Positions 1 to 64,000 are shown, counted from the stretch's first letter. The stretch is 64,000 nucleotides of DNA from an uncultured Oscillospiraceae bacterium (GCA_964472725.1 CAYYLZ010000001.1:3336-67335); one strand, 5' to 3'. Translations and numbers: made by a program. The notes: generated by a model from the sequence alone, not told the origin.

Positions 1-35
1 ACTTCATCCTGTTTGCCATAGAGCAGCTTCATGAA

Positions 36-1064
36 ATGCGGTACAGTAAGAAAAGGCCGTTTAAGTATATCAACGGCGATGAGATATATGCGACCCTGAA
101 AAGGGTTACAAGCAATGATGGTGTGCTGCGAGGAAAAGTAAATGAGGTCGATCGAAACACCGTGACGGTCAGTGCGGCATATAAAACGCAGATACTGTAC
201 TTTAGCGATAAAAACCTGGAACCCAGATTTCCAATGCTGCGTAAGAGAAAAGTGGATTATGATGTTAAATACTGCTTTCCGGCGATGGGCAAAGAATTCT
301 ACGTAACCCGGGACGAAGCAGAATTTTGGCTCAACTTCTATCTGCGGGAAAAGCAATGGGGAACAAACCTGGCGGTGCTGTTGAGCGATTATAATCCGGA
401 GCTTTCACAAAACAAAAAACGGATAGAAGTGTGTGCCGAAATATGGGGCAACCTGGACTCTTCCAGAATCATTGCGACGCTGATGAGTATACCTTCGCCT
501 GCATACCGCCTGAGCTACGCAAACAGCATATTGCGAGCGTATTTCCGGCATTTGGAGGAGCGAACTGCGGAAAAGTTTTCGTGGACTGAGTTTGTCGGAC
601 TGTGCAATTCACAGAAAAATATATGGGGTGCAGTGGAGAACCTTAGTACACCGCCTTTCTCCGAAACTCTCCAACAACTGAATGAAACGGCGTTTGCAGT
701 TCTGCTGGCAGTGTGGATAGCTATGCAGTCCGCCATGCAAAATAAAGGAGAACCGCTGATTCACGGAAAATTGCCTGCTGAAGATTCAGCACGAGCCATT
801 CTTAACGATGACATTCTGCTCAAACAGCTGCAGGAAAATTTGTGTGGGACGGCGCAGGCGGAAGTGGAGCGAATCTGTGGTATAAGCAACTCCACAGGCC
901 TCACAGAACTAAAAAAACGCTGGCCTCTGCTTTTACTGGAAAATTGCAGCAGCAAACATATTCAGAATCTGATAGCAACTAGAGACTATGATAAGGCACC
1001 GGAGACCGGCGACAACAAAAGCTTTGCCGGCATACAAGAACAATGCTATATAGCAGAAAAATAA
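36..1064 (+). CDS. hypothetical protein; the frame stays open to the window edge, so the true start may lie upstream
   Basis: 342-codon ORF in the track. I recognise no motif. No stop in frame between position 3 and 36. Confidence 0.45.
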   Translation: MRYSKKRPFKYINGDEIYATLKRVTSNDGVLRGKVNEVDRNTVTVSAAYKTQILYFSDKNLEPRFPMLRKRKVDYDVKYCFPAMGKEFYVTRDEAEFWLNFYLREKQWGTNLAVLLSDYNPELSQNKKRIEVCAEIWGNLDSSRIIATLMSIPSPAYRLSYANSILRAYFRHLEERTAEKFSWTEFVGLCNSQKNIWGAVENLSTPPFSETLQQLNETAFAVLLAVWIAMQSAMQNKGEPLIHGKLPAEDSARAILNDDILLKQLQENLCGTAQAEVERICGISNSTGLTELKKRWPLLLLENCSSKHIQNLIATRDYDKAPETGDNKSFAGIQEQCYIAEK

Positions 1065-1176
1065 TAAAAAGTCAACCCCCGAAAGTCGGTATTTTTAGAA
1101 GAAGATTCCGAGTTTCGGGGGTCGGTTTTTGATTTTGATTCTGCTACGCTTATGTCACAAGAAAGGAGGAAATGCC

Positions 1177-2925
1177 ATGACTTATGATGAATACTGGCAT
1201 ACGCCCAAGGCGAGCAGACCGCCGCCCGAAAATACGGACGAGGAGAAGCTTCGCAAACGTGTTGTGGCAAGGGGCGTGAACCCTTATGAGCGGGAGGATA
1301 TCCCGGAAAGCTTCGAGGTAATAGAGGCACCGGAAGGCTGGGTGACAGCTGCTTTGGGAAGCATACCCAAGAAATTCTGCCCTAAGCAGGCAGTGTGCAT
1401 CTGTTCCCCGACCGGCACCGGCAAAACTACCCTTGTGTCGTATATAACGAAGTTTTGCAGGGGAAATGGCAAGGTTCTTCTGCTTGAACCCAGAACGATG
1501 ATTGCCGAGCAGCAGAAAATGATCTTGAGCACAAGTCTGAAATCTAAGTGGAAAGATGTGAAAGATCCGTTGGCGTTCAGGTACAACGACGAGTATGAGG
1601 ACGTAGGACTGACGGTGATGACGTATCAGAAGTTTGCGGTAAGGTATAAAAGTATGGACCTGAGCAAATACAGCTGGGTCATAATGGACGAGATACATTT
1701 TGTCCATACCGATGTGCTGTTTTCGGCAAATATCGATGGGTTGCTCACAAAGCTGCCGCGGCTTTTTGCCGATGCCAAGCGGGTGTACATGTCGGCCACG
1801 CCGGAGGCGGTGCTGGATGACATCAGCAGGGTAGAGGCGGAGGCGATGAACGAATGCAGCCCCGGAAGGATATGTTATCGCGAAAGCTGCGGTAAGATGC
1901 TATATTACAAGTTTCCAGACCGCCTTGATCGGGTGAAGCTTCATTACTACGGTACTCGGCAGGAAATTGTGGAGCTGGTGAAAAAGTACCCCGGGGATAA
2001 GTTCGTAATTTTTGTAGCGGCGAGGGAGAACGGTGACGGCAGTACAGCCGGTTCGTTTGTCAAGCTGCTTCAGGACGAGGACATAACCGTGGACTACCTT
2101 GATAGGTATAAAAAGAATACACAGACCTGGGAGTACGTTTGTCATATGCAGGATTTTCAGGCGAGGGTGCTTGTGTGTACCAGCGTGCTTGATTGCGGGA
2201 TAAATCTGAAAAATCCTGCCCTGAAGCACATTGTGGTCGAATCAACAGACCGCACGGAGCTTATACAGATGATAGGCAGAAAGCGTCTGAAGGACGGAGA
2301 ACAAGTGAATGTGTATGTTGCAAATGTGGACGAAGACACCGTGGATTACCGGCTGTCGCAGGTGAATGAATGGCTGGAGATCGCTGATGAATGCAGACGG
2401 GCGTTTACAGATGACGCGCATTTTTCACTGCTGTGGCGTGGTTGGACGGACGAGATGCCCGGCAGACCCTTTGAGCATCTGCTTTATCCCACCGGCGGCG
2501 GGCGGCTGAAAGTGAAGCCTGCGGCATATAACACGCTGCGCCGTAGGCAAGCAACGCTGGAGCGCTTGAAGCGTGATTTGGAAACCTATGGGGATTCGGC
2601 GTTTCCTAGGATTGTGCACGAGTGGCTGGGGCAGCCGGAGTCGTATTCGGAGATGAATTGGCTCATCCGTAGTTTATATTCAACGGATAAGAAGGCGCTG
2701 CTGAGCTTCCTAATGGAGCGTGCGGAAGCGCCGATACCCGCTTCGGAGTGGCCGGACGTTCTGCAAACGCTGCGAGAGCTGGTTATCAAGGTTGTGAAGA
2801 AGCAGCACGATGATACCCGTCAGTTAGGCTGGAAAGCCCTCAATGACAGGCTGAGGGAGGCCGAACTGCCTTATGTGATAACACCCGGTGAAAACGAGAG
2901 TTTCATGATACAGCGTGAAGAATAA
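1177..2925 (+). CDS. superfamily 2 (DEAD/DEAH-type) helicase
   Basis: Walker A SPTGTGKTT, DEIH box (MDEIHF), SAT motif, C-terminal QMIGRKR. Start moved to ATG 1177, which follows AGGAGG at 1165-1170. Confidence 0.75.
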   Translation: MTYDEYWHTPKASRPPPENTDEEKLRKRVVARGVNPYEREDIPESFEVIEAPEGWVTAALGSIPKKFCPKQAVCICSPTGTGKTTLVSYITKFCRGNGKVLLLEPRTMIAEQQKMILSTSLKSKWKDVKDPLAFRYNDEYEDVGLTVMTYQKFAVRYKSMDLSKYSWVIMDEIHFVHTDVLFSANIDGLLTKLPRLFADAKRVYMSATPEAVLDDISRVEAEAMNECSPGRICYRESCGKMLYYKFPDRLDRVKLHYYGTRQEIVELVKKYPGDKFVIFVAARENGDGSTAGSFVKLLQDEDITVDYLDRYKKNTQTWEYVCHMQDFQARVLVCTSVLDCGINLKNPALKHIVVESTDRTELIQMIGRKRLKDGEQVNVYVANVDEDTVDYRLSQVNEWLEIADECRRAFTDDAHFSLLWRGWTDEMPGRPFEHLLYPTGGGRLKVKPAAYNTLRRRQATLERLKRDLETYGDSAFPRIVHEWLGQPESYSEMNWLIRSLYSTDKKALLSFLMERAEAPIPASEWPDVLQTLRELVIKVVKKQHDDTRQLGWKALNDRLREAELPYVITPGENESFMIQREE

Positions 2926-2937
2926 GGAGGAAAAATA

Positions 2938-3456
2938 ATGGCAATATTGTATGAAGTAAGAAATGGCAGTAAGGATTATGCACCCCTTGCCCGTGAAAGG
3001 CTGTTTGAGGAGCTTTGCAGTGCAGAACTGAACGGAAATGTGAAATGCGGCGGTTGTTTTATTTCGCCCATTAACCCGGTTGCCAGCATGGATGAAGTGG
3101 CTCAGTTTTACGGTGAAATCGGAGGATTGCAGTTAGTGCATTTCATCGTGGAGTTTGAGCCCATTGAGATGAGAGATCCTGACAACGCGGGCCACATTGC
3201 CAATCTGCTGGCGCAGGATATCGGCGGCAGATACCAGACGTTCTGGGTGCTGCATGATAATGATGAATATCTGCATTTCCATTTTATCATCAACCCCGTC
3301 AGTTACATTGACGGCAGCAGATATCCCGATGCAAATGATTCGAGCAATCTTGAATTTGTGAAGCTCAGGGCGACGCTGGAGGTGATCCTGCGCTGCAACA
3401 GGGTGCGTTCTTTGCAGTATGTTCCCGCCTGCGTAGGTAATATCCCCGCATCATAA
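2938..3456 (+). CDS. short relaxase/mobilisation-nuclease-like protein (MobA/VirD2-type histidine motif)
   Basis: HDNDEYLHFHFIINPVSY resembles the HxDx(n)HxH relaxase motif. AGGAGG lies upstream and the gene is tightly coupled to the helicase. At 172 aa it is probably a truncated or minimal form. Confidence 0.45.
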   Translation: MAILYEVRNGSKDYAPLARERLFEELCSAELNGNVKCGGCFISPINPVASMDEVAQFYGEIGGLQLVHFIVEFEPIEMRDPDNAGHIANLLAQDIGGRYQTFWVLHDNDEYLHFHFIINPVSYIDGSRYPDANDSSNLEFVKLRATLEVILRCNRVRSLQYVPACVGNIPAS

Positions 3457-3532
3457 GCCATACGCATAAGAGAACGCCGTACCGCTTATTTGCCGATAAC
3501 GATAATGTGATTTGAGATAAGGAGGTGACCGG

Positions 3533-3688
3533 GTGGCGGATAAATCAGCAGAAAAGGCGCGCATACAGCGCGGCCTGACCCTGCAATACTACAATAGAAT
3601 TCTTATGGAAAAAGGCCTCATAAGCGAGCGCGACTACCGTCGCCTGGCCCTCTGCATAAGGACGAAGTATAAGTTAAACGCAAAATAA
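3533..3688 (+). CDS. small basic protein (51 aa), function unknown
   Basis: GTG start 7 nt after AAGGAGGTG. Translates to VADKSAEKARIQRGLTLQYYNRILMEKGLISERDYRRLALCIRTKYKLNAK. A terminator follows directly. Below the ORF-track length cutoff. Confidence 0.35.
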   Translation: MADKSAEKARIQRGLTLQYYNRILMEKGLISERDYRRLALCIRTKYKLNAK

Positions 3689-3716
3689 AACCCGGGATGT
3701 CTCGGGTTTTATTTTT
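3687..3716 (+). terminator. rho-independent terminator
   Basis: Stem cccggg/ctcggg with loop atgt, flanked by an A-run and ttttattttt. Confidence 0.7.
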
Positions 3717-4029
3717 GTAATAGTAGTCAAAATTGTGCTAGCGTTATTATTATTTTTGTGTATAGGCATCGATTAAAAACCGAGGACACGGTAGCTAATT
3801 GACGATAATGCTAGGTGCTTGCTTGAGAACAGAACGATGTGTATTCAAGGGTGAAATCTTAAACCATTGTATTTTAGAAAAAAATATTTTATAATATTTT
3901 AAAGTTTTAAATTACTTGTTTTAGTGCAATGTCAAGAGACTATATGGGTTTTGCTGCGTGCGACTAGTATGTTGCGGGGGAAATTGTTGAGGGCCTAATG
4001 TTATAGAATGGCTTGGGGAGGATGTACTA

Positions 4030-4299
4030 ATGAAGGTTTTTGATAATCTTACGAACATAGTTCGAGACGATATGGAGGCAATAATCGCGCGGAACAGCCG
4101 AGTGTCTATTGCCGCTGCCTGCTTTTCGATGTATGCTTACAATGAACTGCAGAAGCAGCTTGAAGATGTGGATGAATTGCGCTTTATCTTTACATCCCCC
4201 ACCTTTATTGCAGAAAAAACCAAACAAAAACGAGAATTCTATATTCCAAAGCATAACCGCAAGCAGAGCTTAAACAAATTATGCCCATCCATTACCTGA
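4030..4299 (+). pseudogene. N-terminal fragment (89 codons) of a large restriction-associated PLD-like/helicase-type protein
   Basis: MKVFDNLTNIVRDD...SIAAACFSMYAYNEL...DELRFIFTSPTF...REFYIP matches, from memory, the N-terminus of proteins longer than 900 aa. Here it stops after 89 codons inside an AT-rich block. Confidence 0.4.
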
Positions 4300-4326
4300 C
4301 AAATAAACCTACAGGAGGAAAGCGCA

Positions 4327-5805
4327 GTGTCTCGCAGCAATGATCATAAATGGTGGGAGTATTGCCAGAATAACTTTAACGAAGGTATAAAATACGGCAT
4401 ATTTCCTGAATTATACGCTTCAGAAGTTCAGTACAAAGCAGCGCTTGAAGAGGCAAAGGAAAGGTGGTCACTTCTACTGGAATATGCTGCAGACAATGGT
4501 ATTAGCCGAGATGAATATGACACTGATGAGGAATTTATAGAAGCTGTTGAAGAAATAAAATATGAGTGGAGATTATCTGCTTTTGGCGGGGCGGAGTATG
4601 GTATATATCCGGAAGATTATGAAACAGAGGAAGAATACCAAAATGCAGTTATGGAGGCAGGAATAAAAGCTATCGATTTAGATGATAGACTTAAATATGC
4701 CAAGATGATTGCAGATAACTACAATATAAGCCAATATTTAGCAAACGGTTTTCCAGACGAGAGAACAAAAGAAGCTGCTAAGCAACTTTGTGCGATTATT
4801 GAAGGAACGGCATTAATTCCTGTTGACACCAATATTGAAGACGAAACAGAGAAATGCCTATTAATACTAAAGGGTGAGAACACCGCGAGCAAATACATAA
4901 CCGTTTGGGATGGAATTCTATTCTCTAAGGCAATAAAGGATAATTTTAATGTAAATGTATGTATAGAAGAAGAGGACAACGAGCAAAACAATGATTTTTC
5001 AGATATTTATCGGTCCCTTGCTGAAGATACTGATATCGCTGTCGAGGTGTGGGCCTGGTTAGTTAAGGAATTTAGTCCATATAAAAAATACATGCGCTAT
5101 AATCAAAGTATTTATAATGAAATTCTTGATAGCTATTCTGATTACCCTGATTCTTTTCTGGAAAAAGCAGCGATAAAACTTGGAGAGGATAAGCTATTCA
5201 GAGAAGAACTCCTTACGAACAACGAAGAATTTCCATATGAAATATATGAATACATTGTAAAGGCTATCGAGCTCAGATTATATAATGTGGCTTCATTAAT
5301 ATTAGAAGCTACTTTAGCAAATCCAATTGCCAGCAGTAAACATCTTAAATATTTAATAAATGATATAATAGACGGGTGTGAAAGCAAGGATCTTGACGGA
5401 AGGCTTATGAGGGCGTTTCAACGTAAACTCATTCCAATTATTGAAAAAGTAAATAATAAACAAATCCAACTACTCTTACCAACGCTTAAAGAAAGAGCGT
5501 CTGAATATCTAGCTGATTATCCCGAACCTAAACCATTGCCTATAACTAATGATATATTAGATGGTATCGAATGTATCGGAGATATTTATACAATTTACTG
5601 TGCAAAATTCCCATTCAGCACGATAAAGTACCACTGCGTAAGTAACGGTGAGAATTATCAAACTGGTGATAAAGTTTTGGCATTGGTAAAAGGAGAAGAA
5701 ATAGTACTTGAAATAGTATCGTGCGAAAAATATTATGCAGATAATTGCCCAATAGAGCCTATTGATGCAGCATTAATTATCCGTAAGATGAAAATAAGTA
5801 TATGA
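4327..5805 (+). CDS. hypothetical acidic protein with internal E/Y-rich repeats
   Basis: GTG start 8 nt after AGGAGG. Three related segments (FPELYASEVQYKAALEEA, EYDTDEEFIEAVEE, YPEDYETEEEYQNAVMEA). AT-rich codon usage. Confidence 0.55.
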   Translation: MSRSNDHKWWEYCQNNFNEGIKYGIFPELYASEVQYKAALEEAKERWSLLLEYAADNGISRDEYDTDEEFIEAVEEIKYEWRLSAFGGAEYGIYPEDYETEEEYQNAVMEAGIKAIDLDDRLKYAKMIADNYNISQYLANGFPDERTKEAAKQLCAIIEGTALIPVDTNIEDETEKCLLILKGENTASKYITVWDGILFSKAIKDNFNVNVCIEEEDNEQNNDFSDIYRSLAEDTDIAVEVWAWLVKEFSPYKKYMRYNQSIYNEILDSYSDYPDSFLEKAAIKLGEDKLFREELLTNNEEFPYEIYEYIVKAIELRLYNVASLILEATLANPIASSKHLKYLINDIIDGCESKDLDGRLMRAFQRKLIPIIEKVNNKQIQLLLPTLKERASEYLADYPEPKPLPITNDILDGIECIGDIYTIYCAKFPFSTIKYHCVSNGENYQTGDKVLALVKGEEIVLEIVSCEKYYADNCPIEPIDAALIIRKMKISI

Positions 5806-5811
5806 AATAAT

Positions 5812-5848
5812 AGGTGAAAAGCAGGATACTTATCCCTGTTTTTCACCT
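5812..5848 (+). terminator. hairpin downstream of 4327..5805 (weak T-tract)
   Basis: aggtgaaaagcagg / ccctgtttttcacct with an 8-nt loop. Confidence 0.45.
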
Positions 5849-5938
5849 GTTTCACTGTTACGGTTGCAAAAGTCTACAATAATCCTCTTATATATGCGCC
5901 GTGAGGAACGGCAGCCATATTTGAAAGGATTTGACAAA

Positions 5939-6286
5939 ATGAGAAGAAAGATTACTGACGAGGAACTGTTGGCGCTTATCGAGAAAAACGAGAATTTTCG
6001 TGGGAAATACGCGGATTTGGTCAGGGTGGAGAAATTCAATGAAGTGTTGGAAATACTTGAATTTGAGCTGGCCGATATGATACCTGTACGGCAGATATCG
6101 GTTGCTCCGGCATCGCCAAAAGAGCGCTGGGGAATGATATACGCAGATATGCCCTGCGCGTTTTTTATGTCGGGAGAAAAACTGGAACTTATGAATATGT
6201 GCATGGCCAAAGCTGATGCGGTGACAATGGCGGTGGTTGATGGACACATACGTATCAGCTTCGGGTTTGACATTTGGCAAGAATAA
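5939..6286 (+). CDS. hypothetical protein (115 aa)
   Basis: ATG 5939 follows gaaagga. Preferred over the antisense ORFs 5830..6273 and 5888..6280, which have serine-rich or odd composition. Confidence 0.45.
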   Translation: MRRKITDEELLALIEKNENFRGKYADLVRVEKFNEVLEILEFELADMIPVRQISVAPASPKERWGMIYADMPCAFFMSGEKLELMNMCMAKADAVTMAVVDGHIRISFGFDIWQE

Positions 6287-6366
6287 AAAATATAAAAATT
6301 GAAAACTATCCTGTTTATAACCGATTTGATGTGATATACTAAAAAAAACTGCTAAGGAGTACGTTT

Positions 6367-7962
6367 ATGGATCGCTATAAAGAGTATTCAGATAAATATC
6401 GTAAGGTAATGGGATTCCTCAATAAGCATTTGCCTGAGACTGTAAAATCTGAGTTTGAAAAATTCTCACTGGCTGCAATTCTGCGTGTCTGGGGCAGTAA
6501 TGACCTTTACTCGCCGGACTATAAGTTTGCATTGAACCTTACATACGGCAAGGAATATAGTGTTGAGCAGATTATTACGGGAATGCGCTGCTGCTTTGAA
6601 CCGGAGCGCGAGATGGCAATTCCCGGCTTTTTTAAACAGCTGGTGAAGTATGACCTCACGATGGGCGGAAACCGCTGTGAGGAGTTTATTTCCCATTTCA
6701 ATGAGTTGTTGGTTTTGGGTACGTTGGTCAACAGAGACTTTACTATAGACGAGTCCAACGCGATAATGGGGATAATAGGACGTCTTGAGCGATACTGCGA
6801 GCTTGAGGGTTTGAAAATAAAGAATCTGTCCGGACCGGGTGCCAAAGTTACACCGCTGCTTAAGGAAAGCTACCTTTCGAAGGTCGAAATTGAAGAGGAA
6901 GAAGAGAAGGACTCCGCGAAGTATAATTCGTGGGAAGTCATTGACAGCATAAAAGAAATTGTTTCTCCCGATTGGGATGGTACATTGCCCGGAGGTAAAG
7001 GAAGTGTAAACGGCGGGAAAAAGGACAAACCTGATATTATCCTGTCCGTTAATATCAATTCATCTGATGACGACGGCGGCAAGGTATCCGCTAGAAAAAA
7101 GCAGGAAGACAAGCTGCCTGAAGCAACGATAGATACAAGTAGCAGTTTTGACGAGCTGATGGATGAGCTTAACAGTCTTATAGGACTTGAGAGCGTTAAA
7201 AAAGATGTTCGCAGTCTAATGAATTTTCTGAAAATTGCCAAAGCGCGAAAAGACCGCGGTATGCAGGTCCCAACTATTTCTTATCACCTTGTATTTACCG
7301 GTAACCCCGGAACAGGTAAAACCACGATCGCTCGATTGATTGCTAAACTGTATTACCACATGGGCCTGCTCCCCAAAGGACAATTTGTCGAAGCTGACAG
7401 AAGCTCACTTGTTGCCGGATATCTTGGACAGACTGCCATTAAGACACAAAAAGTGATAGAGAGTGCTCTAGGTGGCGTGCTGTTCATTGATGAAGCCTAT
7501 GCACTTGCAGGGGAGAAGGACGATAATTACGGCACAGAAGCAATTGAAACCCTCCTCAAGGCAATGGAAGATCACAGAGATGAGCTTGTAGTAATTGTTG
7601 CAGGTTACGATGAACTGATGGATAAATTCATCAATTCCAATCCTGGTTTGGCATCCAGATTCAATAAATATTTTAGATTCCCGGACTATACCGGTGAAGA
7701 GATGCGTGATATTTTCAAGCGTTTCTGCGATACAAACGGTTATTCCATTACTGGTGATATAGAAACGGAACTTCTGAAGTATTTTACCGAACTGTACTTT
7801 GATCGTGGAGAAAACTTCGGTAATGCCAGAACAGTAAGAAATCTCTTTGAACGCGTTATACAGAAGCAGGCAGATAGACTTGCTGTTGCTGACAGTTTTA
7901 CAAATGAGGAACTGGAGTGTATTACTGATTCTGATATCACAACGGCAATAGAAAGTATGTAA
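6367..7962 (+). CDS. AAA+ ATPase of the CbbX/SpoVK type with an unrecognised N-terminal region of about 270 aa
   Basis: Walker A GNPGTGKTT, Walker B VLFIDEAYAL, VVIVAGY and NPGLASRF motifs typical of the family. AAGGAG RBS. Confidence 0.8.
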   Translation: MDRYKEYSDKYRKVMGFLNKHLPETVKSEFEKFSLAAILRVWGSNDLYSPDYKFALNLTYGKEYSVEQIITGMRCCFEPEREMAIPGFFKQLVKYDLTMGGNRCEEFISHFNELLVLGTLVNRDFTIDESNAIMGIIGRLERYCELEGLKIKNLSGPGAKVTPLLKESYLSKVEIEEEEEKDSAKYNSWEVIDSIKEIVSPDWDGTLPGGKGSVNGGKKDKPDIILSVNINSSDDDGGKVSARKKQEDKLPEATIDTSSSFDELMDELNSLIGLESVKKDVRSLMNFLKIAKARKDRGMQVPTISYHLVFTGNPGTGKTTIARLIAKLYYHMGLLPKGQFVEADRSSLVAGYLGQTAIKTQKVIESALGGVLFIDEAYALAGEKDDNYGTEAIETLLKAMEDHRDELVVIVAGYDELMDKFINSNPGLASRFNKYFRFPDYTGEEMRDIFKRFCDTNGYSITGDIETELLKYFTELYFDRGENFGNARTVRNLFERVIQKQADRLAVADSFTNEELECITDSDITTAIESM

Positions 7963-7987
7963 GCAAAAGCGGAGGTGTGACTATATA

Positions 7988-8896
7988 ATGTTGGCTGCCC
8001 AAAACTATTCATATTGGCTGATTGAAGAAATCGACGCTGCACGACTTGCTTTGCTTGGTGTACTGGAAGAGGAAGATAGGCTGCTACTCAGTGAAGCACC
8101 TGCCCTGAAAGCTGAGTACATGGAAAAAATAGGCTCGTATGAGCAGACTGTTATGGAGTCGGAGCTGGAAGCCGCACTACTGGAAAAGAAGCTCGAGCTT
8201 ATAATGAAGGCTATTAATCGTCGTGAGCCTGTGGATATGACAAAAATTGAGTCTGAACTGGAAACCTATAAAAAAGAGCTCTTAAAAGAATTAGATTTGG
8301 GCGATATGAGTTCCGGAAGGCAAAACCGCGAAGAGTGGCCTGAAGAAAAAGAAAAAGAATTCCAGGCTATGTACCGAGCAATTCTCGATCATTTTCACCC
8401 GACATTAAATCCGGATATAACTAAAACGCAGCGTGATTTATATAATAAAGCTGTGGATGCATACAGACGTCATAATTTTGATGCGCTGCAGCTTGTCTAT
8501 GATATGCTTTTTGTAAAGAGATATTTGAATATAACACTTAAGCGCGGTGGATTAGTAGGAAAAGATGATGCGAATTTGGCTGCTCAGTATAAAACTGAGT
8601 ACAGCTTGTCCGATTATTCGTTAGCAGGGGAGTTGTACACATGCTTTGAACGTCTCGAGTCAGATGCAATACTTGAAAAGGAGGCGGCTAAGTACAGGGC
8701 TGAATATAAGCGCAGATACATTGAGATTGAACAGTTGATGGAGAGCTTCCCCTTTAATGCCCGAGACACATTAACTGACCCTTCTAAAACAGATGAATAT
8801 GTGCAGCAGCTGCGTTCGCGTCACGAAAGGAGCAAGTCGGATATAGCGGAGCTGGTAGCGCGTATCGACGAAGCAATGGAGGAAGCCAATGGATGA
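7988..8896 (+). CDS. coiled-coil protein with a J-domain-like segment (HPT in place of HPD)
   Basis: FQAMYRAILDHFHPTLNPDITKTQRDLYNKAVDAYRRHNFDALQLVYD follows the J-domain helix II-loop-helix III pattern. GGAGGTG RBS. Confidence 0.55.
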   Translation: MLAAQNYSYWLIEEIDAARLALLGVLEEEDRLLLSEAPALKAEYMEKIGSYEQTVMESELEAALLEKKLELIMKAINRREPVDMTKIESELETYKKELLKELDLGDMSSGRQNREEWPEEKEKEFQAMYRAILDHFHPTLNPDITKTQRDLYNKAVDAYRRHNFDALQLVYDMLFVKRYLNITLKRGGLVGKDDANLAAQYKTEYSLSDYSLAGELYTCFERLESDAILEKEAAKYRAEYKRRYIEIEQLMESFPFNARDTLTDPSKTDEYVQQLRSRHERSKSDIAELVARIDEAMEEANG

Positions 8897-9338
8897 AGCT
8901 GTAATGCAATATAAGGAAAGTCCTATTAGAAGCGGATTTTTCAACAGTGATCCATTTAAGCGGAAAAAGAAGCTGATCCTTGTTCTCAAGACAGGTATCG
9001 CCGGTCTGCAGTTCAATGTTGATGTTGATACAACGGAAGGGCAGAAACTGCTTGATAGATTGACACCCGGAACGGAACTTAGATTGTATAGAGATGCAGA
9101 TAACGAGTTCGATGAATGGGCGATAGCAGTCGAAACATGCGGCCAGGAAGCGTTGGGGCATATAACCCGCTTCAAAAACGAAACCATTGCACGCTTGATG
9201 GATCATGGTAAAAAATTCGTTGCCTTCGTTGACGAAAAAACAGAAGATGAGGAAGAATACGAAGAGAGAAACATACGGCGAAAAAGAGCTCCTACAGAAA
9301 ATTTTGAATTACCGTTCTCTGTGTATATGGAAGAGTAA
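8889..9338 (+). CDS. HIRAN-domain protein
   Basis: IAGLQF...GTELRLYRDADNEFDEWAIAV...ALGHITRFKNETIARLMDHG matches the HIRAN pattern (L.L.RDP.NPYD.NAI.V...GH...A..L). Overlaps the upstream gene by 8 nt. Confidence 0.7.
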   Translation: MDEAVMQYKESPIRSGFFNSDPFKRKKKLILVLKTGIAGLQFNVDVDTTEGQKLLDRLTPGTELRLYRDADNEFDEWAIAVETCGQEALGHITRFKNETIARLMDHGKKFVAFVDEKTEDEEEYEERNIRRKRAPTENFELPFSVYMEE

Positions 9339-9343
9339 GCAAA

Positions 9344-9386
9344 CAGGACCGTATCCCGGTGCATTAGGGATACGGTCCTGCTTTTT
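9344..9386 (+). terminator. rho-independent terminator of the AAA/J-like/HIRAN operon
   Basis: 14-bp stem caggaccgtatccc / gggatacggtcctg followed by cttttt. Confidence 0.8.
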
Positions 9387-9432
9387 GATTAATGCTGAAG
9401 TTTATTTTGAAGCGATATTGTATTATTTTGTG

Positions 9433-9624
9433 TTATGTTTTAGCTGCGAAAAGTGCAATCCACAGGATAATGCCAACGATGGTCAAAACTATGCCAATGA
9501 CTTTTTCTTTTGTACTGTCCTTGGTGAGCAGATAGATGCCGGCAATAGGCATCAAGACAATTGCAATAAGGACGATAAAAATCGCAAGTGCTCCGTCAGA
9601 ACTGCTATTTTGCTTTCGGTTCAT
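9433..9624 (-). CDS. small membrane protein (63 aa, two hydrophobic segments)
   Basis: AGGAGA then a 6-nt spacer to the ATG at 9624. Sequence MNRKQNSSSDGALAIFIVLIAIVLMPIAGIYLL...VIGIVLTIVGIILWIALFAA. Confidence 0.5.
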   Translation of the reverse strand: MNRKQNSSSDGALAIFIVLIAIVLMPIAGIYLLTKDSTKEKVIGIVLTIVGIILWIALFAAKT

Positions 9625-9726
9625 GGTCATTCTCCTTTGATACGTGATTGAGCTGTGTACCGTTGAGCTAAGCATACACCTACTGCTGTCCATTAATCTG
9701 TACTTTCAATCACGCTTCGGGTGTTT

Positions 9727-9860
9727 TTATATCCCAATTCCCGTTATGTACCCAACTTCAACCTTATGCCCAACCCTTGTCCTATCAACCCGCTCGTATC
9801 TCGCAGTTCGTATGTGACACATCTTCTTGAGAATTTTGGGGAATTATGTCGAAAAAAGAA
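9727..9860 (-). repeat. copy A of the ~134-bp repeated module
   Basis: Embedded ORF 9727..9822 (-) MCHIRTARYERVDRTRVGHKVEVGYITGIGI. The conserved 5' arm at 9823..9860 has an in-frame TAA and the core sequence gacataattcccc. Confidence 0.85.
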
Positions 9861-9905
9861 AGTTTTACATAGATTTTATGTATTATATATGATATGAAAA
9901 GAACG

Positions 9906-9940
9906 AAAACAGAGTAGTCCGAATGGGCTACTCTGTTTTT
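9906..9940. terminator. bidirectional hairpin; terminator for the minus-strand operon ending at 9967
   Basis: aaaacagagtagtcc / gggctactctgttttt. Confidence 0.7.
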
Positions 9941-9966
9941 GGCTATACCATGAGTTCTAATTTAGT

Positions 9967-10509
9967 TTATTGATAGCTTTCGACATAGAGCAAGGTTCGT
10001 CTTGCGGTAGCCAAACTGACCTTATCAGAGGTACCGTGCTTTAGCCATGCATTTACATTGCCTGAGTTTAAATTGAGGTCCGTATAGATACGATAATTAG
10101 ATACACCATATCGCTCTTGTAAACGCATGATTTTTTGGCGCATCAGTTCCTTTGTATGATCGTCTGATTGTCCTTTGTTCTTTTTGCTTTGGAAACTTCG
10201 CCAAACCTTGTGGTATTCTTCAGGAAGCGTAACGGAAGATGTCTCAAACAACTGTGTCATTTCCTCTGTACTATATTGTGAAACCATTTCCTTATACACT
10301 GCAAATAAGTTTGGATCTTTGGTTGCTTTCAGTAGTACTGCTTGCTTTCCGGAATAAAGAGCATATAGGAGAAGCGGTTCTCTGAGCCTGGGACTATCGC
10401 TGCTTGCTTCTTTGGCTAGTTTGTATAAACTGGTTGTATTGGACTTGGATAACTGTTTTACATACTGTGTTAGAAAACCTTTGAATGTTAGTTCTCGCAT
10501 GGACACCAC
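9967..10509 (-). CDS. putative HTH-containing partner protein (antitoxin-like) of the adjacent nucleotidyltransferase
   Basis: The C-terminal YGVSNYRIYTDLNLNSGNVNAWLKHG...SLATARR looks like an XRE-type HTH. Overlaps the upstream gene by 22 nt. Confidence 0.45.
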   Translation of the reverse strand: MVSMRELTFKGFLTQYVKQLSKSNTTSLYKLAKEASSDSPRLREPLLLYALYSGKQAVLLKATKDPNLFAVYKEMVSQYSTEEMTQLFETSSVTLPEEYHKVWRSFQSKKNKGQSDDHTKELMRQKIMRLQERYGVSNYRIYTDLNLNSGNVNAWLKHGTSDKVSLATARRTLLYVESYQ

Positions 10510-11027
10510 CTCTCTACATATGCCTTGTAACTATCAAGAAATTGTCTGTACTGGAATTCGTTTAAGGCGGAAGCTTTTGCTTCGTCGTCTGCTGTTGCCA
10601 AATGCTCCAGGCGCTTCCAATCAATTGCTGCGAGCACCTTGGAATCGCTGATGTCCTGAATATCTGTTGTTCTCGCAGAGTACAGCTTTGCTATCACAAT
10701 ATCTTCTAAAGATGCTGTGTAGAAATCAATCCGGCGACCATTGGTGAGTATCGGCACGAGTCTGTCATCATAGTTATATGGGAAATTGTTGACAAACGTT
10801 TTCACTCGAGTATTAATATCATATTTTTCGAGTAGGTCAACAATCTCGGGGGAGACATCCAGCGCATCAATATCATGTGTAGCGCGAGTTATTGTTTCCA
10901 ACAAAATCAGTGCGCTACCGCCAACGATAACCATTCTAAACCTACGGTCATCATCGAAAAGCAAATCGGCATCCTCGTCCAAGCGTGCCAAACGCTTCAT
11001 CAAATCTTCTTTGAAATAACTACTCAT
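10488..11027 (-). CDS. minimal nucleotidyltransferase-fold protein (DUF6036/AbiEii-like)
   Basis: VGGSALILL...THDIDAL matches the GS...D.D nucleotidyltransferase signature. Confidence 0.6.
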   Translation of the reverse strand: MSSYFKEDLMKRLARLDEDADLLFDDDRRFRMVIVGGSALILLETITRATHDIDALDVSPEIVDLLEKYDINTRVKTFVNNFPYNYDDRLVPILTNGRRIDFYTASLEDIVIAKLYSARTTDIQDISDSKVLAAIDWKRLEHLATADDEAKASALNEFQYRQFLDSYKAYVERWCPCEN

Positions 11028-11138
11028 CGCTTAAAATCCTTTGAAATAAATAATACTATTAATCAATCATTATTATATGTGCTTTTTGGTAGTCTGTCAA
11101 TAGCGCTATTATAAAGCAATTCAAAAACCGCGGTGTTA

Positions 11139-11272
11139 TTATGTTCCAACCCCCACTATGTACTCTATCTCAACCTTATGCCCAGCCCTTGTCCTGTCAA
11201 CACGGTCGTATTTCGCAGTTCGTATGCGACACATCTTCTTGGGAATTTTGGAGGATTATGTCAAGGAAGAAA
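11139..11272 (-). repeat. copy B of the repeated module
   Basis: Embedded ORF 11139..11234 (-) MCRIRTAKYDRVDRTRAGHKVEIEYIVGVGT. The 5' arm contains gacataatcctcc. Confidence 0.85.
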
Positions 11273-11419
11273 AACATTTGTTGATTATTGGTGTGAAATA
11301 GTGTTTGATTCGAATAAAGCGTGAGAATATGGTTCAAAGTAAATCTAATAGGAGTAAAATATATTGACCATATCACGATACCGTGATATAATTGAGGCGC
11401 AAAGAAAGGAGGCATAACA

Positions 11420-11674
11420 GTGCCGGTATTGTCTAGATTTTATGGAATTGTAATCAGAATGTATTTCCTGCAGAGTGAACATAATCCTCCGCATATCCAT
11501 GCAATTTACAACGATGATGTTGCGGCAATTGATTTTATGACCGGTGAGATTATCGAGGGAGATCTTCCAGCGAAAGCTCTTGCGATGGTAAGAGAATGGC
11601 TTTCGATTCACAAATATACGCTGCAGGAAATGTGGGAAACGCAGGAATTTAAGAAAATTCCGCCGCTGGAATAA
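11420..11674 (+). CDS. DUF4160-family protein
   Basis: GTG start after AAAGGAGG. FYGIVIRMYF...EHNPPHIHA is the family hallmark. Confidence 0.7.
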   Translation: MPVLSRFYGIVIRMYFLQSEHNPPHIHAIYNDDVAAIDFMTGEIIEGDLPAKALAMVREWLSIHKYTLQEMWETQEFKKIPPLE

Positions 11675-11685
11675 GGAGGTTTTCT

Positions 11686-12120
11686 ATGTTTCATAAAGTG
11701 AAGAATGTATCTCCGCTTCCTGAGTTCAAGTTGAGCGTCCAATTCAGTGAAGGTGTTACTAAAATTTATGATGTGTCTCAGCTTTTTGAAAAGATTGCAG
11801 TATTCAAACATTTCGAAGAGCACCCTGAAGAGTTCGGCTGTGTTTCTGTAGACGTGGGTGGGTACGGCATTGTTTGGAATGATGATTTGGATCTGTCTTG
11901 TGATGAGCTGTGGGAACACGGTGTTCAAGTGGAAACACCGTTTGATGGCTTGATGGCGTTTAGCGATGCCACAGAATTGTGGGGACTGAACGAGAGTACC
12001 TTGAGGAAGGCTATTACTTACGGTAAACTTGTAAACGGAGTTGATGTTTGTAAGTTTGGAAAGCAGTGGGTTATTTCCGCTGAAGCCATGGAAAGGGAAT
12101 ATGGATCTGCGTTAAGCTGA
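11686..12120 (+). CDS. DUF2442-family protein with a C-terminal DNA-binding-like extension
   Basis: VSVDVGGYGIVWNDDLDLSCDELW is typical of DUF2442. Forms the classic pairing with the DUF4160 gene 12 nt upstream. Confidence 0.65.
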   Translation: MFHKVKNVSPLPEFKLSVQFSEGVTKIYDVSQLFEKIAVFKHFEEHPEEFGCVSVDVGGYGIVWNDDLDLSCDELWEHGVQVETPFDGLMAFSDATELWGLNESTLRKAITYGKLVNGVDVCKFGKQWVISAEAMEREYGSALS

Positions 12121-12233
12121 TGGTATATTAGCGCGCAAAGTAAACTGTACTCTAATTTATTGGTCAGATTAGTTTTGAACGGAAAGATAAATAACAAAGG
12201 ACGAGATACTTCAGAGAAAACGGAGGGAGAAAC

Positions 12234-13202
12234 ATGGATCCCAATACTACAATAGAAGCGCTGAGCAACAGTGCAAACGCTCTAACAAAATTGCAGGAAA
12301 TAATACAGAAGATTTTTAATCCTAAATGGACAAGAAAACAGAATGAGGCGGACATGGAGGCAAATGAACGGAAACTACAGATGATTAGAGATAATCCTGA
12401 TATGGATATAGTGTTCATTGGAGATGAAATGCATGCCCGAAAAGCGACGTATGAGGAATTAACGAGCCGAGCTGAAAAAAGAATGCTCACAGATGCTGTG
12501 CGGCAAGAGCAAAATATAGAGAGTGTATTGGAAATTGCCGTTGAAGAGCTGCGACAGGTAGAATCGGTGTCTGAGAGACCGGTAGATGATGATTGGATTA
12601 CAAGGATATTCAATATAGTTAAAGACGTTAGCAATGAAGAAATGCAATACATATGGGGGAAAATTTTAGCCGGTGAGATTACGCGACCAGGCAGCTTTTC
12701 TATGAGAACACTTGAAACAATTAGAAATATATCGCAAATTGAAGCGGAAACATTTCAAAAGTTGATGCCCCTTTTGGTGTACGGCGGTGGAGATTGGTTT
12801 ATTACTTCCAAAGCTGATCTACACAACAAATACGGAATAACTTATGAGGATATTATGCTTTTGGATGAGTGTGGTCTTATGATATCAAATGGAACAGTAT
12901 CGATGACACTAACGATATCCTCCGATAAGATACTCCTTCATAATAGGGAGTATTGTTTGGTGACCGAAGGGCTAGGAAGCAGAACTGTGAATTTTTCGTT
13001 TGGTGTATATTCACTTACCAGCACAGGTAAGGAATTGTTCAATATACTGGAGCATGAACCTAATGACGATTATTTTATTGAATTTGCGGGGTATATTTTT
13101 AAGGAAAACAGACATACAAACCTCAAAGTCAAAAAAGTTGAAAAAATGCAAGTAGACAAGATTCGTGTCACAGAAGAAGTTGTATGTGAATTTCGTGTAT
13201 GA
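12234..13202 (+). CDS. DUF2806/Abi-alpha-like protein
   Basis: DDDWITRIFNIVKDVSNEEMQYIWGKILAGEITRPGSFSMRTLETI matches the family core as I remember it. Confidence 0.55.
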   Translation: MDPNTTIEALSNSANALTKLQEIIQKIFNPKWTRKQNEADMEANERKLQMIRDNPDMDIVFIGDEMHARKATYEELTSRAEKRMLTDAVRQEQNIESVLEIAVEELRQVESVSERPVDDDWITRIFNIVKDVSNEEMQYIWGKILAGEITRPGSFSMRTLETIRNISQIEAETFQKLMPLLVYGGGDWFITSKADLHNKYGITYEDIMLLDECGLMISNGTVSMTLTISSDKILLHNREYCLVTEGLGSRTVNFSFGVYSLTSTGKELFNILEHEPNDDYFIEFAGYIFKENRHTNLKVKKVEKMQVDKIRVTEEVVCEFRV

Positions 13203-13345
13203 CGAAGTGTGTACGTGAGATTAACTGGAATGCCGGACAAGTTGGCAAACAATGGGTTATCTCGGTGGAAGTTCTTAAGCGAGGATATGGGGCTGCGATA
13301 GTTGATGGCATGATTGTTAAATATTCTCCACTTGCGGAAGATTAG
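13203..13345 (+). pseudogene. remnant of the C-terminal end of a second DUF2442-HTH paralogue
   Basis: In-frame ...NAGQVGKQWVISVEVLKRGYGAAIV... parallels FGKQWVISAEAMEREYGSALS at the end of 11686..12120. No start codon. Confidence 0.35.
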
Positions 13346-13422
13346 TTGATTTGGCTAGCCATGGAGCGTAAGAAAGAATGGAGAGAATCTTGGGGTAGCT
13401 ATTTGAGGAAGGTGAAATGTAG

Positions 13423-13794
13423 ATGGGGAAGATTTATTTTGTTGAAGGACTGCAGGAAAAAACATTGGAAATAATACACGAAGCGCATGATTGCGCTGAA
13501 ATTGCATGTGACTTACGCAGAATTGACGACACATTAAACTTTGGAACGGATGCTCAGGCACAGCAACTTGATGGTGAACTGAGAGAAAAGTATCCAACAA
13601 TCAGCATAATGCTGAATGTTGCAAATTCCTTACCAGCTACATGTAGTCGGCTAATGGGTGGATATTCGTCGGGGTCTCAGGGGAAAGCGAATCTTAAACA
13701 GGATTATTGGGGCATAATTTGTGATACTGCAATCAAAAAAGGGTTAAAAAGCAGTTTTGAAACATGCATTGACCATGTAGAAGAGTATCGATAA
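13423..13794 (+). CDS. hypothetical protein (123 aa)
   Basis: ORF with GGAAGGTGA 7 nt upstream. No recognised motif. Confidence 0.45.
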   Translation: MGKIYFVEGLQEKTLEIIHEAHDCAEIACDLRRIDDTLNFGTDAQAQQLDGELREKYPTISIMLNVANSLPATCSRLMGGYSSGSQGKANLKQDYWGIICDTAIKKGLKSSFETCIDHVEEYR

Positions 13795-13827
13795 GTTGCT
13801 CAAAGAGAAAACAGGAAACATGAAGAC

Positions 13828-13862
13828 GGCAGGACATGGGGATAACCATGTCCTGCCGTTTG
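13828..13862 (+). terminator. hairpin terminator
   Basis: 12-bp stem ggcaggacatgg / ccatgtcctgcc, then gttt. Confidence 0.6.
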
Positions 13863-13865
13863 GGC

Positions 13866-13997
13866 TTACACCCCCAGCCCCACTATGTACCCAACTTCAA
13901 CCTTATGCCCAACCTTTGTTCTATCCACCCGCTCATAGTTCGCAGTTCGTATGGGTGTCATCTTCTTGGGAATTTTGGAGGATTATGTCGAAAGAAA
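13866..13997 (-). repeat. copy C of the repeated module
   Basis: Embedded ORF 13866..13961 (-) MTPIRTANYERVDRTKVGHKVEVGYIVGLGV. 5' arm present. Confidence 0.85.
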
Positions 13998-14045
13998 CAT
14001 ATTTTTCCAAGTGTCTAAATAGAATTTAGTTGTCACACAAAGAGG

Positions 14046-14074
14046 TTGATGAACGATGAAATGTGTGGTATAAT
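14046..14074 (+). promoter_or_regulatory. sigma-A-type promoter
   Basis: TTGATG, 17-nt spacer, TGgTATAAT (extended -10), about 50 nt upstream of the 14126 start. Confidence 0.5.
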
Positions 14075-14125
14075 ATCCTCGAACAGGCGGTATAGCGTCT
14101 GAACAATTGAGAATGGTGATAAAAT

Positions 14126-14422
14126 ATGCTTATACAAAGCGTTGTGAAGAATGAGGCAGAGCGAAATGAAAAGATGATTCGCCAGTATGAATCGCTTATC
14201 AGCGACCTACCCCGAGGGTCATTGATCTGCCGGAAAAATGAATATTACTATCTGAAGTATCGCGAAGGTGGAAAAGTTCACGACGAATATATCGGGAAAG
14301 ATCGAAAGGTAGTAGAGGAAATCAAAGATAAGCTGGAGCTGCGAAAGCATTACACGCAGATGCTTTCAGCGCTAAAGCAGGAGCAGAAGGCGATTCGCAA
14401 AATTTTGGAGGGATTAGTGTGA
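14126..14422 (+). CDS. hypothetical protein (98 aa)
   Basis: ORF from the track. Its stop codon lies inside the first hairpin of leader R1. Confidence 0.5.
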   Translation: MLIQSVVKNEAERNEKMIRQYESLISDLPRGSLICRKNEYYYLKYREGGKVHDEYIGKDRKVVEEIKDKLELRKHYTQMLSALKQEQKAIRKILEGLV

Positions 14423-14551
14423 AAAATCACACTAATAGGTCAAAATGCCCATCATCTCACCCTTTGGGTAACCGACGATGATGTCACAATCCTCCATGTG
14501 AGGGGATTGTTTGAGAACTATTTATGCGGAAGTACCGCATGGAGGATTTGC
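14407..14551 (+). promoter_or_regulatory. structured leader R1 (four hairpins, ends in SD plus ATG)
   Basis: Homologous to 15277..15418. Hairpins: attagtgtga/tcacactaat; catcatc..accc-ttt-gggt..gacgatg; aatcctc/gaggggatt; atgcgg/ccgcat. Ends in GGAGGATTT and the ATG at 14552. Confidence 0.6.
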
Positions 14552-15037
14552 ATGATTATTTATCACGGCAGCACAGTTTTGGTAGATAAGCCTGAAATAC
14601 GAACAGGGGATGTGTTTTTGGACTTTGGTGTTGGCTTTTACACTACCACCTCCTACGATCAGGCAGAGCGTTGGGCACGAATTAAGATGAGGCGTGAAAA
14701 CAAAGCGATTGGTTATGTTGCTGCGTATGAATTCGATTATGAGGCTGCAAAGGGAAACACGATTATCAGGAAGTTTGATGCGGCTGATATGGAATGGCTG
14801 CTGTTTGTGGTGAATAACCGGAGAGGCTTGCCGTTTGATGAGCCTGTTGACATGCACATAGGGCCGGTGGCTGACGACAATGTGTATCAGTCTATTCGTT
14901 TCTTTGAGACCGGCATACTTAATGCAGAAGAAACTGTGAAACGCTTGAAAACAGAAGCCCTGCATGATCAGTGGACATTCCATATCGAAAAACTGCTGCG
15001 CTATTGCAGATTTATCGAAGGCAAGGAGGTAAAATGA
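14552..15037 (+). CDS. DUF3990-family protein
   Basis: MIIYHGS...LDFGVGFYTT...QAERWA is the family N-terminal signature. Start reassigned to the ATG preceded by GGAGGA. Confidence 0.65.
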   Translation: MIIYHGSTVLVDKPEIRTGDVFLDFGVGFYTTTSYDQAERWARIKMRRENKAIGYVAAYEFDYEAAKGNTIIRKFDAADMEWLLFVVNNRRGLPFDEPVDMHIGPVADDNVYQSIRFFETGILNAEETVKRLKTEALHDQWTFHIEKLLRYCRFIEGKEVK

Positions 15038-15038
15038 T

Positions 15039-15275
15039 ATGGGGCATGAGCAGTTCAGCGCCATACTGCCGGTGATAAGCGCAGATATTGTCCACATGAT
15101 TGCGGACAAACGGAGAATTACCGAAAACGAAGCAATAAAACTTCTGTATATATCGCAAGTTTATGCGGCACTGGAACAGGAGGAAACAAAGGTGTGGCAG
15201 TACAGTACCGATATGCTTTACTCACTGTTGGAACAGGAATGGAAAGACGGTAAAATCCGCTTTCCTGATGTATAA
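15039..15275 (+). CDS. small helical protein, probable partner of DUF3990 (DUF3791-like, uncertain)
   Basis: AGGAGG 9 nt upstream. Translationally coupled, 1 nt after the DUF3990 stop. Confidence 0.5.
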   Translation: MGHEQFSAILPVISADIVHMIADKRRITENEAIKLLYISQVYAALEQEETKVWQYSTDMLYSLLEQEWKDGKIRFPDV

Positions 15276-15276
15276 G

Positions 15277-15418
15277 GAGGATTAGTGTGATTTTTCACAC
15301 TAATAGATTAAAAAGCCCATCGCCTCGCCCTGCGGGCAACCGGCGATGATGGCAAAATCCTCCCTGCCTGAGGATTTTTAATTACTATTTGCGCGGCAGA
15401 GCCGCATGGAGGATTTAT
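15277..15418 (+). promoter_or_regulatory. structured leader R2 (paralogue of R1)
   Basis: Same four hairpins as R1, with changed loops (aaaa to tttt, ttt to tgc, aagta to cagag) and compensatory stem changes. Confidence 0.6.
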
Positions 15419-15634
15419 ATGAGCAAGGAAGCTAAGTTTATAGTATTTTGTATGGAAAACTATAAGGTGTATAAATCTTTGACCGGCAGACAGGTATCGG
15501 AATTGTTTGAGAAATACGGCGTGTTCGATTATATCCGGGAATTCTACGATGTGCTGCATACAACAGGGTATCAGTATATAAATAACGATATTGACATTTA
15601 TCTGCAGGCGAGAGATGCGGTAATGCCCGTATAA
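15419..15634 (+). CDS. DUF3791-family protein
   Basis: FIVFCMENYKVYKSLTGRQVSELFEKYGVFDYIREFYDVLHTTG matches the family pattern as I remember it. Confidence 0.6.
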   Translation: MSKEAKFIVFCMENYKVYKSLTGRQVSELFEKYGVFDYIREFYDVLHTTGYQYINNDIDIYLQARDAVMPV

Positions 15635-15663
15635 GTACGACAATGATTGAGTGGGGTGAATAG

Positions 15664-15981
15664 ATGGGCATCCTTACGTTGGCGAGCGGGAAACCAGTGT
15701 ATCGCGGATACGATTATTATAAGAACAAAAAAGTGATTCAGCTGCAGCAAACAGATGATACCATTTTTGATGGGACTGTATCCGGGAGTAATGGGGAAGT
15801 ATATCATGTGACCATAGATACTGCGCACCCGAGGAAATCCGTATGTGACTGCCCTCATGCTGCCGGTCGTGAAATTATGTGCAAGCATATGGTGGCGCTG
15901 TATTTTACAGTGTTCCCGGAAGAGGCAGAGAATTATATCCGGGAGTTGGAAGCATATTGGAAGGAAGAAGAGCAGCGTTAG
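15664..15981 (+). CDS. SWIM zinc-finger protein, ending at an in-frame TAG; the frame continues to 16119
   Basis: CDCPHAAGREIMCKHMVALYF is a CxCx(n)CxH SWIM motif. Another 45 protein-like codons follow the TAG and stop just before a terminator. Confidence 0.6.
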   Translation: MGILTLASGKPVYRGYDYYKNKKVIQLQQTDDTIFDGTVSGSNGEVYHVTIDTAHPRKSVCDCPHAAGREIMCKHMVALYFTVFPEEAENYIRELEAYWKEEEQR

Positions 15982-16120
15982 GAAGATTTGGATGAAAACC
16001 TGATAAAGTATATCAAAAGCCTGAAAAAGAATGAGCTTCAGGATAAACTGCTGGAGCTTCTGTACGATTGCCCTGAATGGCTATTTGATCGGTTTATAAG
16101 AGATAATTTGGATTACTGAA

Positions 16121-16159
16121 AAACAGCAGGACTGTGCATAAGCATGTCCTGCTGTTTTT
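16121..16159 (+). terminator. rho-independent terminator
   Basis: aaacagcaggac / gtcctgctgttttt. Confidence 0.8.
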
Positions 16160-16186
16160 GATTATTGCAGACATCGGAATGTTTGG

Positions 16187-16320
16187 TTCAACACATCAGC
16201 CCAACTATGTACCAAACCTCAGCCTTATGTCCAACCTTAGTTCTATCAACCCGCTCGGATCTCGCAGTTCGTACGTGACACATCTTCTTGAGAATTTTGG
16301 GGAATTATGTCTGAAGAGGA
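16187..16320 (-). repeat. copy D of the repeated module
   Basis: Embedded ORF 16187..16282 (-) MCHVRTARSERVDRTKVGHKAEVWYIVGLMC. 5' arm present. Confidence 0.85.
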
Positions 16321-16528
16321 AATATTCGATAACGTGTATTATATGTTCTTTATTTTGAAAAATGTTGTTTTGCATTATGGCAGGAGGTTGTCTTGATTTA
16401 AACCGAAGAACGCCGTATAATAATATTGACACTTATATTCAAATGTAGAAATGACTTGCAATTTTATGTAACATATGTAGGGCGCGGATTATATACGAGT
16501 GAAATGGTACTGGGATAAGGAGAATACT

Positions 16529-17281
16529 ATGACGGAGATTGAAAAAATTGCATATGCAAGGGGCTATATCGAAAAGCTTGCAAACGGAATAAATCCACTG
16601 AATGATCAGCCGGTATCGGATAGTGACTTGATCAACAATGTTAGGATATCCCGATGTTTGTTCTATGTGTCTGACTTGCTTCGGCAGGTTGAAGAACAGG
16701 GCGGTATAGTCGGGAAAGCAGTTAAGGAAAAGAAAGCTCCGTTTTGGTTGGACTATGATGCGCGCCTGAAATTCCGGTTTTCCGAAACGCCGATCGCCAT
16801 TAGCGAGATCACTAAACGGATTAACGATTTGATCGATGCGGAGCAAATGAAAAAGATTAGCTATAAACATATATTAGAGTGGCTGATCGAGCTTGATGCA
16901 TTAACTGTAGTAACCGATGTAAATGGAAAATCAGCCAAGAATCCCACTCCAAGAGGGGAAGAGCTGGGAATTTCAACCGAGCAGCGACAGGGGCAGAATG
17001 ATGTGTATACAGTTGTTGTTTACAATCGGGAGGCACAGCAATTTATTTTGGATAACCTGGACGCAGTTGTTGAGATTAGCAAACGCCGTGAAAAACAGGA
17101 TAAAGCGGCCGAATTACAGGGACAGCCATGGCTTTCTGCTCATGATGAAGTCTTGATAGACCTCTTTCAAAAGAAAGTTCCTGTCAAGGAGATTGCCAGT
17201 GCTTTGAAACGAACAGAGACCGGTATAAGAGCAAGGCTAAAAAAGCTTGGGTATATTGAACAGCGCAGCGACGCAGAGTGA
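16529..17281 (+). CDS. hypothetical protein with a C-terminal HTH-like segment
   Basis: ATG after AAGGAGA. The C-terminal VPVKEIASALKRTETGIRARLKKLGYIE resembles a sigma-r4/LuxR-type HTH. Confidence 0.5.
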   Translation: MTEIEKIAYARGYIEKLANGINPLNDQPVSDSDLINNVRISRCLFYVSDLLRQVEEQGGIVGKAVKEKKAPFWLDYDARLKFRFSETPIAISEITKRINDLIDAEQMKKISYKHILEWLIELDALTVVTDVNGKSAKNPTPRGEELGISTEQRQGQNDVYTVVVYNREAQQFILDNLDAVVEISKRREKQDKAAELQGQPWLSAHDEVLIDLFQKKVPVKEIASALKRTETGIRARLKKLGYIEQRSDAE

Positions 17282-17371
17282 TGCTGCGGGCAGGACAGCA
17301 AATACTTGAAAACGACGGGTTATCATGATAATATCGACATATATGCTTGTGAAAAAGAATGGAGTGATTTC

Positions 17372-18505
17372 ATGAGTCAGTACATTGAAGGTCCTCAGCC
17401 CGAACTGAATAATTCCAAGAAGACAGCTACTTATGAAATCATGCACATGGAAAAAGTTGTTGCCACGGTGTCCGAAAATGGTCGGGCGATGATTCTCAAC
17501 GAGCAGTTTATGCCTTATGATCTGTATCTTGAGGAGAGCGGCGAGTTTGATGATTTGATAAATAATCTAAACAATTTCTATTATTGGTGCGCTTCGCGTG
17601 TGCTCTCGCTGGATAGAATTTATGCCAAGGAAATTATGAACAGTTTGGGAGTTCCGCAAGCCGTAACCGACCGGGATCGTGCAAAAATCTCTCTGTCCTA
17701 TCATTGTGTCTCGCTGAATGATGTTTATTGGGTCAGAATTGAAGGGGAGAATGTCACCTTTGCGGAGCTGAATCTCTACGATAATCCCTTGAACGAGGCA
17801 ATCATACCGCTCCCATTGAAGGGCAAGCATTTGACCGTTACCAATAGGGAATTGGCACCTGATTTATCCACAAAGGGGTGTTTTCCTAAGGCGTGGATTC
17901 GCAGCGGAACGGAATTCCGATTGCTTAAGGACGGCGGCGAAGAAATCGTCCGTAGGGAGCTGCTTGCCAGTAAAGTATGTCAGTGCTTCGATGTGCCACA
18001 GGTTGCGTATGAAGAATACTATTATGACGGAGAAGTGGTTTCCCAAAGCGTCATTGTAACTTCGAAGGAGTGTTCCATGGTCTCCAAGATGGCGTATGAT
18101 GTCTATGCGCTCAACAATGACCTTGATACGATCGAGGAATGTATTCGTCTCGATCCTGTTACTTATTATGGCATGAACATTTTGGATTATCTGATAGGCA
18201 ACACGGATCGCCACCCTGAAAATTGGGGTTTCCTGGTCGATAATGCAACTAACCGGCCCATTTCTTTGTATCCGATAATGGATTTCAATATGAGCTTCCA
18301 AACCTATGACACGCTGGACGGCGCAAACTGCCTGACTGTAGGCGCAAGGAAACTGGGCCAAAGGGAAGCCGCAATCGAAGCTGTCAAGGCGATTGGCTTG
18401 CGGCAGATTTGTGACATTGATTTGTCGATTTTCGCAGGAGAAGAACAGAAAAAAGAAATGTTCCAGAGAAGACTTGCGGAGCTTAAAAAGTACACAAAGA
18501 ACTAA
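17372..18505 (+). CDS. HipA-like serine/threonine kinase family protein
   Basis: ILDYLIGNTDRHPENWGFLV is the HipA C-terminal catalytic motif. Start chosen at the ATG after GGAG; alternatives are 17306 and 17444. Confidence 0.65.
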   Translation: MSQYIEGPQPELNNSKKTATYEIMHMEKVVATVSENGRAMILNEQFMPYDLYLEESGEFDDLINNLNNFYYWCASRVLSLDRIYAKEIMNSLGVPQAVTDRDRAKISLSYHCVSLNDVYWVRIEGENVTFAELNLYDNPLNEAIIPLPLKGKHLTVTNRELAPDLSTKGCFPKAWIRSGTEFRLLKDGGEEIVRRELLASKVCQCFDVPQVAYEEYYYDGEVVSQSVIVTSKECSMVSKMAYDVYALNNDLDTIEECIRLDPVTYYGMNILDYLIGNTDRHPENWGFLVDNATNRPISLYPIMDFNMSFQTYDTLDGANCLTVGARKLGQREAAIEAVKAIGLRQICDIDLSIFAGEEQKKEMFQRRLAELKKYTKN

Positions 18506-18515
18506 TATGAAAAGT

Positions 18516-18554
18516 AAAGCACACGCTGCGGGTATTTCCCCAGCGTGTGCTTTT
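18516..18554 (+). terminator. rho-independent terminator
   Basis: aaagcacacgctg / cagcgtgtgctttt. Confidence 0.8.
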
Positions 18555-18676
18555 GTATAACATAAAGACAAAATAGGAATAAATGTACTTTTAATTGTAC
18601 AGTGAATGTGTATAATGGTAAGTGGGTAATTGTATTGAACGATGGTTAATTGATCTATATAGTGCGTTCGTGAAGT

Positions 18677-18797
18677 AAAAGGAAAAGGCTTCCTTGCGGA
18701 AGCCTTGGACGCATACACTATGCGGTCGGATAAGCCGACGATTTGAGAAAACTTTTATTTGAACTCGTAGTGTAAGTGTATAGGGGTCTATAAACTT
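18677..18797 (-). ncRNA. tracrRNA (predicted)
   Basis: Minus-strand GUUUAUAGACCCCUAUACACUUACACUACGAGUUCAAAU is an anti-repeat to the CRISPR repeat (blocks of 11, 8 and 6 bp). It is followed by hairpin GUCGG-CUUAU-CCGAC and the terminator AAGGCUUCC-GCAA-GGAAGCCUU-UUCCUUUU. Confidence 0.75.
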
Positions 18798-18803
18798 GTT
18801 ATC

Positions 18804-18832
18804 AGTGTAGCATATTTTGTGAGGGGTGTCAA
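18804..18832 (-). promoter_or_regulatory. sigma-A-type promoter for the tracrRNA
   Basis: Minus strand: TTGACA, 17-nt spacer, TACACT, about 7-8 nt before the anti-repeat. The -35 box ends 1 nt from the cas9 ATG. Confidence 0.5.
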
Positions 18833-18833
18833 C

Positions 18834-21800
18834 ATGGAAAGAAAAAGTAATTATTATCTGGGGCTGGATATAGGAACGGATTCGCTTGGATATGCTGTGA
18901 CAGACGGAGAATATAATATTTTAAAATTCAACGGAGAGCCAATGTGGGGTGTACATCTCTTTGAAGAAGCGGGTACAGGCGAGGAACGCCGGAACTTCCG
19001 TACTGCGCGCAGACGGCTGGATCGCCGGCAGCAGCGAGTGGATTTGGTTCAGGAGATTTTTGCAAAAGAAATATACAAGGTGGATCCGGCATTTTATATA
19101 AGGATCGCGGAAAGCCATAAATTTTCGGATGACAGCGAATACGGAGTAGCGTTGTTTCAGGATTCGGACTATACCGATGGACAATATTTACGCGATTACC
19201 CGACAATTCACCACTTGATCTGCGAACTGATGGACAACTCTGCAACCCATGATGTGCGGCTGGTATATCTAGCTTGTGCGTGGCTGGTAGCTCATCGAGG
19301 TCACTTCCTGAAAGAGGTGTCGGTTGATAATCTGGAAGAACTTACTGATCTTTCTTCTGTTTACCGGGAATTTATGGAATTCTTTGAGGGAGAAAAACCG
19401 TGGGGAGAGATTAATGCGGAAACCTTTGGAGAAGTTTTGAGAAAGAAAATCGGTAAAGCTGCAAAATACAAAGAACTGAGCCGACTGATTTATGGAAACG
19501 CTAAAGTTTCAAAGGAAGTGTCGGAAGAATTCCCTTACAGCCGGGAAGGTATACTCAAGCTTCTTTGCGGTAGCCAATATGCTGTCAGTGCTCTGTTCGA
19601 CAACAAGGAGTACGTGGAGCTGGGTTCGATTTCGCTGGATATGAATGACGAAAGCTTTGACGCACTCAGGTCTAATATTGGCGATGATGGAGAGCTTCTT
19701 GTTAAGCTTAAAAGTATTTATGACTGGACCGTGCTGTGCGATGTGCTTAGAGGCAATACATTTATATCTCAGATGAAGGTCGAGGACTACGAACAGCATC
19801 GTAAGGATCTGCAGCAGCTTAAGCGCCTGGTGAAAAAGTATATTCCAAAAGAATATAACGAAATATTCCGCGTTTCCGTAAAAGGTCTGACCAACTACAC
19901 TGCATACAGCGGCAATTTCCGGAATACTGCAGCAGCGGAGGAGAACAGCAGGACGACTCAGGAGGAGTTTTGCAAATACATATTGAAGAAGTTCGAGTTT
20001 GTAATGCCCCAGCCGGAGGATGAGCAGGAACTGACAGTTATGCGTGAGCGGCTTGATTTGAAGAAATTCATGCCAAAGCAGGTCAACGGAGATAACCGTG
20101 TTGTACCTCAGCAGGTGTATTATGCGGAACTGCGCCGCATTCTGGAGCAGGCTGCGAACTATCTGCCATTCCTTACGGAGAAGGATGCCGACGGATTGAC
20201 CCCAGCGGATAAACTATTGTCTGTGTTCAGCTTTCGCGTTCCGTATTTCGTTGGCCCGCTGAATAATGCCAGTGAACATGCGTGGATAAGGCGCAAGGCT
20301 GAAGGCAGGATACTTCCCTGGAACTTCGAGGAAAAAGTGGACCTGGATGCAAGCGAACAGGCATTTATTGCCCGCATGACAAATAAATGCACCTATCTGC
20401 CGGGGGAAGACGTACTGCCGGAAGTGTCTCTCTGCTATGAACGATACAAGGTGCTCAACGAGATAAACACAATAAAAATCAACGGCAGAAGTCTGTCTGC
20501 AGAGGCCAAGCAGGGAATATTCAACGACCTTTTCATGAACATGAAAAAGGTGACCCCGAAGCGCATCAAAGATTACCTGCTCTCCAATAATTATTGTACG
20601 GCTGAGGATTTGAATACATTCAGCGGATTGGACGAAACAGTGAAGTCAGGCCTTGCCATGCACAGTGCTTTTGCTCGGCTTATGAACGATACGCTGACTG
20701 AGGAGGATGTAGAAAGAATAATACGACGGGCTGCCTGCTGTGAAGATAAGGGCAGACTCCGGCTCTGGTTGAAAAGGGAATTCCCCGCACTGTCCGAGGA
20801 AGACAGGCGGTATATAGCAGGGCTGAAGATCAAGGGCTTCGGCAGACTGTCCAAGAAATTCCTTGCCGGTATACTCGGCGTGGAGAAATCCACAGGGGAG
20901 GTCAATACCATTCTTGGCTGGATGTGGGAACACAACCTCAACCTCATGCAGCTGCTGTCCGAACAATTTGATTTCGCTGAGCAGATAGAAAAAATACGGG
21001 CGGAATACTACGATGCGAATAAGCTGGCGCTGAACGAGCGCCTCGATAGTATGTATATCTCAAATTCTGTCAAACGTCCTATTATCCGTACTATGGATAT
21101 TGTACGCGAGGTAGTCAAAGCCAAGGGCTGTCCGCCGAAGAAGATATTCGTGGAAATGGCTCGCGGTGGAAATGCGGAAGAAAAAGGAAAACGCACTAAA
21201 TCCCGCTATGAGCAGCTGTGCGAGCTGTACGCGAAAGTGGATACAGAGGATGTGCGCCAGCTTCAGGCAGAGCTGGAGGAAATGGGGGAGGCTCGGGATA
21301 GCCGGCTGCAGAGTGAGCGGTTGTTCCTGTATTTCCTGCAGCTGGGCAAGTGTATGTATAGCGGGGAGGCGATAGACCTTTCAAAGCTTGCGGGTGAGAC
21401 TTATAATGTGGACCATATCTATCCGCAGTCCAAGGTCAAGGACGACAGTATCGTTAATAATAAGGTTCTTGTAAGAAGCGAGATAAACGGGAGTAAGAAG
21501 GATGATTATCCCATTGCTGCCGATATCCGCAGAAAAATGGGTGCGCAATGGAAGCTGCTGCGGGAGCTTGGGCTGATAAACGAGGAAAAATATCGCCGCC
21601 TGACACGCGATACCCCCTTTGATGAAAATGAGGAATGGGGCTTTATCAACCGTCAGCTGGTAGAGACCCGCCAGTCTACCAAGGCCGTGACCACCCTGCT
21701 GAGCGAAAAATATCCCGAAACAGAGATAGTTTATGTCAAAGCCGGGATGGTTTCTGAGTTCCGACAGGACTTTGATGTGCTCAAGTGCCGATCTGTGAAT

Positions 21801-22901
21801 GACCTGCACCATGCAAAGGATGCCTATCTGAACATCGTGGTCGGAAATGTATACAGTGAGCGATTTAATCATCAGTGGTATTTGGCAAACAGAAATAATT
21901 ACTCCGTAAAGACCAAAGCGGTTTTCACTAATCCGGTGACTGTGAACGGAGCAGTTGTCTGGAACGGAAAAACCGCGCTTGAAAAAGTTATTAATACCGT
22001 ACGGAAAAATAATGCTGTGCATTTGACCCGATACGCGTTTTGCAAGGCGGGAGGCTTCTTTGACCTGCAGCCGAGAAAAGCCGGAGAAAATCTGGTGCCG
22101 CGGAAACTTGGGCTTCCGGCGGAAAAATATGGAGGATACCGAAAGCCTGCCGTGTCATTCTATATTCTTGTGGCCTTTACGGTGAAAAAGAAGCGGGAGG
22201 TAATGTTCGTGCCTATTGAGCTGCACAGCAGGCAGTTTATGAGGGATGAACTTTTGGCCCGGGGGTATGTTTGGCGGCAGGCGGAAAAAATAATCGGGAA
22301 AAGCGTAAGTGATTTTGAACTGCCGCTGGGACTGAGACCCATAAAAATAAACACCATGCTTGAAGCAGACGGTTACCGCATGACACTGTCGGGCAAATCT
22401 GGTGGAGGAAAGAGTGTTATCGTCTCGGGTATGGTGCCGCTGATAGTGGGAGATAAATGGGACGGCTATATCAAACGGCTGGAGCGCTTTGCGGAGAAGA
22501 AAAAGCAGAATCCGGCTATGATATGGTCAGAGAAATATGACAAAATATCACCGGCAGAGAATATTGAGCTTTACGATACGCTCTGCGGTAAGCTGGAAAA
22601 TAATATGTACCGTAAGCGCCCAGCCAATCCGATAAAGGATTTGAAAAACGGCAGAGAGAAGTTCCTTGAGCTCGATATTGCGCGGCAGGTACACTGTTTG
22701 CTGCAGATGGTTGCTCTGTTCGGAAGAACCGCGAGCGGCTGTGATCTGAGCGGGGTCGGCGGTAAGCCGCGCGCCGGAGCTACTACAAGATCTTCGAGCT
22801 TGAGCAATTGGGCAAAGGAATACAAGGATGTACGTATCATAGACCAATCGGCGGCCGGTCTGTTTGAAACCCGATCCGTGAATTTGCTGGAGCTGTTATG
22901 A
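18834..22901 (+). CDS. cas9: Cas9 (type II-A), 1355 aa
   Basis: RuvC-I YYLGLDIGTDSLGYAV, RuvC-II IFVEMARG, HNH YNVDHIYPQSKVKDDSIVNNKVLV, RuvC-III NDLHHAKDAYLN. Start at the ATG after GAGGGG. Confidence 0.95.
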   Translation: MERKSNYYLGLDIGTDSLGYAVTDGEYNILKFNGEPMWGVHLFEEAGTGEERRNFRTARRRLDRRQQRVDLVQEIFAKEIYKVDPAFYIRIAESHKFSDDSEYGVALFQDSDYTDGQYLRDYPTIHHLICELMDNSATHDVRLVYLACAWLVAHRGHFLKEVSVDNLEELTDLSSVYREFMEFFEGEKPWGEINAETFGEVLRKKIGKAAKYKELSRLIYGNAKVSKEVSEEFPYSREGILKLLCGSQYAVSALFDNKEYVELGSISLDMNDESFDALRSNIGDDGELLVKLKSIYDWTVLCDVLRGNTFISQMKVEDYEQHRKDLQQLKRLVKKYIPKEYNEIFRVSVKGLTNYTAYSGNFRNTAAAEENSRTTQEEFCKYILKKFEFVMPQPEDEQELTVMRERLDLKKFMPKQVNGDNRVVPQQVYYAELRRILEQAANYLPFLTEKDADGLTPADKLLSVFSFRVPYFVGPLNNASEHAWIRRKAEGRILPWNFEEKVDLDASEQAFIARMTNKCTYLPGEDVLPEVSLCYERYKVLNEINTIKINGRSLSAEAKQGIFNDLFMNMKKVTPKRIKDYLLSNNYCTAEDLNTFSGLDETVKSGLAMHSAFARLMNDTLTEEDVERIIRRAACCEDKGRLRLWLKREFPALSEEDRRYIAGLKIKGFGRLSKKFLAGILGVEKSTGEVNTILGWMWEHNLNLMQLLSEQFDFAEQIEKIRAEYYDANKLALNERLDSMYISNSVKRPIIRTMDIVREVVKAKGCPPKKIFVEMARGGNAEEKGKRTKSRYEQLCELYAKVDTEDVRQLQAELEEMGEARDSRLQSERLFLYFLQLGKCMYSGEAIDLSKLAGETYNVDHIYPQSKVKDDSIVNNKVLVRSEINGSKKDDYPIAADIRRKMGAQWKLLRELGLINEEKYRRLTRDTPFDENEEWGFINRQLVETRQSTKAVTTLLSEKYPETEIVYVKAGMVSEFRQDFDVLKCRSVNDLHHAKDAYLNIVVGNVYSERFNHQWYLANRNNYSVKTKAVFTNPVTVNGAVVWNGKTALEKVINTVRKNNAVHLTRYAFCKAGGFFDLQPRKAGENLVPRKLGLPAEKYGGYRKPAVSFYILVAFTVKKKREVMFVPIELHSRQFMRDELLARGYVWRQAEKIIGKSVSDFELPLGLRPIKINTMLEADGYRMTLSGKSGGGKSVIVSGMVPLIVGDKWDGYIKRLERFAEKKKQNPAMIWSEKYDKISPAENIELYDTLCGKLENNMYRKRPANPIKDLKNGREKFLELDIARQVHCLLQMVALFGRTASGCDLSGVGGKPRAGATTRSSSLSNWAKEYKDVRIIDQSAAGLFETRSVNLLELL

Positions 22902-23782
22902 GCTGGAGAACCGTTGTTATCAGCAGCAGATGCAAGCTGGATCTGAAAATGGGATATATGGTGGTGCGCGGCGAGGATGTGAAGCGAATATTTCTGGATG
23001 AGATAGCTATCCTTGTTATAGAAAACCCGGCGGTATCTCTTACAGGCTGTCTGTTGGAGGCTTTGGTGTCGCAGAAAATACGTGTGATTTTCTGCGATGC
23101 CAAACGCTCGCCTATGGCGGAGCTTGCTCCCTATTACGGCGCCCATGATTCGCCGCGTAAGATAAGAGCTCAGATGTCGTGGGGCGCGGAGCTCAAGCGT
23201 ATGGTGTGGGCCGAGATAGTTTCGGAGAAAATTCGAAGACAAGCGGAATTTTTGGAGGAACTGAAACGGGCACGGGAGAGTGCTATGCTGCGGGAATATA
23301 TTGCGCAAATACAGCCCGGAGACGCAACGAACAGGGAGGGACACGCGGCAAAGGTATATTTCAACGGCATTTTCGGAATGGACTTTACCCGCAGCGAGGA
23401 TACGGCTGTGAATGCCGCGCTGAACTATGGCTATTCCGTTATCCTTTCGGCTTTCAACAGGGAAATAACTGCCTGCGGTTATATAACTCAGTTGGGAATA
23501 TTCCATGACAATATGTTCAATCATTTCAATCTCAGCAGCGATCTTATGGAGCCTTTCCGCATTCTAATAGACAGAGTGGTGGTGAAGATGCCGCTTGAAA
23601 AATTTGAAACGGTGCATAAGCGTGTTTTGTGGGATGTGCTAAATAAATATGTTCTTATTGAGGGGAAGAGGCAGACGGTGCTAAACGCAATAAAAATATA
23701 TACCAAGAGCGTGTTTGATGCGCTGAATGATGGAGATTTGGCAAATATAAGGTTTTACCGAATTATTAATGACGACATATGA
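22898..23782 (+). CDS. cas1: Cas1
   Basis: Type II Cas1-like sequence ([22 protein letters not shown]). 4-nt overlap with cas9. Confidence 0.9.
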
Positions 23783-24099
23783 GTTATAGATTTATGCGAG
23801 TGCTTGTGTTTTTTGATCTGCCTACAGAGACCCTTGAAGACCGCCGAAATTACAGCCGGTTCAGAAAGCTGCTTTTGAAAAACGGATTTTTGATGCTTCA
23901 GGAATCGGTCTATTGTCGTATGCTGCTCAATGGAACAGCGGAAAAGACTGTACTGGAGCTGATAAGAAAATACAGCCCTCCTGCGGGTCTTGTTCAGGTG
24001 CTCACGGTTACTGAAAAGCAATTTGCCAAAATGGAGTATATTACCGGAGAGGCGCAGCATGAGGTAGTGGATACGGATGAAAGGTTGATAGTGCTTTGA
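23779..24099 (+). CDS. cas2: Cas2
   Basis: [13 protein letters not shown]...ESVY pattern. 4-nt overlap with cas1. Confidence 0.85.
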
Positions 24100-24770
24100 A
24101 GTTTGCTTATCCCGAGATCAGCGGTGTTTTCGAGGTGTATAAGCCTTATGCAAATACGCTGGTAATAGAAAATCAAAAATTGTTCTCCGCTCTGATTCGT
24201 GATATTTATTTGGGGATTTGCGGTATGGAAACAGGATGCGTGCTGTCGCTGCAGAATACTCCTGTTTCCATGGCGAAGCACTGTGAACTGATAAGCAGCT
24301 TTGTGGATTTTGACCTTAATCGCAAGCCACTCCTGAATAAAATAATAGCTGGTCTGGAGGAGAAAGCGCTTGAGCCGCAGAACTATACGGAGACAATGCA
24401 GCTTTTAAGCGACATAGAGAACAGCATTGACAAATGGGCCTTCGATTTTCCGTGCGATATTGTTTCCTCGAAAATAACGGTAGCCAACATGCTGAAGTCT
24501 GTAGGCTTGGAGCTGCGGCAGGAGTACAGCGGTATTAATGCCCTTGGAGAAAAGCTGCTTGACTATATGGAGCTTGTCCGTGAGTTTGAGCGGGATAAGC
24601 TGTTTGTGCTGGTTGGTCTTCGCAGTTATCTGCCGGATGATGCCGCGGAGCGCTTTTTAAACTCGGTTGTTGCCCATGAATTTCACGTCATGCTCATCGA
24701 CAGTCGGGATCATCCACGGCTGTCGGCGGAGCGACGAATTACGGTGGATGAAGATTTATGTGAATTTTAA
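24096..24770 (+). CDS. csn2: Csn2 (type II-A signature protein)
   Basis: About 224 aa, in the position after cas2 and before the array. TTG start overlaps the cas2 stop. N-terminal NTLVIEN and general Csn2 likeness. Confidence 0.7.
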
Positions 24771-24892
24771 TTGACAATTTATATGTTTTGATGAATAATG
24801 AATGTAGGCTTACACAGAGCCCCTGCGGATGTACTTCTCTACCTCGCTGGCATCGTAGACCGGTTGTTTCGGATGTTGGTCCGGGATTTGAG
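24771..24892 (+). promoter_or_regulatory. CRISPR leader
   Basis: Lies between the csn2 stop and the first repeat. The degenerate repeat is at the far end, which fits this orientation. Confidence 0.5.
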
Positions 24893-25126
24893 GTTTGAGA
24901 GTAGTGTAAATCTATAGGGGTCTCAAACTCAAGCTCGGCGGCAATGTCAATAACAGTCGTTTGAGAGTAGTGTAAATCTATAGGGGTCTCAAACCTGCGG
25001 AAATAATACGAACACCGGGAATTGGTTTGAGAGTAGTGTAAATCTATAGGGGTCTCAAACCGTATGCATGTCCTATGTACGTATACCCCTGTTTGAGAGT
25101 AGTGTAAATCTATAGGGTTAATGAAA
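24893..25126 (+). CRISPR. CRISPR array: 4 repeats of 36 bp and 3 spacers of 30 bp
   Basis: Repeat gtttgagagtagtgtaaatctataggggtctcaaac at 24893, 24959 and 25025. The terminal copy at 25091 diverges after position 27. Spacers: tcaagctcggcggcaatgtcaataacagtc, ctgcggaaataatacgaacaccgggaattg, cgtatgcatgtcctatgtacgtatacccct. Confidence 0.95.
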
Positions 25127-25157
25127 TGCGCTGAACTATCTGAAGTTCAGCGCATTT
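25124..25157. terminator. bidirectional hairpin between the array and the ssp gene
   Basis: aaatgcgctgaact / agttcagcgcattt. Confidence 0.75.
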
Positions 25158-25196
25158 ATATTATTGTGGACAGGTGGCAGATATTGAAATATTTAT

Positions 25197-25299
25197 TTAC
25201 ACCACCAGCCCCGCTATGTACTCAACCTCTACCTTATACCCAACTTTAGTCCTATCAACTCGTTCGTATCTCGCAGTTCGTACGGGTGTCATCTTCTTG
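25197..25299 (-). repeat. copy E of the repeated module (lacks the 5' arm; fused in frame to ssp)
   Basis: The last 31 codons of the ssp ORF (MTPVRTARYERVDRTKVGYKVEVEYIAGLVV) are the module reading frame. Similarity to other copies begins at caagaagatg. Confidence 0.8.
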
Positions 25300-25454
25300 A
25301 CCATCTGGCCGCCGATGGAGCCGGCCTGCTTGGAGGTGAGGTCGCCGTTGTAGCCCTGCTTGAGGTTAACGCCGACTTCGTTGGCAGCTTCCATCTTGAA
25401 CTTATCCATGGCCTCACGGGCGTTGGGATTCATAATGCTGTTGGACTTAGACAT
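25197..25454 (-). CDS. alpha/beta-type small acid-soluble spore protein with a non-canonical 31-aa tail
   Basis: MSKSNSIMNPNAREAMDKFKMEAANEVGVNL...GDLTSKQAGSIGGQMVKKM carries both conserved SASP blocks. AAGGAGA RBS. Confidence 0.75.
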   Translation of the reverse strand: MSKSNSIMNPNAREAMDKFKMEAANEVGVNLKQGYNGDLTSKQAGSIGGQMVKKMTPVRTARYERVDRTKVGYKVEVEYIAGLVV

Positions 25455-25590
25455 TTTGTTTATCTCCTTGTTTGTTTATTGGGTATTGCAGTTATATTTT
25501 TGCCGACACGTTGTTTTATATTCTGCTAATTTTTTGATGTTGTAATAAAGAACTGTGAGCATGGATACAGGAGTGTTTTATAACGAAACA

Positions 25591-25622
25591 GAGGCCTGAT
25601 GCGATGAAACGCATCAGGCCTC
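25591..25622. terminator. hairpin terminator after the UROD-family gene
   Basis: gaggcctgatgcg / cgcatcaggcctc. Confidence 0.75.
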
Positions 25623-25644
25623 ATTATTTTTGATTGCAGCATTA

Positions 25645-26628
25645 TCAGATACTTCTTGCTGCCTCAATTATCCAGTTTACGCGTTCAAGATCCATGCGGT
25701 GATCCATTGTGCAGTCGCCGCCAATCATTACACCCAGCTTACCGGTATCAAGAATGAGCTGGCGGGTATATTCCTGTAGTTCCTCCTTGGAGCCGTGGTA
25801 CAGTATGCCGCGCTGCTCATCAGTGGATTCAACACCCCAATGGGTGTCAAAACCGCCGAGAATGGTCTTGTTGCCGAAGAGGAAGCGACCCTCGTGGAGA
25901 GGAATGTCCTCAACATGAGTTGCCCAGTTTACGCACTTGACAGGATAGTCATACCAAAGGCTTGTCCTGTTTGGCTCTCCCATAAATCCGCAGCAGTGCA
26001 TAATGTTGTTGTCGGAATAACGGTTTATATGCTCAAGCACATAGAACTCGCTGGGGACTATAATGTCTTTGTATTCCTCCTCGGTGAAGCGGGTATACTC
26101 GGCGTTCTGGACGCAGTAATATATACCATCGCAGCCACATTCGGTAATGATAAGCTCCGCGAGCAGAGCACTGCTCTGAGCGACAGCGTCAAGGACTTTC
26201 TTCAGCTCGTTTTTGTTATTTCGGGCAAACTCCATAGCAAGCTCGTCCGAAATGGCCGTCTTAAGAGAAGTGAAAGGGTTGAAAATATTATAGAACATAC
26301 ACATATCCTTGCCGAACTTCTCTACAAGGACGCGAGCTCTTTCCAACTGTCCGGTAATCCACGGATGATTTCTGTCTAGCGGCTTGATTTTAAGCAGATC
26401 CTCGATGGTTTTCACTTCACCCTCGGTGGGGAAAGGAAAATATCCGTCGCTCATGATTTTAACAAAGTCAAGGTCAAGCTTGCTGTAATAATCAATATGG
26501 GCATCAATGCAGGGCTGACCGGTCATGAATTGATAATCTTCATCGAAGAAATGAATCCAAAAACCTACCGGAACATGGTCAACCGGCTGCTTGTTAAGCG
26601 CATTGAGCACTCTGGTTCTCTTGTCCAT
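25645..26628 (-). CDS. uroporphyrinogen decarboxylase (URO-D/MtaA-like) family protein
   Basis: 327 aa. N-terminal LNKQPVDHVPVGFW and overall likeness to URO-D-fold methyltransferase/decarboxylase proteins. Confidence 0.65.
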   Translation of the reverse strand: MDKRTRVLNALNKQPVDHVPVGFWIHFFDEDYQFMTGQPCIDAHIDYYSKLDLDFVKIMSDGYFPFPTEGEVKTIEDLLKIKPLDRNHPWITGQLERARVLVEKFGKDMCMFYNIFNPFTSLKTAISDELAMEFARNNKNELKKVLDAVAQSSALLAELIITECGCDGIYYCVQNAEYTRFTEEEYKDIIVPSEFYVLEHINRYSDNNIMHCCGFMGEPNRTSLWYDYPVKCVNWATHVEDIPLHEGRFLFGNKTILGGFDTHWGVESTDEQRGILYHGSKEELQEYTRQLILDTGKLGVMIGGDCTMDHRMDLERVNWIIEAARSI

Positions 26629-26716
26629 AATAACCCTCCGATAATATAATAGTAAAATTTGCGCTTACCGCAATCCTACTTTAGAGTGTATCATAGACAG
26701 CATTTCCAGTCAATCA

Positions 26717-26850
26717 TTAACCTTGCCCCACTATGTACTCCGATTCAACTTTATGCCCAGCCTTTGATTTATCGAGCCCTTCATATTTTGCGGTTCGTAC
26801 GTGACACATCTTTTTGGGGATTTTGGAGGATTATGTCGAAAGAGGAAGGG
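26717..26850 (-). repeat. copy F of the repeated module
   Basis: Embedded ORF 26717..26809 (-) MCHVRTAKYEGLDKSKAGHKVESEYIVGQG (30 aa). 5' arm present and abuts the truncated ssp. Confidence 0.85.
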
Positions 26851-26922
26851 AGCAACTTCCTGCTTGAACTTATCCATGACATCGCGGGCATTGGGAGTCA
26901 TAATACTGTTGGCCTTAGACAT
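26851..26922 (-). pseudogene. 5' fragment (24 codons) of a second alpha/beta SASP gene
   Basis: MSKANSIMTPNARDVMDKFKQEVA. By my hand count, 60 of 72 nt are identical to the start of 25197..25454. The upstream region 26923-27010 parallels 25455-25545. Confidence 0.6.
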
Positions 26923-27059
26923 TTTGTTTATCTCCTTGTTTGTTGATTGGGTATAGCAAGCTATATTTTTGCCGACGCAAGGTTTTATATTCTGCCGATT
27001 TTTTGATGCTGAAACAAGGAAATCAAATTAAGCATAGTCCGGTAATTGGATATTCGCTC

Positions 27060-27620
27060 TTATTCCACCCAGTATTTTATATTCGGCTTGGGATAGTCAA
27101 CGCCGAAGGTCTCGACCTCCACATGAACCATAAATTCGTCAACTACGGGCTGTGGTACCTTGATTTGCTCAAAGCCCTTCATGGGCACTTCCTGCAGCTC
27201 CACGTTCTCAATGCGTTCCACTTCATCGTAGCCGTCAATGACCTTGCCGAAGGCTGCGTATTTGCCCTGCAGGCGCTCTCTTGCATCGTCGGAGAGGGTG
27301 ATAAAAAACTCGCAGCCGTGAGCTTCATCGGTGCCGTTGCCCGCCATGGCCACAATGCCTTTTTCGAATATCAAATCATTTTTGATGCCGTTGGACTCAA
27401 ACTCGCCCTCCAGCATAAAGTCACAGCGCTTGTCATCAAAGAAGCAGTAGGAGGGCTGCAGAACGAAGCCCCGAACCACACGCTTTATCAAACGGTTCTC
27501 GTACATATTCTCACGGGCTGCCCAAATAAAGCTGTTGACGGTATTGGGGGCGTGCTCCGGATAGAGCTCCACTGTAATAATACCTTTGGTGGTATGGATT
27601 TTCGCGATTGGATTATTCAT
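27060..27620 (-). CDS. cyclophilin-type peptidyl-prolyl cis-trans isomerase
   Basis: TTKGIITVELYPEHAPNTVNSFI...GIVAMAGNG...GCEFFITL...AAFGKVIDGYDEV. Confidence 0.85.
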   Translation of the reverse strand: MNNPIAKIHTTKGIITVELYPEHAPNTVNSFIWAARENMYENRLIKRVVRGFVLQPSYCFFDDKRCDFMLEGEFESNGIKNDLIFEKGIVAMAGNGTDEAHGCEFFITLSDDARERLQGKYAAFGKVIDGYDEVERIENVELQEVPMKGFEQIKVPQPVVDEFMVHVEVETFGVDYPKPNIKYWVE

Positions 27621-27855
27621 ATTGAGGCCTCCTCATAGACTTACTGCCTGCATTATAGCACAAGCCTCCGCTAAAGGCCAATAGCATATTCCTTTGAATT
27701 TTTGAGCCTTTTTGCGCAAAAAGCTGGCTTTCGTTTCCGGTAAACTCGGCCTTAGGAGAATCTTGTATTCCGTATGGGTTTTGCAGCAATAAACGGCATA
27801 TTTTACGGGCCTGAGACAGGAACGGAATTTGGCAGCTTCACATTGGAAACGTATA

Positions 27856-27902
27856 AAAATATCCCCGTGTCCGCGAATTGAATGTGGCACGGGGATATTT
27901 TT
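27856..27902 (-). terminator. terminator of the peptide-transporter operon
   Basis: atatccccgtg / cacggggatat flanked by A/T runs. Confidence 0.7.
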
Positions 27903-27931
27903 ATAGAAGGAAGAAATCCGGGAAATGACGT

Positions 27932-28909
27932 TTACAACTGTGCGGTGATATGACCGCAGGCAACGAAATGTCCGCCGCCTATATCCACCAGTCGCTGCTC
28001 ACAGCGAGAGCATTCTTCGCTTGCGTTGGGGCAGCGCGTATGCAACCGGCAGCCGGATGGGGGATCAAGCGGACTTGGCGGCTCTCCCAACAGGGAAAGA
28101 CGCTCCTTTTTTGTGCCGTATTCCGGCACCGGAATGGCGGAAAGAAGGGTGCGCGTATACGGGTGGAGGGGATTGGAGAAAAGCTCATGCTTATCTGCCA
28201 TTTCCACAATCTTACCCAAATACATGACTATTATCCTGTCACATAAATAACGTACCACGCTCAGATCATGGGAGATAAACAGGTAGGAAATGCCCATCTC
28301 CCGCTGCAGCTCTTTCATCAGGTTGAGTATCTGGGCTCTTACGGATACGTCGAGAGCGGAAACAGGTTCGTCGCATACGATAAGCTCCGGGGCGGAAATT
28401 ACGGCGCGGGCGATCACTACTCGCTGGCGCTGTCCGCCGGAAAGCTCGTGGGGATAGCGGTGTATATGGGAATCGGAGAGACCGACCCTTTTGAGCAGCT
28501 CAACAGCACGGTTTGTCTGTTCCTCGTCGCTGCCTATCCCGAATACCTTCAGGGGTTCCTTCACATATTCGAGAATTGTCTTTCGTGGATTAATTGAAGC
28601 GTAGGGGTCCTGAAAGACTATCTGCATTCTGTGTCTGTATTGGCGCATTTCATTGGTAGTGAGCGCGGTTATATCGCTGCCGTCGAAAATGAGCTTGCCG
28701 TCGCTGGGGTCTTGAAGCTTCAGTATCGTACGGCCGAGAGTGGTTTTGCCGCAGCCGGATTCGCCCACTACACCGAGTATCTCGCCCTTATTGACGGTGA
28801 AGGAAACATCGTCCAATGCCTTTACCGTTTTAAGCGGACGTCCCAATATATCTTTTTTGGTAACGTAATACTTTTTCAGATTTTCTATCTGATACAAGGA
28901 TTCTGCCAT
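27932..28909 (-). CDS. peptide ABC transporter ATP-binding protein (OppF/DppF-like)
   Basis: Walker A GESGCGKTT, signature LSGGQRQR, C-terminal oligopeptide-type extension. Confidence 0.85.
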   Translation of the reverse strand: MAESLYQIENLKKYYVTKKDILGRPLKTVKALDDVSFTVNKGEILGVVGESGCGKTTLGRTILKLQDPSDGKLIFDGSDITALTTNEMRQYRHRMQIVFQDPYASINPRKTILEYVKEPLKVFGIGSDEEQTNRAVELLKRVGLSDSHIHRYPHELSGGQRQRVVIARAVISAPELIVCDEPVSALDVSVRAQILNLMKELQREMGISYLFISHDLSVVRYLCDRIIVMYLGKIVEMADKHELFSNPLHPYTRTLLSAIPVPEYGTKKERLSLLGEPPSPLDPPSGCRLHTRCPNASEECSRCEQRLVDIGGGHFVACGHITAQL

Positions 28910-28911
28910 CG

Positions 28912-29886
28912 CTACACCTCCTGCTCATATTTCCAGCAGCGCACAGTGCCGCTGCCGGCAGGAAATATCGGGGGGATCTGCTCCCTGCACTTATCCGTTG
29001 CATAGGGGCAGCGGTCGGCAAAGCGGCAGCCCGCGGGCATTTCCTCGAGGGTAGGAACCTTACCGGGAATGGTGAACAGCTCAGCTGCGTCCTCGTCCGA
29101 GCGGGGGATAGCCTTAAGCAGACCCTGCGTATAGGGGTGGAGCGGAGCTTTGAAAATGTTCTCCGTGGAATTCTGCTCCACCACCTGACCGGCGTACATT
29201 ACTATAACGCGGTCGGTCGCCTCCGCCACAACACCCATGTCATGAGTTATGAGCATTATCGCCGTATCGGAGGAATGCTTGAGTTCGTCCATAAGATCAA
29301 GTATCTGAGCCTGAATGGTAACGTCAAGGGCTGTGGTGGGTTCGTCCGCTATCAGTACATCCGGGCAGCACAGCATTGCCATGGCTATCATCACTCTCTG
29401 GCGCATTCCGCCGGAAAGCTGGTGGGGATATTCGTGTATGCGCTGTCCGGGTTCGGGGATCTCCACTCGATGCAGCATTTCCTCGCTCAGCTTGAGCGCT
29501 TCCTTTTTGGACATTTTTCGATGGGAGCGTATCATTTCCGCCATTTGGTCGCCTATTGTATAGACGGGGTTCAAACTGGTCATAGGCTCCTGAAATATCA
29601 TGGATATTTCCTTGCCGCGAACCTTTCTCTGCTCCTTTTCGGACATGGCGGTAAGCTCCTTGCCGGAAAGGATAACCTTTCCGGCGCTGATGCGCCCACT
29701 GTACTTGGGCAGTAGACCCATAATGGCGTTTGCCGTTACGCTTTTTCCGCAGCCGGATTCGCCAACGATGCCAAGGCACTGCCCCTTGTACAGCTCGAAG
29801 CTTATGTCTTCCACAGCGGAGACTTCTCTTTTGTTGATTTTAAAACTGACGCACAGTCCATCAACCTTTAAAACCGGCGTATGCAT
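28912..29886 (-). CDS. peptide ABC transporter ATP-binding protein (OppD/DppD-like)
   Basis: GESGCGKS, LSGGMRQR, LIADEPTTALD. Confidence 0.85.
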   Translation of the reverse strand: MHTPVLKVDGLCVSFKINKREVSAVEDISFELYKGQCLGIVGESGCGKSVTANAIMGLLPKYSGRISAGKVILSGKELTAMSEKEQRKVRGKEISMIFQEPMTSLNPVYTIGDQMAEMIRSHRKMSKKEALKLSEEMLHRVEIPEPGQRIHEYPHQLSGGMRQRVMIAMAMLCCPDVLIADEPTTALDVTIQAQILDLMDELKHSSDTAIMLITHDMGVVAEATDRVIVMYAGQVVEQNSTENIFKAPLHPYTQGLLKAIPRSDEDAAELFTIPGKVPTLEEMPAGCRFADRCPYATDKCREQIPPIFPAGSGTVRCWKYEQEV

Positions 29887-29899
29887 ATGCTACCTCGGA

Positions 29900-31582
29900 T
29901 CAGCTGATGTCCCACAGCCAGGAAGCCTGGTTGTAGTTGGCGTTGTTGAAAAGGTCTACGTTGCTTATTCCGGGAGCGGTAGCGGAATAGGCGCCATACT
30001 GGACTATAGTGCTCTGAGGAACGTTCTCAAGCTCCCAATTCTGGAATGCCTGAATGATTGCCAACTCGTCCTCGGGCTGCTGCACGGACATGTAGCCGCC
30101 GAAGATGGGCAGAATGGCGGAGGTGTCGTTATGCATGAACAGGGAGTCTGCATAAAGGGCATAGATACCCATGATCTTGGTGGGGACATAGGTGATGCCG
30201 ATGGACCAGATAGCGCAGCTGTACTGGAACTGCTCGGTGTCGCCAAGGTCGGTTATCATGGCCTGCTGGATGGTTGCCATCTCGTCCTGCTTGATTTCAA
30301 CGGCAATGCCGATAGGCTCAAGCTGGCTCTTTATCAGGGTAGCGGCATTCTCGCCGCCGGTGCTTACAACGCCGATGACCAGCTTGCTGTCGGCACTCCA
30401 ATCGCCGTCTGCAATGGCAGACTGAACCAGGGCAGCGGCTCTGTCGGGATCATAGATGTCCTTGGCAGTGTAGCCGGGGTAGGTGGGGAAGATGGCAGAG
30501 TTGTTGACTACGCCGTTGCCGCTGTAGAGCTTGTTGAGAATGTCCTGCTTGTTGATGCCGCAGTCAACTGCCTGACGGATCTTCTGAGGAACTCGCTTGT
30601 TGTTGAAGCAGAGGTTTACCTGGGTGGAGGGGTTGGCTTCCTTGACGATGTTGACATCGTCGTCGTCGAGATACAGCTCTGCGACCTCGGTGGTAAGGTT
30701 GAAGCCGAGAATATCCACGTCGCCGGAAATGATCTTATCAATGGCGGTGGAGGTGTCGATGACCTGCATTATCATGGTGCCGAACTGAGGTGCGCCCAGG
30801 TGATAGTCGGCGTCTGCCTTTAGGGTTATGGAGCTGTCGGTGACTTCGCTTTCATAAATGCAGGGGCCGGAGCCGATGGGTGCGTTCCAAAAATCGGAAT
30901 TATAAATGGCCTCATCGCTCATGAGGGTTCCGTCCTCATTGGTGAAGCAGTGTTTGGGAAGAACGAACATTGCGTTCAGAGCAGCAGCCGTGTAGGAGTT
31001 CTGATTGTATGCGGAGTTCATCTTCAACTTCAGGGTGTATTCGTCAACTGCCTCGGCAGCGGCGGCGTCGGGCTCGAGCTCGATGCCGGTGGTGGCGTCA
31101 ACGCCCTCAAGATACTTGGTGCCGGCGCGGTTCTGGAACTGGACCTCGGAGGTGGCGTAGAGCTTGTAGGAGAAAACATAGTCCTCAGCGGTTACCTTTT
31201 CGCCGTCGTGCCAGGTGGCGTCGGGATCAAGGTGGAAGGTGAGGGTCATGCCGTCCTCAGACCACTCCCAGGACTCTGCGCCTCTGGGATGGAGCTTGCT
31301 TTCCTCGTCCATGTAAATGAGCTTGTCGAAAATCTGGCTGCCAACCTGGAAGGTGGTGCCGTTGATGAAGTCGAATGGTCTGAGGGTTTCCCATGTCTTG
31401 GAAAGACCGAATACTATGGTGGGAGCTTCAGCGGGCTTTACTTCGGAGCCGGTGCTGCCTTCGCTGCCGGGAACATCGCTGGTTCCGCTGTCCTTACTGC
31501 AGCCGCCGAGCACTGCGGCGAGGCTGAGCAGCATAGCGACACAGAGTACTATGGATATAAGCTTTTTCAACTTGTTTTTCAT
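29900..31582 (-). CDS. ABC transporter substrate-binding lipoprotein (family 5, peptide/nickel type)
   Basis: Signal peptide with lipobox LGGCS. 560 aa, placed with the Opp-type permeases. Confidence 0.8.
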   Translation of the reverse strand: MKNKLKKLISIVLCVAMLLSLAAVLGGCSKDSGTSDVPGSEGSTGSEVKPAEAPTIVFGLSKTWETLRPFDFINGTTFQVGSQIFDKLIYMDEESKLHPRGAESWEWSEDGMTLTFHLDPDATWHDGEKVTAEDYVFSYKLYATSEVQFQNRAGTKYLEGVDATTGIELEPDAAAAEAVDEYTLKLKMNSAYNQNSYTAAALNAMFVLPKHCFTNEDGTLMSDEAIYNSDFWNAPIGSGPCIYESEVTDSSITLKADADYHLGAPQFGTMIMQVIDTSTAIDKIISGDVDILGFNLTTEVAELYLDDDDVNIVKEANPSTQVNLCFNNKRVPQKIRQAVDCGINKQDILNKLYSGNGVVNNSAIFPTYPGYTAKDIYDPDRAAALVQSAIADGDWSADSKLVIGVVSTGGENAATLIKSQLEPIGIAVEIKQDEMATIQQAMITDLGDTEQFQYSCAIWSIGITYVPTKIMGIYALYADSLFMHNDTSAILPIFGGYMSVQQPEDELAIIQAFQNWELENVPQSTIVQYGAYSATAPGISNVDLFNNANYNQASWLWDIS

Positions 31583-31610
31583 TGTGTTCTCCTCTTTTCG
31601 TTATTTAAAA

Positions 31611-32477
31611 TTATCTTGCCATTTTGGGGTCGAAGGCGTCTCTTATGCCTTCACCGAGAAGATTGATAGACACTATGGTGAGTATCAGGAGTATGCTCGC
31701 CGGGACCCATATCCACGGCTCATGCTTCATAACGAAGGAAGACATGGCGTAGTTGATGGTCTTGCCCCAGGAGTTTTCAATTCCCACGCCGAGGAAGCTC
31801 AGTGACGCCTCGGAGAGGATACCGGTGGATACGCGGAAGGGGATAGTTACCAGCACCGGGCCGAGAACATTGGGCATTATATCCTGGAAAATAATTTTCA
31901 GATTGCCCTTTCCCAGCGCGCGGGAGGCCTCCACATATTCCTTTTGGGATACGGAGCGGACGTTACTCTCTATCAGCTTTGCTGCGCTTGGCCAGCCAAG
32001 GAAGCCGAGAATGAAGCAAAGCACGCTCATGTTTGCGCCGAATATTGCCACCATAACCAGCATCAGAACAAGGGACGGGAAGGAAATAACGATCTCGGCG
32101 CAGCGCATAAGGATCGTATTGACTTTACCGCCGTAATATCCGGCTATGAGGCCCACGGGAACGCCGATAACCAGGCCGATAAGGGTCGAGCCGATGCCAA
32201 TAATGAGGGAAACTCTGCCGCCGTAGAGCAGGCGGGAGTAGACGTCCTGATAAGCATCGGTGAGACCGAGTATATGACCGGAGGCTTCGGGGGACTTTCC
32301 GAGGGCGTCGCCGTATACCGTGTTGGGGTCAAGACCCTGAATAATTGGCAGGAAAGTCACAAGAAGGATTTCGGCGACTACAAATATAAGGCCTATCATG
32401 GCTTTGGGATCCCGCAGCAGGCGGTACATAACGCCCTGCTTTTTCAGGCGGGGCTGAGTTGTTTTCTGTTTTTTCAT
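31611..32477 (-). CDS. ABC transporter permease (OppC/DppC-like)
   Basis: Multi-TM protein. EASRALG-type EAA loop (YVEASRALGKGNLKIIF). Confidence 0.85.
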   Translation of the reverse strand: MKKQKTTQPRLKKQGVMYRLLRDPKAMIGLIFVVAEILLVTFLPIIQGLDPNTVYGDALGKSPEASGHILGLTDAYQDVYSRLLYGGRVSLIIGIGSTLIGLVIGVPVGLIAGYYGGKVNTILMRCAEIVISFPSLVLMLVMVAIFGANMSVLCFILGFLGWPSAAKLIESNVRSVSQKEYVEASRALGKGNLKIIFQDIMPNVLGPVLVTIPFRVSTGILSEASLSFLGVGIENSWGKTINYAMSSFVMKHEPWIWVPASILLILTIVSINLLGEGIRDAFDPKMAR

Positions 32478-32488
32478 CTGTACTCACC

Positions 32489-33445
32489 TCAAACCCTCAG
32501 CCTTGGATCCAGCCATGTGTAGATAATGTCCAGAACAAGGTTTGTAAGCAAAACTATAATGATTATCAGTGTGACAATTCCCATGATTACGGGGATATCA
32601 CGCATATTGATGGCATCAACCAGATAGCTGCCCAGACCGGGCCACGAAAAGATACGCTCTATGACTACCGAGCCACCGATAAGCGTAGGCACGGTAAGAC
32701 CGATGGAGGTCACTATCGGAATGGATGCGTTTCTGAGCATGTGCTTGAACACAACCTTGTAATAAGGCAAGCCTTTTGACTTTGCGGTCTTGACATATTC
32801 CTCACTCATAACCTCCAGCATACTGCTGCGGGTCTGCTTGATAAACGCGCCCATGCAGGTGAACGCCTTTATGCAGGCCGGCAGGGCCAGATAAACGATG
32901 TACGGGTACTTGCCGCTGGTACTGTACTGGGAGGGCAGCAGATCCAACCATACGGAGAATATGTATATACCCAATATGGAGAGCATAAAGCCCGGCAGGG
33001 AGTTGCCCAAAAAGGTCAGAACGGTGGATATATTATCGACTATACCCTTGGGACGCAGAGCGGAGAGTATGCCCAGCGGGATCGCGATAATGATGCCCAG
33101 TCCAAGACCGGTTCCCATGAGTATAAGCGTGGGGACTATTCTTTCGCCTATTACTCCTATAACGGTCTTGCTCAGGTTGCCGTAGGTGTTGCCCCATGTT
33201 CCGGAAAACAGCGACTTTATCCAGTTTATATATTGCTGGACTATGCCGACGTCAAGGCCGTATTTGTGATATATGGCCGCTTCCATTTCAGCTGTGACCT
33301 GAGTGCCTGCCAATATGGTTTTTGTTACCTCCGCCTCCGCCGCATTTTCGCCGGGCATCAGGGAGAGAAGCAGATAGACAATAAACGTAAGCCCGATGAA
33401 TATCGGTATCATCATAAGTATTCGTTTGATAATGTACTTCAGCAT
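32489..33445 (-). CDS. ABC transporter permease (OppB/DppB-like)
   Basis: MLKYIIKRIL N-terminus and EEYVKTAKSKGL EAA loop. Confidence 0.85.
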   Translation of the reverse strand: MLKYIIKRILMMIPIFIGLTFIVYLLLSLMPGENAAEAEVTKTILAGTQVTAEMEAAIYHKYGLDVGIVQQYINWIKSLFSGTWGNTYGNLSKTVIGVIGERIVPTLILMGTGLGLGIIIAIPLGILSALRPKGIVDNISTVLTFLGNSLPGFMLSILGIYIFSVWLDLLPSQYSTSGKYPYIVYLALPACIKAFTCMGAFIKQTRSSMLEVMSEEYVKTAKSKGLPYYKVVFKHMLRNASIPIVTSIGLTVPTLIGGSVVIERIFSWPGLGSYLVDAINMRDIPVIMGIVTLIIIIVLLTNLVLDIIYTWLDPRLRV

Positions 33446-33479
33446 ATCAGCACTTCCGAATCACTATTATCATGCATCA

Positions 33480-34001
33480 TCACTGATCCTTCTTCTTTGT
33501 GAAGACCAGCTTACATACGTGATCACCCTTGGCGATAGCCTTCTGCAGATCCAGAGTGAAGCCCATTTCTTCGGCGATGATGTGGTCGCCGACCATGGCG
33601 CTGTCGCAAAGCTCGCCGATTTCCTCATCGCTGAGACCCATGCTCTGCCATGCCTGCACCAGGGGACAGAAGTGGTATTCCAGATCGGCCTTATCGGGGC
33701 TCGTTTCGATGAACTCCGCCTCATAAGCACCAACACCTACGGGACCACCCAGCATCTTTTGCGCAAATTCACCCACGTTGGCAGGATCGTCCATCTTAGC
33801 CTTGATGCCGCGGGCAGTTTCAATGCTTGCCTTGCGCTGAACTTCTGCGGAAACGGGAGTCAGATCAATGCCCTGATTTGCGGCTTCCTTCTTGGTCATG
33901 TAATTTCTCTTGGAGTAGGCAACGACTGCTGCGCGATAGGCGAGGGCAGGCAGAAAATCAGTGGTGGACTGATTTACGATAACGGACTTTTCTTCACTCA
34001 T
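33480..34001 (-). CDS. L-2-amino-thiazoline-4-carboxylic acid hydrolase-like protein (uncertain)
   Basis: FCPLVQAWQSMGL...LC...GD...AKGDHVCKLVF pattern as I remember it for that family. Confidence 0.4.
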   Translation of the reverse strand: MSEEKSVIVNQSTTDFLPALAYRAAVVAYSKRNYMTKKEAANQGIDLTPVSAEVQRKASIETARGIKAKMDDPANVGEFAQKMLGGPVGVGAYEAEFIETSPDKADLEYHFCPLVQAWQSMGLSDEEIGELCDSAMVGDHIIAEEMGFTLDLQKAIAKGDHVCKLVFTKKKDQ

Positions 34002-34080
34002 AACTTTTTGTCCTTTCTCTATTTATTTTTATGTACTTGATTTATTCAGCTGCCCGCGAGGCGGGCTTTATGCTTGGAAC

Positions 34081-35373
34081 TCAGAAGCAGACCTGCTTTG
34101 TCATTATGCGAAGTATTTCCCTGTCGGTGTCCTTCATGCCGAATTTACCCACATGGCCCACATTTTTCATGGTGACCTCAATATCCTCGCAGACAATGCC
34201 TTCGCCGTCCGGGAACTGCAGCCCGCGCAGACTCAGCTCGTTTGCCATCAGCGCCGCGTCCACCGCGGAAGCTATCTTTGCCGCGCAGGAGGCCTTGGCG
34301 CCGTCGCATATTATGCCGCCGGCATTGGCAAGGGTGTTTGTTACCGTTCTGAAAATGGCTTCCGCGTCCCCGCCACAAAGATAAGTGATGCCCGCGCCAG
34401 CACCTGCAGCGGCGGATACCGCACCGCAGAAAGCGGAGAGGTTGCCGATATAATATTTTTGATGCATAGCTACAAGGTTGCTGATAATTAGCGCCCGGAA
34501 AAGCTTCTCGCGGGAAACCTTAAGTGCCTTTCCGTACTCTATTACAGGCAGGGATACTGTTATTCCTTGATTTCCGCTGCCGGAGTTGATGACTACCGGC
34601 AGGGTGCAGCCGCTCATACGAGCGTCTGAACCGGCGGCGGCGTACGCCTTGGCGCGCTCGCGCACGTTTTCGCCGTAGGCGTCAAGAATCGTGCGGCCTA
34701 CCTGACAACCGCAGCTGTTTTCCAAGCCGTATTCTGCGATAGCGGTGTTCATCTCTATCTGCCGCTGAAGAAGCTTTTCAACCTTGCTTATATCCACGGT
34801 TGCGGCGAAGTCGAGAATGCCGTCCATGTTAAGGGCAGCTTTGAGAATTGCCGTGTCCTGAGACGCAGAATGGGCAGACTCCTCATCGGACACATCAAGC
34901 AAAATCTCGCCGTTCTGTTCAAGATGTATAAAGCGGGTATGATACCGGGAGATGACGGCGCGTGCTCTGTTGTCTCCGGAAGTCAGTACTACGTCAATGT
35001 AGAGATTGTCCACGTCGGGTTTGACGCTGTAGGTAACTTTGCCGTCTTTGACCCATTCCGAGGCTTTTTGCCGCTCGGCGTCGTTTACCGCGGTCAGCAC
35101 CTCCAGTTCCAGCTCCGGATCGCCGCCCAGCGCGCCCAGGGCCGCGGCAATCTCCACACCTTTTTGGCCGCCCGAATTGGGAACCTTTACGCCCTTTACG
35201 TTCTTGATAACGTTTCCGCTGCAGCAGATTTCGGCTTTCTCTGGGTCTGCACCCAAAAGCTGCCTCGCCTTAGCGGCTGCCAGCGCTATTGAGATCGGTT
35301 CGGTGCAGCCGAGAGCGGGAACCAGCTCGCTGCTCAATATGCGTAGATATGTTTCCACGAGCCTTTCGTCCAT
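34081..35373 (-). CDS. L-cysteine desulfidase family protein (UPF0597/YhaM-CyuA-like)
   Basis: LVPALGCTEPISIALAAA and DARMSGCTLPVVINSGSGNQGITVSLPV align with the E. coli YhaM motifs from memory. Confidence 0.65.
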   Translation of the reverse strand: MDERLVETYLRILSSELVPALGCTEPISIALAAAKARQLLGADPEKAEICCSGNVIKNVKGVKVPNSGGQKGVEIAAALGALGGDPELELEVLTAVNDAERQKASEWVKDGKVTYSVKPDVDNLYIDVVLTSGDNRARAVISRYHTRFIHLEQNGEILLDVSDEESAHSASQDTAILKAALNMDGILDFAATVDISKVEKLLQRQIEMNTAIAEYGLENSCGCQVGRTILDAYGENVRERAKAYAAAGSDARMSGCTLPVVINSGSGNQGITVSLPVIEYGKALKVSREKLFRALIISNLVAMHQKYYIGNLSAFCGAVSAAAGAGAGITYLCGGDAEAIFRTVTNTLANAGGIICDGAKASCAAKIASAVDAALMANELSLRGLQFPDGEGIVCEDIEVTMKNVGHVGKFGMKDTDREILRIMTKQVCF

Positions 35374-35673
35374 GCCAAACCTCCTTGTATTACTAATAAT
35401 ATTGAGTTTAACAATACCACTAATAATATCAGTGATATTGTTAAACTATGATAGCATAAATCGCTAAAGTATGGCTATCGTAAATATTGCCAAAATAAAG
35501 AGCCGAAATTTGAAATTTTTAGCATAATGTGCTGTTGAACTTTGATTTTTTGCGGTTATAGCGCTGTGGCAGGACCGTTTGCAGGGAGTTCGGGCTTGTT
35601 TTTTTACAGTGAATTTGATATAATTATTAAAAAATGAGAACGATTTAAAGAGGTAGAAAGAAAGGCGGTGCTT

Positions 35674-36339
35674 ATGAGCGAGCGCGAAACGAACTTGAAG
35701 GATAAATTGTATAACGAGATATTGGAGAGTATATTTACCAATGAATATCGTCCCAACCAGATTCTTCATGAAAAAGAACTGATCGAAAGGTTTCATTGCA
35801 GCAAGTCGCCCGTACGCGATGCGCTGATAGCGCTGTGTAATGACAATGTGCTGCGCAGTATCCCACGTTACGGCTATGAGGTGCTTCGGCTGACAAGAGA
35901 AGATGTTGAGGATATGCTGCGTACCCGCTATTTGATTGAAGGTACCATACTGTGCATGGCCTTTGACACCATCACGCCTCAGCATATAGACCGTCTTGAG
36001 GAGATAGACCGGGAGTGTGCCGCTAACGCAGATGACGTGTCTTTGCATTGGGAAAGCAATACCAAGTTCCATATGCTTCTTATCTCCCGTGAAAAGAATC
36101 ATTACATAGAGGAAGTGCTTCTCCTGACCATGCGCAGACTGAAACGAGCATACGCGCAGATATATTGGGAGAACGTGGACGATATTCTGCTCCTGAACGA
36201 TACGGCTCACCACCAGGAAATCATAAACGCCCTTCGCGCTCACGATTTTCGCGGCACACTGCTTGCGCTGAAGGAAGATATCCGCTGTTTCGGAGATTAT
36301 CGCTGCGAGCTTCCGGAATATTTCAAGCATAGGCTATAA
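35674..36339 (+). CDS. GntR-family transcriptional regulator (FCD-type C-terminus)
   Basis: LHEKELIERFHCSKSPVRDALIALCNDNVLRSIPRYGYEV is a winged-HTH motif. Confidence 0.8.
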   Translation: MSERETNLKDKLYNEILESIFTNEYRPNQILHEKELIERFHCSKSPVRDALIALCNDNVLRSIPRYGYEVLRLTREDVEDMLRTRYLIEGTILCMAFDTITPQHIDRLEEIDRECAANADDVSLHWESNTKFHMLLISREKNHYIEEVLLLTMRRLKRAYAQIYWENVDDILLLNDTAHHQEIINALRAHDFRGTLLALKEDIRCFGDYRCELPEYFKHRL

Positions 36340-36409
36340 GTGTGCGGCAATAAAAAAGTGAATTGTCGTACCCCGCTGTTCTCTTTAGCTTGTAATGAGA
36401 TACAAACAG

Positions 36410-36448
36410 AAAATGCGCCGACCCATTTTTCTGGGTCAGCGCATTTTT
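36410..36448 (+). terminator. rho-independent terminator
   Basis: aatgcgccgaccca / tgggtcagcgcattttt. Confidence 0.8.
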
Positions 36449-36659
36449 GTATAACGGAAATCACTCTTTGAGCGAAGTGTGCTGCTATAGATGTGAGTGG
36501 GTACGGTGTTGCTTGGAATGATGACCTGGATTTGTCTGAATATGTGTTCGATATTTGTTTGGCAAATACGGAATACAATAAATACTTGTGCAAACGCCAT
36601 GTATGCGTTATAATTACTTCATCTAAGTTTGAAACAAAAATTGAAAGGGGAAACCTATC

Positions 36660-38210
36660 ATGCAGGAACTCGAAATGAAATTCTATTCCAACCGTGCGCC
36701 CAAGAAGGGCTACAGTTGGGAAACTCCTCCCGAGAAGATCGCGGAGACCGAAATCGTCGAAACTCTCACCGCTGATGTTATTATGATCGGCGGCGGTATC
36801 AGCGGCCTTGCCGCAGGTGCTCGCTGCAGATATCGCGGTCTCGACACCATCATTATCGACAAGAACAAGACCATGCAGGCTCTCGCCGGTCAGATCGCTG
36901 CCGTTAACAGCCGCGTAATGGCTGAAAAGGGCATTGAAATTGACAAGAAGATGCTGGCCGCCGACTGGCTGAAGATGAGCGGCAGCCGCGTTCAGGAAGA
37001 CCTGCTGTGGCTGTTTATCAACCGCAGCGCCGAGGGCTTCCACTGGATGCTGGACCTTGCAGGCGATTGCCTCGAGGTTGGCGTATATGAGGCTTACAAG
37101 GGCCCCATGTTCAGCGAGTATCCCGGCACCCACCACATCTTCCAGAAGAGAGACAGTAAGAAGTATAAGCACTGGGGCGGCGGCTTCCTGGCCTGCGAGA
37201 TCTTTGAGAAGGCATTCCTCGAAATGGGCGGCACTCTCCATCGCAGCACCTATGCCGTATACCTCGAGAAGGACGAAACCGGCCGTGTAACCGGCTGCGT
37301 CGCAATGTGCGAAGACGGCAAGTATCGCCGTTATGTCGGCACCAAGGCTGTTGTTCTCGCCACCGGCGACTGCAGCGACGATCCCGAAATGATGGAAGCA
37401 TTCTGCCCCATCGGCACCCGTCCCAGCCAGCACGTAAAGCGTAAGGGCAACACCGGCGACGGCCAGAAGATGGCATACTGGGCAGGCGCAGCTCTGGATA
37501 ACCCCGAATGGGCTCCCACCATCCATGCTCTTGCTTTCAGCGGCTATCAGGGCTTCTTCCTCCACGTTAACCGCCTCGGTAAGCGCTTCATGAACGAGGA
37601 TACCTGGATGCAGGCTAAGTCCGTCCGCTGCCTCATGCAGCCCGGCGGCGACTTCGCTTACTCCGTTTGGGACAGCAAGTACCTGGACGAAATGGCTGAC
37701 CGCTTCAGTGAGCTGGGCGGCCAGGGCATGATGCCTCTGAGCGTTGTTGGCGACAGCTTCGACCGCGAGAGAATGGCAAATGTTATGCAGAAGTACATCG
37801 ACGACGGAAACGCATTCGTAGCCGACACCCTCGAAGAACTGGCAGAGAAGATGGAAGTTCCCGTTGAGAACCTGCTCAAGACCGTAAAGCGCTACAACGA
37901 GCTGGTTGCCAACGGCGACGACGTTGACTTCGGTAAGCGCACCAGACTGCTCACCAGCATCGAGCAGGGCCCCTTCTACGCTTGCAAGTGGGGTCCCTCT
38001 CTCCTCGACGTTTTCGGCGGCGCTCAGGTCGATACCAGCCTGAACGTAATCGGCGCAGACGCCAAGAATATCCCTGGCCTCTACGCTGTGGGTAACGCTG
38101 CCGGCGGCATGTACGCAGTTGACTATCCTCTGCTGCTCAACGGCAACAGCTACGGCCGCGCACTGGCATACGCCATGCAGCTGGCTGACGTCCTCTGCGG
38201 CGATATCTGA
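36660..38210 (+). CDS. FAD-dependent oxidoreductase (fumarate reductase/KstD-like flavoprotein)
   Basis: Dinucleotide-binding VIMIGGGISGLAAG and C-terminal GLYAVGNAAGG. Confidence 0.75.
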   Translation: MQELEMKFYSNRAPKKGYSWETPPEKIAETEIVETLTADVIMIGGGISGLAAGARCRYRGLDTIIIDKNKTMQALAGQIAAVNSRVMAEKGIEIDKKMLAADWLKMSGSRVQEDLLWLFINRSAEGFHWMLDLAGDCLEVGVYEAYKGPMFSEYPGTHHIFQKRDSKKYKHWGGGFLACEIFEKAFLEMGGTLHRSTYAVYLEKDETGRVTGCVAMCEDGKYRRYVGTKAVVLATGDCSDDPEMMEAFCPIGTRPSQHVKRKGNTGDGQKMAYWAGAALDNPEWAPTIHALAFSGYQGFFLHVNRLGKRFMNEDTWMQAKSVRCLMQPGGDFAYSVWDSKYLDEMADRFSELGGQGMMPLSVVGDSFDRERMANVMQKYIDDGNAFVADTLEELAEKMEVPVENLLKTVKRYNELVANGDDVDFGKRTRLLTSIEQGPFYACKWGPSLLDVFGGAQVDTSLNVIGADAKNIPGLYAVGNAAGGMYAVDYPLLLNGNSYGRALAYAMQLADVLCGDI

Positions 38211-38221
38211 TATCAGTATTC

Positions 38222-38256
38222 AAACAACGGAGAGCACCTGCTCTCCGTTGTTTTGC
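38222..38256 (+). terminator. rho-independent terminator
   Basis: aacaacggagagc / gctctccgttgttttg. Confidence 0.85.
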
Positions 38257-38351
38257 AGTTGAGCGAAACAGAAAGCGGGTGATAGCGTGTCAGCTGAAGT
38301 CAATATGGCTGCCATAGAGGGCTTCGCCTGCTTAACGGTGAGCAGCTTGGT

Positions 38352-39419
38352 ATGCAAAGCTGGTACTTTGGTTATGTGCTGGCATTCGCGCTGGTTCTGC
38401 TGGTGTTCTTCTGCGTGCAAATGACAAAAAAACGGTGCAGCCACGTGATACTTTGGCTGCCGCTGCTGGTAATGCTGTTTCTGTTGGCTGCTGTGCTTAT
38501 TCTGCGGGAGAAAACGGCGGAAAGCGCGGAGCTTATGGCGAGCATATACAGGTCAAACCAAAATGCGCCTCCGGGCATGGGCGTCACTACGCCGCCCTTC
38601 GAGGCTCGGGACGTGGCGCTGCATTTTATCAACACCGCAGGCGCGTCACGATGGCTGAAGCATTGCCCCTGGTATCTGCTGACCACGGAGATATTCGCCC
38701 TCATAGCGTGGCTTATTTCCCGCAAATTGAAGGTGGGAGCGAAAATCTGCGTTTCCGGTGTGAGCTTCGGTATTGCCGCTCTGCTGCTGGTAATGTGCCT
38801 CATTGACCGCCACCATGCGTTGAGTGCCCGGGCGCTGTTTCAAAAGGCCGAGGTGCTGAAAGAGCCTGCTTCATGGGTGACGGTGGACGAGCTCAACGAC
38901 TACACCCTGTATCATATCTATATATTTTGGGACGAGGACTGCTTCCTCAGCGGTGACGTATACAGCCTGAAGCTGTCAAAGAACGTGGCGGGCTATGACG
39001 AGCCGGGCGCCTTTTCGGAAAAGCTGGGCGTGATGCGTAAGGACTCGCCCCACACCCGCCCCTATTTGCTGCTGCCTACGGAAAAGCCGGGCTGGTTCGG
39101 CGGCAGTAATCTGTGGCACGTATATGACAGAGAAATAAACGGCCTCTTTTCGGCGGGGCCACCGGCATTTGTGCGCGCCGAGCAGCTTATTCGCGCGGCG
39201 GGCAGCTATAGGGAAAACGGTATACTTGGCGTGATCGCCCGTCCGTGGCTGACAAGCATAGACCTTGGCATTTATACCCTCGGTATAGCGGTGCCGCCGA
39301 ATATCATGCACGTTTTTGTGCCTTTTGAAATTTATCTTCTTGCGCCGCTGACGGTGCTCTTTGCCGCGGTGTGGCTCATAATGTGCATCGGGCAGCGCGC
39401 GATAACGCGAAAAGAATAA
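38352..39419 (+). CDS. hypothetical polytopic membrane protein
   Basis: Several hydrophobic segments. No recognised motif. Confidence 0.45.
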   Translation: MQSWYFGYVLAFALVLLVFFCVQMTKKRCSHVILWLPLLVMLFLLAAVLILREKTAESAELMASIYRSNQNAPPGMGVTTPPFEARDVALHFINTAGASRWLKHCPWYLLTTEIFALIAWLISRKLKVGAKICVSGVSFGIAALLLVMCLIDRHHALSARALFQKAEVLKEPASWVTVDELNDYTLYHIYIFWDEDCFLSGDVYSLKLSKNVAGYDEPGAFSEKLGVMRKDSPHTRPYLLLPTEKPGWFGGSNLWHVYDREINGLFSAGPPAFVRAEQLIRAAGSYRENGILGVIARPWLTSIDLGIYTLGIAVPPNIMHVFVPFEIYLLAPLTVLFAAVWLIMCIGQRAITRKE

Positions 39420-39433
39420 CCCAAAAACAGCAG

Positions 39434-39460
39434 CACCCCTCAGAAATGAACTGAGGGGTG
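39434..39460. terminator. bidirectional hairpin between convergent genes
   Basis: cacccctcag / ctgaggggtg followed by tttgtgttt. Confidence 0.75.
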
Positions 39461-39473
39461 TTTGTGTTTAGTA

Positions 39474-41636
39474 TTATTTTTCAAGAACGATTATGCGCAC
39501 CTGGCCGCCGGTGGAGGGCGTTTTGTCATAGTAGACGGTGTAGCTTCCTGCGAAGGCTATCACGTCTTCGAGACTGCTGCTCCAACTGTCAAGATTGGCG
39601 TTATATACCTGCACGTTATCGCTTATTGCGATCTCGTTATTCTTTACCACCATAAGCTCAGTGCTGTAAAAAGCGCTTACGTCAAGGCCACTTACGCGGG
39701 TAAGCTTCACAACGTCAGCAACGCGGCCGTTGCTGCCCGCAAGACCGATGCCGTCGCCCTCGGAAACGCTCATGCCGCTGATGCCGCTGAAGTTTTGGCT
39801 GTTACCATTTTCAATAGTCAGGTATGTGCTTTCACCTCGGGTGGAGAAGCGAGCAAAACCATAGTCATAGCAGGCTCCGGTGAGGGCGTTGAAGAGAACG
39901 ATATCAACCTTGCCTGCGGAGTTGAGGTGTATGTAGTCAATGTAATCGCCGCTGATGTAGCTCTTCTGACTTATGTCGGCGAAGGGAATCTCGACCGCGT
40001 AGCCGGAGCCGGCCCATTCGTAGAATACCGCGCCGTGAGCCAGTTCATAGCCGCCCACGGTGCCGTTTTTGGGATTCATGCTCTTTACGGTAACTGTGCC
40101 TGTACCGGAAAGCTGAAGCTCTCCACGGGAGGTTTCCCACACGCTTACGAGGCTGCCGTAAAGCATGGCATTGGTGCCGCTGCTGACAGAGCTGCCTCTC
40201 ACGGTGATGCCGCCGGGGAGAGTGACGGTTCTGCCGTCAGTGGAGGAAAGACCCACCATGTCCACGCTTACGGAAGCAGCGGAGCATACAGCGGCTACCT
40301 TGAGGTCATCGGTGAGCAGCAGCGTCACCTTGCTGCCAATGTCAAATTTCGCCGCGCTTTCACTGGCGCAATCAAGGAGCGTGTAGGTGCTGCCGCCTAC
40401 TGTTATGGTTTCGGCACCGCTCATGTTGGGATAGGCGTTTTCAATGAAGCCGCTTACCTTGCGGTCGGAGACCATCACCGCGCCAAGCAGCTCATCGTAG
40501 TAAGCCACGTCGTATTGGGCGAGATCATCAATTTCGGCAGGAGAGCCGTTTTTATAAAGAGCGGCATCGGAAACGTCCAGCTTGCGCATTATTTCCGAGT
40601 AAGCGGACTGTGTGGTGGCCACCACTGCGCCGCCGCTGTTCTCTGCGGGGACGTATACAAGATATACCTCGCCGCGCTTGATGTACAGGCGGGCGGAGCT
40701 TACGCCCATCCATTTCTGCGTCCAGCTGTAAACGCTGTTACCGCATACCACCTTGGCGGTGGCGGGGATTTTGTAGGTAATGCCGTCGCTGCCGGTGATG
40801 GAAGAAGAGGTCTTTTCGGCGGCGTCCACATCTACATAGTCCACTGCGTCCTTTTCGGGAACAAAGCCTGCTGCCGCGTCATCGTCCAGCAGGAGAGCGC
40901 CGATGCCGCCAATAAGGTCGGCAGGGAAAGTGATGTCGACTGGATAGGTCTTTACCTCGCCCTTGTCGATAAGGTAGACCATGACATTGTCGATACCCAC
41001 GGAGGTGAGCAGTACGTTGTCGTTTGTTTCAAGACCCAAAGCAGTGTAATAATCCTTGCCTGCGGCAGTGCTGCAGCGGAGCATATTGCACATCAGCAGG
41101 GCAGCTTCGCCGCGGCTCAGCTTTTCGTTCATGCCGCAGCTTACGTTTTCGCTCATGCCAAGGTCAGCGGCAAAATTAACGTAGTCACGGGGCCATACGG
41201 CACCCACCTGAGAACTGGTGTAACCGAGGATGCGAATGAGAATGGTAACGGCCTCACCAAGAGTTATGCTGTCGGAGGGAGCGAAGCGTCCGTCGCCCTT
41301 ACCGTTTACAAGACCCTCTTTCGCGGCCAGATTAACATAGCCTGCGAACCATTCGCTGCTTTTTACATCGGAGAAAACGCTGCCGCGGGCGGCTGCGTCC
41401 GCCTTGTCCTCAAGACCCATCATAACTATGACAAGCTTGCAGAATTCAGCGCGGGTAAGAGATGCGTCCGGACGGAACGAGCCGTCCTCGTAACCGGATA
41501 CTACGCCCATGCTAGCCAGCACGCTTGCGGCAAGGGCGGTATTGTCATCCTTGATATCGGGGAAAGCAGCTCCTGCGGAGGGAATGCAGGCCGCCATCAG
41601 GCACACGGCCAGCAGTATGCTGATAATTCGTTTCAT
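39474..41636 (-). CDS. secreted SLH-domain cell-surface protein
   Basis: Signal peptide MKRIISILLAVCLMAACIPSAGA, then three SLH-like repeats (FPDIKDD..., FSDVKSSEWFAGYV..., WPRDYVNFA...). The opposite-strand ORF 39462..41669 is Ala/Gly/Val-rich antisense. Confidence 0.75.
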   Translation of the reverse strand: MKRIISILLAVCLMAACIPSAGAAFPDIKDDNTALAASVLASMGVVSGYEDGSFRPDASLTRAEFCKLVIVMMGLEDKADAAARGSVFSDVKSSEWFAGYVNLAAKEGLVNGKGDGRFAPSDSITLGEAVTILIRILGYTSSQVGAVWPRDYVNFAADLGMSENVSCGMNEKLSRGEAALLMCNMLRCSTAAGKDYYTALGLETNDNVLLTSVGIDNVMVYLIDKGEVKTYPVDITFPADLIGGIGALLLDDDAAAGFVPEKDAVDYVDVDAAEKTSSSITGSDGITYKIPATAKVVCGNSVYSWTQKWMGVSSARLYIKRGEVYLVYVPAENSGGAVVATTQSAYSEIMRKLDVSDAALYKNGSPAEIDDLAQYDVAYYDELLGAVMVSDRKVSGFIENAYPNMSGAETITVGGSTYTLLDCASESAAKFDIGSKVTLLLTDDLKVAAVCSAASVSVDMVGLSSTDGRTVTLPGGITVRGSSVSSGTNAMLYGSLVSVWETSRGELQLSGTGTVTVKSMNPKNGTVGGYELAHGAVFYEWAGSGYAVEIPFADISQKSYISGDYIDYIHLNSAGKVDIVLFNALTGACYDYGFARFSTRGESTYLTIENGNSQNFSGISGMSVSEGDGIGLAGSNGRVADVVKLTRVSGLDVSAFYSTELMVVKNNEIAISDNVQVYNANLDSWSSSLEDVIAFAGSYTVYYDKTPSTGGQVRIIVLEK

Positions 41637-41678
41637 ATTTTCTGCCTCACATTTTATAAGGTTGTTTGATTTCAAGCG

Positions 41679-42863
41679 TCAGTCGGCTCTCAGCGCATCA
41701 ACGGGCTGGAGACCGGAGGCTTTTACCGCCGGGTACAGGCCGAAGGTGACTCCGATAACGATGGAAAATACCGCTGCCGCCACAACGTAGATAACGCTGG
41801 GGGTGAGAATAAGGTCATACATGGCCTTGCCGATCACCACAGAGCCCACATAGCCAAGGATTATGCCGATGAGGCCGCCAAGGAAAGAAAGAACGCCGGC
41901 TTCTGCCATGAACTGAGTTATGATGACCTTTCTTCTTGCGCCGATGGCCTTCTTTATGCCGATCTCACGGGTTCGTTCGGTGACGGTGACCAGCATGATG
42001 TTCATAATGCCTATACCGCCTACAAGCAGGGAAATGCAGGCGACGCCTGCGAGGATAAGGCTCAGGGAGGTGGTTTCCTCCTGGGTTTCATTCATGGAAT
42101 CGTTACCATTTTTTACGGTATAGGTGCCGGTGTATGCGTCAACATTTTCCTCGAGCCATGCCTTCACCTTCGTAATGGCGGGGTCCATGTTGTCCGCGAT
42201 ATCTATTTTAAGCGTGTGCTCGCGGATAAAGGATCGCTTGAGAAGCTCACGGTTGAGGGAATAGGGGATAGCCACCATGTCGTCCATAGAACTTTCCGCC
42301 GCACCGTCCTTGGCGTAGTACACTCCTACCACGGTGAATGGAGTGCCGTTCAGGTATACGATCTCGCCGATGGGGTCGGAGTAAGGGAATAGAGTCTGGG
42401 CTACGTAGGCACCGATGACGCAGACATGGCTGCGCTTGTCTATGTCCACGAAGCTGATTTCTCTGCCCCTGTCGATAACATAGTTGTTGCAGACGGAGAA
42501 CTGGTCGTTGACCAAGTAGGTGGTGGGAGTATCCACGGAATACATGCTGCGCTTGATAACAGCGCCGGAAAGTGTGTCCGCGGGGCATATGCCCTCGCTG
42601 ACGTCGCTGAGTTCCTCCGATACAAATTCGTAGAGGTCATCCATTTTTGTTACTCCGTCTCTGGGGTCGTAGCAGTTTATAGTTATGTTTACCTTGTTTA
42701 CGCCCAGCTTGGCGTAGTAGGCTTCCATGTCGGCGTTCATGCCTGTGACCACGGTGACGAGGATAAGTACGGCGCATACGCCGATGATTATACCCAGCAT
42801 GGTGAGGAACGAGCGGCCTTTTTTGTCCATGATGGCTTCCATTGCCATTTTAAAAGAACCCAA
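41679..42863 (-). CDS. ABC transporter permease (MacB/FtsX-like)
   Basis: N-terminal TM, large extracytoplasmic domain, C-terminal FtsX-type TM bundle (RTREIGIKKAIGA). Confidence 0.8.
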   Translation of the reverse strand: MGSFKMAMEAIMDKKGRSFLTMLGIIIGVCAVLILVTVVTGMNADMEAYYAKLGVNKVNITINCYDPRDGVTKMDDLYEFVSEELSDVSEGICPADTLSGAVIKRSMYSVDTPTTYLVNDQFSVCNNYVIDRGREISFVDIDKRSHVCVIGAYVAQTLFPYSDPIGEIVYLNGTPFTVVGVYYAKDGAAESSMDDMVAIPYSLNRELLKRSFIREHTLKIDIADNMDPAITKVKAWLEENVDAYTGTYTVKNGNDSMNETQEETTSLSLILAGVACISLLVGGIGIMNIMLVTVTERTREIGIKKAIGARRKVIITQFMAEAGVLSFLGGLIGIILGYVGSVVIGKAMYDLILTPSVIYVVAAAVFSIVIGVTFGLYPAVKASGLQPVDALRAD

Positions 42864-42865
42864 GC

Positions 42866-43555
42866 TTATCCCTCCTTACCTGTGTCACTTGTGATAAGCC
42901 CGTCCTGCAGGCGGATAATGCGGCCTGCCTTGGCTGCTATGCCGTTATCGTGGGTTATGAGAATGACTGTAGTGCCTTTGCTGTTGAGCTCCTTGAGTAT
43001 GTCCAACACCTGCGCACCGGTTTTTGAGTCGAGAGCACCGGTGGGCTCATCTGCCATGATAACGGGGGAACGGGTGGCGATGGCTCGCGCTATTGCCACT
43101 CGCTGCTGCTGACCGCCGGAAAGCTGACCCGGGCGGTTTTCGGACTTTTCTGCTATGTCCACGCTTTCCAGTGCTTCCATCGCGCGGGCGTAGCGTTCGT
43201 TTATCTTTATGCCCTGATAGGCCAGCGGCAGAGCCACATTCTGCCATACGTTGAGAGAAGGAATAAGGTTGTAGCCCTGAAATATGAAGCCAATCTTCTC
43301 GCTGCGTATGAGCGCCAGTTCATCCTCGCTGCGCTGGGCTATGGGAACGCCGTCCAGTATATACTCGCCGTAGGTGGGCACGTCAAGGCAGCCTAAAATG
43401 TTCATCATGGTGGATTTGCCGCTGCCGGAGGTGCCGACTATGGCAACGAACTCGCCGTAGTCAATGTCCAGGGATACGCCGTTGAGGGCGCGCACCTCAT
43501 TTTCCTCGCCTTCAAAATATATCTTGTAAATATCTTTCAGATGTATCAGATTCAT
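42866..43555 (-). CDS. ABC transporter ATP-binding protein (MacB/LolD-like)
   Basis: GTSGSGKST, LSGGQQQRVAIARA, IMADEPTGALD. Confidence 0.85.
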   Translation of the reverse strand: MNLIHLKDIYKIYFEGEENEVRALNGVSLDIDYGEFVAIVGTSGSGKSTMMNILGCLDVPTYGEYILDGVPIAQRSEDELALIRSEKIGFIFQGYNLIPSLNVWQNVALPLAYQGIKINERYARAMEALESVDIAEKSENRPGQLSGGQQQRVAIARAIATRSPVIMADEPTGALDSKTGAQVLDILKELNSKGTTVILITHDNGIAAKAGRIIRLQDGLITSDTGKEG

Positions 43556-43567
43556 AGGCTGCCCCGC

Positions 43568-45403
43568 TTATCTGCCGCCGAAGCCGCCCTGACCGCCGGC
43601 GTTGCCGAAGCCGGACATACCGCCCTGGCCGCCAAAGTTGGGCATGCCGCTCTGACCCATGCCGCCAGGCATCATACCCATGCCGCCGGGCATCATACCC
43701 TCAAACTCGCCGGTATCATAATCGGAGGTACTGTCGCCGCCGCCGGGAGCGGTCTGTACGTAGCGCGTGAAGAGAACGGCGTCAGCCTCTACGCCGGAGA
43801 GTATTTTTACATACATGCCGTTGCCGCCGCCTACCTCGACGGGTACGGCGTAGAAGCCCACGGGGATATCGGTGCCCACGGGAACATCAATGGCGTTATC
43901 GGGGCGCTTGTCGGCCTGCACGTAGAGAACGGTCTGATCGTCTATGGTCTTGATGGCGGAAACCGGAGCCAGTACGCCCTCGTCAGTGTCGGAGGAAGCA
44001 ATGTAATAGCTTACGCTTACGCCTGCGGCAAGCTCGCCGTTGGAGTAGATGGTGATAGTGGCAGGGAAGGTGGCAACGCCGTTGGACGAAGACGCCACAA
44101 GGCTGAGATAGCTTATTTCGGCTTCGTAGATATAGGTGTTGTCCGCTGCGGAGCGAATAACGGTGACGGGCATACCCTGATAGACTCTGTCGATGTAAAG
44201 CTCGTCTATTTCGATGGAAAGAGTCATGGTGTCAAGATTATAGACGGTCACTGACTGCATCATGTTGAACATGGATTCGCCGCCTTCGGTGACACTGCAG
44301 GATACAACAGTGCCGGAAATGTCGCTGGCTACTTTGTATTCGCTGCGGGTGGCCTCAGCATCTTCGATACTTTCTTTGGTTTTTTCTATGCTCTTTTCAA
44401 GATGCTTTATCTGGGACTCTATGTTGGCGATTTGATTTTCAAAGGTGTCGCTGTCAATGCTATAAAGAATATCACCCTCGCTGACCTCAAGATAATCCAC
44501 AGCTTCGGCGGAAATGAGCTCGCCGCTCACCTGACTTGTCACGGTTTCGGTGCTGCGGTATTCGAGAGTGCCGGTGACGGCGGGGTATATTTCTGTGCCG
44601 CCCGAGAGGATATAGCCGCCTGCCAACTGACCCTCAGCAAGAGAACCGGGATTGGCAGCGTTGAGAGTGACAGCAAAGCACTTAAGACCGGTATCGGTTA
44701 TGTAGGAGACCTTGGCGATGTCTGCCACCTGCGCGTCAAGCACCAGCATTTGGTCGGGAACAGAGAGATAGGCGCTCTGTCCGAGGTATATGTCGTCCTC
44801 GTACTCGTAGCTGAAATAGAGCTTGAGCTTAATGTTCCGGTTGTCGCTGATGGTAAACAGGCGGGTGCCGGCGTTTACCTTGTCGCCCACCTCAAGGCCG
44901 GAAACCTCGGTGATTATGCCGCTGAAGGGAGCGTATACGTTAAGACTGGTCACATTTTCACGCAGCTCGGCAAGCTGCTCCTGATAATCGTAGAGGTCGG
45001 ATTGATAGTCGTAGAGGCTGTCCTCAAGGTCACCTATCTTGTCGTCAACCTCGGAGTCGTCCTGAACGAAAAGGATGTCGCCTGCCTGAACAGTAGAACC
45101 CTGAGCTACATTGACCTCGTATATGGCAGCCATGGAGGCTACGGAGTAGGTTTCGCTGTCGCCGGGTATGGTGGTGCCGCTGCCTTCGATGGCAGAACTG
45201 AGTGAACCCCACGTGGTTAGCTCGGTGAGCATTTCCCGTTCCTCTTCCTTGAAGAAAAGGAAGTAAACGCTGATGACAATACCTATGAGAAGTACAGCCA
45301 AAATTATCAGCAAGGTTATTTTCTTTGCTGACATTTTTTTTCTCTTATGCTTTGGGGGTGCCGGAGCCATTTCCGGCGCATGAGCGAGATTTGTTTCAGT
45401 CAT
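43568..45403 (-). CDS. HlyD/MacA-type periplasmic adaptor with a Gly/Met-rich C-terminal tail
   Basis: N-terminal TM, coiled-coil region and barrel-sandwich-like repeats. Start at the ATG after GGAGG. Tail reads MMPGGMGMMPGGMGQSGMPNFGGQGGMSGFGNAGGQGGFGGR. Confidence 0.7.
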   Translation of the reverse strand: MTETNLAHAPEMAPAPPKHKRKKMSAKKITLLIILAVLLIGIVISVYFLFFKEEEREMLTELTTWGSLSSAIEGSGTTIPGDSETYSVASMAAIYEVNVAQGSTVQAGDILFVQDDSEVDDKIGDLEDSLYDYQSDLYDYQEQLAELRENVTSLNVYAPFSGIITEVSGLEVGDKVNAGTRLFTISDNRNIKLKLYFSYEYEDDIYLGQSAYLSVPDQMLVLDAQVADIAKVSYITDTGLKCFAVTLNAANPGSLAEGQLAGGYILSGGTEIYPAVTGTLEYRSTETVTSQVSGELISAEAVDYLEVSEGDILYSIDSDTFENQIANIESQIKHLEKSIEKTKESIEDAEATRSEYKVASDISGTVVSCSVTEGGESMFNMMQSVTVYNLDTMTLSIEIDELYIDRVYQGMPVTVIRSAADNTYIYEAEISYLSLVASSSNGVATFPATITIYSNGELAAGVSVSYYIASSDTDEGVLAPVSAIKTIDDQTVLYVQADKRPDNAIDVPVGTDIPVGFYAVPVEVGGGNGMYVKILSGVEADAVLFTRYVQTAPGGGDSTSDYDTGEFEGMMPGGMGMMPGGMGQSGMPNFGGQGGMSGFGNAGGQGGFGGR

Positions 45404-45535
45404 ACTTGTTGCCTCCAGATTATTAAAAATACGGTTAGATTTTACTCTGTTACACAAAAATGAATGTGAAGAAATCGTGAATAGAACGTAAAGGTTTTCC
45501 ACCTAAAGGTAAACATTTTGTAAACAATAAATAAT

Positions 45536-45562
45536 CCCTTGAAAACGACACGATTTCAAGGG
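45536..45562 (-). terminator. terminator of the ZIP transporter gene
   Basis: cccttgaaa / tttcaaggg with a T-rich tract on the minus strand. Confidence 0.65.
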
Positions 45563-45587
45563 ATCGGAGAATGTCGGATCGTATCTT

Positions 45588-46340
45588 TCAGCCCAGGAGA
45601 ACGTCCGTTGCCAGCATTACGCAGAAGCCGGCGAGGAGGGCGTAGGTAGCGCCCCGCTGGCTGCCGTGGGCGTGGGTCTCGGGTATCATTTCATCGCTTA
45701 TTACGTAGAGCATGGTTCCGCCCGCAAAGGCAAGGGCGAAGGGGAGTATGGCCGAGGCGAGGCTGACGGCAAAGTAGCCGATGAGGGTGCCGACTACCTC
45801 CACAACGCCGGTGAGCATGGCACATACAAAGGTCTTGCGGGTGGATACGCCTGCAGCCAGCATGGGGGCGATAATGACCATGCCCTCGGGAATGTTCTGC
45901 AGGGCGATGCCGCCCGCGATAAGGAGCGCCTGCGATGTGTTGCCGGAGCCGAAGCCAACGCCGGCGGCGATGCCCTCGGGCAGATTGTGTATGGCAATGG
46001 CGGTAACGAAAAGGAGCACCTTGCTGAGGCTGGCATTGTGGTGCTCTTCAATGTCCGCACCCACAAGGCGATGGAGGTGAGGCACCAGCTTGTCGATAAG
46101 ATTAAGGCACACAGCACCGACGAATATGCCCGCTATGGTGATGAGAAGTCCCCACTTGCCGCCGTATTCCACCGAGGGCAGGATAAGACCCAGCACCGCT
46201 GCCGAGAGCATTACTCCCGCGGCAAAGGAGAGGACGATGTCGGAAAATTTATGAGAGAGCTTTTTGAAAACAAAACCCAACAGCGCGCCGATAACGGTAG
46301 CGCCGCCTACGCCGATGGCGGTGAGCAGAACAAGCTTCAT
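45588..46340 (-). CDS. ZIP-family divalent metal transporter (ZupT-like)
   Basis: HNLPEGIAAGVGF and LQNIPEGM motifs. Start at the ATG after GGAGG. Confidence 0.8.
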   Translation of the reverse strand: MKLVLLTAIGVGGATVIGALLGFVFKKLSHKFSDIVLSFAAGVMLSAAVLGLILPSVEYGGKWGLLITIAGIFVGAVCLNLIDKLVPHLHRLVGADIEEHHNASLSKVLLFVTAIAIHNLPEGIAAGVGFGSGNTSQALLIAGGIALQNIPEGMVIIAPMLAAGVSTRKTFVCAMLTGVVEVVGTLIGYFAVSLASAILPFALAFAGGTMLYVISDEMIPETHAHGSQRGATYALLAGFCVMLATDVLLG

Positions 46341-46524
46341 GGAAAATACCTCCATAATGAAGATGAGTAATTATACCACGAACCGGACGGTGGTGTAAAT
46401 GACAATAGGCGGCAGGGGAGATAAATCATTTGTATAAGCTCAGACGCAATTGATGATTGTAATTTGCCGAGGGTGTGATACAATAGTTTTAATAAAATTT
46501 TCATATATACAAGGAGAAACGCTG

Positions 46525-48333
46525 ATGGGAAGATATCGTAATTTCAAAATGGCTATTTACTGCACCGCGCAGAATATGAACGGCCTTACGGAAGAAGCGC
46601 TGGCAAGACAGTTCGCCTTTTTCGAGAAATACTGCGGCTGCGACAAGGTGTATATCGAGCCTTACCGTGACGGTCTTATGCTCCCCGAAGAGCAGCTGGA
46701 TATGCTTAAACGCTTTTTCACGGAAAAGGGCGTTGAAATTTCCGGCGCGCTTACCACCACCTGCCCCGACCTCTGCGAGGCTGACGCCGAAAAACAGCGC
46801 TTCGGCGGTACATACTGCTATACAAATAAGGCCATGCGGGAGTATCTGGTAAAGACCGTGGCCTATACCGCCCGCCATTTCGACGAGTTCATCATCGACG
46901 ACTGGTTCTTCACCTACTGCACCTGCGACGAATGCCGCGAGGCGAAGGGCGACAAGAGCTGGGAGGATTTCCGCACCGAGCAGCTTGCGGGGGTCAGCGA
47001 GGAGCTGATAATGAAGACCGCCAAGGCCGCAAATCCCAACTGCAAGGTAATTATAAAATACCCCAACTGGTCGGAGGCATATCAGGAGTCCGGCTATGAC
47101 CCTGCCAGCCAGCGCTATATTTTTGACGGCATCTATTCCGGCACCGAGACCCGCAATACCCGCCGCAGCGACCAGCATTTGCCCAAGTACAACAGCTACA
47201 GCATTATGCGCCTTATGGAGAATTACTCCCCCGGACGCAACGGCGGCGGCTGGTTCGACCCCTACGGCTGCAGCCCCATGGAGCTGTATCTGGAGCAGGC
47301 ATATCTCACCGCTCTCAGCCGTGGCCGTGAGCTTTGCGCCTTCTGCTGGTCGTCCCTTTACCGCAACCGTGTAATTACTCCTCTCGGACTTGAGCTGGAG
47401 AAGATAGACGCAATGCTGGACAAGATGGGCGGCTGCATCGGCGTGCCCTGCTACCTGCCTCCCAAGAGCCAGGGTGAGGATCACCTTGAAGATGTTCTCG
47501 GCATGCACGGTATTCCCGTGGAACCTACTCCCGATTTTCCCAAGGACGCGCCCGTAATGCTGCTCACCGTCCGCGCTTTGAAGGACCCCGATGTTGTCAC
47601 CAAGCTGCGTGACTACGTGGCAGGCGGCGGCAAGGCCATCGTGACCTCCGGCTTCGTGCAGGGAACGCTGGGCAAGGGCATCGAGGAAATAACCTCCATT
47701 CGTTATCGTGGCAGAAAGTTCACCACCAACGAATTTATCGAGGACGGCATGATGAGCCCCGGCAGCGTGTTCTCCCGTGAAGCAATGACCTTCCCGCTGC
47801 TTGAGCATAGAAACAACACCACATGGGCGCTGGCAAAGGCCGTCTGCGCCGACGAAAATTATCCCCTGCTGCTCCGCGACTGCTACGGCAAGGGACAGAT
47901 GATAACCCTCGTTGTGCCCGACGAGTACGGCCGTATGTACGACCTGCCCGCCGATATTCTGCGAGTTATCCGCAGCCAGTTCACCGATGCTGTGCCCTAT
48001 TATCTGGACAGCCCCGGCTCCATCTCCCTCTTTGCCTATGAGGGCGACGCATTCTGCCTTTATCCCTACGTCACCGGCTATAATACCGGCAGAAACCGCG
48101 TAGTTACCGTGGGCGCGGCGGTGGGTCTTGAGAATCTGCAGACCGGCATGGTATTCCCGCCCGAGAGCCGCGGCATCGGCCGCGACGGCACACCCTCCAC
48201 TGTTTTCAATATCCCCATGCTCCAGCAGGGCGACCTGCAGTTCTTCCGCGTCAAGTGGGCAGAAAACCGCTGGGGCGAGAAGATAAAGGTGGGCTTCTCC
48301 TCCGCACCCAATGATATATTCCCCGAGTTTTAA
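46525..48333 (+). CDS. hypothetical protein (possibly a carbohydrate-active enzyme; not recognised)
   Basis: ATG after AAGGAGA. Lies in a glycoside-hydrolase neighbourhood. The 877-aa antisense ORF 46501..49134 is rejected. Confidence 0.5.
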   Translation: MGRYRNFKMAIYCTAQNMNGLTEEALARQFAFFEKYCGCDKVYIEPYRDGLMLPEEQLDMLKRFFTEKGVEISGALTTTCPDLCEADAEKQRFGGTYCYTNKAMREYLVKTVAYTARHFDEFIIDDWFFTYCTCDECREAKGDKSWEDFRTEQLAGVSEELIMKTAKAANPNCKVIIKYPNWSEAYQESGYDPASQRYIFDGIYSGTETRNTRRSDQHLPKYNSYSIMRLMENYSPGRNGGGWFDPYGCSPMELYLEQAYLTALSRGRELCAFCWSSLYRNRVITPLGLELEKIDAMLDKMGGCIGVPCYLPPKSQGEDHLEDVLGMHGIPVEPTPDFPKDAPVMLLTVRALKDPDVVTKLRDYVAGGGKAIVTSGFVQGTLGKGIEEITSIRYRGRKFTTNEFIEDGMMSPGSVFSREAMTFPLLEHRNNTTWALAKAVCADENYPLLLRDCYGKGQMITLVVPDEYGRMYDLPADILRVIRSQFTDAVPYYLDSPGSISLFAYEGDAFCLYPYVTGYNTGRNRVVTVGAAVGLENLQTGMVFPPESRGIGRDGTPSTVFNIPMLQQGDLQFFRVKWAENRWGEKIKVGFSSAPNDIFPEF

Positions 48334-48354
48334 TAGCCGAAAGGAGTTTTCAAC

Positions 48355-49329
48355 ATGATCAAGAATTTTGCAGGTAAAACAGCTTTTATCACCGGCAGCG
48401 CCAGCGGCATCGGTATGGGTATCGCCCACGCCTGCGCCAAGCACGGCATGAAGGTCTGCATCGTGGACAAGCGTGAGGACGCTCTGGAAGAGGCCCTCAA
48501 GTGGTACAAGGAAAGAGGCTACGAGGCTTCCGCCATCGCCCTTGACGTAACCGACCGCGGGGCTTATGTGAAGGCCGTTGAAAAGGCTGAGGAGCTTTAC
48601 GGCAATATCCACCTGCTGGTCAATAACGCGGGCGTTTCCGCCGGCAGCACCGTGTGGGATTCCAGCTGGAACGACTGGGATTTCATCATGGGCATCAACT
48701 GCATGGGCGTTGTAAACGGCATCAAGATAATCGTTCCCCGTATGCTTAAGCACGGCGAGGAGGCTCACGTTGTTTCCACTTCCTCTACCGGCGGCGTATT
48801 CGCCGTTGCCGGCTGCCCCCTGTATAACTCCACCAAGTTCTTCGTATCCGGTCTTATGGAGACCGTAGCCGCTGACCTGGAGGGAACCAACGTAGGTGCT
48901 TCCGTTCTTTATCCCGGCCCCACCAACAGCCAGCTGGGCTTCAGCTCTCAGGCGGTTCGTCCCGATGCACTCAAGGACGCCAACGCTCCCGTTTTCGCGC
49001 CTCCTTCCGAGGACGGCGAGGCTCCCGCAATGCCCGCAATGCCCGATTTCAGCCAGATATTTATGTCTCCCGAGGAACTGGGCGAGCGTGTCATCATGGG
49101 TATCGAGCGCAACGATATCTTCATCTGGACTCACCCCGAGTTCAAGGCAGGCACCCAGCTGCGTAATGACGCGCAGGTTCGTGCCATTCCCGATGAGCCT
49201 CTTACCGAAAAACGCAAGGAGCGCGCCGAGGCTCTCAAGTTCTTCGGATCCCTTACCTATAATCCCATGTACGAAAAGCAGACCACTCCTCCCGGCCTTA
49301 GTGAGGATTGGGACAGAAGCAAGGAATAA
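48355..49329 (+). CDS. short-chain dehydrogenase/reductase (SDR) family oxidoreductase
   Basis: TGSASGIGMG cofactor motif, NNAG, and YNSTK (YxxxK) catalytic motif. Confidence 0.8.
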   Translation: MIKNFAGKTAFITGSASGIGMGIAHACAKHGMKVCIVDKREDALEEALKWYKERGYEASAIALDVTDRGAYVKAVEKAEELYGNIHLLVNNAGVSAGSTVWDSSWNDWDFIMGINCMGVVNGIKIIVPRMLKHGEEAHVVSTSSTGGVFAVAGCPLYNSTKFFVSGLMETVAADLEGTNVGASVLYPGPTNSQLGFSSQAVRPDALKDANAPVFAPPSEDGEAPAMPAMPDFSQIFMSPEELGERVIMGIERNDIFIWTHPEFKAGTQLRNDAQVRAIPDEPLTEKRKERAEALKFFGSLTYNPMYEKQTTPPGLSEDWDRSKE

Positions 49330-49377
49330 TGATAAAAAGGCAGGGAGCTTTTCCCTGCCTTTCTTTCGGGTGATATT

Positions 49378-50781
49378 ATGAAAACAGGAAAGAATTTGCC
49401 CGCGTGGTGCGGCGAACTGCGGGAGCGGCTGGATGCAATGGCGGCAGAACTGACAAGTGCGCTTACCGGCTGGCAGGAGCGGGAGGGAGTAGTCACTCCC
49501 GAGGAGATGGGCTATAGTTCCGGCAAGGCGACGGAGTATATTCAGTTGGCCATCGACCGTGCCGCCGAAAAGGGCGGAACGGTGCTGCTGACAAGCGAGT
49601 ACGTAACAGGCTCGCTGGTGCTCAGAAGCAATGTGCGCCTTATGTTAGCCGAGGGAGCGAAGCTTATCGCAAGCACCGACCTTGCCGATTATCCCGAGCA
49701 TAAGGCAAAGCGTTTTACCGTTCAGGACGCCCACATGGGTATGGATCAGGCGATTGTCTTCGCCGAGGGCTGTGAGAATATCTGTCTTTGCGGCGGCGAA
49801 ATAGACGGTCGCGGCACGCAGGATAACTTCCCCGGTGAGGAAACCGTCCACGGTACTCCCGGCAGACCCTTTCTTATTCGCATGGTGGACTGCGTGGGCG
49901 TGCATATCAATGACATTACTCTCCGTGACGCGGCCTGCTGGATGCAGAATTATTTCAACTGCGAAAGACTGCTCATGGAGAACGTTACCGTGCGCAATCA
50001 GGCCAACTACAATAACGACGGCATTGATATCGACGGCTGCCGTGATGTGATAGTCCGCCGCTGCGACGTTATATCCGGAGATGACGCGCTGTGCTTCAAG
50101 GGCGCTTCGGAGAAAAACACAGAGCGGGTGCTGGTGGAGGATTGCAGCCTTTACAGCTCCTGCAACGCCATCAAGGTGGGTACAGATACCCAGGGCAGCT
50201 TCCGTAATGTTCTTATCCGCCGCTGCAATATCGGCGGCGTTGCCGAGGACGCGCGGGGCATCAAGCACCCTAATTCAGATTCCGGCATTTCCCTTGAAAT
50301 GGTGGACGGCGGCACACTGGAGGATTTCCGCATTACGGACGTGAAGATAACCCGCGCGTGGTCGCCGATTTTCATGCGCCTTGAGGACAGAGGACGGGTC
50401 AAACCCGGCGACCCCAAACCCGGTGTCGGCACTCTGCGGCGGGTGCTTATTGAGAATGTCAGCGGCGGAGATAACGGACCCCGTGGTTCCTATATGCTGG
50501 GCGTGCCCGAAAAAGCCATAGAGGACGTGGTGATAAGCCGCTTTGAAATTGAACAGCTTGTGAGCGTAAAGCCCCTTGCCGCTGATTCGGATTTCGACGA
50601 GATGCGGGGCGTTTACCCTGATGCGCACATGATAGACGATAAGGGTGACGCACCGGCTTATGCCCTTTGGGTGCGGCACGTGAAAGGGCTGCACCTTGCC
50701 GATTACCGCGTGATACCGGCTGAGGACGAAAAACGTCCCCAATTTGTCATGAATAATGATGTTGAAGTGATAGTACAGTGA
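49378..50781 (+). CDS. right-handed beta-helix glycoside hydrolase, GH28-like
   Basis: NNDGIDIDGC and SGDDALCFKG resemble the GH28 NTDG/DD motifs. The G-H-G block is not canonical. Confidence 0.65.
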   Translation: MKTGKNLPAWCGELRERLDAMAAELTSALTGWQEREGVVTPEEMGYSSGKATEYIQLAIDRAAEKGGTVLLTSEYVTGSLVLRSNVRLMLAEGAKLIASTDLADYPEHKAKRFTVQDAHMGMDQAIVFAEGCENICLCGGEIDGRGTQDNFPGEETVHGTPGRPFLIRMVDCVGVHINDITLRDAACWMQNYFNCERLLMENVTVRNQANYNNDGIDIDGCRDVIVRRCDVISGDDALCFKGASEKNTERVLVEDCSLYSSCNAIKVGTDTQGSFRNVLIRRCNIGGVAEDARGIKHPNSDSGISLEMVDGGTLEDFRITDVKITRAWSPIFMRLEDRGRVKPGDPKPGVGTLRRVLIENVSGGDNGPRGSYMLGVPEKAIEDVVISRFEIEQLVSVKPLAADSDFDEMRGVYPDAHMIDDKGDAPAYALWVRHVKGLHLADYRVIPAEDEKRPQFVMNNDVEVIVQ

Positions 50782-50818
50782 AAAATACCCCTTGACCAAG
50801 TCGGTCAAGGGGTATCTG

Positions 50819-51691
50819 TTACACTTGCGTAAGATTTCCGCCAATGTCCTCAATTCGGTGGAAAATGGGGCGTTCCAAAAGGTGCTCGTTGGGGCTGTGG
50901 AGAGTCAGCCAAAGCTTGCCGTTAAAATCGCGGAACACCATGCCGTGACCGCCGTCGTCCATGAAAAGGGGTTCAAGCTGAGTGAACTTGCCCGTAATAT
51001 CGCCGTTGTCCGACATCGCCACGCCCTCAGTGTAGCCACCCTCGGAGAAGCTTGCCCAAAGGCAGAGCAGGGTGCCGTCTGTAGTGCGCCACATGAACGG
51101 CCCGTCGGTGACGCAGCCGCTTATGCCGCTGGAATGGTGCATGGTTTTGCACCACGCTGCCTCGGAAGCCCGGAAAAGCAGGAAAGGTTCGCCTGCAGGC
51201 GCTTTCAGGTCAGCAGTCAGCTCCACGGCGCATATTTCGCCGTCGCCTGCCTGCACCCATTCGTGGCAGAAGACCATATAGGGTCTGCCCTCGGGAGAAA
51301 CGTAGAACGTGCCGTCAAGGCACTCCCATTCGGCGGGGGTTATGCAGCCCTCGGAGTGGGGCGCAAAGGGGCCGAGAGGGGAGTCTGCGCGGAGTATTGC
51401 CGTACCGCGGCGGACACTGTCGTTTTTGAAGCTGGCGAACATATAGAAGCTGCCTTTGTGGGCGTAGACCTCGGGCGCCCAGTAGTTACGTGTTGCCCAG
51501 AAGCTGCCGTCATTGTGGAAGCAGACATGAGGCTCGCTCCAGTTTTCCATGTCCTCGCTTACGTATACGTCAAAGCCGTCGGCAGGCCCCCAGCAGGTAG
51601 GGCCGCGGGTGCCGTAGAGATAATATTTGCCACTGTGCGTAAGCACAAAGGGGTCGCGGATATTTATGTCGGTAAGCTTCAAAGTAATCAC
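50819..51691 (-). CDS. glycoside hydrolase family 43 protein
   Basis: NIRDPFVL..GKYYLYGT, YWAPEV and five-bladed-propeller-type repeats. Confidence 0.75.
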   Translation of the reverse strand: MITLKLTDINIRDPFVLTHSGKYYLYGTRGPTCWGPADGFDVYVSEDMENWSEPHVCFHNDGSFWATRNYWAPEVYAHKGSFYMFASFKNDSVRRGTAILRADSPLGPFAPHSEGCITPAEWECLDGTFYVSPEGRPYMVFCHEWVQAGDGEICAVELTADLKAPAGEPFLLFRASEAAWCKTMHHSSGISGCVTDGPFMWRTTDGTLLCLWASFSEGGYTEGVAMSDNGDITGKFTQLEPLFMDDGGHGMVFRDFNGKLWLTLHSPNEHLLERPIFHRIEDIGGNLTQV

Positions 51692-51771
51692 CTCTGATGT
51701 GATTTTATCACGGATAAAGGTATTTGCAAAGTACCGTATTTGGCATATAATAGAGGAAAAGGAGTGATACC

Positions 51772-53211
51772 ATGCTGCCCGAAACCCGTGTAAGCTTCAA
51801 AACCGATGATGCAGCCCTGCAGCGGCTTTATGACACCGCATGCGAAAAGAGCCTTGATAATCTGCGCCTTTTTGGGGACAGGCAGGTACTGGTGGAGGGC
51901 GGCGGCTATGAAAAGATATGGCTGGAAACTCAGCCCATGGGCGGCGAGATGTACGCCAAGCGGAATATGACTGCCGCACTGAATAATCAGCTCTTCTTCA
52001 TGGAAACTCAGCGGGAGGACGGACGCATAGCCGGCTCTATCCAGTGCATGCCCGACGGCAGCATCGAGCCGCAGTTCAATAAATTTCAGGGCTTCTGCTT
52101 TCCGTGGCACGCACTGAATATGTATTACTGGCTGGGGGAGGACAAGGAGTATCTTGACCGGCTTGCCAAAAGCCTTGAGAAGTTCGACGAATACCTGTGG
52201 CGCACCCGTGACTCCGACGGCGATGGCTGCCTTGAGTCCTTCTGCGTCTACGATACCGGCGAGGACAACGCCCTGCGCTACGGCGACTCGCCCGTTTACT
52301 GCACCACCGATACCCCGCCCGGGGGGAGCAGCGTAGTGCCAATGGCCTCCATGGATATAATGTCCTTTTCCTACGCCGCCCGGGATACCCTTGCGGCAAT
52401 AAGCAGCATTCGGGCAGACGGCAGGGAAGAAGAGTGGCGCAGGGCGGCGGACGATGTGGCCGCGGCGCTGAAAAAGCATCTTTGGATAGATGAAAAGGAC
52501 GCCTGCTTCGATAAGGATAAGTTCGGAAATGTGATGCCCACGCTGGTTCATAATAATCTGCGCTGTATGTACTGGGGCTCGTTTTCTAAAGAAATGGCAG
52601 ACCACTTCGTGAGGGAGCATTTGCTCAATGAAGAAGAATTCTGGACGAGCTTGCCCCTGCCATCTGTGGCGGCAAATGACCCGCTGTTCCGCAATGCCCT
52701 GGAAAATAACTGGAGCGGGCAGGTGGAGGGTCTTACATATCAGCGGGCTATCCTCGCCCTTGAACGCTACGGCTATGAACCCATAGTCACGAAGCTTGGG
52801 CATAAGCTTTTTGATGCTGTTATCAATGGCGGCTATGTGTTCACACAGCAGTTTGATCCATTCACCGCCGCACCAAGCCGTGTTGGCATGATAAGCCATG
52901 AGCCGCTGCTGCCGGACTCCGACGAGCCTTTTCAGGACTCCTACGGCCCTACCGTCCTTGCGGTGCTGGAGTATATGGCTCATATTTGGGGCGTCCACAT
53001 GAATATGGGGCAGCTTTGGTTCAGCCTTGGAAGCGGAATGAAATATACCTACGGGCAGCAGTGGGGCGAGCACGTGTACCGCATCGAAAGCGACGGCGAA
53101 ACCGCACGCGTATTCTTCGATGATGTTGAAAAATTCCGCCACCCCTGCGGCGTAAGACTTATAACGGATTTGCAGGGCGAATTGATAGAGGTTCGGCCAA
53201 TCGAAGAATGA
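51772..53211 (+). CDS. hypothetical protein, possibly a six-hairpin (alpha/alpha)6 glycosidase
   Basis: 479-aa ORF in a carbohydrate cluster. The family assignment is only an impression. Confidence 0.45.
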   Translation: MLPETRVSFKTDDAALQRLYDTACEKSLDNLRLFGDRQVLVEGGGYEKIWLETQPMGGEMYAKRNMTAALNNQLFFMETQREDGRIAGSIQCMPDGSIEPQFNKFQGFCFPWHALNMYYWLGEDKEYLDRLAKSLEKFDEYLWRTRDSDGDGCLESFCVYDTGEDNALRYGDSPVYCTTDTPPGGSSVVPMASMDIMSFSYAARDTLAAISSIRADGREEEWRRAADDVAAALKKHLWIDEKDACFDKDKFGNVMPTLVHNNLRCMYWGSFSKEMADHFVREHLLNEEEFWTSLPLPSVAANDPLFRNALENNWSGQVEGLTYQRAILALERYGYEPIVTKLGHKLFDAVINGGYVFTQQFDPFTAAPSRVGMISHEPLLPDSDEPFQDSYGPTVLAVLEYMAHIWGVHMNMGQLWFSLGSGMKYTYGQQWGEHVYRIESDGETARVFFDDVEKFRHPCGVRLITDLQGELIEVRPIEE

Positions 53212-53399
53212 AGTGAGCTACAAAATAAAAGGTTAAGCTTCTCCTATGAGGAGAAGCTGGCATAGCGTAGCCATGACTGATGAGGTGGACAAAAAAGTCA
53301 GTACGTCAGTGAATTTAGCGATAGTTACCACCTCATCCACCGCTTACTCGGTCCCCCTTCTCCTCAAGGAGAAGGTTAATCTATTGTTTGTTGACAAAG

Positions 53400-53438
53400 C
53401 AAAAAAACAACAGCCCTGCTCCGCCGGGAGTAGGGCTG
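53400..53438 (-). terminator. terminator of the aldose epimerase gene
   Basis: cagccct / agggctg hairpin followed, on the minus strand, by tgttttttt. Confidence 0.75.
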
Positions 53439-53446
53439 TATCTGTA

Positions 53447-54478
53447 TCATCTTACCTCAAACTTGTAAGAGGTCTTGCTGTAAAATTTCTCGCCTGCGCG
53501 GAGAACGGCGCTGGGGAAATTGTCATGGTTAGGTGCGTCGGGGAAGGTCTGGGTTTCAAGGCAGAAGCCGCTGCGCTTCACATATTCCGCGCCGTCCTTG
53601 CCGATGATGCCCATACCGAGACCGTTGCCGGTATAGAACTGCACGGCGGGGCGGTCGGTATACATAGTCATGGCGATGCCGCTTTCGGGAGAGTAAGCTG
53701 CCGCACCAATGCGGAACTGACCGGGAGTGCCGTCAAGCGCGAAGTTGTGGTCATAGCCGCCGGGGCCGTTCAAGGCAGGAAAATCCTCGTCAATGCGCGC
53801 GCCGATGGGGGTGGGCTGGCGCAGATCCATGGGAGTGCACTCAACGGGAGCAATTTCGCCGGTGGGGATAAGAGCCGCGTCGGTGGGCGTGTAGTGGGAG
53901 GCGAAAAGCTGTATCACCTGCTTTTCCACGCTGCCGCTTTCCTGTCCGGAAAGATTGAAATAAGCGTGGTTGGTGGGATTGCAGAGAGTGTCCGTATCGC
54001 TTATGCCTGCGTATTCGATAACCAGCGCCGCGTTTCGGAGAGTATAAGTCACCTGCATATCCAGCGTGCCGGGGAAACCGCCGGTTCCGTCGGGGCTGGT
54101 GAGCTTCAGCGTTACGCTGTTCGTGCTTTCGGAAACGACCTCCCAGACCTGACAATCGAAGCCGTCGGGACCGGAATGGAGCTGATTTGCGCCATCGTTG
54201 GCGGGCAGCTCATAGCGCTTGCCGTTCAGCTCAAAGCTGCTGCCGCCGATGCGGTTGGCGAAGCGTCCCACGATAGCACCGAAAAAGGTGCGGAAAGGAA
54301 AATACTTCTCCGCCGTGTCAAAGCCGAGAACTACGTCACGCAGCTTGCCGTCGCGGTCGGGAACGAGGAGTGTGCGGAGTATGCCGCCGTAGGTGAGTAT
54401 CTCGCAGCTGAGGTGACCGTCGGTAAGGGTGATGGCATGAACGGCGCTGCCGTCGGGAAGATAACCGCAAAGTTTCAT
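53447..54478 (-). CDS. aldose 1-epimerase (galactose mutarotase family)
   Basis: GGILRTLLVPDRDG, NRIGGSSFELNGKRYELPANDG.NQLHSG and PTNHAYFNL motifs. Start at the ATG after AGGAGG. Confidence 0.8.
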   Translation of the reverse strand: MKLCGYLPDGSAVHAITLTDGHLSCEILTYGGILRTLLVPDRDGKLRDVVLGFDTAEKYFPFRTFFGAIVGRFANRIGGSSFELNGKRYELPANDGANQLHSGPDGFDCQVWEVVSESTNSVTLKLTSPDGTGGFPGTLDMQVTYTLRNAALVIEYAGISDTDTLCNPTNHAYFNLSGQESGSVEKQVIQLFASHYTPTDAALIPTGEIAPVECTPMDLRQPTPIGARIDEDFPALNGPGGYDHNFALDGTPGQFRIGAAAYSPESGIAMTMYTDRPAVQFYTGNGLGMGIIGKDGAEYVKRSGFCLETQTFPDAPNHDNFPSAVLRAGEKFYSKTSYKFEVR

Positions 54479-54624
54479 AACTGCCTCCTGTAAATTGTTT
54501 TTCATAAGTATATCACATAAAAAATGTTCTGAAAAGACTATATAAACTGCTTATGACCTTGCCATTAAAAGGGAGGGTTTGATATAATGATTGCATAAAT
54601 CATAAAAAAAGGGGAGACCGAACC

Positions 54625-55941
54625 ATGAAAGAATTCTTCACATCTATTCCTTATGTAAAATATGAGGGCAAGGATACCACCAATCCCATGGCCTTCCGCT
54701 ACTATAATCCCGATGAGGTTATCGCAGACAAGCCCATGCGTGAGCACCTGAAGTTTGCCATGGCTTATTGGCACAATATGTGCGCCGAGGGCACCGATAT
54801 GTTCGGCGTAGGCACCGTTGATAAGAGCTACGGCACCGACGACCCCATGGAGCAGGCAAAGAATAAGGCGCTGGCTGCATTTGAGTTCATGGATAAGCTG
54901 TCCATCGACTATTTCTGCTTCCACGACCGTGATATTGCTCCCGAGGGCGCGACCCTTGCCGAGTCCAATGCCCGCCTTGACGAAATTACCGATTTCATCA
55001 AGGAACTGATGGAAAAGTACAATAAGAAGCTGCTTTGGGGTACCGCCAACTGCTTCAATAATCCCCGCTATATGCACGGCGCAGGCACCGCTCCCAACGC
55101 CGACGTATTCGCATTTGCCGCCGCGCAGATAAAGAAGGCCATTGAAATTACCGTCAAGCTGGGTGGCAAGGGCTACGTTTACTGGGGCGGACGCGAGGGA
55201 TATGAAACTCTGCTCAATACCGATATGGGTAAGGAACTGGACAACATGGCATACCTGCTGAAGCTCACCAGCGAGTACGGACGCTCCATCGGCTTCGACG
55301 GCGATTACTACATCGAGCCCAAGCCCAAGGAGCCCACCAAGCACCAGTATGACTTCGACGCAGCTACCGTATGCGGCTTCCTTGCCAAGTACGGCCTGGA
55401 CAAGGATTTCAAGCTCAATATCGAAGCCAACCACGCCACCCTCGCCGGTCACACCTTCCAGCATGAGCTGAACGTGGCTCGCGTAAACGGCGCATTCGGC
55501 TCCATTGACGCAAATCAGGGCGATATGCTCCTGGGCTGGGATACCGACCAGTTCCCCACCAATATTTACGATACTATTCTCTGCATGCTGGAAGTCCTCA
55601 AGGCAGGCGGTTTCACCAACGGCGGTCTGAACTTCGACGCAAAGACCCGCCGCGGCTCCTACGATTACGAGGATATGGCATACGCATACATTGCCGGTAT
55701 GGACGCTTTCGCCCTCGGTCTGCGCCTTGCGGTGAAGATCATGGAGGACGGCCGTCTTGACCAGTTCGTTAAGGAACGCTACTCCAGCTACGACAGCGGC
55801 ATCGGCAAGAAGATAAGCGAGCGCTGCGCCACCATTGAGGAGCTGGAGCAGTATGCGCTGGAGATGGGCGAGGTCAAGACCAATATCTCCGGCAGACAGG
55901 AGTATCTGGAGAACATTCTCAACCGTATCATCTTCGCATAA
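54625..55941 (+). CDS. xylA: xylose isomerase
   Basis: 438 aa. [40 protein letters not shown] and WDTDQFP are classic XylA blocks. Confidence 0.9.
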
Positions 55942-55951
55942 GGTGAGCCTT

Positions 55952-58051
55952 ATGAACAAAAAAGAAGCAAAAACCCGCGCCGCTGCACTTGTAGCGCAGA
56001 TGACCGTGGAAGAGAAGCTTTCCCAGCTTCTCTATAACGCGCCCGCCATCGAGCGGTTGGGCATAAATGAGCATAACTGGTGGAACGAAGCCTCCCACGG
56101 CGTAGCCCGCTCGGGCATGGCCACGGTGTTCCCCCACGCGATCGCTCTTGCCGCCACCTTTGACCCCGAGCTTATCGGAAGAGTGGGTGAGACCGTATCC
56201 ACCGAGGCTCGCGCCAAGTACAATAACAGCGTGAAGAAGGGCGACCGTGATATTTTCAAGGGTCTTACCTTCTGGACGCCCAATATCAATATTTTCCGCG
56301 ACCCCCGCTGGGGTCGGGGGCAGGAAACCTTCGGAGAAGACCCCTACCTTACCGCCGTGCTGGGTGTGGAGTACATAAAGGGGCTGCAGGGCGACGGCGA
56401 GTTTCTCAAATCCGCCGCCTGCGCCAAGCATCTTGCCGTCCATTCCGGCCCGGAGGCACTGCGCCACAGCTTCGACGCGGTGGCGGACGAGCATGACCTT
56501 TGGGAAACCTACCTGCCTGCCTTTGAGTGGGCGGTGAAAAGCGGCGTTGCGGGCGTAATGGGCGCCTATAACCGTACCAATGGCGAGCCCTGCTGCGCAA
56601 GCAAGCGGCTTATGCAGGATATTCTGATGGGTCAGTGGCAGTTCGACGGCTATTTCACCTCCGACTGCTGGGCGATAATAGATATCTGCAAGAACCACCA
56701 CTATACGGACACCATGCCCGAAGCGGCGGCGCTTGCCCTGAAAACCGGCTGCCATCTCAACTGCGGCGACGCTTACCGTGAGCTGATTGACGCTTACGAA
56801 ATGGATCTTATTGACGAGGCCGACATCGACACGGCTGCCGTAAAACTCTTCGAGATACGTCACCTGCTGGGCGAGTTTGAGGAAAACCGCCCCTATGCGG
56901 ATATCCCCTTTGATAAGTTGGACTGCGAGGAGCACCGTCAGCTGAACCTTGAAGCAGCCCGTGATTGCATGGTGCTGCTGAAAAACGACGGCTTTCTGCC
57001 CATCGACCCGGAAAAGAAGCATAAGATAGCCGTCATCGGCCCCAACGCCATGTCCACCATCGCCCTTGAAGGTAACTATAACGGTATGGCATCGGAATAT
57101 ATCACCCTCGCCGACGGCGTGCGTCGTGTGTTCGCAGACTCCCATATCCGTGTCGCCAAGGGCGCGAATATATGGATTGACGAGAAAAACTACTGCAACG
57201 GCTTTGCAAATATGATAAGCGAGGGCATAGCCTACGCGGAAAACGCCGATATAACTATCCTTTGCCTTGGCCTTGACTGCACCATCGAGGGCGAGGAGAA
57301 CGGCATGAAGAACGAGTACTTCGATGGCGGCGACAAGCTGCAGCTGCTTCTGCCGAAAACGCAGATAGACCTTGCTGAGGCGGTCTGCGATGCCTGCGAC
57401 AACGTTATCGTCGTTGTCCTTGCGGGCAGCGCCGTTGACCTTGGCGAAAAGGTGACAGGCAAGGCGCGAGCCATTATCCACGGCTGGTATCCGGGCGCAG
57501 TGGGCGGTCTTGCGGCGGCGGAGCTTATGGCGGGAAAATATTCCCCCAGCGGCAGACTTCCCGTCACATTCTATCGCAGCCTTGCCGACCTGCCGGAGTT
57601 TACCGACTACGCCATGGCAGGGCGCACCTACCGCTACTTTGCGGGCGAGCCTCTTTATCCCTTCGGCTACGGACTTTCCTATACCCGCTTTGCCTATTCC
57701 GATGTGAAGCTGGCAGGGGAGAACGAGGAGGAATATGAGATAGAGTTCAACCTTGAAAACATCGGCGGTATGGACGGCAAGGAAAAGGTGCAGATATACG
57801 CCGAATATACCGATTCCCGCACTGTAACGCCGCTGCGTCAGCTCTGCGCGGTCAAGTCCGTGAGCCTGAAAGCAGGGGAGGAGCGGAATGTAAGTATGAA
57901 GGTAAACAAATACTGGCTCAAGGCAGTCCTGCCCGACGGAAGCCGTACCGAACCCGACGGAAGCCTGTGCCTTTGGGTGGGCGGTCATCAGCCCGACCCG
58001 AGAAGCGCTCAGCTCTGCGGCAGCGAGCCGGTAAAACTTGAAGTGAGGTAA
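55952..58051 (+). CDS. glycoside hydrolase family 3 (beta-xylosidase/beta-glucosidase)
   Basis: MTVEEKLSQL, WGRGQETFGEDP and GYFTSDCWA motifs. Start at ATG 55952. Confidence 0.85.
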   Translation: MNKKEAKTRAAALVAQMTVEEKLSQLLYNAPAIERLGINEHNWWNEASHGVARSGMATVFPHAIALAATFDPELIGRVGETVSTEARAKYNNSVKKGDRDIFKGLTFWTPNINIFRDPRWGRGQETFGEDPYLTAVLGVEYIKGLQGDGEFLKSAACAKHLAVHSGPEALRHSFDAVADEHDLWETYLPAFEWAVKSGVAGVMGAYNRTNGEPCCASKRLMQDILMGQWQFDGYFTSDCWAIIDICKNHHYTDTMPEAAALALKTGCHLNCGDAYRELIDAYEMDLIDEADIDTAAVKLFEIRHLLGEFEENRPYADIPFDKLDCEEHRQLNLEAARDCMVLLKNDGFLPIDPEKKHKIAVIGPNAMSTIALEGNYNGMASEYITLADGVRRVFADSHIRVAKGANIWIDEKNYCNGFANMISEGIAYAENADITILCLGLDCTIEGEENGMKNEYFDGGDKLQLLLPKTQIDLAEAVCDACDNVIVVVLAGSAVDLGEKVTGKARAIIHGWYPGAVGGLAAAELMAGKYSPSGRLPVTFYRSLADLPEFTDYAMAGRTYRYFAGEPLYPFGYGLSYTRFAYSDVKLAGENEEEYEIEFNLENIGGMDGKEKVQIYAEYTDSRTVTPLRQLCAVKSVSLKAGEERNVSMKVNKYWLKAVLPDGSRTEPDGSLCLWVGGHQPDPRSAQLCGSEPVKLEVR

Positions 58052-58056
58052 CGATT

Positions 58057-59580
58057 ATGAAATACACATTAGGTATAGACGTTGGAACCTCCGGCACAAA
58101 AACCGTCCTTTTCGACACAAACGGACGGAAAATTGCCTCCCATACCATTGAGTACCCCATGTACCAGCCCAAGAACGGCTGGGCGGAGCAGGAGCCTGCC
58201 GACTGGTGGAACGCCGTGCAGGGTACGATAAAGGAAACCGTGACCAAAAGCGGAGTGGATAAGGCGGACATCGTGGGCATCGGCATATCCGGACAGATGC
58301 ACGGCCTCGTCATGCTGGACGCGGATAATAATGTGCTGCGCCCCTCTATAATATGGTGCGACCAGCGCACCGGCGAGGAGTGCGCCGATATTGAGCGCCT
58401 TGTGGGCAAAAAGCGCCTTATTGAAATTACCGCAAATCCCGCGCTGACGGGCTTTACCGCCTCCAAAATCATGTGGGTGAAGAAGCACGAGCCGGAGATA
58501 TACGCCAAGTGCGCCCATATCCTGCTGCCCAAGGACTATATCCGCCTTATGCTCACCGGCGAGTACGCCACCGAGGTGTCCGACGCCAGCGGCATGCAGC
58601 TGCTGGACGTACCCGGACGCTGCTGGTCGGACGAGGTGCTGGAGAAGCTGGGCATTGATAAGAAGCTGCTGGGCAAGGTTTACGAATCCCCGGAGATAAC
58701 CGGCTGCGTCACCGCCGAAGCCGCTGAAAGCTGCGCTCTCGCGGCGGGTACTCCCGTTGTGGGCGGAGCGGGCGATAATGCCGCCGCCGCTGTGGGCGAG
58801 GGCGTGGTTGCCGACGGCAGAGCCTTTACCACCATCGGCACCAGCGGTGTGGTTTTTGCCCATACCGATGACATTCAAATCGACCCCGAGGGCCGTGTGC
58901 ACACCTTCTGCTGCGCCGTTCCCGGCGCATGGCACCTTATGGGTGTCACTCAGGCTGCGGGACTTTCCCTGCGCTGGCTTCGTGACACCGTCTGCAGCGA
59001 GGAAATGGCTGAGGCCGCCGAAAAGGGCATTGACCCTTACGTTATAATGGACGAAGAAGCGGCCGCGGCCCCCATCGGCGCAAACCGCCTCTTGTATATG
59101 CCCTACCTTATGGGCGAGCGCACCCCCCATCTTGACCCGGATTGCCGTGGAGCATTTGTGGGTCTTTCGGCAATGCATACCCGCGGCGACATGGTGCGAG
59201 CCGTCATGGAGGGTGTCAGCTATTCTCTCAAGGACTGTCTTGGTATACTTGAAGGCATGGGCGCTGCTCCGGATACCATGCGCATCTGCGGAGGCGGCGG
59301 CAAGAGCGCTTTCTGGCGCAAAATGCTGGCTGACGTATACGGCGTACCTGTGCAGACCGTCGAGTCCGACGAAGGCCCCGCCCTTGGCGTTGCTATTCTC
59401 GCCATGGTTGGCGCAGGGGTTTATCCCACGGTCAAGGACGCCTGCGATGCCATAGTGCGCGTCAAGGATACCACCGAAGCCGCAGCGGAAAATACCGCCG
59501 AATACGCAAAGTTCTATGATATTTATACTAAACTCTACAGTCACCTGAAAGCCGATTTCAAGGCTTTGGCAATGCTGTAA
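58057..59580 (+). CDS. xylB: xylulokinase
   Basis: FGGY kinase N-terminus LGIDVGTSGTKTVLFD, GISGQMHGLV and GGGAKS-like GGGGKS. Adjacent to xylA. Confidence 0.85.
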   Translation: MKYTLGIDVGTSGTKTVLFDTNGRKIASHTIEYPMYQPKNGWAEQEPADWWNAVQGTIKETVTKSGVDKADIVGIGISGQMHGLVMLDADNNVLRPSIIWCDQRTGEECADIERLVGKKRLIEITANPALTGFTASKIMWVKKHEPEIYAKCAHILLPKDYIRLMLTGEYATEVSDASGMQLLDVPGRCWSDEVLEKLGIDKKLLGKVYESPEITGCVTAEAAESCALAAGTPVVGGAGDNAAAAVGEGVVADGRAFTTIGTSGVVFAHTDDIQIDPEGRVHTFCCAVPGAWHLMGVTQAAGLSLRWLRDTVCSEEMAEAAEKGIDPYVIMDEEAAAAPIGANRLLYMPYLMGERTPHLDPDCRGAFVGLSAMHTRGDMVRAVMEGVSYSLKDCLGILEGMGAAPDTMRICGGGGKSAFWRKMLADVYGVPVQTVESDEGPALGVAILAMVGAGVYPTVKDACDAIVRVKDTTEAAAENTAEYAKFYDIYTKLYSHLKADFKALAML

Positions 59581-59713
59581 TTATCCTTCAAATTCTTGTG
59601 AATATGCTTACGGGGCGCTGCATTATGTGGCGCCCTAAAATTTTTGTGATATTTTGCTCAGTTTGTTTGTTATATGGGTGATACATCAAATAAAAAGATG
59701 GGAGGTGACCCCT

Positions 59714-60217
59714 TTGGAACGGGAAAGGATAGATGAGCTGTTTCGCGCCTACGCAGATGATGTGTTCCGGCTGGCCTACAGTTATTTAGGCAGCCGTGCC
59801 GATGCGGAAGACGTGTGCCAAAGCGTGTTCCTTAAACTCACCGCCGATAAGATAAATTTGTGGCCGGGGCGTGAAAAAAGCTGGCTATTGAAGTGCACGG
59901 CAAACCGATGCAAAAATCACCTGAAGTCCTTTTGGAAACGACAGGTGGGCGCACTGGAAGAGAGTGTTCCATTTCGGGATGATGAAGACAGGGCGCTGCA
60001 CGACGCGGTGGCGGCGCTGCCGCCGGGATACCGGGCGGTGATCCACCTCTACTATTTTGAGGGATACGATCAAGGGGAGATAGGAGAGATTTTAGGCATC
60101 TCTCGTACAGCGGTTCAGACCCGAATGAGTCGAGCGAGAACCATGCTGAAAAAGGAGCTGAGTGATGATGAAAGAACGATATCGGAAAATGATGGAACAG
60201 GTAGCTTTGAGCGATGA
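59714..60217 (+). CDS. ECF-type sigma-70 family RNA polymerase sigma factor
   Basis: TTG start 6 nt after GGAGGTG. Region 2 DAEDVCQSVFLK and region 4 YYFEGYDQGEIGEILGISRTAVQTRMSRAR. Confidence 0.75.
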   Translation: MERERIDELFRAYADDVFRLAYSYLGSRADAEDVCQSVFLKLTADKINLWPGREKSWLLKCTANRCKNHLKSFWKRQVGALEESVPFRDDEDRALHDAVAALPPGYRAVIHLYYFEGYDQGEIGEILGISRTAVQTRMSRARTMLKKELSDDERTISENDGTGSFER

Positions 60218-61169
60218 AGCAAAAGCCCGCATTGCGGCAGAGCTGAGCGGAGAGAAGAAGGCGGCTCGAAGAGCGCCTTTACGTATCGTACTCGCCGCAG
60301 CCTGCGTATGCTTAGCACTGGCGGTCGGCGCGTTGGCGGTTGCCGGACTGCCGGGGGTATGGTTGGGCGAACAGGAGTCAACCGTGGAAAGATCTTCCTA
60401 CCGGGTGCAGGCGGAACTTGGCGAGTGGAACATAGAAACCATGGGGCAGCAGCTGCGAGAGGATTTGGCGGCGGATTCGCTGCGCCGAACCTTTGACGAC
60501 AGAAAGAGCCTTGAGGACTATATAGGCGTATCACTGATACGAAGCCCACTGCTTGAAGAGGCGGGAATTGTGGAGGATTTGGAGGAAAGCATTGAACATG
60601 GGTGGGATATTCGTCCTGAGCTGTGTGTGGATCCCGATGCCCGCTATGTGCTGACCGGCACTACGATGGACGGAGAGGAAATGAGCGGGACACCTGAGGT
60701 GCTGAAAGTCACCGCTCACCGAGTGGTGGAAAATGCGGAAGTGTATCTTGACGCCCGCATTGTTACCGACAGCGCCGATGCGCAGGCTCTGCAAGAGGGA
60801 TTGATGGGCGAAGAGTTTAGCCCGCTGCCGCATATTTGGTCTGACTTCGTCCGTGATGAAAACGGCTATTTTGTGACGGATAAAAAGGGAAGGCCAAAAC
60901 TGGAAGTCATAGAGTATAGCACGGCGGAAAAAACATTTGATGGCATTGAGCATAAAATGGCAAACGGCATCACTGCTACTATAGTTGTTGTGTGTGACGT
61001 GGAATGGGACGGCAGCCGAGGTTTTCAGGAGTATATCGGATATTTTGTCAGCGATGGTATTCTTTATACTATACGACCTTACGCCATTTATGATCCCCAC
61101 CAAAGCTTCCCTATGAATGACTACGATATGCTTAAAGTGCTAAAAACAGTGCTGGACTCTTTTTCTTGA
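60165..61169 (+). CDS. putative anti-sigma factor (single TM, extracytoplasmic domain)
   Basis: Overlaps the sigma gene end. Short cytoplasmic N-terminus, TM LRIVLAAACVCLALAVGALAVAGL. Exact start is uncertain (60162, 60165 or 60168). Confidence 0.5.
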   Translation: MMKERYRKMMEQVALSDEAKARIAAELSGEKKAARRAPLRIVLAAACVCLALAVGALAVAGLPGVWLGEQESTVERSSYRVQAELGEWNIETMGQQLREDLAADSLRRTFDDRKSLEDYIGVSLIRSPLLEEAGIVEDLEESIEHGWDIRPELCVDPDARYVLTGTTMDGEEMSGTPEVLKVTAHRVVENAEVYLDARIVTDSADAQALQEGLMGEEFSPLPHIWSDFVRDENGYFVTDKKGRPKLEVIEYSTAEKTFDGIEHKMANGITATIVVVCDVEWDGSRGFQEYIGYFVSDGILYTIRPYAIYDPHQSFPMNDYDMLKVLKTVLDSFS

Positions 61170-61180
61170 AATTGCATAAC

Positions 61181-61212
61181 AAAAGAGGAGTCGAAAGACT
61201 CCTCTTTTGTGC
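61181..61212 (+). terminator. rho-independent terminator
   Basis: aaaagaggagtc / gactcctctttt. Confidence 0.85.
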
Positions 61213-61406
61213 GTTGAAAGAATTATGTGAGCAGTGAGCTTTTAATATAGCCTTCCACCCTTCGGGGCGAGATTGAGCACAGCGGCAGGGGCACGCCCCT
61301 GCCCTGCACTTGTTGAATAAACTCAAATTATGTCCGTAGGGCTGAGGCGTGCCTCAGCCGTGATGTTAACGGATTTATATCGCTGCTTTTGACCCTCGGG
61401 CCAAAG

Positions 61407-62159
61407 CTATTCCCTCTGCCTTATGCTTACCTCGCCGCTGGAGAGGTATTCCTCGCTGCCGTCGGCGTAGCGTACAAGAAGGTGGCAGTGTTCGTTTATA
61501 TCAAGCGCTGTGGCGGGAATGGCCTCGCCGCCCCGCAGTACGTTTATCTCCTTGCCCAGCAGGAAACAGCGCTTGCGGTACTGGGGGTAATACTCCCGCA
61601 CGTCCATGTTTACGTGGAAGCGGGTGAAGTGATTGAGAAAGGCTGCCGCAATGCGCAGCCGTGCGTCGGCGGGGGCATTCTGCTCGGTGAAAACCGCACC
61701 CGCGATGTCCTTAAGCTCCTCGGGAAAGCCCTGCGGTGGTGCTATTACATTCACGCCCACGCCTGCCACTACGAAGCCACCCTGGGGAGAGCTGCCTGCC
61801 TCGCAGAGTATGCCGCAGACCTTGCGACCCTCCAGCCATATATCGTTGACCCATTTTATGTCCGCAGCCCTGCCGGAAACCTCCTCGATAGCAAGGGCTG
61901 CCGCCGCCGCTGCCGCGGTGGTGATGTGCTCGGTGGAAGCTTTCGGACGCAGCAGCAGGCTGAGATAAAGTCCGCTGCCCTCGGGGGAGAAGAAGCTGCG
62001 CCCACGCCGTCCGCGACCGGCGGTTTGGCTTTCTGCTATAATAACCGCGCCCTCGTCTGCGCCCTGCAGAGCACGCTCCTTTATCAGAGTGTTGGTGGAG
62101 CTGACCTCGCCAAGCAGCTCCACGGAAAGGGGTATCGCGCTGCGGAGATATTTTTCCAT
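61407..62159 (-). CDS. birA: biotin--[acetyl-CoA-carboxylase] ligase (no N-terminal HTH)
   Basis: GRGRRGRSFFSPEGSGLYLSLLLRP and KWVNDI motifs. Confidence 0.8.
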   Translation of the reverse strand: MEKYLRSAIPLSVELLGEVSSTNTLIKERALQGADEGAVIIAESQTAGRGRRGRSFFSPEGSGLYLSLLLRPKASTEHITTAAAAAAALAIEEVSGRAADIKWVNDIWLEGRKVCGILCEAGSSPQGGFVVAGVGVNVIAPPQGFPEELKDIAGAVFTEQNAPADARLRIAAAFLNHFTRFHVNMDVREYYPQYRKRCFLLGKEINVLRGGEAIPATALDINEHCHLLVRYADGSEEYLSSGEVSIRQRE

Positions 62160-62285
62160 GGGTGCACCTCCCGTTGACTTACTGCTGCAAGTATAATATT
62201 CCCGCAGGCCAATGTCAAATTTCTTGAGAAAGAAGAAAAACTATATTATAATGAAGAAAAACACAGTAGGAAAGGCGTAAACAGC

Positions 62286-62972
62286 ATGGAAGAGCATAAA
62301 ATAAAGGTAATCGCCCGCATTCACAGCGATTTCGATGAGAAATTCGGCATACCCCGACAGAGCGGACTTGCCCAGTCATTGAAAGCAACCATAGTGTTCG
62401 AGCCGGAGTTCCGCAATCCGGAGGCCGTGCGCGGCCTTGAGGATTATTCCCACATTTGGCTCATATGGCAGTTCTCCAAGGCGGTTCGTGAGGACTGGTC
62501 GCCCACGGTGCGTCCGCCCCGCCTCGGCGGCAATACCCGCATGGGCGTTTTCGCCACCCGTTCACCCTTCCGCCCCAATTCCATGGGGCTTTCCTCGGTG
62601 AAGCTGGATAAGGTGGAGATTGACCCGGAGCTTGGCCCCGTGCTCCACGTTTCGGGCGCAGATCTGCTAAATGGCACGCCCATATACGATGTGAAGCCCT
62701 ATGTGAAGTACGCCGACAGTCACCCCAACGCTCAAAGCGGCTTTGCCGATACGGCGGGGGAGCGTAAGCTTGAGGTGGAGTTCCCAGATGACCTGCTGCA
62801 GCGGGTTCCCGAGGATAAGCGCGCCGCCCTTACCGAGGTGTTGGCAAACGATCCGCGCCCCTCCTATCAAAGCGACAGCGAGCGCATTTATGGGCTTGCT
62901 TTTGCCGGACTGAACGTGAAGTTCACCGTGGACGATGGCGTGCTGTATGTAATTGATTGCGAGAAGAAATAA
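62286..62972 (+). CDS. trmO: tRNA (N6-threonylcarbamoyladenosine37-N6)-methyltransferase TrmO (TsaA family)
   Basis: FGIPRQSGL, YSHIWLIWQFS, RSPFRPNSMGLS and GTPIYDVKPY. Confidence 0.8.
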   Translation: MEEHKIKVIARIHSDFDEKFGIPRQSGLAQSLKATIVFEPEFRNPEAVRGLEDYSHIWLIWQFSKAVREDWSPTVRPPRLGGNTRMGVFATRSPFRPNSMGLSSVKLDKVEIDPELGPVLHVSGADLLNGTPIYDVKPYVKYADSHPNAQSGFADTAGERKLEVEFPDDLLQRVPEDKRAALTEVLANDPRPSYQSDSERIYGLAFAGLNVKFTVDDGVLYVIDCEKK

Positions 62973-63007
62973 AACAACAGGGAGTGCAGCGCACTCCCTG
63001 TTTTGCA

Positions 63008-64000
63008 TTATTGACTTAGCCGTTCAGTGCGCGAGTCCATTTCTTTGTAAAGCTTTGCGATGAAGATAAAGGACACGCTGGCGAGGATAATTTCGGTTGT
63101 GACCTGAGCGTAGGGCAGGCCGTAGAGGGGATAAATGCGGTTCATAAGGAACAGCAGCGGTATCTCCAGAACCACCTTGCGCAGCACGGCGAAGACAAGC
63201 GCCGCCTTGCCCATGCCGGTAGCCTGAAATACTGATACGGAGAAGAAGTCGATGGACAGCAGGGGCAGACCCAAAGTGAAGCCGCGCAGCAGCTTTACGC
63301 CGTGGTCGATGATGGTCTGGTTGTTGATGAACAGGGACACGAAGAAGCCGGGGAAAGCAAAGTACAGCAGCCCTGTGCCGATGATGATAACAAGGTTCGC
63401 CGCACGGGTGAAGCTGATGGCCTTTTTCACGCGGGGCACGTCGCCGCTGGAGTAGTTGTAGCCGATAAGCGGTGTTGCGCCCTGAGAAATGCCGAGAGTT
63501 ACGTACATGGGAACCATGTAAATTTTCTGGCAAATGCCCATTGCGGCAACCGCGTCAGCGCCGTAGCTTGCGGTGAAGTTATTGAGAACAGTCATACCGG
63601 TTACGCTGAAAAGATTCTGCAGAGCGGAGGGAACGCCTACGGAGAAAACGTCGCTGATAATGTCCTTGCGCAGAGAGAACTTTCTCGGGTCAACGCAGAC
63701 GAAAGTTTTGTAGCTCTTGCGGCCCAGCAAGACGGCGAAATAGCAGCAGGCGGCGCAGTTGGAGATAAAGGTGGCAAGACCCGCGCCCGCTGCACCCATG
63801 TTCAGACCCCAGGGGAGAATGAAAATGGGGTCGAGGATTATGTTCAGCACGCAGCCGCTCATAGTGCCTATGCTGGCGTGAGCTGCTGAGCCTTCGGCAC
63901 GTATGAACTGGGCAAGGGTGACGTTCACAACGGCGGGGATAGCGTTGGCGATGACCGCCCATGCCATATAGCCGTAGGCGTTGGCGAAGGTGGCCTCGTC
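63008..64000 (-). CDS. MATE-family efflux transporter (C-terminal part; runs off the window)
   Basis: Multi-TM sequence with a MATE-like repeat organisation. The frame is open beyond the listed Met at 63967. Confidence 0.7.
   Translation of the reverse strand, partial: DEATFANAYGYMAWAVIANAIPAVVNVTLAQFIRAEGSAAHASIGTMSGCVLNIILDPIFILPWGLNMGAAGAGLATFISNCAACCYFAVLLGRKSYKTFVCVDPRKFSLRKDIISDVFSVGVPSALQNLFSVTGMTVLNNFTASYGADAVAAMGICQKIYMVPMYVTLGISQGATPLIGYNYSSGDVPRVKKAISFTRAANLVIIIGTGLLYFAFPGFFVSLFINNQTIIDHGVKLLRGFTLGLPLLSIDFFSVSVFQATGMGKAALVFAVLRKVVLEIPLLFLMNRIYPLYGLPYAQVTTEIILASVSFIFIAKLYKEMDSRTERLSQ

Follow-up and report, generated by a model that had tools for sequence, protein, structure and literature searches.

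A conserved trio of SpoVK-type AAA+ ATPase, J-like coiled-coil protein and stand-alone HIRAN protein in gut Clostridia, a candidate defence module

Introduction

Structures of the HIRAN domain of HLTF (Kile 2015, Hishiki 2015, cited in PMC8262856) assign its RDPNNPYD motif a part in binding the 3'-OH end, and 3' end binding at stalled forks is the role established by experiment (cited in PMC8262856 and PMC11706625). HIRAN has also been proposed as a sensor of phage DNA ends in Hip kinase systems (PMC8262856). Sensing by bNACHT25 requires a host J-protein (PMC12169576).

Here we analyze a locus in which a stand-alone HIRAN protein is encoded next to a J-like coiled-coil protein and an AAA+ ATPase. 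It lies in a 64,000-nucleotide stretch of DNA from an uncultured Oscillospiraceae bacterium, referred to below as the window. The three genes resemble a conflict module, so far undescribed, that would sense DNA ends.

Results

Organization of the Locus

The features of the locus are collected in Table 1. The sequence bears out the initial annotation on the four ORFs, the 8-nt gene overlap, the terminator and the HPT motif. The overlap (8889-8896) joins the J-like and HIRAN genes. The terminator has a 14-bp perfect stem (9344-9357 / 9367-9380) and a 9-nt loop followed by CTTTTTG; the scanner missed it because its loop limit is 8. One correction is needed: the conserved unit comprises three genes, and the 115-aa gene lies outside it. 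The 115-aa protein gave zero matches in Pfam, NCBIfam, PHROGs and PADLOC; a homologue occurs only in a 92%-identical relative (L013/L014), and in no other locus does one lie upstream of the trio. The homology block between the window and L013 spans 5774-9830 and includes the convergent 86-aa ORF, at the corresponding place of which L013 has an 81-aa gene. In the window, six copies of the ~120-bp direct repeat separate gene cassettes.

Table 1. Features of the trio locus; coordinates are those of the window.
Feature	Position	Strand	Remarks
115-aa ORF	5939..6286	+	ORF 5864-6286, ATG at 5939; accessory gene upstream of trio
ATPase gene, 531 aa	6367-7962	+	ORF listing
ATPase N-terminal domain, ~residues 1-148	6367..6810	+	conserved seven-helix domain, without known relatives
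ATPase linker, ~residues 149-255	6811..7131	+	variable, charged, low-complexity
AAA+ module, SpoVK/CbbX/EccA clade, AAA_lid_6 lid	7132..7962	+	Pfam, NCBIfam
J-like coiled-coil gene, 302 aa	7988..8896	+	ORF listing; all-helical product
J-like core, residues 116-177	8333..8518	+	helix II, H137-P138-T139, helices III and IV
AAA-linked-clade insertion, ~residues 178-221	8519..8650	+	gap in alignment to AAA-less family
Stand-alone HIRAN gene, 149 aa	8889..9338	+	ORF listing, Pfam HIRAN
HIRAN domain, ~residues 34-122	8988-9254	+	Pfam HIRAN
Intrinsic terminator	9344..9387	+	read off sequence; between trio and convergent small ORF
Convergent 86-aa ORF, two hydrophobic segments	9433..9693	-	ORF listing
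Direct repeat ~120 bp, copy 1 of six	9745..9861	+	marks right end of trio-bearing block

Conservation and Distribution of the Trio

A scan of 185,579 species representatives returned 37 loci, 34 of them with the trio, a very patchy distribution. In every complete locus, from 34 Clostridia genomes, the genes for the N-domain-AAA+, J-like and HIRAN proteins follow one another in this order on one strand, and the order is also kept in metagenome contigs and in one IMG/VR contig, the only trio match among 2.9 million viral contigs. The trio is thus conserved as a unit, contrary to the refuting condition set in the initial annotation, by which other genomes would not keep it together. Overlaps of 4 and 8 nt are typical of its gene junctions, and the neighbourhoods are unrelated from locus to locus, so that the order persists across unrelated contexts. 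The conserved module consists of three genes, tightly spaced or overlapping, found in gut Clostridia.

A SpoVK-Type AAA+ ATPase with a Private N-Terminal Domain

The C-terminal half of the ATPase matches Pfam AAA (PF00004, 2.8e-19, residues 309-439) and AAA_lid_6 (7e-16), and its best NCBIfam matches, over residues 258-530, are SpoVK, EccA and CbbX. With an AAA+ core, the AAA_lid_6 lid and intact Walker A and B motifs, it belongs to the SpoVK/CbbX/EccA clade. Three motifs are invariant in the family alignment: GNPGTGKT (Walker A), LFIDEAY (Walker B) and the pore-loop-like GYLGQT. It was rejected as an equivalog of SpoVK (TIGR02881, 283 bits against a cut-off of 423), of CbbX (TIGR02880, 241 against 459) and of EccA (TIGR03922, 265 against 467).

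Residues 1-257 have no Pfam match. The linker, which shows indels and poor conservation in the family alignment, separates two well-conserved domains, of which the N-terminal one is confidently modelled by AF2 (pLDDT 92.6). Conserved in this N-domain are W42, N45, Y52, P86, F88, E129 and an NGDFT motif that reads NRDFT in the window protein. Fold searches found no match for it in the PDB (best E 0.46) or among the viral folds of BFVD (best E 1.1), and Pfam matches it in none of 29 members. An exhaustive HMMER search with the N-domain recovered ~60 representative clusters among 1.84 billion representatives. Barring fragments and three repetitive, probably spurious matches, the domain is always N-terminal, and all full-length members that were checked are AAA+ proteins of SpoVK type, about 480-660 aa in length.

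The J-Like Protein Has Lost the HPD Aspartate

The J-like family comprises 28 clusters, almost all of ~300 aa. Four regions can be distinguished in the 302-aa window protein (AF2 pLDDT 78.7). A long N-terminal coiled-coil helix (7-77) is followed by the J-derived core, by an insertion particular to the clade and by helices at the C-terminus. Its motif region reads DHFHPTLNPDITKTQRDLYNKAVDAYRR. As a single sequence the protein does not match Pfam DnaJ (PF00226) at E<=1. When the PDB was searched with a 27-member family profile (E<=10), all five matches were J-domain chains, the best being 7tgh_J1 (E 0.0053), and the alignments register on the HP motif; H137 and P138 are invariant in the same 27-member alignment. 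The J-like call made from the sequence is now backed by profile evidence in which J-domain structures are the only ones matched, and by this evidence the protein is a real J-domain derivative.

In place of the His-Pro-Asp tripeptide the window protein has H137-P138-T139. In a genome scan unbiased with respect to the motif, HPD was found in none of the 40 distinct J-like proteins linked to the ATPase. Their third residue is A in 13, Q in 15, E in 6, T in 2, and K, G and S in one each; the sole remaining protein (L039) lacks the HP motif altogether, so that the aspartate is replaced in the other 39. An Hsp70 gene is absent from the commonest flank families of the trio loci and of the AAA-less two-gene loci described below. 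The recruitment of Hsp70 by J domains, which had been invoked for this protein, is probably inapplicable to the AAA-linked clade, where the aspartate is missing in 40 of 40, while it is kept in the AAA-less pairs.

The insertion, disordered in the AF2 model (pLDDT <50, residues 177-209), ends in a motif that is invariant in the J-like family alignment, D209-Y210-x-L212-A213-x-x-x-Y217-x-x-F220. As a guess, this DYxLAxxxYxxF motif might be the site at which the ATPase docks.

A Wider Family of Two-Gene J-Domain and HIRAN Pairs

The J-like family is homologous over its full length to a J-domain family from loci that lack the ATPase (hhalign 99.96%, E 4.7e-39). The profile of this sister family matches ~33 J-domain entries in the PDB, E. 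coli DnaJ included (best 1.2e-5). These loci have a core of two overlapping small genes, for a J protein of ~268 aa and a HIRAN protein of ~132 aa, scattered in variable contexts and present also in Treponema, Fenollaria and one methanogenic archaeon. Their flanks contain mostly ordinary genes, with few RM or PDC matches. A SpoVK-type AAA and the N-domain were both missing from all of 80 further AAA-less metagenome loci, ~39 of which extend >1.7 kb upstream.

HPD is found in 3 of 3 AAA-less J proteins in the unbiased genome scan (a group of only 3) and in 71 of the 78 metagenome loci with a readable motif, the other 7 having HPE; in comparing these figures with those of the AAA-linked clade, it should be kept in mind that the sequences are phylogenetically related. 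Because HPE occurs in 6 of 40 AAA-linked proteins as well as in the 7 AAA-less ones, the split reflects relaxed constraint rather than a clean switch.

The trio elaborates on a pair of J-domain coiled-coil and HIRAN proteins that is more widespread than the trio itself. The initial annotation was thus right in calling the 302-aa protein J-like and too narrow in its view of it, as the protein belongs to this wider family. As for the direction of evolution, one can only guess whether the ATPase was gained or lost.

The HIRAN Protein Retains the Residues of the 3'-End Pocket

The HIRAN protein matches PF08797 with E 1.6e-9 (37.9 bits, cut-off 24.7). The family profile matches 3k2y (2e-17) and the HLTF HIRAN domain (6e-7) in the PDB. 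All 26 family members have R68, N72 and D75, which lie within an R(E/D)xxNxxD motif. This motif aligns with RDPNNPYD of HLTF and is predicted to supply the corresponding residues of the 3'-end pocket.

Genomic Neighbourhoods

The initial annotation had placed the trio among TA/CRISPR cassettes, next to a mobilisation remnant. We confirmed TA-like, HipA-like and CRISPR-Cas9 cassettes in the window (DUF6036, DUF4160/DUF2442, HipA-like and Cas9-Cas1-Cas2-Csn2 genes and a CRISPR array of 4 repeats), as well as a relaxase fragment at 2938-3456. Elsewhere, four individually read trio loci are defence or mobile-element contexts. A HEPN-SNF2 protein, McrBC and a serine recombinase are among the neighbours in the loci read, one trio has BREX-like MTase/SNF2/PglZ genes beside it on an ICE, and in the IMG/VR contig Vsr and a C5-MTase adjoin the trio.

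Over all flanks, genes of RM, BREX, DISARM, Mokosh, McrBC, Dnd and CRISPR systems recur. At least ~18 of 93 large flanking proteins gave strong PADLOC matches, a raw count without a matched background; the association with defence is descriptive, its counts being taken from aggregate tables. The matches include type IV REase (three), HKD-Snf2, MkoA/MkoC, PbeA and type I REase (two each), BrxC, BrxL, DrmA, Cas10, DndC/DndA and MTase II. Some trio loci lie amid ordinary genes (MFS transporters, LysR, Mfd, Fe-ADH, glycosyltransferases).

Discussion

A Tentative Model

The reading that we favour, tentatively and at somewhat less than even odds, is that the trio may be an anti-phage or anti-plasmid defence module, with a protein remodeller as its effector in place of a nuclease or a membrane toxin. 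It is the genomic association that makes defence a candidate function. In this model HIRAN would bind free 3'-OH DNA ends, such as those of phage or plasmid genomes, of rolling-circle or recombination intermediates, or of broken forks, and the coiled-coil J-like protein would serve as adaptor between this sensor and a protein remodeller driven by ATP. Host Hsp70 (DnaK), recruited via HPD, would be that remodeller in the two-gene form. In the three-gene form, which has lost the HPD aspartate and has the new invariant motif DYxLAxxxYxxF, a dedicated AAA+ unfoldase with its matching private N-domain would replace Hsp70. Proteins bound at the DNA end so marked, such as those of replication, recombination or packaging, may then be extracted or unfolded by the ATPase, and propagation of the invading DNA would be blocked. 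Synteny suggests that the three proteins may associate physically. The trio contains no recognisable toxin or nuclease effector, which is unusual among defence systems.

Of the earlier proposal of a nucleic-acid-sensing conflict system, the conserved trio and the frequent defence or mobile contexts stand; the 115-aa gene falls outside the conserved module, and Hsp70 recruitment probably does not apply.

Other Explanations

The missing effector would suit DNA repair, and a role in damage tolerance or fork rescue has to be weighed: HIRAN would recognise a stalled or reversed fork by its 3' end, in the manner of HLTF/Rad5, while the J-like adaptor and the AAA+ protein remodel replisome or recombinase proteins, the whole being accessory stress-tolerance cargo. 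Binding of the 3' end at stalled forks is the role of HIRAN established by experiment (HLTF; cited in PMC8262856 and PMC11706625); a Y-family polymerase (IMS) gene directly follows the trio in one locus, and Mfd/TRCF adjoins it in two. The Mfd adjacency may however be incidental, and no linkage to recA, lexA or uvr was seen in the loci read. The module is also very patchy (37 loci, 34 with the trio, in the 185,579 species representatives), has variable neighbourhoods and often lies within RM, BREX, DISARM or CRISPR clusters or mobile elements, and we regard fork rescue as unlikely. The small overlapping core genes in variable contexts resemble a TA pair, TA-like cassettes abound around the trio in the window, and an antitoxin role towards HipA-type kinases has been predicted for proteins with HIRAN (PMC8262856). 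A toxin-antitoxin or abortive-infection system could be imagined in which the J-domain protein or the AAA+ protein is a toxin that mis-activates or titrates chaperones and HIRAN restrains it until DNA ends appear; an addiction system for mobile elements would be equally possible. Against this, toxicity of either protein is without support, an enzymatic domain is missing from the 302-aa protein, the HPD aspartate that action on DnaK would need is gone in the three-gene form, and no DNA-binding autoregulator of the kind usual in type II TA is present. We hold such a system to be unlikely.

A helper of mobile elements, acting on the element's own DNA ends in establishment, replication or anti-defence, for example after conjugation, and not on invaders, is decidedly unlikely. 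One trio does share an ICE-like stretch with genes for RepA_N, ParB and a T4SS coupling protein, another has a serine recombinase and a transposase fragment beside it, the relaxase fragment adjoins the trio in the window, and HIRAN families exist in phages (PHROG matches). But in most trio loci neither conjugation genes nor replication genes occur within 10 kb, the single match in 2.9 million viral contigs is accompanied by RM-type genes and no phage genes, and a cargo position beside defence genes is typical of defence cargo. That the ATPase is an ordinary SpoVK-like protein of sporulation or housekeeping with two accessory proteins seems highly improbable, even though stage V sporulation protein K is the top NCBIfam match of its AAA+ module (1.7e-84), the hosts are Clostridia and a SASP gene lies near the trio in L013. 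The score falls far under the SpoVK cut-off (283 bits against 423), the N-domain is confined to the ~60 clusters found among 1.84 billion representatives, the module occurs at variable positions in very few genomes, and the J+HIRAN core extends to Treponema, Fenollaria and a methanogenic archaeon.

Comparison with Known Systems

As the initial annotation had supposed, no named system fits: PADLOC matched no system to the trio, and we found no paper describing an AAA+/J-like/HIRAN combination. The best PADLOC matches of the ATPase are IetA (9.3e-14), DolB (2.8e-7) and TRIP13 (5.5e-6), all confined to the generic AAA core (~residues 269-453). IetAS (Gao 2020), Dodola and the TRIP13 branch of CBASS thus share with the trio an AAA+ match and a defence-island habitat, but the trio lacks their respective partners, the IetS protease, DolA and HORMA. 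Identity with IetAS was rejected on the NCBIfam IteA score (43 bits against a cut-off of 510) and on the absence of a protease gene from the operon. For PDC-M03, a PADLOC candidate, the C-terminal HIRAN part of protein B matches the window HIRAN at 2e-9. Identity was again rejected, as the match covers only profile positions 131-218 of 232 and the N-terminal part of M03B is absent; the 115-aa, ATPase, J-like and 492-aa proteins match none of the PDC-M03 models, M03A included.

With SpoVK, CbbX and EccA the window ATPase has in common a single AAA+ module with AAA_lid_6, both Walker motifs intact, and a pore-loop-like Y-x-G motif; its matches to the three families range from 1e-71 to 1e-84. Its partner proteins differ from those of that clade, and its N-terminus, unlike that of EccA with its TPR repeats, is a private ~150-aa domain without fold relatives. 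The 302-aa protein shares helix II, the HP loop and helix III with J-domain co-chaperones at the profile level; the G/F region, the zinc finger and the client-binding domain are all missing, long coiled-coil helices enclose its J-like core, and a HIRAN gene is always adjacent. J-like proteins without HPD, such as Pam16/Tim16, are also among the closest known comparisons. The window HIRAN resembles by profile (2e-17) the bacterial stand-alone HIRAN lp_0118 (3k2y) and shares the conserved NxxD motif with HLTF. AAA-linked HIRANs differ from known ones by two additions, a segment of LRSGFF type at the N-terminus and a basic insertion ahead of the last strand. The N-terminal domain of HLTF/Rad5 and the HIRAN modules of HipN/HipL are further close counterparts; the window HIRAN is fused to neither a helicase nor a kinase and has a J-like protein as its partner.

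A three-gene module conserved in Clostridia

The ATPase, J-like and HIRAN genes of the window make up a three-gene module that is real, conserved and apparently undescribed, and for which a plausible mechanism can be proposed. The initial annotation had presented the locus as a four-gene AAA+/J-like/HIRAN operon, a candidate defence or stress module. Every feature that it listed, from the four ORFs and the 8-nt overlap between the 302-aa and 149-aa ORFs to the terminator, is present in the window sequence. The hairpin escaped our terminator scan solely because of the scanner's loop limit of 8 nt. The four ORFs are indeed co-oriented, but the conserved unit comprises only three of them. An HMM search of all retrieved loci found the 115-aa gene outside the window only in the homologous loci L013 and L014, which share 91.8% DNA identity with the window across 5774-9830; this gene is therefore accessory.

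Features of the trio locus and its surroundings in the window
Feature	Position	Strand	Details
DEAD/ResIII helicase	1129-2925		immediately upstream of the relaxase remnant
Relaxase remnant, 172-aa ORF	2938-3456		MobA/VirD2 N-terminal nuclease domain only (6.6e-16); truncated mobilisation gene
492-aa acidic ORF	4327-5805		GC 0.35 versus 0.43-0.51 around
115-aa ORF	5864-6286 (ATG 5939)	+	ORF listing
531-aa ATPase	6367-7962	+	ORF listing; Pfam AAA, AAA_lid_6
302-aa J-like protein	7988-8896	+	ORF listing
149-aa HIRAN protein	8889-9338	+	ORF listing; PF08797
Terminator hairpin	9344-9387		read in sequence; 14-bp perfect stem, then CTTTTTG
86-aa ORF	9433-9693	-	two hydrophobic segments
Direct repeat, six copies	9745-9861, 11151-11272, 13872-13995, 16197-16322, 25205-25300, 26725-26847	+	83-96% identity to their own consensus
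Type II-A CRISPR-Cas locus	18819-25127		complete; Cas9 (1360 aa), Cas1, Cas2, Csn2
CRISPR array	24893-25127		4 repeats of 36-37 nt, 3 spacers

At 90% identity the family of the 302-aa protein falls into 28 clusters, whose members nearly all measure ~300 aa. In the six contigs that were read, the order is invariably AAA (516-531 aa), 302-aa protein, HIRAN (147-149 aa), mostly with 4- and 8-nt overlaps at the junctions, and the neighbourhoods are unrelated from one contig to another. A scan of 185,579 species, each represented by one genome, returned 37 loci, 34 of them in Clostridia; the clostridial hosts include Oscillospiraceae, Lachnospiraceae, Acutalibacteraceae, Ruminococcus and one cultured isolate, Gemmiger formicilis DFI.6.10, which makes the module testable. 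When HMMs built from our own alignments were run against all retrieved loci, every complete clostridial locus was found to carry the N-domain-AAA, J-like and HIRAN genes in this order on one strand. The trio is thus conserved as a unit, a point on which the initial annotation had made its proposal depend. In locus L035 the N-domain-AAA+ gene is present in two tandem copies (61-1500 and 1515-3020) upstream of the J-like and HIRAN genes. In L047 the trio directly adjoins a gene on the minus strand (7157-9388) for a 743-aa protein with weak HIRAN similarity (5e-7), a second HIRAN-containing gene at that spot.

The ATPase and its N-terminal domain

The C-terminal part of the 531-aa protein is an AAA+ module (Pfam AAA, 2.8e-19; AAA_lid_6, 7e-16) whose best curated relatives are SpoVK, EccA and CbbX, each below its equivalog cut-off. 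Walker A (GNPGTGKT), Walker B (LFIDEAY) and a GYLGQT loop, which we take to lie at the pore-loop position of CbbX-type ATPases, are invariant in seven orthologues, so that an active translocase is plausible.

The N-terminal region had been noted as unrecognised, and so it proved to be. Residues 1-257 have no Pfam match. About 150 N-terminal residues are conserved (W42, N45, Y52, P86, F88, NGDFT, E129) and are followed by a variable charged linker. A query with the whole ATPase mainly retrieves tandem-AAA proteins of 750 aa. For the N-domain itself, HMMER run exhaustively against 1.84 billion representative proteins returned only 60 clusters. Apart from fragments and three repetitive, probably spurious matches, the domain is N-terminal throughout. 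The full-length proteins checked are all AAA+ proteins of the ATPase's type (~480-660 aa), and no member has a Pfam match in this domain. The three repetitive proteins (P0173, P0190, P0193) each match in several stretches; they are of low complexity, their Pfam matches are spurious, and they were discarded. The AF2 model of the domain shows seven helices at high confidence (pLDDT 92.6), yet Foldseek found no match in the PDB (best E 0.46, TM <0.31) or in BFVD, and a PDB profile search gave only a weak UBA match (E 0.85). A TerB-like fold, suggested by the NGDFTxEE motif, was supported by neither Pfam, PDB profile search nor Foldseek. The domain is therefore without known relatives in Pfam, PDB and BFVD, and is private to the module.

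The J-like protein

The 302-aa protein contains FHPTLNPDITKTQRDLYNKAVDAYRR. In a 27-member alignment H137 and P138 never vary and are followed by T, Q, S, A or E, and the window protein lacks the HPD (His-Pro-Asp) that defines a J domain. Searched against all PDB sequences, the 27-member profile gave five matches at E<=10 (best 0.0053), all five of them J-domain proteins aligned at the HP. The AF2 model (pLDDT 78.7) is all-helical, with a 70-residue N-terminal helix, a disordered stretch at 177-209 and C-terminal helices; the confident helices at 119-136, 146-160 and 164-175 correspond to J-domain helices II-IV. Foldseek with the whole model returned only long-helix and coiled-coil noise, so the assignment rests on sequence profiles; judged by these, the 302-aa protein derives from a J domain, and the J-domain-like core with HPT that had been read in the sequence is upheld, its profile matching J-domain structures only. 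In one predicted 351-aa protein (P0204), the first ~84 residues of the N-domain run straight into a J-like protein with HPQ. This reflects either a genuine fusion or deletion or a chimeric assembly; if genuine, it would strengthen the case that the ATPase and the J-like protein act together.

A two-gene form and the split of the HPD motif

Three distant matches in the genome scan, from a Methanomethylophilaceae archaeon, Treponema primitia ZAS-10 and Fenollaria timonensis, have a shorter J homologue followed directly by a HIRAN gene and no ATPase, and in all three the HPD is canonical. A metagenome scan seeded with these homologues gave 136 relatives, of which 80 were kept, nearly all J (~268 aa) plus HIRAN (~132 aa) pairs. 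No SpoVK-type AAA and no N-domain lies near any of the 80; upstream sequence exceeds 1.7 kb in about 39 of the loci. Of the 80, 71 carry HPD and 7 carry HPE; of the two search patterns, one was biased to HPD. A profile of 30 AAA-less proteins matched ~33 J-domain PDB entries (best 1.2e-5), including E. coli DnaJ and CbpA. By hhalign, homology between the AAA-linked and AAA-less families extends from end to end (probability 99.96%, E 4.7e-39).

Among 40 distinct AAA-linked proteins, the third motif position is never D: it is Q in 15, A in 13, E in 6, T in 2 and K, G and S in one each, and HP is absent from the remaining one. Constraint on the Hsp70-activating aspartate is thus relaxed exactly where a dedicated ATPase is present. 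This is a correlation; it suggests that the J-like protein may have switched partners, from Hsp70 to the private AAA+ protein. The AAA-linked clade also has a ~40-residue insertion after the J core, which ends in an invariant DYxLAxxxYxxF and aligns to a gap in the AAA-less family. The two-gene form (HPD, no ATPase) and the three-gene form (no HPD, private AAA+) would then be a natural experiment in re-wiring a J domain away from Hsp70.

About ten related, Fenollaria-like AAA-less loci (L052 at 11220-11855, L091, L087, L085 and some six others) carry a co-oriented gene for a ~211-228-aa protein at +1 after HIRAN. It was considered as a third conserved gene and rejected as not universal; in the two-gene form its product may act as an optional third component. 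In the Treponema primitia locus (L051), the J(HPD)-HIRAN pair at 9977-11178 stands beside a stretch (5698-9116) with an N-terminal fragment resembling a type I restriction subunit, a 367-aa HTH protein with a HEIGH metallopeptidase motif and an overlapping 114-aa toxin-like gene, all assigned by eye from translations.

The HIRAN protein

The 149-aa protein matches PF08797 (37.9 bits against a cut-off of 24.7), and its family profile finds the stand-alone HIRAN protein lp_0118 (PDB 3k2y, 2e-17) and the HIRAN domain of HLTF (6e-7). R68, N72 and D75 are invariant in the family and align with the RDPNNPYD segment of HLTF, which forms its 3'-OH pocket. Compared with the two-gene HIRANs, those linked to AAA are longer by an N-terminal segment and a basic insertion (R..RxRAPTEN).

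Genomic surroundings

The relaxase remnant, TA-like genes and CRISPR-Cas genes that had been reported around the trio were all located by family searches, which also identified a DUF6036 nucleotidyltransferase, a DUF4160/DUF2442 pair, DUF2806 and a HipA-like kinase. The trio lies at the left end of an array, containing TA-like pairs, whose cassettes are separated by six copies of a ~120-bp direct repeat: the trio block; the DUF6036 pair; DUF4160/DUF2442/DUF2806; small genes; a 260-aa gene with the HipA-like gene, Cas9-Cas1-Cas2-Csn2 and the CRISPR array; and a 327-aa gene. The type II-A locus is thus one cassette bounded by two repeat copies. Homology between the window and L013 stops at repeat position ~98, and since this coincides with the truncation point of the fifth copy, a recombination junction is suggested. 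The repeat may mark a recombination-driven cassette array; it occurs in none of the other retrieved loci. As an attC-like hairpin or structured RNA it was rejected: it has no Rfam match, no covariation and no tRNA, and on both strands its folding is weaker than that of shuffled sequence, hence not attC-like.

The 492-aa ORF has no match in Pfam, NCBIfam, PHROGs or PADLOC and a weak partial relative in L013 (219 aa, 6e-10). The 86-aa ORF converges on the trio terminator within a 4-kb block common to the window and a close relative, which has an 81-aa gene at the same site; the trio hairpin may end transcription from both sides.

One of the other contigs has the trio flanked by MFS transporters and a LysR regulator. 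Elsewhere it follows a HEPN-SNF2 helicase and a HATPase/SACS protein, or follows a methyltransferase, SNF2 and PglZ on an element that also encodes RepA_N, ParB and a T4SS coupling protein; it also adjoins a serine recombinase, or stands between McrBC and a Y-family polymerase. The flanks were sampled as 93 large proteins within ~4.5 kb of the trio in ~30 dereplicated loci. ResIII, Helicase_C and DEAD are the commonest Pfam families, and Macro, SNF2, SMC_N, BrxL and C5 methylase also occur. Matches in PADLOC (E<=1e-10) include type IV restriction enzymes (3), HKD-Snf2 (2), MkoA/MkoC of Mokosh (2), PbeA (2), type I REase (2), BrxC, BrxL, DrmA, PDC-S41, Cas10, DndC/DndA and a type II MTase. At least ~18 of the 93 flank proteins have such strong matches, far above the few per cent expected genome-wide, itself a rough estimate. 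The sole IMG/VR match places the trio beside Vsr and a C5-MTase without phage structural genes, and plasmid and phage collections contained no near-identical DNA. Some trio loci have ordinary neighbours (MFS, LysR, Mfd, Fe-ADH or glycosyltransferase genes). Around the two-gene pairs most genes are ordinary; MmeI-type RM, RhuM/PDC-S05 and PDC-S23 genes occur in small numbers.

Proposed mechanism

The literature describes prokaryotic HIRAN domains, and stand-alone bacterial HIRAN proteins, as uncharacterised (PMC11090510). In HipN/HipL, HIRAN is a proposed sensor of phage DNA ends (PMC8262856), and sensing by bNACHT25 requires host DnaJ (PMC12169576). In the mechanism that we propose, HIRAN would mark free 3' DNA ends and the coiled-coil J-like protein would link it to an ATP-driven remodeller, a role that would fall to host DnaK where there are two genes and to the private AAA+ protein where there are three. 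The remodeller would strip or unfold proteins at 3' ends and so block replication of invading DNA. No effector domain is recognisable among the module proteins. As a whole this defence mechanism is a tentative proposal, with a real chance of being right that we place somewhat short of even.

Among the alternatives, a fork-rescue or damage-tolerance module seems unlikely to us, and a TA or abortive-infection pair acting by chaperone hijack slightly less likely still. We consider a mobile-element helper improbable and a sporulation or housekeeping role very hard to credit.

The defence mechanism can be extended to a chaperone-type immune module of a new kind, with a HIRAN DNA-end sensor, a J-domain adaptor and an unfoldase effector, in which evolution has switched the adaptor's client. 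The client would be host Hsp70 in the two-gene form, where HPD is intact, versus a private SpoVK/CbbX-type AAA+ protein carrying a novel docking domain where HPD is lost and DYxLAxxxYxxF is present. This extended version is speculative and probably not correct in full. If true, it would be the first defence system to kill by ATP-driven removal of proteins from invading DNA ends and a natural case in which an AAA+ machine has replaced Hsp70 as the target of a J domain, and it would give stand-alone bacterial HIRAN proteins a function. If the module is a defence system, it lacks any nuclease, NADase, membrane or kinase effector, and a protein-remodelling ATPase directed at DNA ends would represent a new effector logic for prokaryotic immunity.

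Comparison with known systems

When the four operon proteins and the 492-aa ORF were compared with the named defence systems in PADLOC, only generic AAA or HIRAN-domain matches were obtained. Those of the ATPase to IetA, DolB and TRIP13 are to generic AAA only, and that of the HIRAN protein to PDC-M03B is at the level of the domain. No PADLOC system matches the J-like/HIRAN/AAA combination, in agreement with the original failure to match it to a named one; the models date from 2023, and later naming is possible. Full-text literature searches returned no account of a J+HIRAN(+AAA) module. The ATPase belongs to the SpoVK/CbbX/EccA clade but is none of these three equivalogs, and the HIRAN protein is a member of the HIRAN domain family. 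The module is a defence-island candidate in which known superfamilies are newly combined, together with one domain that has no known relatives.

Follow-up and report, generated by a model that had tools for sequence, protein, structure and literature searches.

The 64-kb stretch of Oscillospiraceae DNA analysed here (the window) contains 17 kb of TA, defence and CRISPR genes that are divided into blocks by six copies of a short module, all in the same orientation. What is this module, and how did blocks as different as a few toxin genes and a complete CRISPR-Cas locus come to be lined up between copies of it?

Repeat modules and the gene blocks between them

The six same-orientation copies, A to F, that had been noticed earlier in the sequence are borne out by a repeat search and an nhmmer profile, neither of which found a further copy in the 64-kb window. 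A 27-nt degenerate pattern matches all six, with 0.00 matches expected from shuffled sequence. The copies lie on one strand (+), the coding sense of the module being the minus strand, and their starts are 1412, 2727, 2322, 9009 and 1517 nt apart. Identity among them is 65-84% over ~100 nt. For A and C a hand count had given 79 of 96 positions; the close similarity stands, and the computed count is ~81 of 96 (84% across 96 nt).

The module had been taken for an unrecognised repeat unit and copy E for a truncated example of it. In fact it is the native 3' end (last 33-34 codons and stop) of the Oscillospiraceae alpha/beta-type SASP gene, ssp, and the parent gene (25454->25197), whose 3' end is copy E, is intact and reads through as an 85-aa SASP. 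The E reading frame matches Pfam PF00269 (SASP; 2.6e-25, residues 5-55) and has an RBS (AAGGAG), an ATG start and a terminator hairpin at 25127-25160; the module forms its last 34 codons (25197-25299). Each of A-D and F combines a ~100-nt part derived from ssp with a ~35-43-nt AT-rich arm that is not (ext), the two being joined at one fixed point, AAG AAG ATG (KKM, codon 53). Homology among the copies stops abruptly, ~100 nt to one side and 41-48 nt to the other side of this junction, and the outer end of ext is at the same position in every copy. Some copies have a terminator hairpin downstream of the stop. The profile matched A to D over the coordinates listed below, E at 25197-25300 and F at 26714-26858.

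Features of the window (strand where one applies):
1-9726: distal portion of the island, truncated at the window edge; DEAD/ResIII helicase, MobA/VirD2 relaxase fragment (2938-3456), IetA-like AAA ATPase, HIRAN protein
3554-3673: small ORF, homologous to the gene preceding a large serine recombinase (LSR) gene in a second array
9727-9872, minus: copy A; ssp 3' fragment (9727-9829, frame and stop retained) and ext arm (9830-9872)
9873-11138: cassette A-B; 180-aa protein (9967-10509, minus), DUF6036 nucleotidyltransferase (10488-11027, minus)
11139-11283, minus: copy B; ssp 3' fragment and ext arm
11284-13865: cassette B-C; DhiT-like (DUF4160-type) toxin (11420-11674), DUF2442+HTH (11686-12120), DUF2806 (12234-13202), 123-aa ORF with terminator hairpin
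13866-14011, minus: copy C; ssp 3' fragment and ext arm, adjoining the DUF6788 cassette in three genomes
14012-16187: cassette C-D; DUF6788 (14126-14422), DUF3990 (14498-15037; PADLOC candidate PDC-M13), 78-aa ORF, DUF3791 (15389-15634), SWIM (15664-15981)
16188-16333, minus: copy D; ssp 3' fragment and ext arm, missing in the close strain L040
16334-25196: cassette D-E; 260-aa ORF, HipA-like kinase (17306-18505; weak HipA_C-like domain match), cas9 (18819-22901), cas1, cas2, csn2, CRISPR array (24892-25126; 4 repeats), ssp terminator hairpin (~25127-25160)
25197-25454, minus: copy E; intact alpha/beta-type SASP gene (ssp, 85 aa), Pfam SASP match
25553-26716, minus: interval E-F; URO-D-like gene (25645-26628)
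26717-26851, minus: copy F; ssp 3' fragment (32 codons and stop) and 35-nt ext arm
26852-27021, minus: second ssp 5' end (promoter region and 24 codons), 83-89% identical to 25384-25552

Domain searches agree with the defence, TA and CRISPR contents first proposed for the five intervals. The cassettes are multi-gene (2-8 genes) and use both strands; cassette C-D has its own promoter, TGTGGTATAAT, ahead of DUF6788. The earlier note had seen no integrase, transposase or recombinase ORF between A and F, and no recombinase domain was found in any ORF scanned across the 64-kb window. The distal part (1-9726) likewise has no recombinase gene, and the island continues past the left edge of the window.

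The module in other genomes

A scan of species-representative (GTDB) genomes yielded 16 stretches on 15 contigs. One is an ext-type copy; the other 15 carry a native or split ssp with a 3' end matching the module. These genes share the same ~30-aa C-terminal tail, encoded by the module, with an additional native ssp from one faecal scaffold, and the tail KKM[IMT]P[VI]RTA..DR.A.GH.V.V.YI... is found in the native ssp of ~10 other Oscillospiraceae genomes. In all 15 other genomes the module belongs to an ssp gene, with a single copy per stretch read. Ext-type copies are confined to two lineages, none having been found beyond these in two JGI metagenome scans, viral contigs and plasmids.

Frame and stop are retained in all five ssp fragments (A-D, F). 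Among the copies dN/dS is 0.13-0.59, and amino-acid changes are fewer than in random-mutation simulations (P=0.009 for C, 0.03 for F and 0.06 for D; Fisher combination ~0.002). The low dN/dS and the scarcity of amino-acid changes show that the copies came from working ssp alleles and not from in-place duplication followed by decay. Copies A, B, D and F have a 'CH/CR' variant that is shared by an ssp of a relative, L035, where this gene copy is split by an LSR element. Copies are more alike within one genome than when compared with their counterparts in the other genome, which fits gene conversion, or a local rather than imported origin.

Insertion of LSR elements into ssp

In Oscillospiraceae, ssp is a recurrent insertion site for LSR elements. 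In L002, L004, L007, L013 and L034-38 an LSR gene lies beside an ssp that is interrupted at codon 25/26. These known LSR junctions are at codon 25/26 and not at the KKM junction of the ext-type copies, and the similarity of ext to the readable LSR-side arms is not significant (P ~0.1).

Copy F, which had been counted as a plain module copy, is shown by alignment and junction sequences to be fused to the second ssp 5' end. The latter abuts the ext of F, and LSR elements in relatives interrupt ssp at just this position. The E-F interval is flanked by 170-nt ssp 5' repeats with 83-89% identity. Homology between the window and L035 stops at 25382, and the 5' repeat shared by E and F at 25384/26852. 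Core genes lie to the right of the second ssp 5' end, which is regarded as the right-hand limit of the insertion. The earlier note named no candidate recombinase; LSRs adjoin the split ssp in five other genomes, and one closes the second array.

A second array and comparison of strains

The second array belongs to a deer-cecum/Lawsonibacter-like lineage and comprises, in order, an intact ssp (L041 710-973), three ext copies, cassettes, a 556-aa LSR and core genes. Its cassettes encode a pilus cluster, PRiA4/DUF3791/DUF3990/DUF6788 and an Ntox44 toxin. The array is identical across five samples, and thus gives no sign of ongoing mobility in that lineage. Its LSR matches the CcrC and CcrB models weakly (1e-30 and 2e-27, ~100 bits, against cut-offs of 900 bits). 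No ssp fragment was found past this LSR, which may therefore be part of another element. In its distal part the window contains a relaxase fragment and also a homologue of the small gene found ahead of this LSR in the second array.

The two lineages have one homologous cassette in common, the DUF6788 cassette, which directly adjoins ext and the module in L040 and the second lineage as it does in the window. L040 is a close strain of the window's species. Strains with different cassettes between modules had been named earlier as something to look for; in L040 the DNA beyond the stop and hairpin of copy C is unrelated to that of the window, with a PRiA4_ORF3 gene in place of SWIM, copy D and the 260-aa ORF. 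This absence of copy D is part of a larger replacement and not a clean cassette excision; neither a circular form, nor an empty site, nor a precise gain or loss of a cassette at a module boundary was seen. Copy C differs from its L040 counterpart in a patchy manner, the differences clustering in one 47-nt stretch.

Origin of the array

We consider it rather probable that these 17 kb form an accretion island, built of cargo cassettes without recombinases at an integration hot spot, ssp. An intact target gene (E, the 85-aa SASP) stands at one end of the array, and the blocks are bounded by same-orientation repeats derived from the ssp 3' end. Mobile DNA with an attachment region (ext and an ssp-like 3' end) would have undergone site-specific recombination with the resident ssp on several occasions. 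The crossover may lie either at the KKM junction or past the stop codon and terminator. On each occasion ssp would have stayed intact, one cargo block would have been added and older blocks would have been pushed distally, the added blocks (TA/defence genes, the type II-A CRISPR-Cas locus) being bounded by the ext and ssp-3' repeat. Because the cassettes encode no recombinase, they would depend on one acting in trans. This enzyme is probably an LSR, which might be encoded either at the distal island end, outside the window, or by a helper element. Copy F would be the place where the composite insertion adjoins the 5' half of another ssp gene, at the hot spot of LSR crossover (codon 24/26). Repeated integration at one site, as first proposed for this locus, thus stands in part: it is the best-supported reading because of the gene-end remnants, the intact ssp, the second-lineage array, the shared cassette and the L040 difference.

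Alternatively, the ~140-nt unit of ext and ssp-3' might be a cassette-borne recombination site, functionally attC-like. Units of cargo, ext, ssp-3' and terminator would then have been captured singly beside a primary site (the ssp 3' end or an F-type pseudo-ssp) by a single trans-acting recombinase, with crossover past the stop codon. Several observations are consistent with this: module, ext and ext-side cargo are co-inherited in three genomes, L040 and the window diverge past the stop codon and hairpin and not at KKM, the ext end position is constant in all copies, every cassette lacks a recombinase, and an LSR lies at the end of the second array. However, single-strand folds of the module (A, C and D, both strands) are less stable than those of shuffled sequences (z +1.0 to +2.7), and the alignment has no consensus hairpin. 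No IntI-type or other recombinase is adjacent, the cassettes are multi-gene with their own promoters and in both orientations, and only two lineages have the arrangement. Moreover, the coding-type divergence of the modules is unexpected for a site that was never part of a gene. We regard such a dedicated cassette platform, integron-like or strictly SCC-like, as unlikely. A broader form of the idea, that gut Oscillospiraceae possess a portable ~140-nt site derived from the ssp end at which multi-gene defence cassettes without recombinases are inserted, excised and exchanged by a trans-acting LSR, is doubtful on present evidence. If true, Firmicutes would have in it an equivalent of integrons and SCC that uses a site architecture of its own, with cassette cargo of up to a complete type II-A CRISPR-Cas locus.

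A further explanation dispenses with any dedicated site-specific system. The repeats would be remnants of ssp or its paralogues, and the blocks would have been moved by homologous recombination or gene conversion together with deletions, through Campbell-type insertion of circles bearing ssp fragments or through unequal crossing-over. The greater likeness of copies within than across genomes, the patchy differences between copy C and L040 in one 47-nt stretch, the 170-nt ssp 5' repeats (83-89%) around the E-F interval and the absence of a recombinase all point this way. Nevertheless, every ext-type copy in two distant lineages has an identical ext|KKM junction and ext outer end, which argues for a single, specific and transmissible site over a series of accidents. 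Copies that are just 65-84% identical over ~100 nt are also a poor substrate for homologous recombination, and the F junction falls within a few bases of the LSR crossover point. Homologous recombination as the sole cause is accordingly rated quite unlikely.

An ordinary dispersed repeat or structured RNA (REP/MITE-type, riboswitch or leader) that lies between gene blocks by chance is extremely improbable: the module is short, intergenic and non-coding in A-D and F and ext has a GGAGG-ATG motif on the plus strand, but searches for Rfam families (at gathering score) and for tRNA/tmRNA gave no match, its fold is neither conserved nor stable (RNAalifold consensus -7 to -9 kcal/mol, almost no covariation), terminal inverted repeats are absent, plus-strand ORFs starting in ext are conserved for <=5 codons, the copies in the window have a single orientation, and the module is a protein-gene 3' end, occurring in 15 other genomes as part of ssp, one copy per stretch read.

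Comparison with known systems

The statement that no described system has such an array was too strong, since the same principle underlies SCC composite islands, tycheposon islands and the tandem islands at tRNA genes; ssp is a previously undescribed target for a familiar way of building genomic islands. SCC composite islands form at rlmH (orfX) of staphylococci through the large serine recombinases CcrAB and CcrC. Integration takes place at the 3' end of a conserved gene, which stays intact, and tandem cassettes lie between same-orientation repeats containing the att core (~18-28 nt). Many SCC cassettes have no recombinase and are served in trans, and their cargo includes defence genes. The ssp array shares the intact target gene, same-orientation repeats, recombinase-less cassettes, defence cargo and a candidate LSR enzyme. 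It differs in its target (ssp, not rlmH), its host clade (Oscillospiraceae) and its repeats, which are ~140 nt long (100 nt of gene end and a 35-43-nt arm) as against ~18-28 nt. The window has no ccr orthologue or other recombinase.

In the tycheposon islands of Prochlorococcus, elements integrate serially at one site, newer ones pushing older ones inward, and leave partial target-gene copies as scattered direct repeats along with degenerate, integrase-less cargo remnants (bioRxiv 10.1101/2020.12.28.424599). The proposed serial integration, partial target copies and integrase-less cargo remnants likewise link the ssp array to these and to tandem tRNA/tmRNA islands. Unlike them, it has a protein-coding sporulation gene as its target, every block in the window lacks a recombinase, and the ext arm is conserved across all blocks.

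LSR integrative/conjugative elements (TndX-type, Resolvase+DUF4368) split genes of Firmicutes, and intervening elements such as skin and SPbeta are found in sporulation genes. TndX-like elements split ssp at codon 25/26 in relatives, and copy F joins the ssp 5' half there. In contrast, array copies A-D share the KKM junction (codon 53), leave ssp intact and carry no LSR. Nothing in the array suggests developmentally regulated excision.

Integrons (IntI, attI, attC arrays) commonly hold TA cassettes, and they resemble the ssp array in being arrays of a single orientation, with recombinase-less cassettes and similar sites of ~60-140 nt between them. The integron-like array suggested earlier is nonetheless contradicted by the absence of Phage_integrase or other recombinase domains from the ORFs scanned across the window, and by modules that have no attC-type hairpin and fold no better than shuffled sequence. 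Instead of single promoterless ORFs in the same direction, the cassettes comprise 2-8 genes on either strand with their own promoter, and the site of the ssp array derives from the end of a protein-coding gene.

The repeat copies and the blocks that they bound

Repeat finding and a profile search agree with the six same-orientation modules described in the earlier note: six copies (A to F) were found, all on the + strand, and none elsewhere in the 64 kb. A 27-nt degenerate pattern matches all 6 copies against 0.00 expected from shuffles, and pairwise identity across the common ~100 nt is 65-84%. Short Logan/ENA fragments from the same strain as the window end at the repeats. The gene content reported for the five intervals is borne out by domain assignments, and the reported lack of an integrase, transposase or recombinase ORF between A and F is matched by the lack of any such domain in the ORFs scanned across the window.

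Repeat copies and intervening blocks (window coordinates)
Copy A: 9727-9872, + strand
Cassette A-B: DUF6036 nucleotidyltransferase
Copy B: 11139-11283, + strand
Cassette B-C: DhiT-like toxin, DUF2442+HTH, DUF2806
Copy C: 13866-14011, + strand
Cassette C-D: DUF6788, DUF3990, DUF3791, SWIM
Copy D: 16188-16333, + strand
Cassette D-E: weak HipA_C-like kinase, Cas9, Cas1, Cas2, Csn2; CRISPR array of four repeats, 24892-25126
Copy E: 25197-25300, + strand
Interval E-F: SASP gene and URO-D-like gene
Copy F: 26714-26858, + strand

The C-D cassette contains an internal duplication of ~145 nt (14411-14555 and 15279-15422, 78% identity) around the DUF3990 and DUF3791 starts.

Identity of the repeat

On the minus strand every copy translates as KKM[CT][HPR][IV]RTA..E/D.[VL]D[RK][TS][KR].G[HY]K.E..YI.G...*, with frame and stop kept. 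In copy E, which had been taken as truncated, the reading extends upstream into an intact 85-aa ORF with a good RBS, encoding an alpha/beta-type small acid-soluble spore protein (Pfam SASP, 2.6e-25; gene ssp). In A-D and F the ssp homology ends at AAG AAG ATG (the KKM junction) and gives way to a ~35-43-nt AT-rich arm, conserved and here termed ext, which on the + strand reads ...CATCTTCTTG followed by RGAATTTTGGRGRATTATGTCGAAAGAGGAA. Outward of ext, the copies are unrelated.

A scan for the pattern, with one genome for each species, returned 16 stretches on 15 contigs, all from Oscillospiraceae (Oscillibacter, Lawsonibacter, Flintibacter, Neglectibacter and unnamed MAGs). One (L003) is an ext-type copy; in the other 15 the match falls at the natural 3' end of an ssp gene, native or split, with the same ~30-residue tail. 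Because E reads as a SASP and 15 of the 16 stretches are ssp 3' ends, the module is the 3'-terminal 33-34 codons of ssp with the stop; E is the parent gene rather than a truncated copy, and A-D and F are 3' fragments. The conserved C-terminal tail of Oscillospiraceae alpha/beta-type SASPs, ~30 residues of the form P[VI]RTA.[YF].R.DR.A.GH.[VI].[VI].YI..., lies outside the Pfam SASP domain, which stops near residue 55 (window 25197-25299; L001, L005, L008-L012, L014-L016 and L039).

Coding on the + strand was rejected, as short ORFs from the GGAGG-ATG motif of ext are not conserved. An apparent palindrome at the outer end of ext in A and C, lacking in B and D and not centred on the F junction, was treated as chance.

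The divergence of the copies is of a coding type. dN/dS ranges from 0.13 to 0.59, and variable sites are commonest at third codon positions (22 versus 11 and 13). Amino-acid changes are fewer than under random mutation of the consensus in C (P=0.009), F (0.03) and D (0.06) and do not differ significantly in A and B, giving a combined P (Fisher) of about 0.002; the absence of stop codons from the five fragments is by itself not significant (P=0.15). A relative (L035) has an ssp, split by a large serine recombinase (LSR) element, with the same 'KKMC[HR]' variant as A, B, D and F. The terminator hairpins of C, D and a copy on L040, a contig from a gut sample, are related to each other and unlike that of E, and copies in a second lineage carry the ssp terminator of their own lineage. 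On the strength of coding-type divergence, the L035 variant and the hairpins, the copies derive from working ssp alleles, terminator included, and not from in-place duplication followed by neutral decay. Such an origin is expected if incoming DNA brings a replacement gene end, or if the resident gene converts the copies. A four-gamete argument for exchange, setting ext type against a 7-nt block beside KKM, was discarded as weak, since it needs the distant copy L3a of the second lineage.

ssp as an integration target in relatives

A break in ssp at codon 25/26, with an LSR gene immediately upstream of it, is seen in L002, L004, L007 and L013; in the last of these, the cultured Flintibacter muris DSM 110149, the LSR has 556 aa and a TndX-like C-terminus. 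A relative represented by contigs L034-38 shares 84-90% identity with the window over cas9, the CRISPR array and ssp, and a degenerate Resolvase+DUF4368 gene interrupts its E homologue at the same place. Counted together, at least five genomes have ssp split at codon 25/26 by LSR-carrying elements, with at least two different element-side arm sequences. Since ssp is expressed in the forespore, these splits probably do no more than disrupt one paralogue, and are unlikely to be developmental elements of the skin type. A protein-database search with the module's antisense ORF, aimed at ext copies mis-called as genes, gave no new arrays; it returned only the split native ssp of one relative, and with it the LSR junction. 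Similarity between ext and the LSR-side arm of the attR junctions is not significant (P about 0.1 and 0.7).

In L034 (1-2600, compared with window 21141-25382) cas9 is 90% identical and CRISPR repeats adjoin ssp; cas1, cas2 and csn2 are lacking, the absent stretch being window 22956-24592.

The right-hand boundary of the window's array is placed at copy F. Directly beyond its ext are a second ssp promoter region and 24 codons (26852-27021), 83-89% identical to the 5' end of E, so that F looks like an ssp in which codons 25-52 have been swapped for a 35-nt ext; its reading frame is broken. The genes that follow to the right are core genes (cyclophilin, Opp-type ABC transporter), with 99-100% identity to their counterparts in several metagenome samples. 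Because of these core genes, the inserted DNA is taken to begin at 26851/26852 and to extend leftwards beyond the window edge. Homology between the window and L034-38 ends at 25382 and the 5' repeat shared by E and F at 25384/26852; the breakpoints thus coincide within a few bases. The outer junction of F would then be the product of the same kind of event as the LSR splits of ssp.

A second array

Ext-type copies were found in one further lineage, a deer-cecum MAG with matching ENA/Logan scaffolds (L001, L003, L041-45), in an arrangement that is identical in five samples.

Order of features in the second array
1. MatE, then intact ssp
2. LRR protein, signal peptidase, pilus cluster, sortases
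3. Copy L3c
4. PRiA4_ORF3, DUF3791, 78-aa ORF, DUF3990, DUF6788
5. Copy L3b
6. 138-aa ORF and Ntox44 toxin
7. Copy L3a
8. Three small ORFs
9. 556-aa LSR (Resolvase+Recombinase+Zn_ribbon; L041 17063-18733)
10. Core ABC transporter

The DUF6788-DUF3990-DUF3791 block corresponds to the window's C-D cassette and likewise adjoins ext; the alignment of C with L3b runs unbroken for 404 nt from module through ext into cassette. No ssp fragment follows the LSR, which may thus be part of a different element. The closest database homologue of this LSR (53% identity) lies on a faecal scaffold, L052, where no ssp-like sequence was found nearby, though the small upstream gene is kept.

Searches of JGI metagenomes (two scans) and viral contigs with ext-specific DNA patterns gave 0 matches. 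The module pattern gave 0 in viral contigs, none in plasmids, and one in a phage collection, which is a chromosomal scaffold with a native ssp. Within the collections searched, ext-type copies are rare, with two lineages.

Variation in block content

The gut sample behind L040 also contains the window's species at 99% identity. L040 carries copy C and the DUF6788 cassette, 87-95% identical to the window. Past the module's stop and hairpin its DNA is unrelated to cassette B-C, and a PRiA4_ORF3 gene stands in place of window 15714-17290 (SWIM, copy D and a 260-aa ORF), followed by the HipA-like gene with no module between. Given these differences on the B-C side and at D, block content and even the presence of a module differ among strains; the difference at D is not a clean cassette excision.

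In L024-L031, from rumen and gut (e.g., L024 9860-10001), the DUF6788-DUF3990-DUF3791 operon directly follows a tyrosine integrase and a tRNA-like 3' fragment (GGGTTCGACTCCCGC), and its promoter, TGTGGTATAAT, is the same as in the window. Because it adjoins such an att site elsewhere, the operon is habitual att-adjacent cargo of different integration systems.

How the array may have formed

Serial site-specific integration at ssp is the best-supported model, in keeping with the earlier note's proposal of repeated integration at one site. The attachment region of the mobile DNA would consist of ext plus an ssp-like 3' end; each integration would leave ssp intact and add one repeat-bounded block, pushing older blocks distally. 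A trans-acting LSR is the most likely enzyme, because in relatives ssp is a proven target of LSRs, the second array ends in an LSR and the F junction lies at the LSR point; these arguments are circumstantial. A crossover beyond the terminator is favoured by the fact that module, ext and ext-side cargo are inherited together and that the L040 break falls past the hairpin. A crossover at the KKM junction is favoured by the modules' coding-type history and by identity in C being slightly lower in the ssp part (87%) than in ext (95%).

Homologous recombination and gene conversion probably contribute, as suggested by the within-genome similarity of the copies and their patchy differences, but they leave identical ext junctions in two distant lineages unexplained. 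A dedicated cassette platform is rather unlikely, and would be worth more if true. The integron-like array that the note had also offered fails the structural tests: the modules fold worse than shuffles, a consensus hairpin is absent, IntI is lacking, and the multi-gene cassettes run in both orientations. A REP/MITE or RNA element (or a tRNA target) is excluded by the single orientation, the lack of any Rfam (gathering score) or ARAGORN match and the lack of a consensus RNA or ssDNA fold.

Relation to known islands

The architecture matches that of the SCC composite islands at rlmH, which combine an LSR, an intact target gene and recombinase-less pseudo-cassettes. It is also like that of tandem tRNA and tycheposon islands, with their serial integration, partial target-gene repeats and degenerate elements (bioRxiv 10.1101/2020.12.28.424599). 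That islands grow by serial integration and keep gene-end remnants is thus already established as a principle. What is new is the target ssp, of which no description as an attachment site or attB was found in the literature, the clade, and a long repeat with a conserved 35-43-nt arm that these blocks, all of them recombinase-less, have in common.

Confirmation would make ssp a defined hot spot for integration in one of the major families of gut spore-formers, with the ext plus ssp-3' repeat as a handle for searches. The repeat delimits accessory-gene blocks and could serve to mine defence and toxin-antitoxin cargo; that seen here includes the candidates PDC-M13 and PDC-M03, DhiT-like and Ntox44 toxins, and CRISPR-Cas. 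The arrays would be a natural case of recombinase-less cassettes relying on a serine recombinase, bear on the movement of CRISPR-Cas loci and defence islands in Clostridia, and could yield new recombinase/att pairs.

Other features of the window

An ORF of ~47 aa directly precedes an LSR in two unrelated contigs (L041 16812-16955 and L052 6179-6295) and may encode a recombination directionality or regulatory factor. The small gene before the second-array LSR has a window homologue at 3554-3673 (62% over 40 aa), right after a relaxase fragment and with no recombinase after it; the match to the small gene before the L052 homologue is weaker (28% over 39 aa). Since this homologue follows a relaxase fragment, the distal part of the window looks like what is left, after decay, of one end of a mobilisable element whose recombinase has been lost.

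The two component matches to the PADLOC candidate PDC-M03, A (HipA-like kinase, 17306-18505) and B (HIRAN protein, 8889-9338), lie ~8 kb apart in separate blocks and do not adjoin. Part of the DUF2442 gene in cassette B-C (11839-11898) has a 60-nt counterpart with 82% identity at 36478-36537, 24.6 kb off among core genes, at a short ORF (36493-36678); this stretch may be a remnant of another toxin-antitoxin insertion. The three-copy repeats at 28403-28446/29377-29420/43082-43125 and 28744-28789/29742-29787/43414-43459 correspond to conserved ATPase motifs in paralogous ABC transporter genes and are not mobile repeats.
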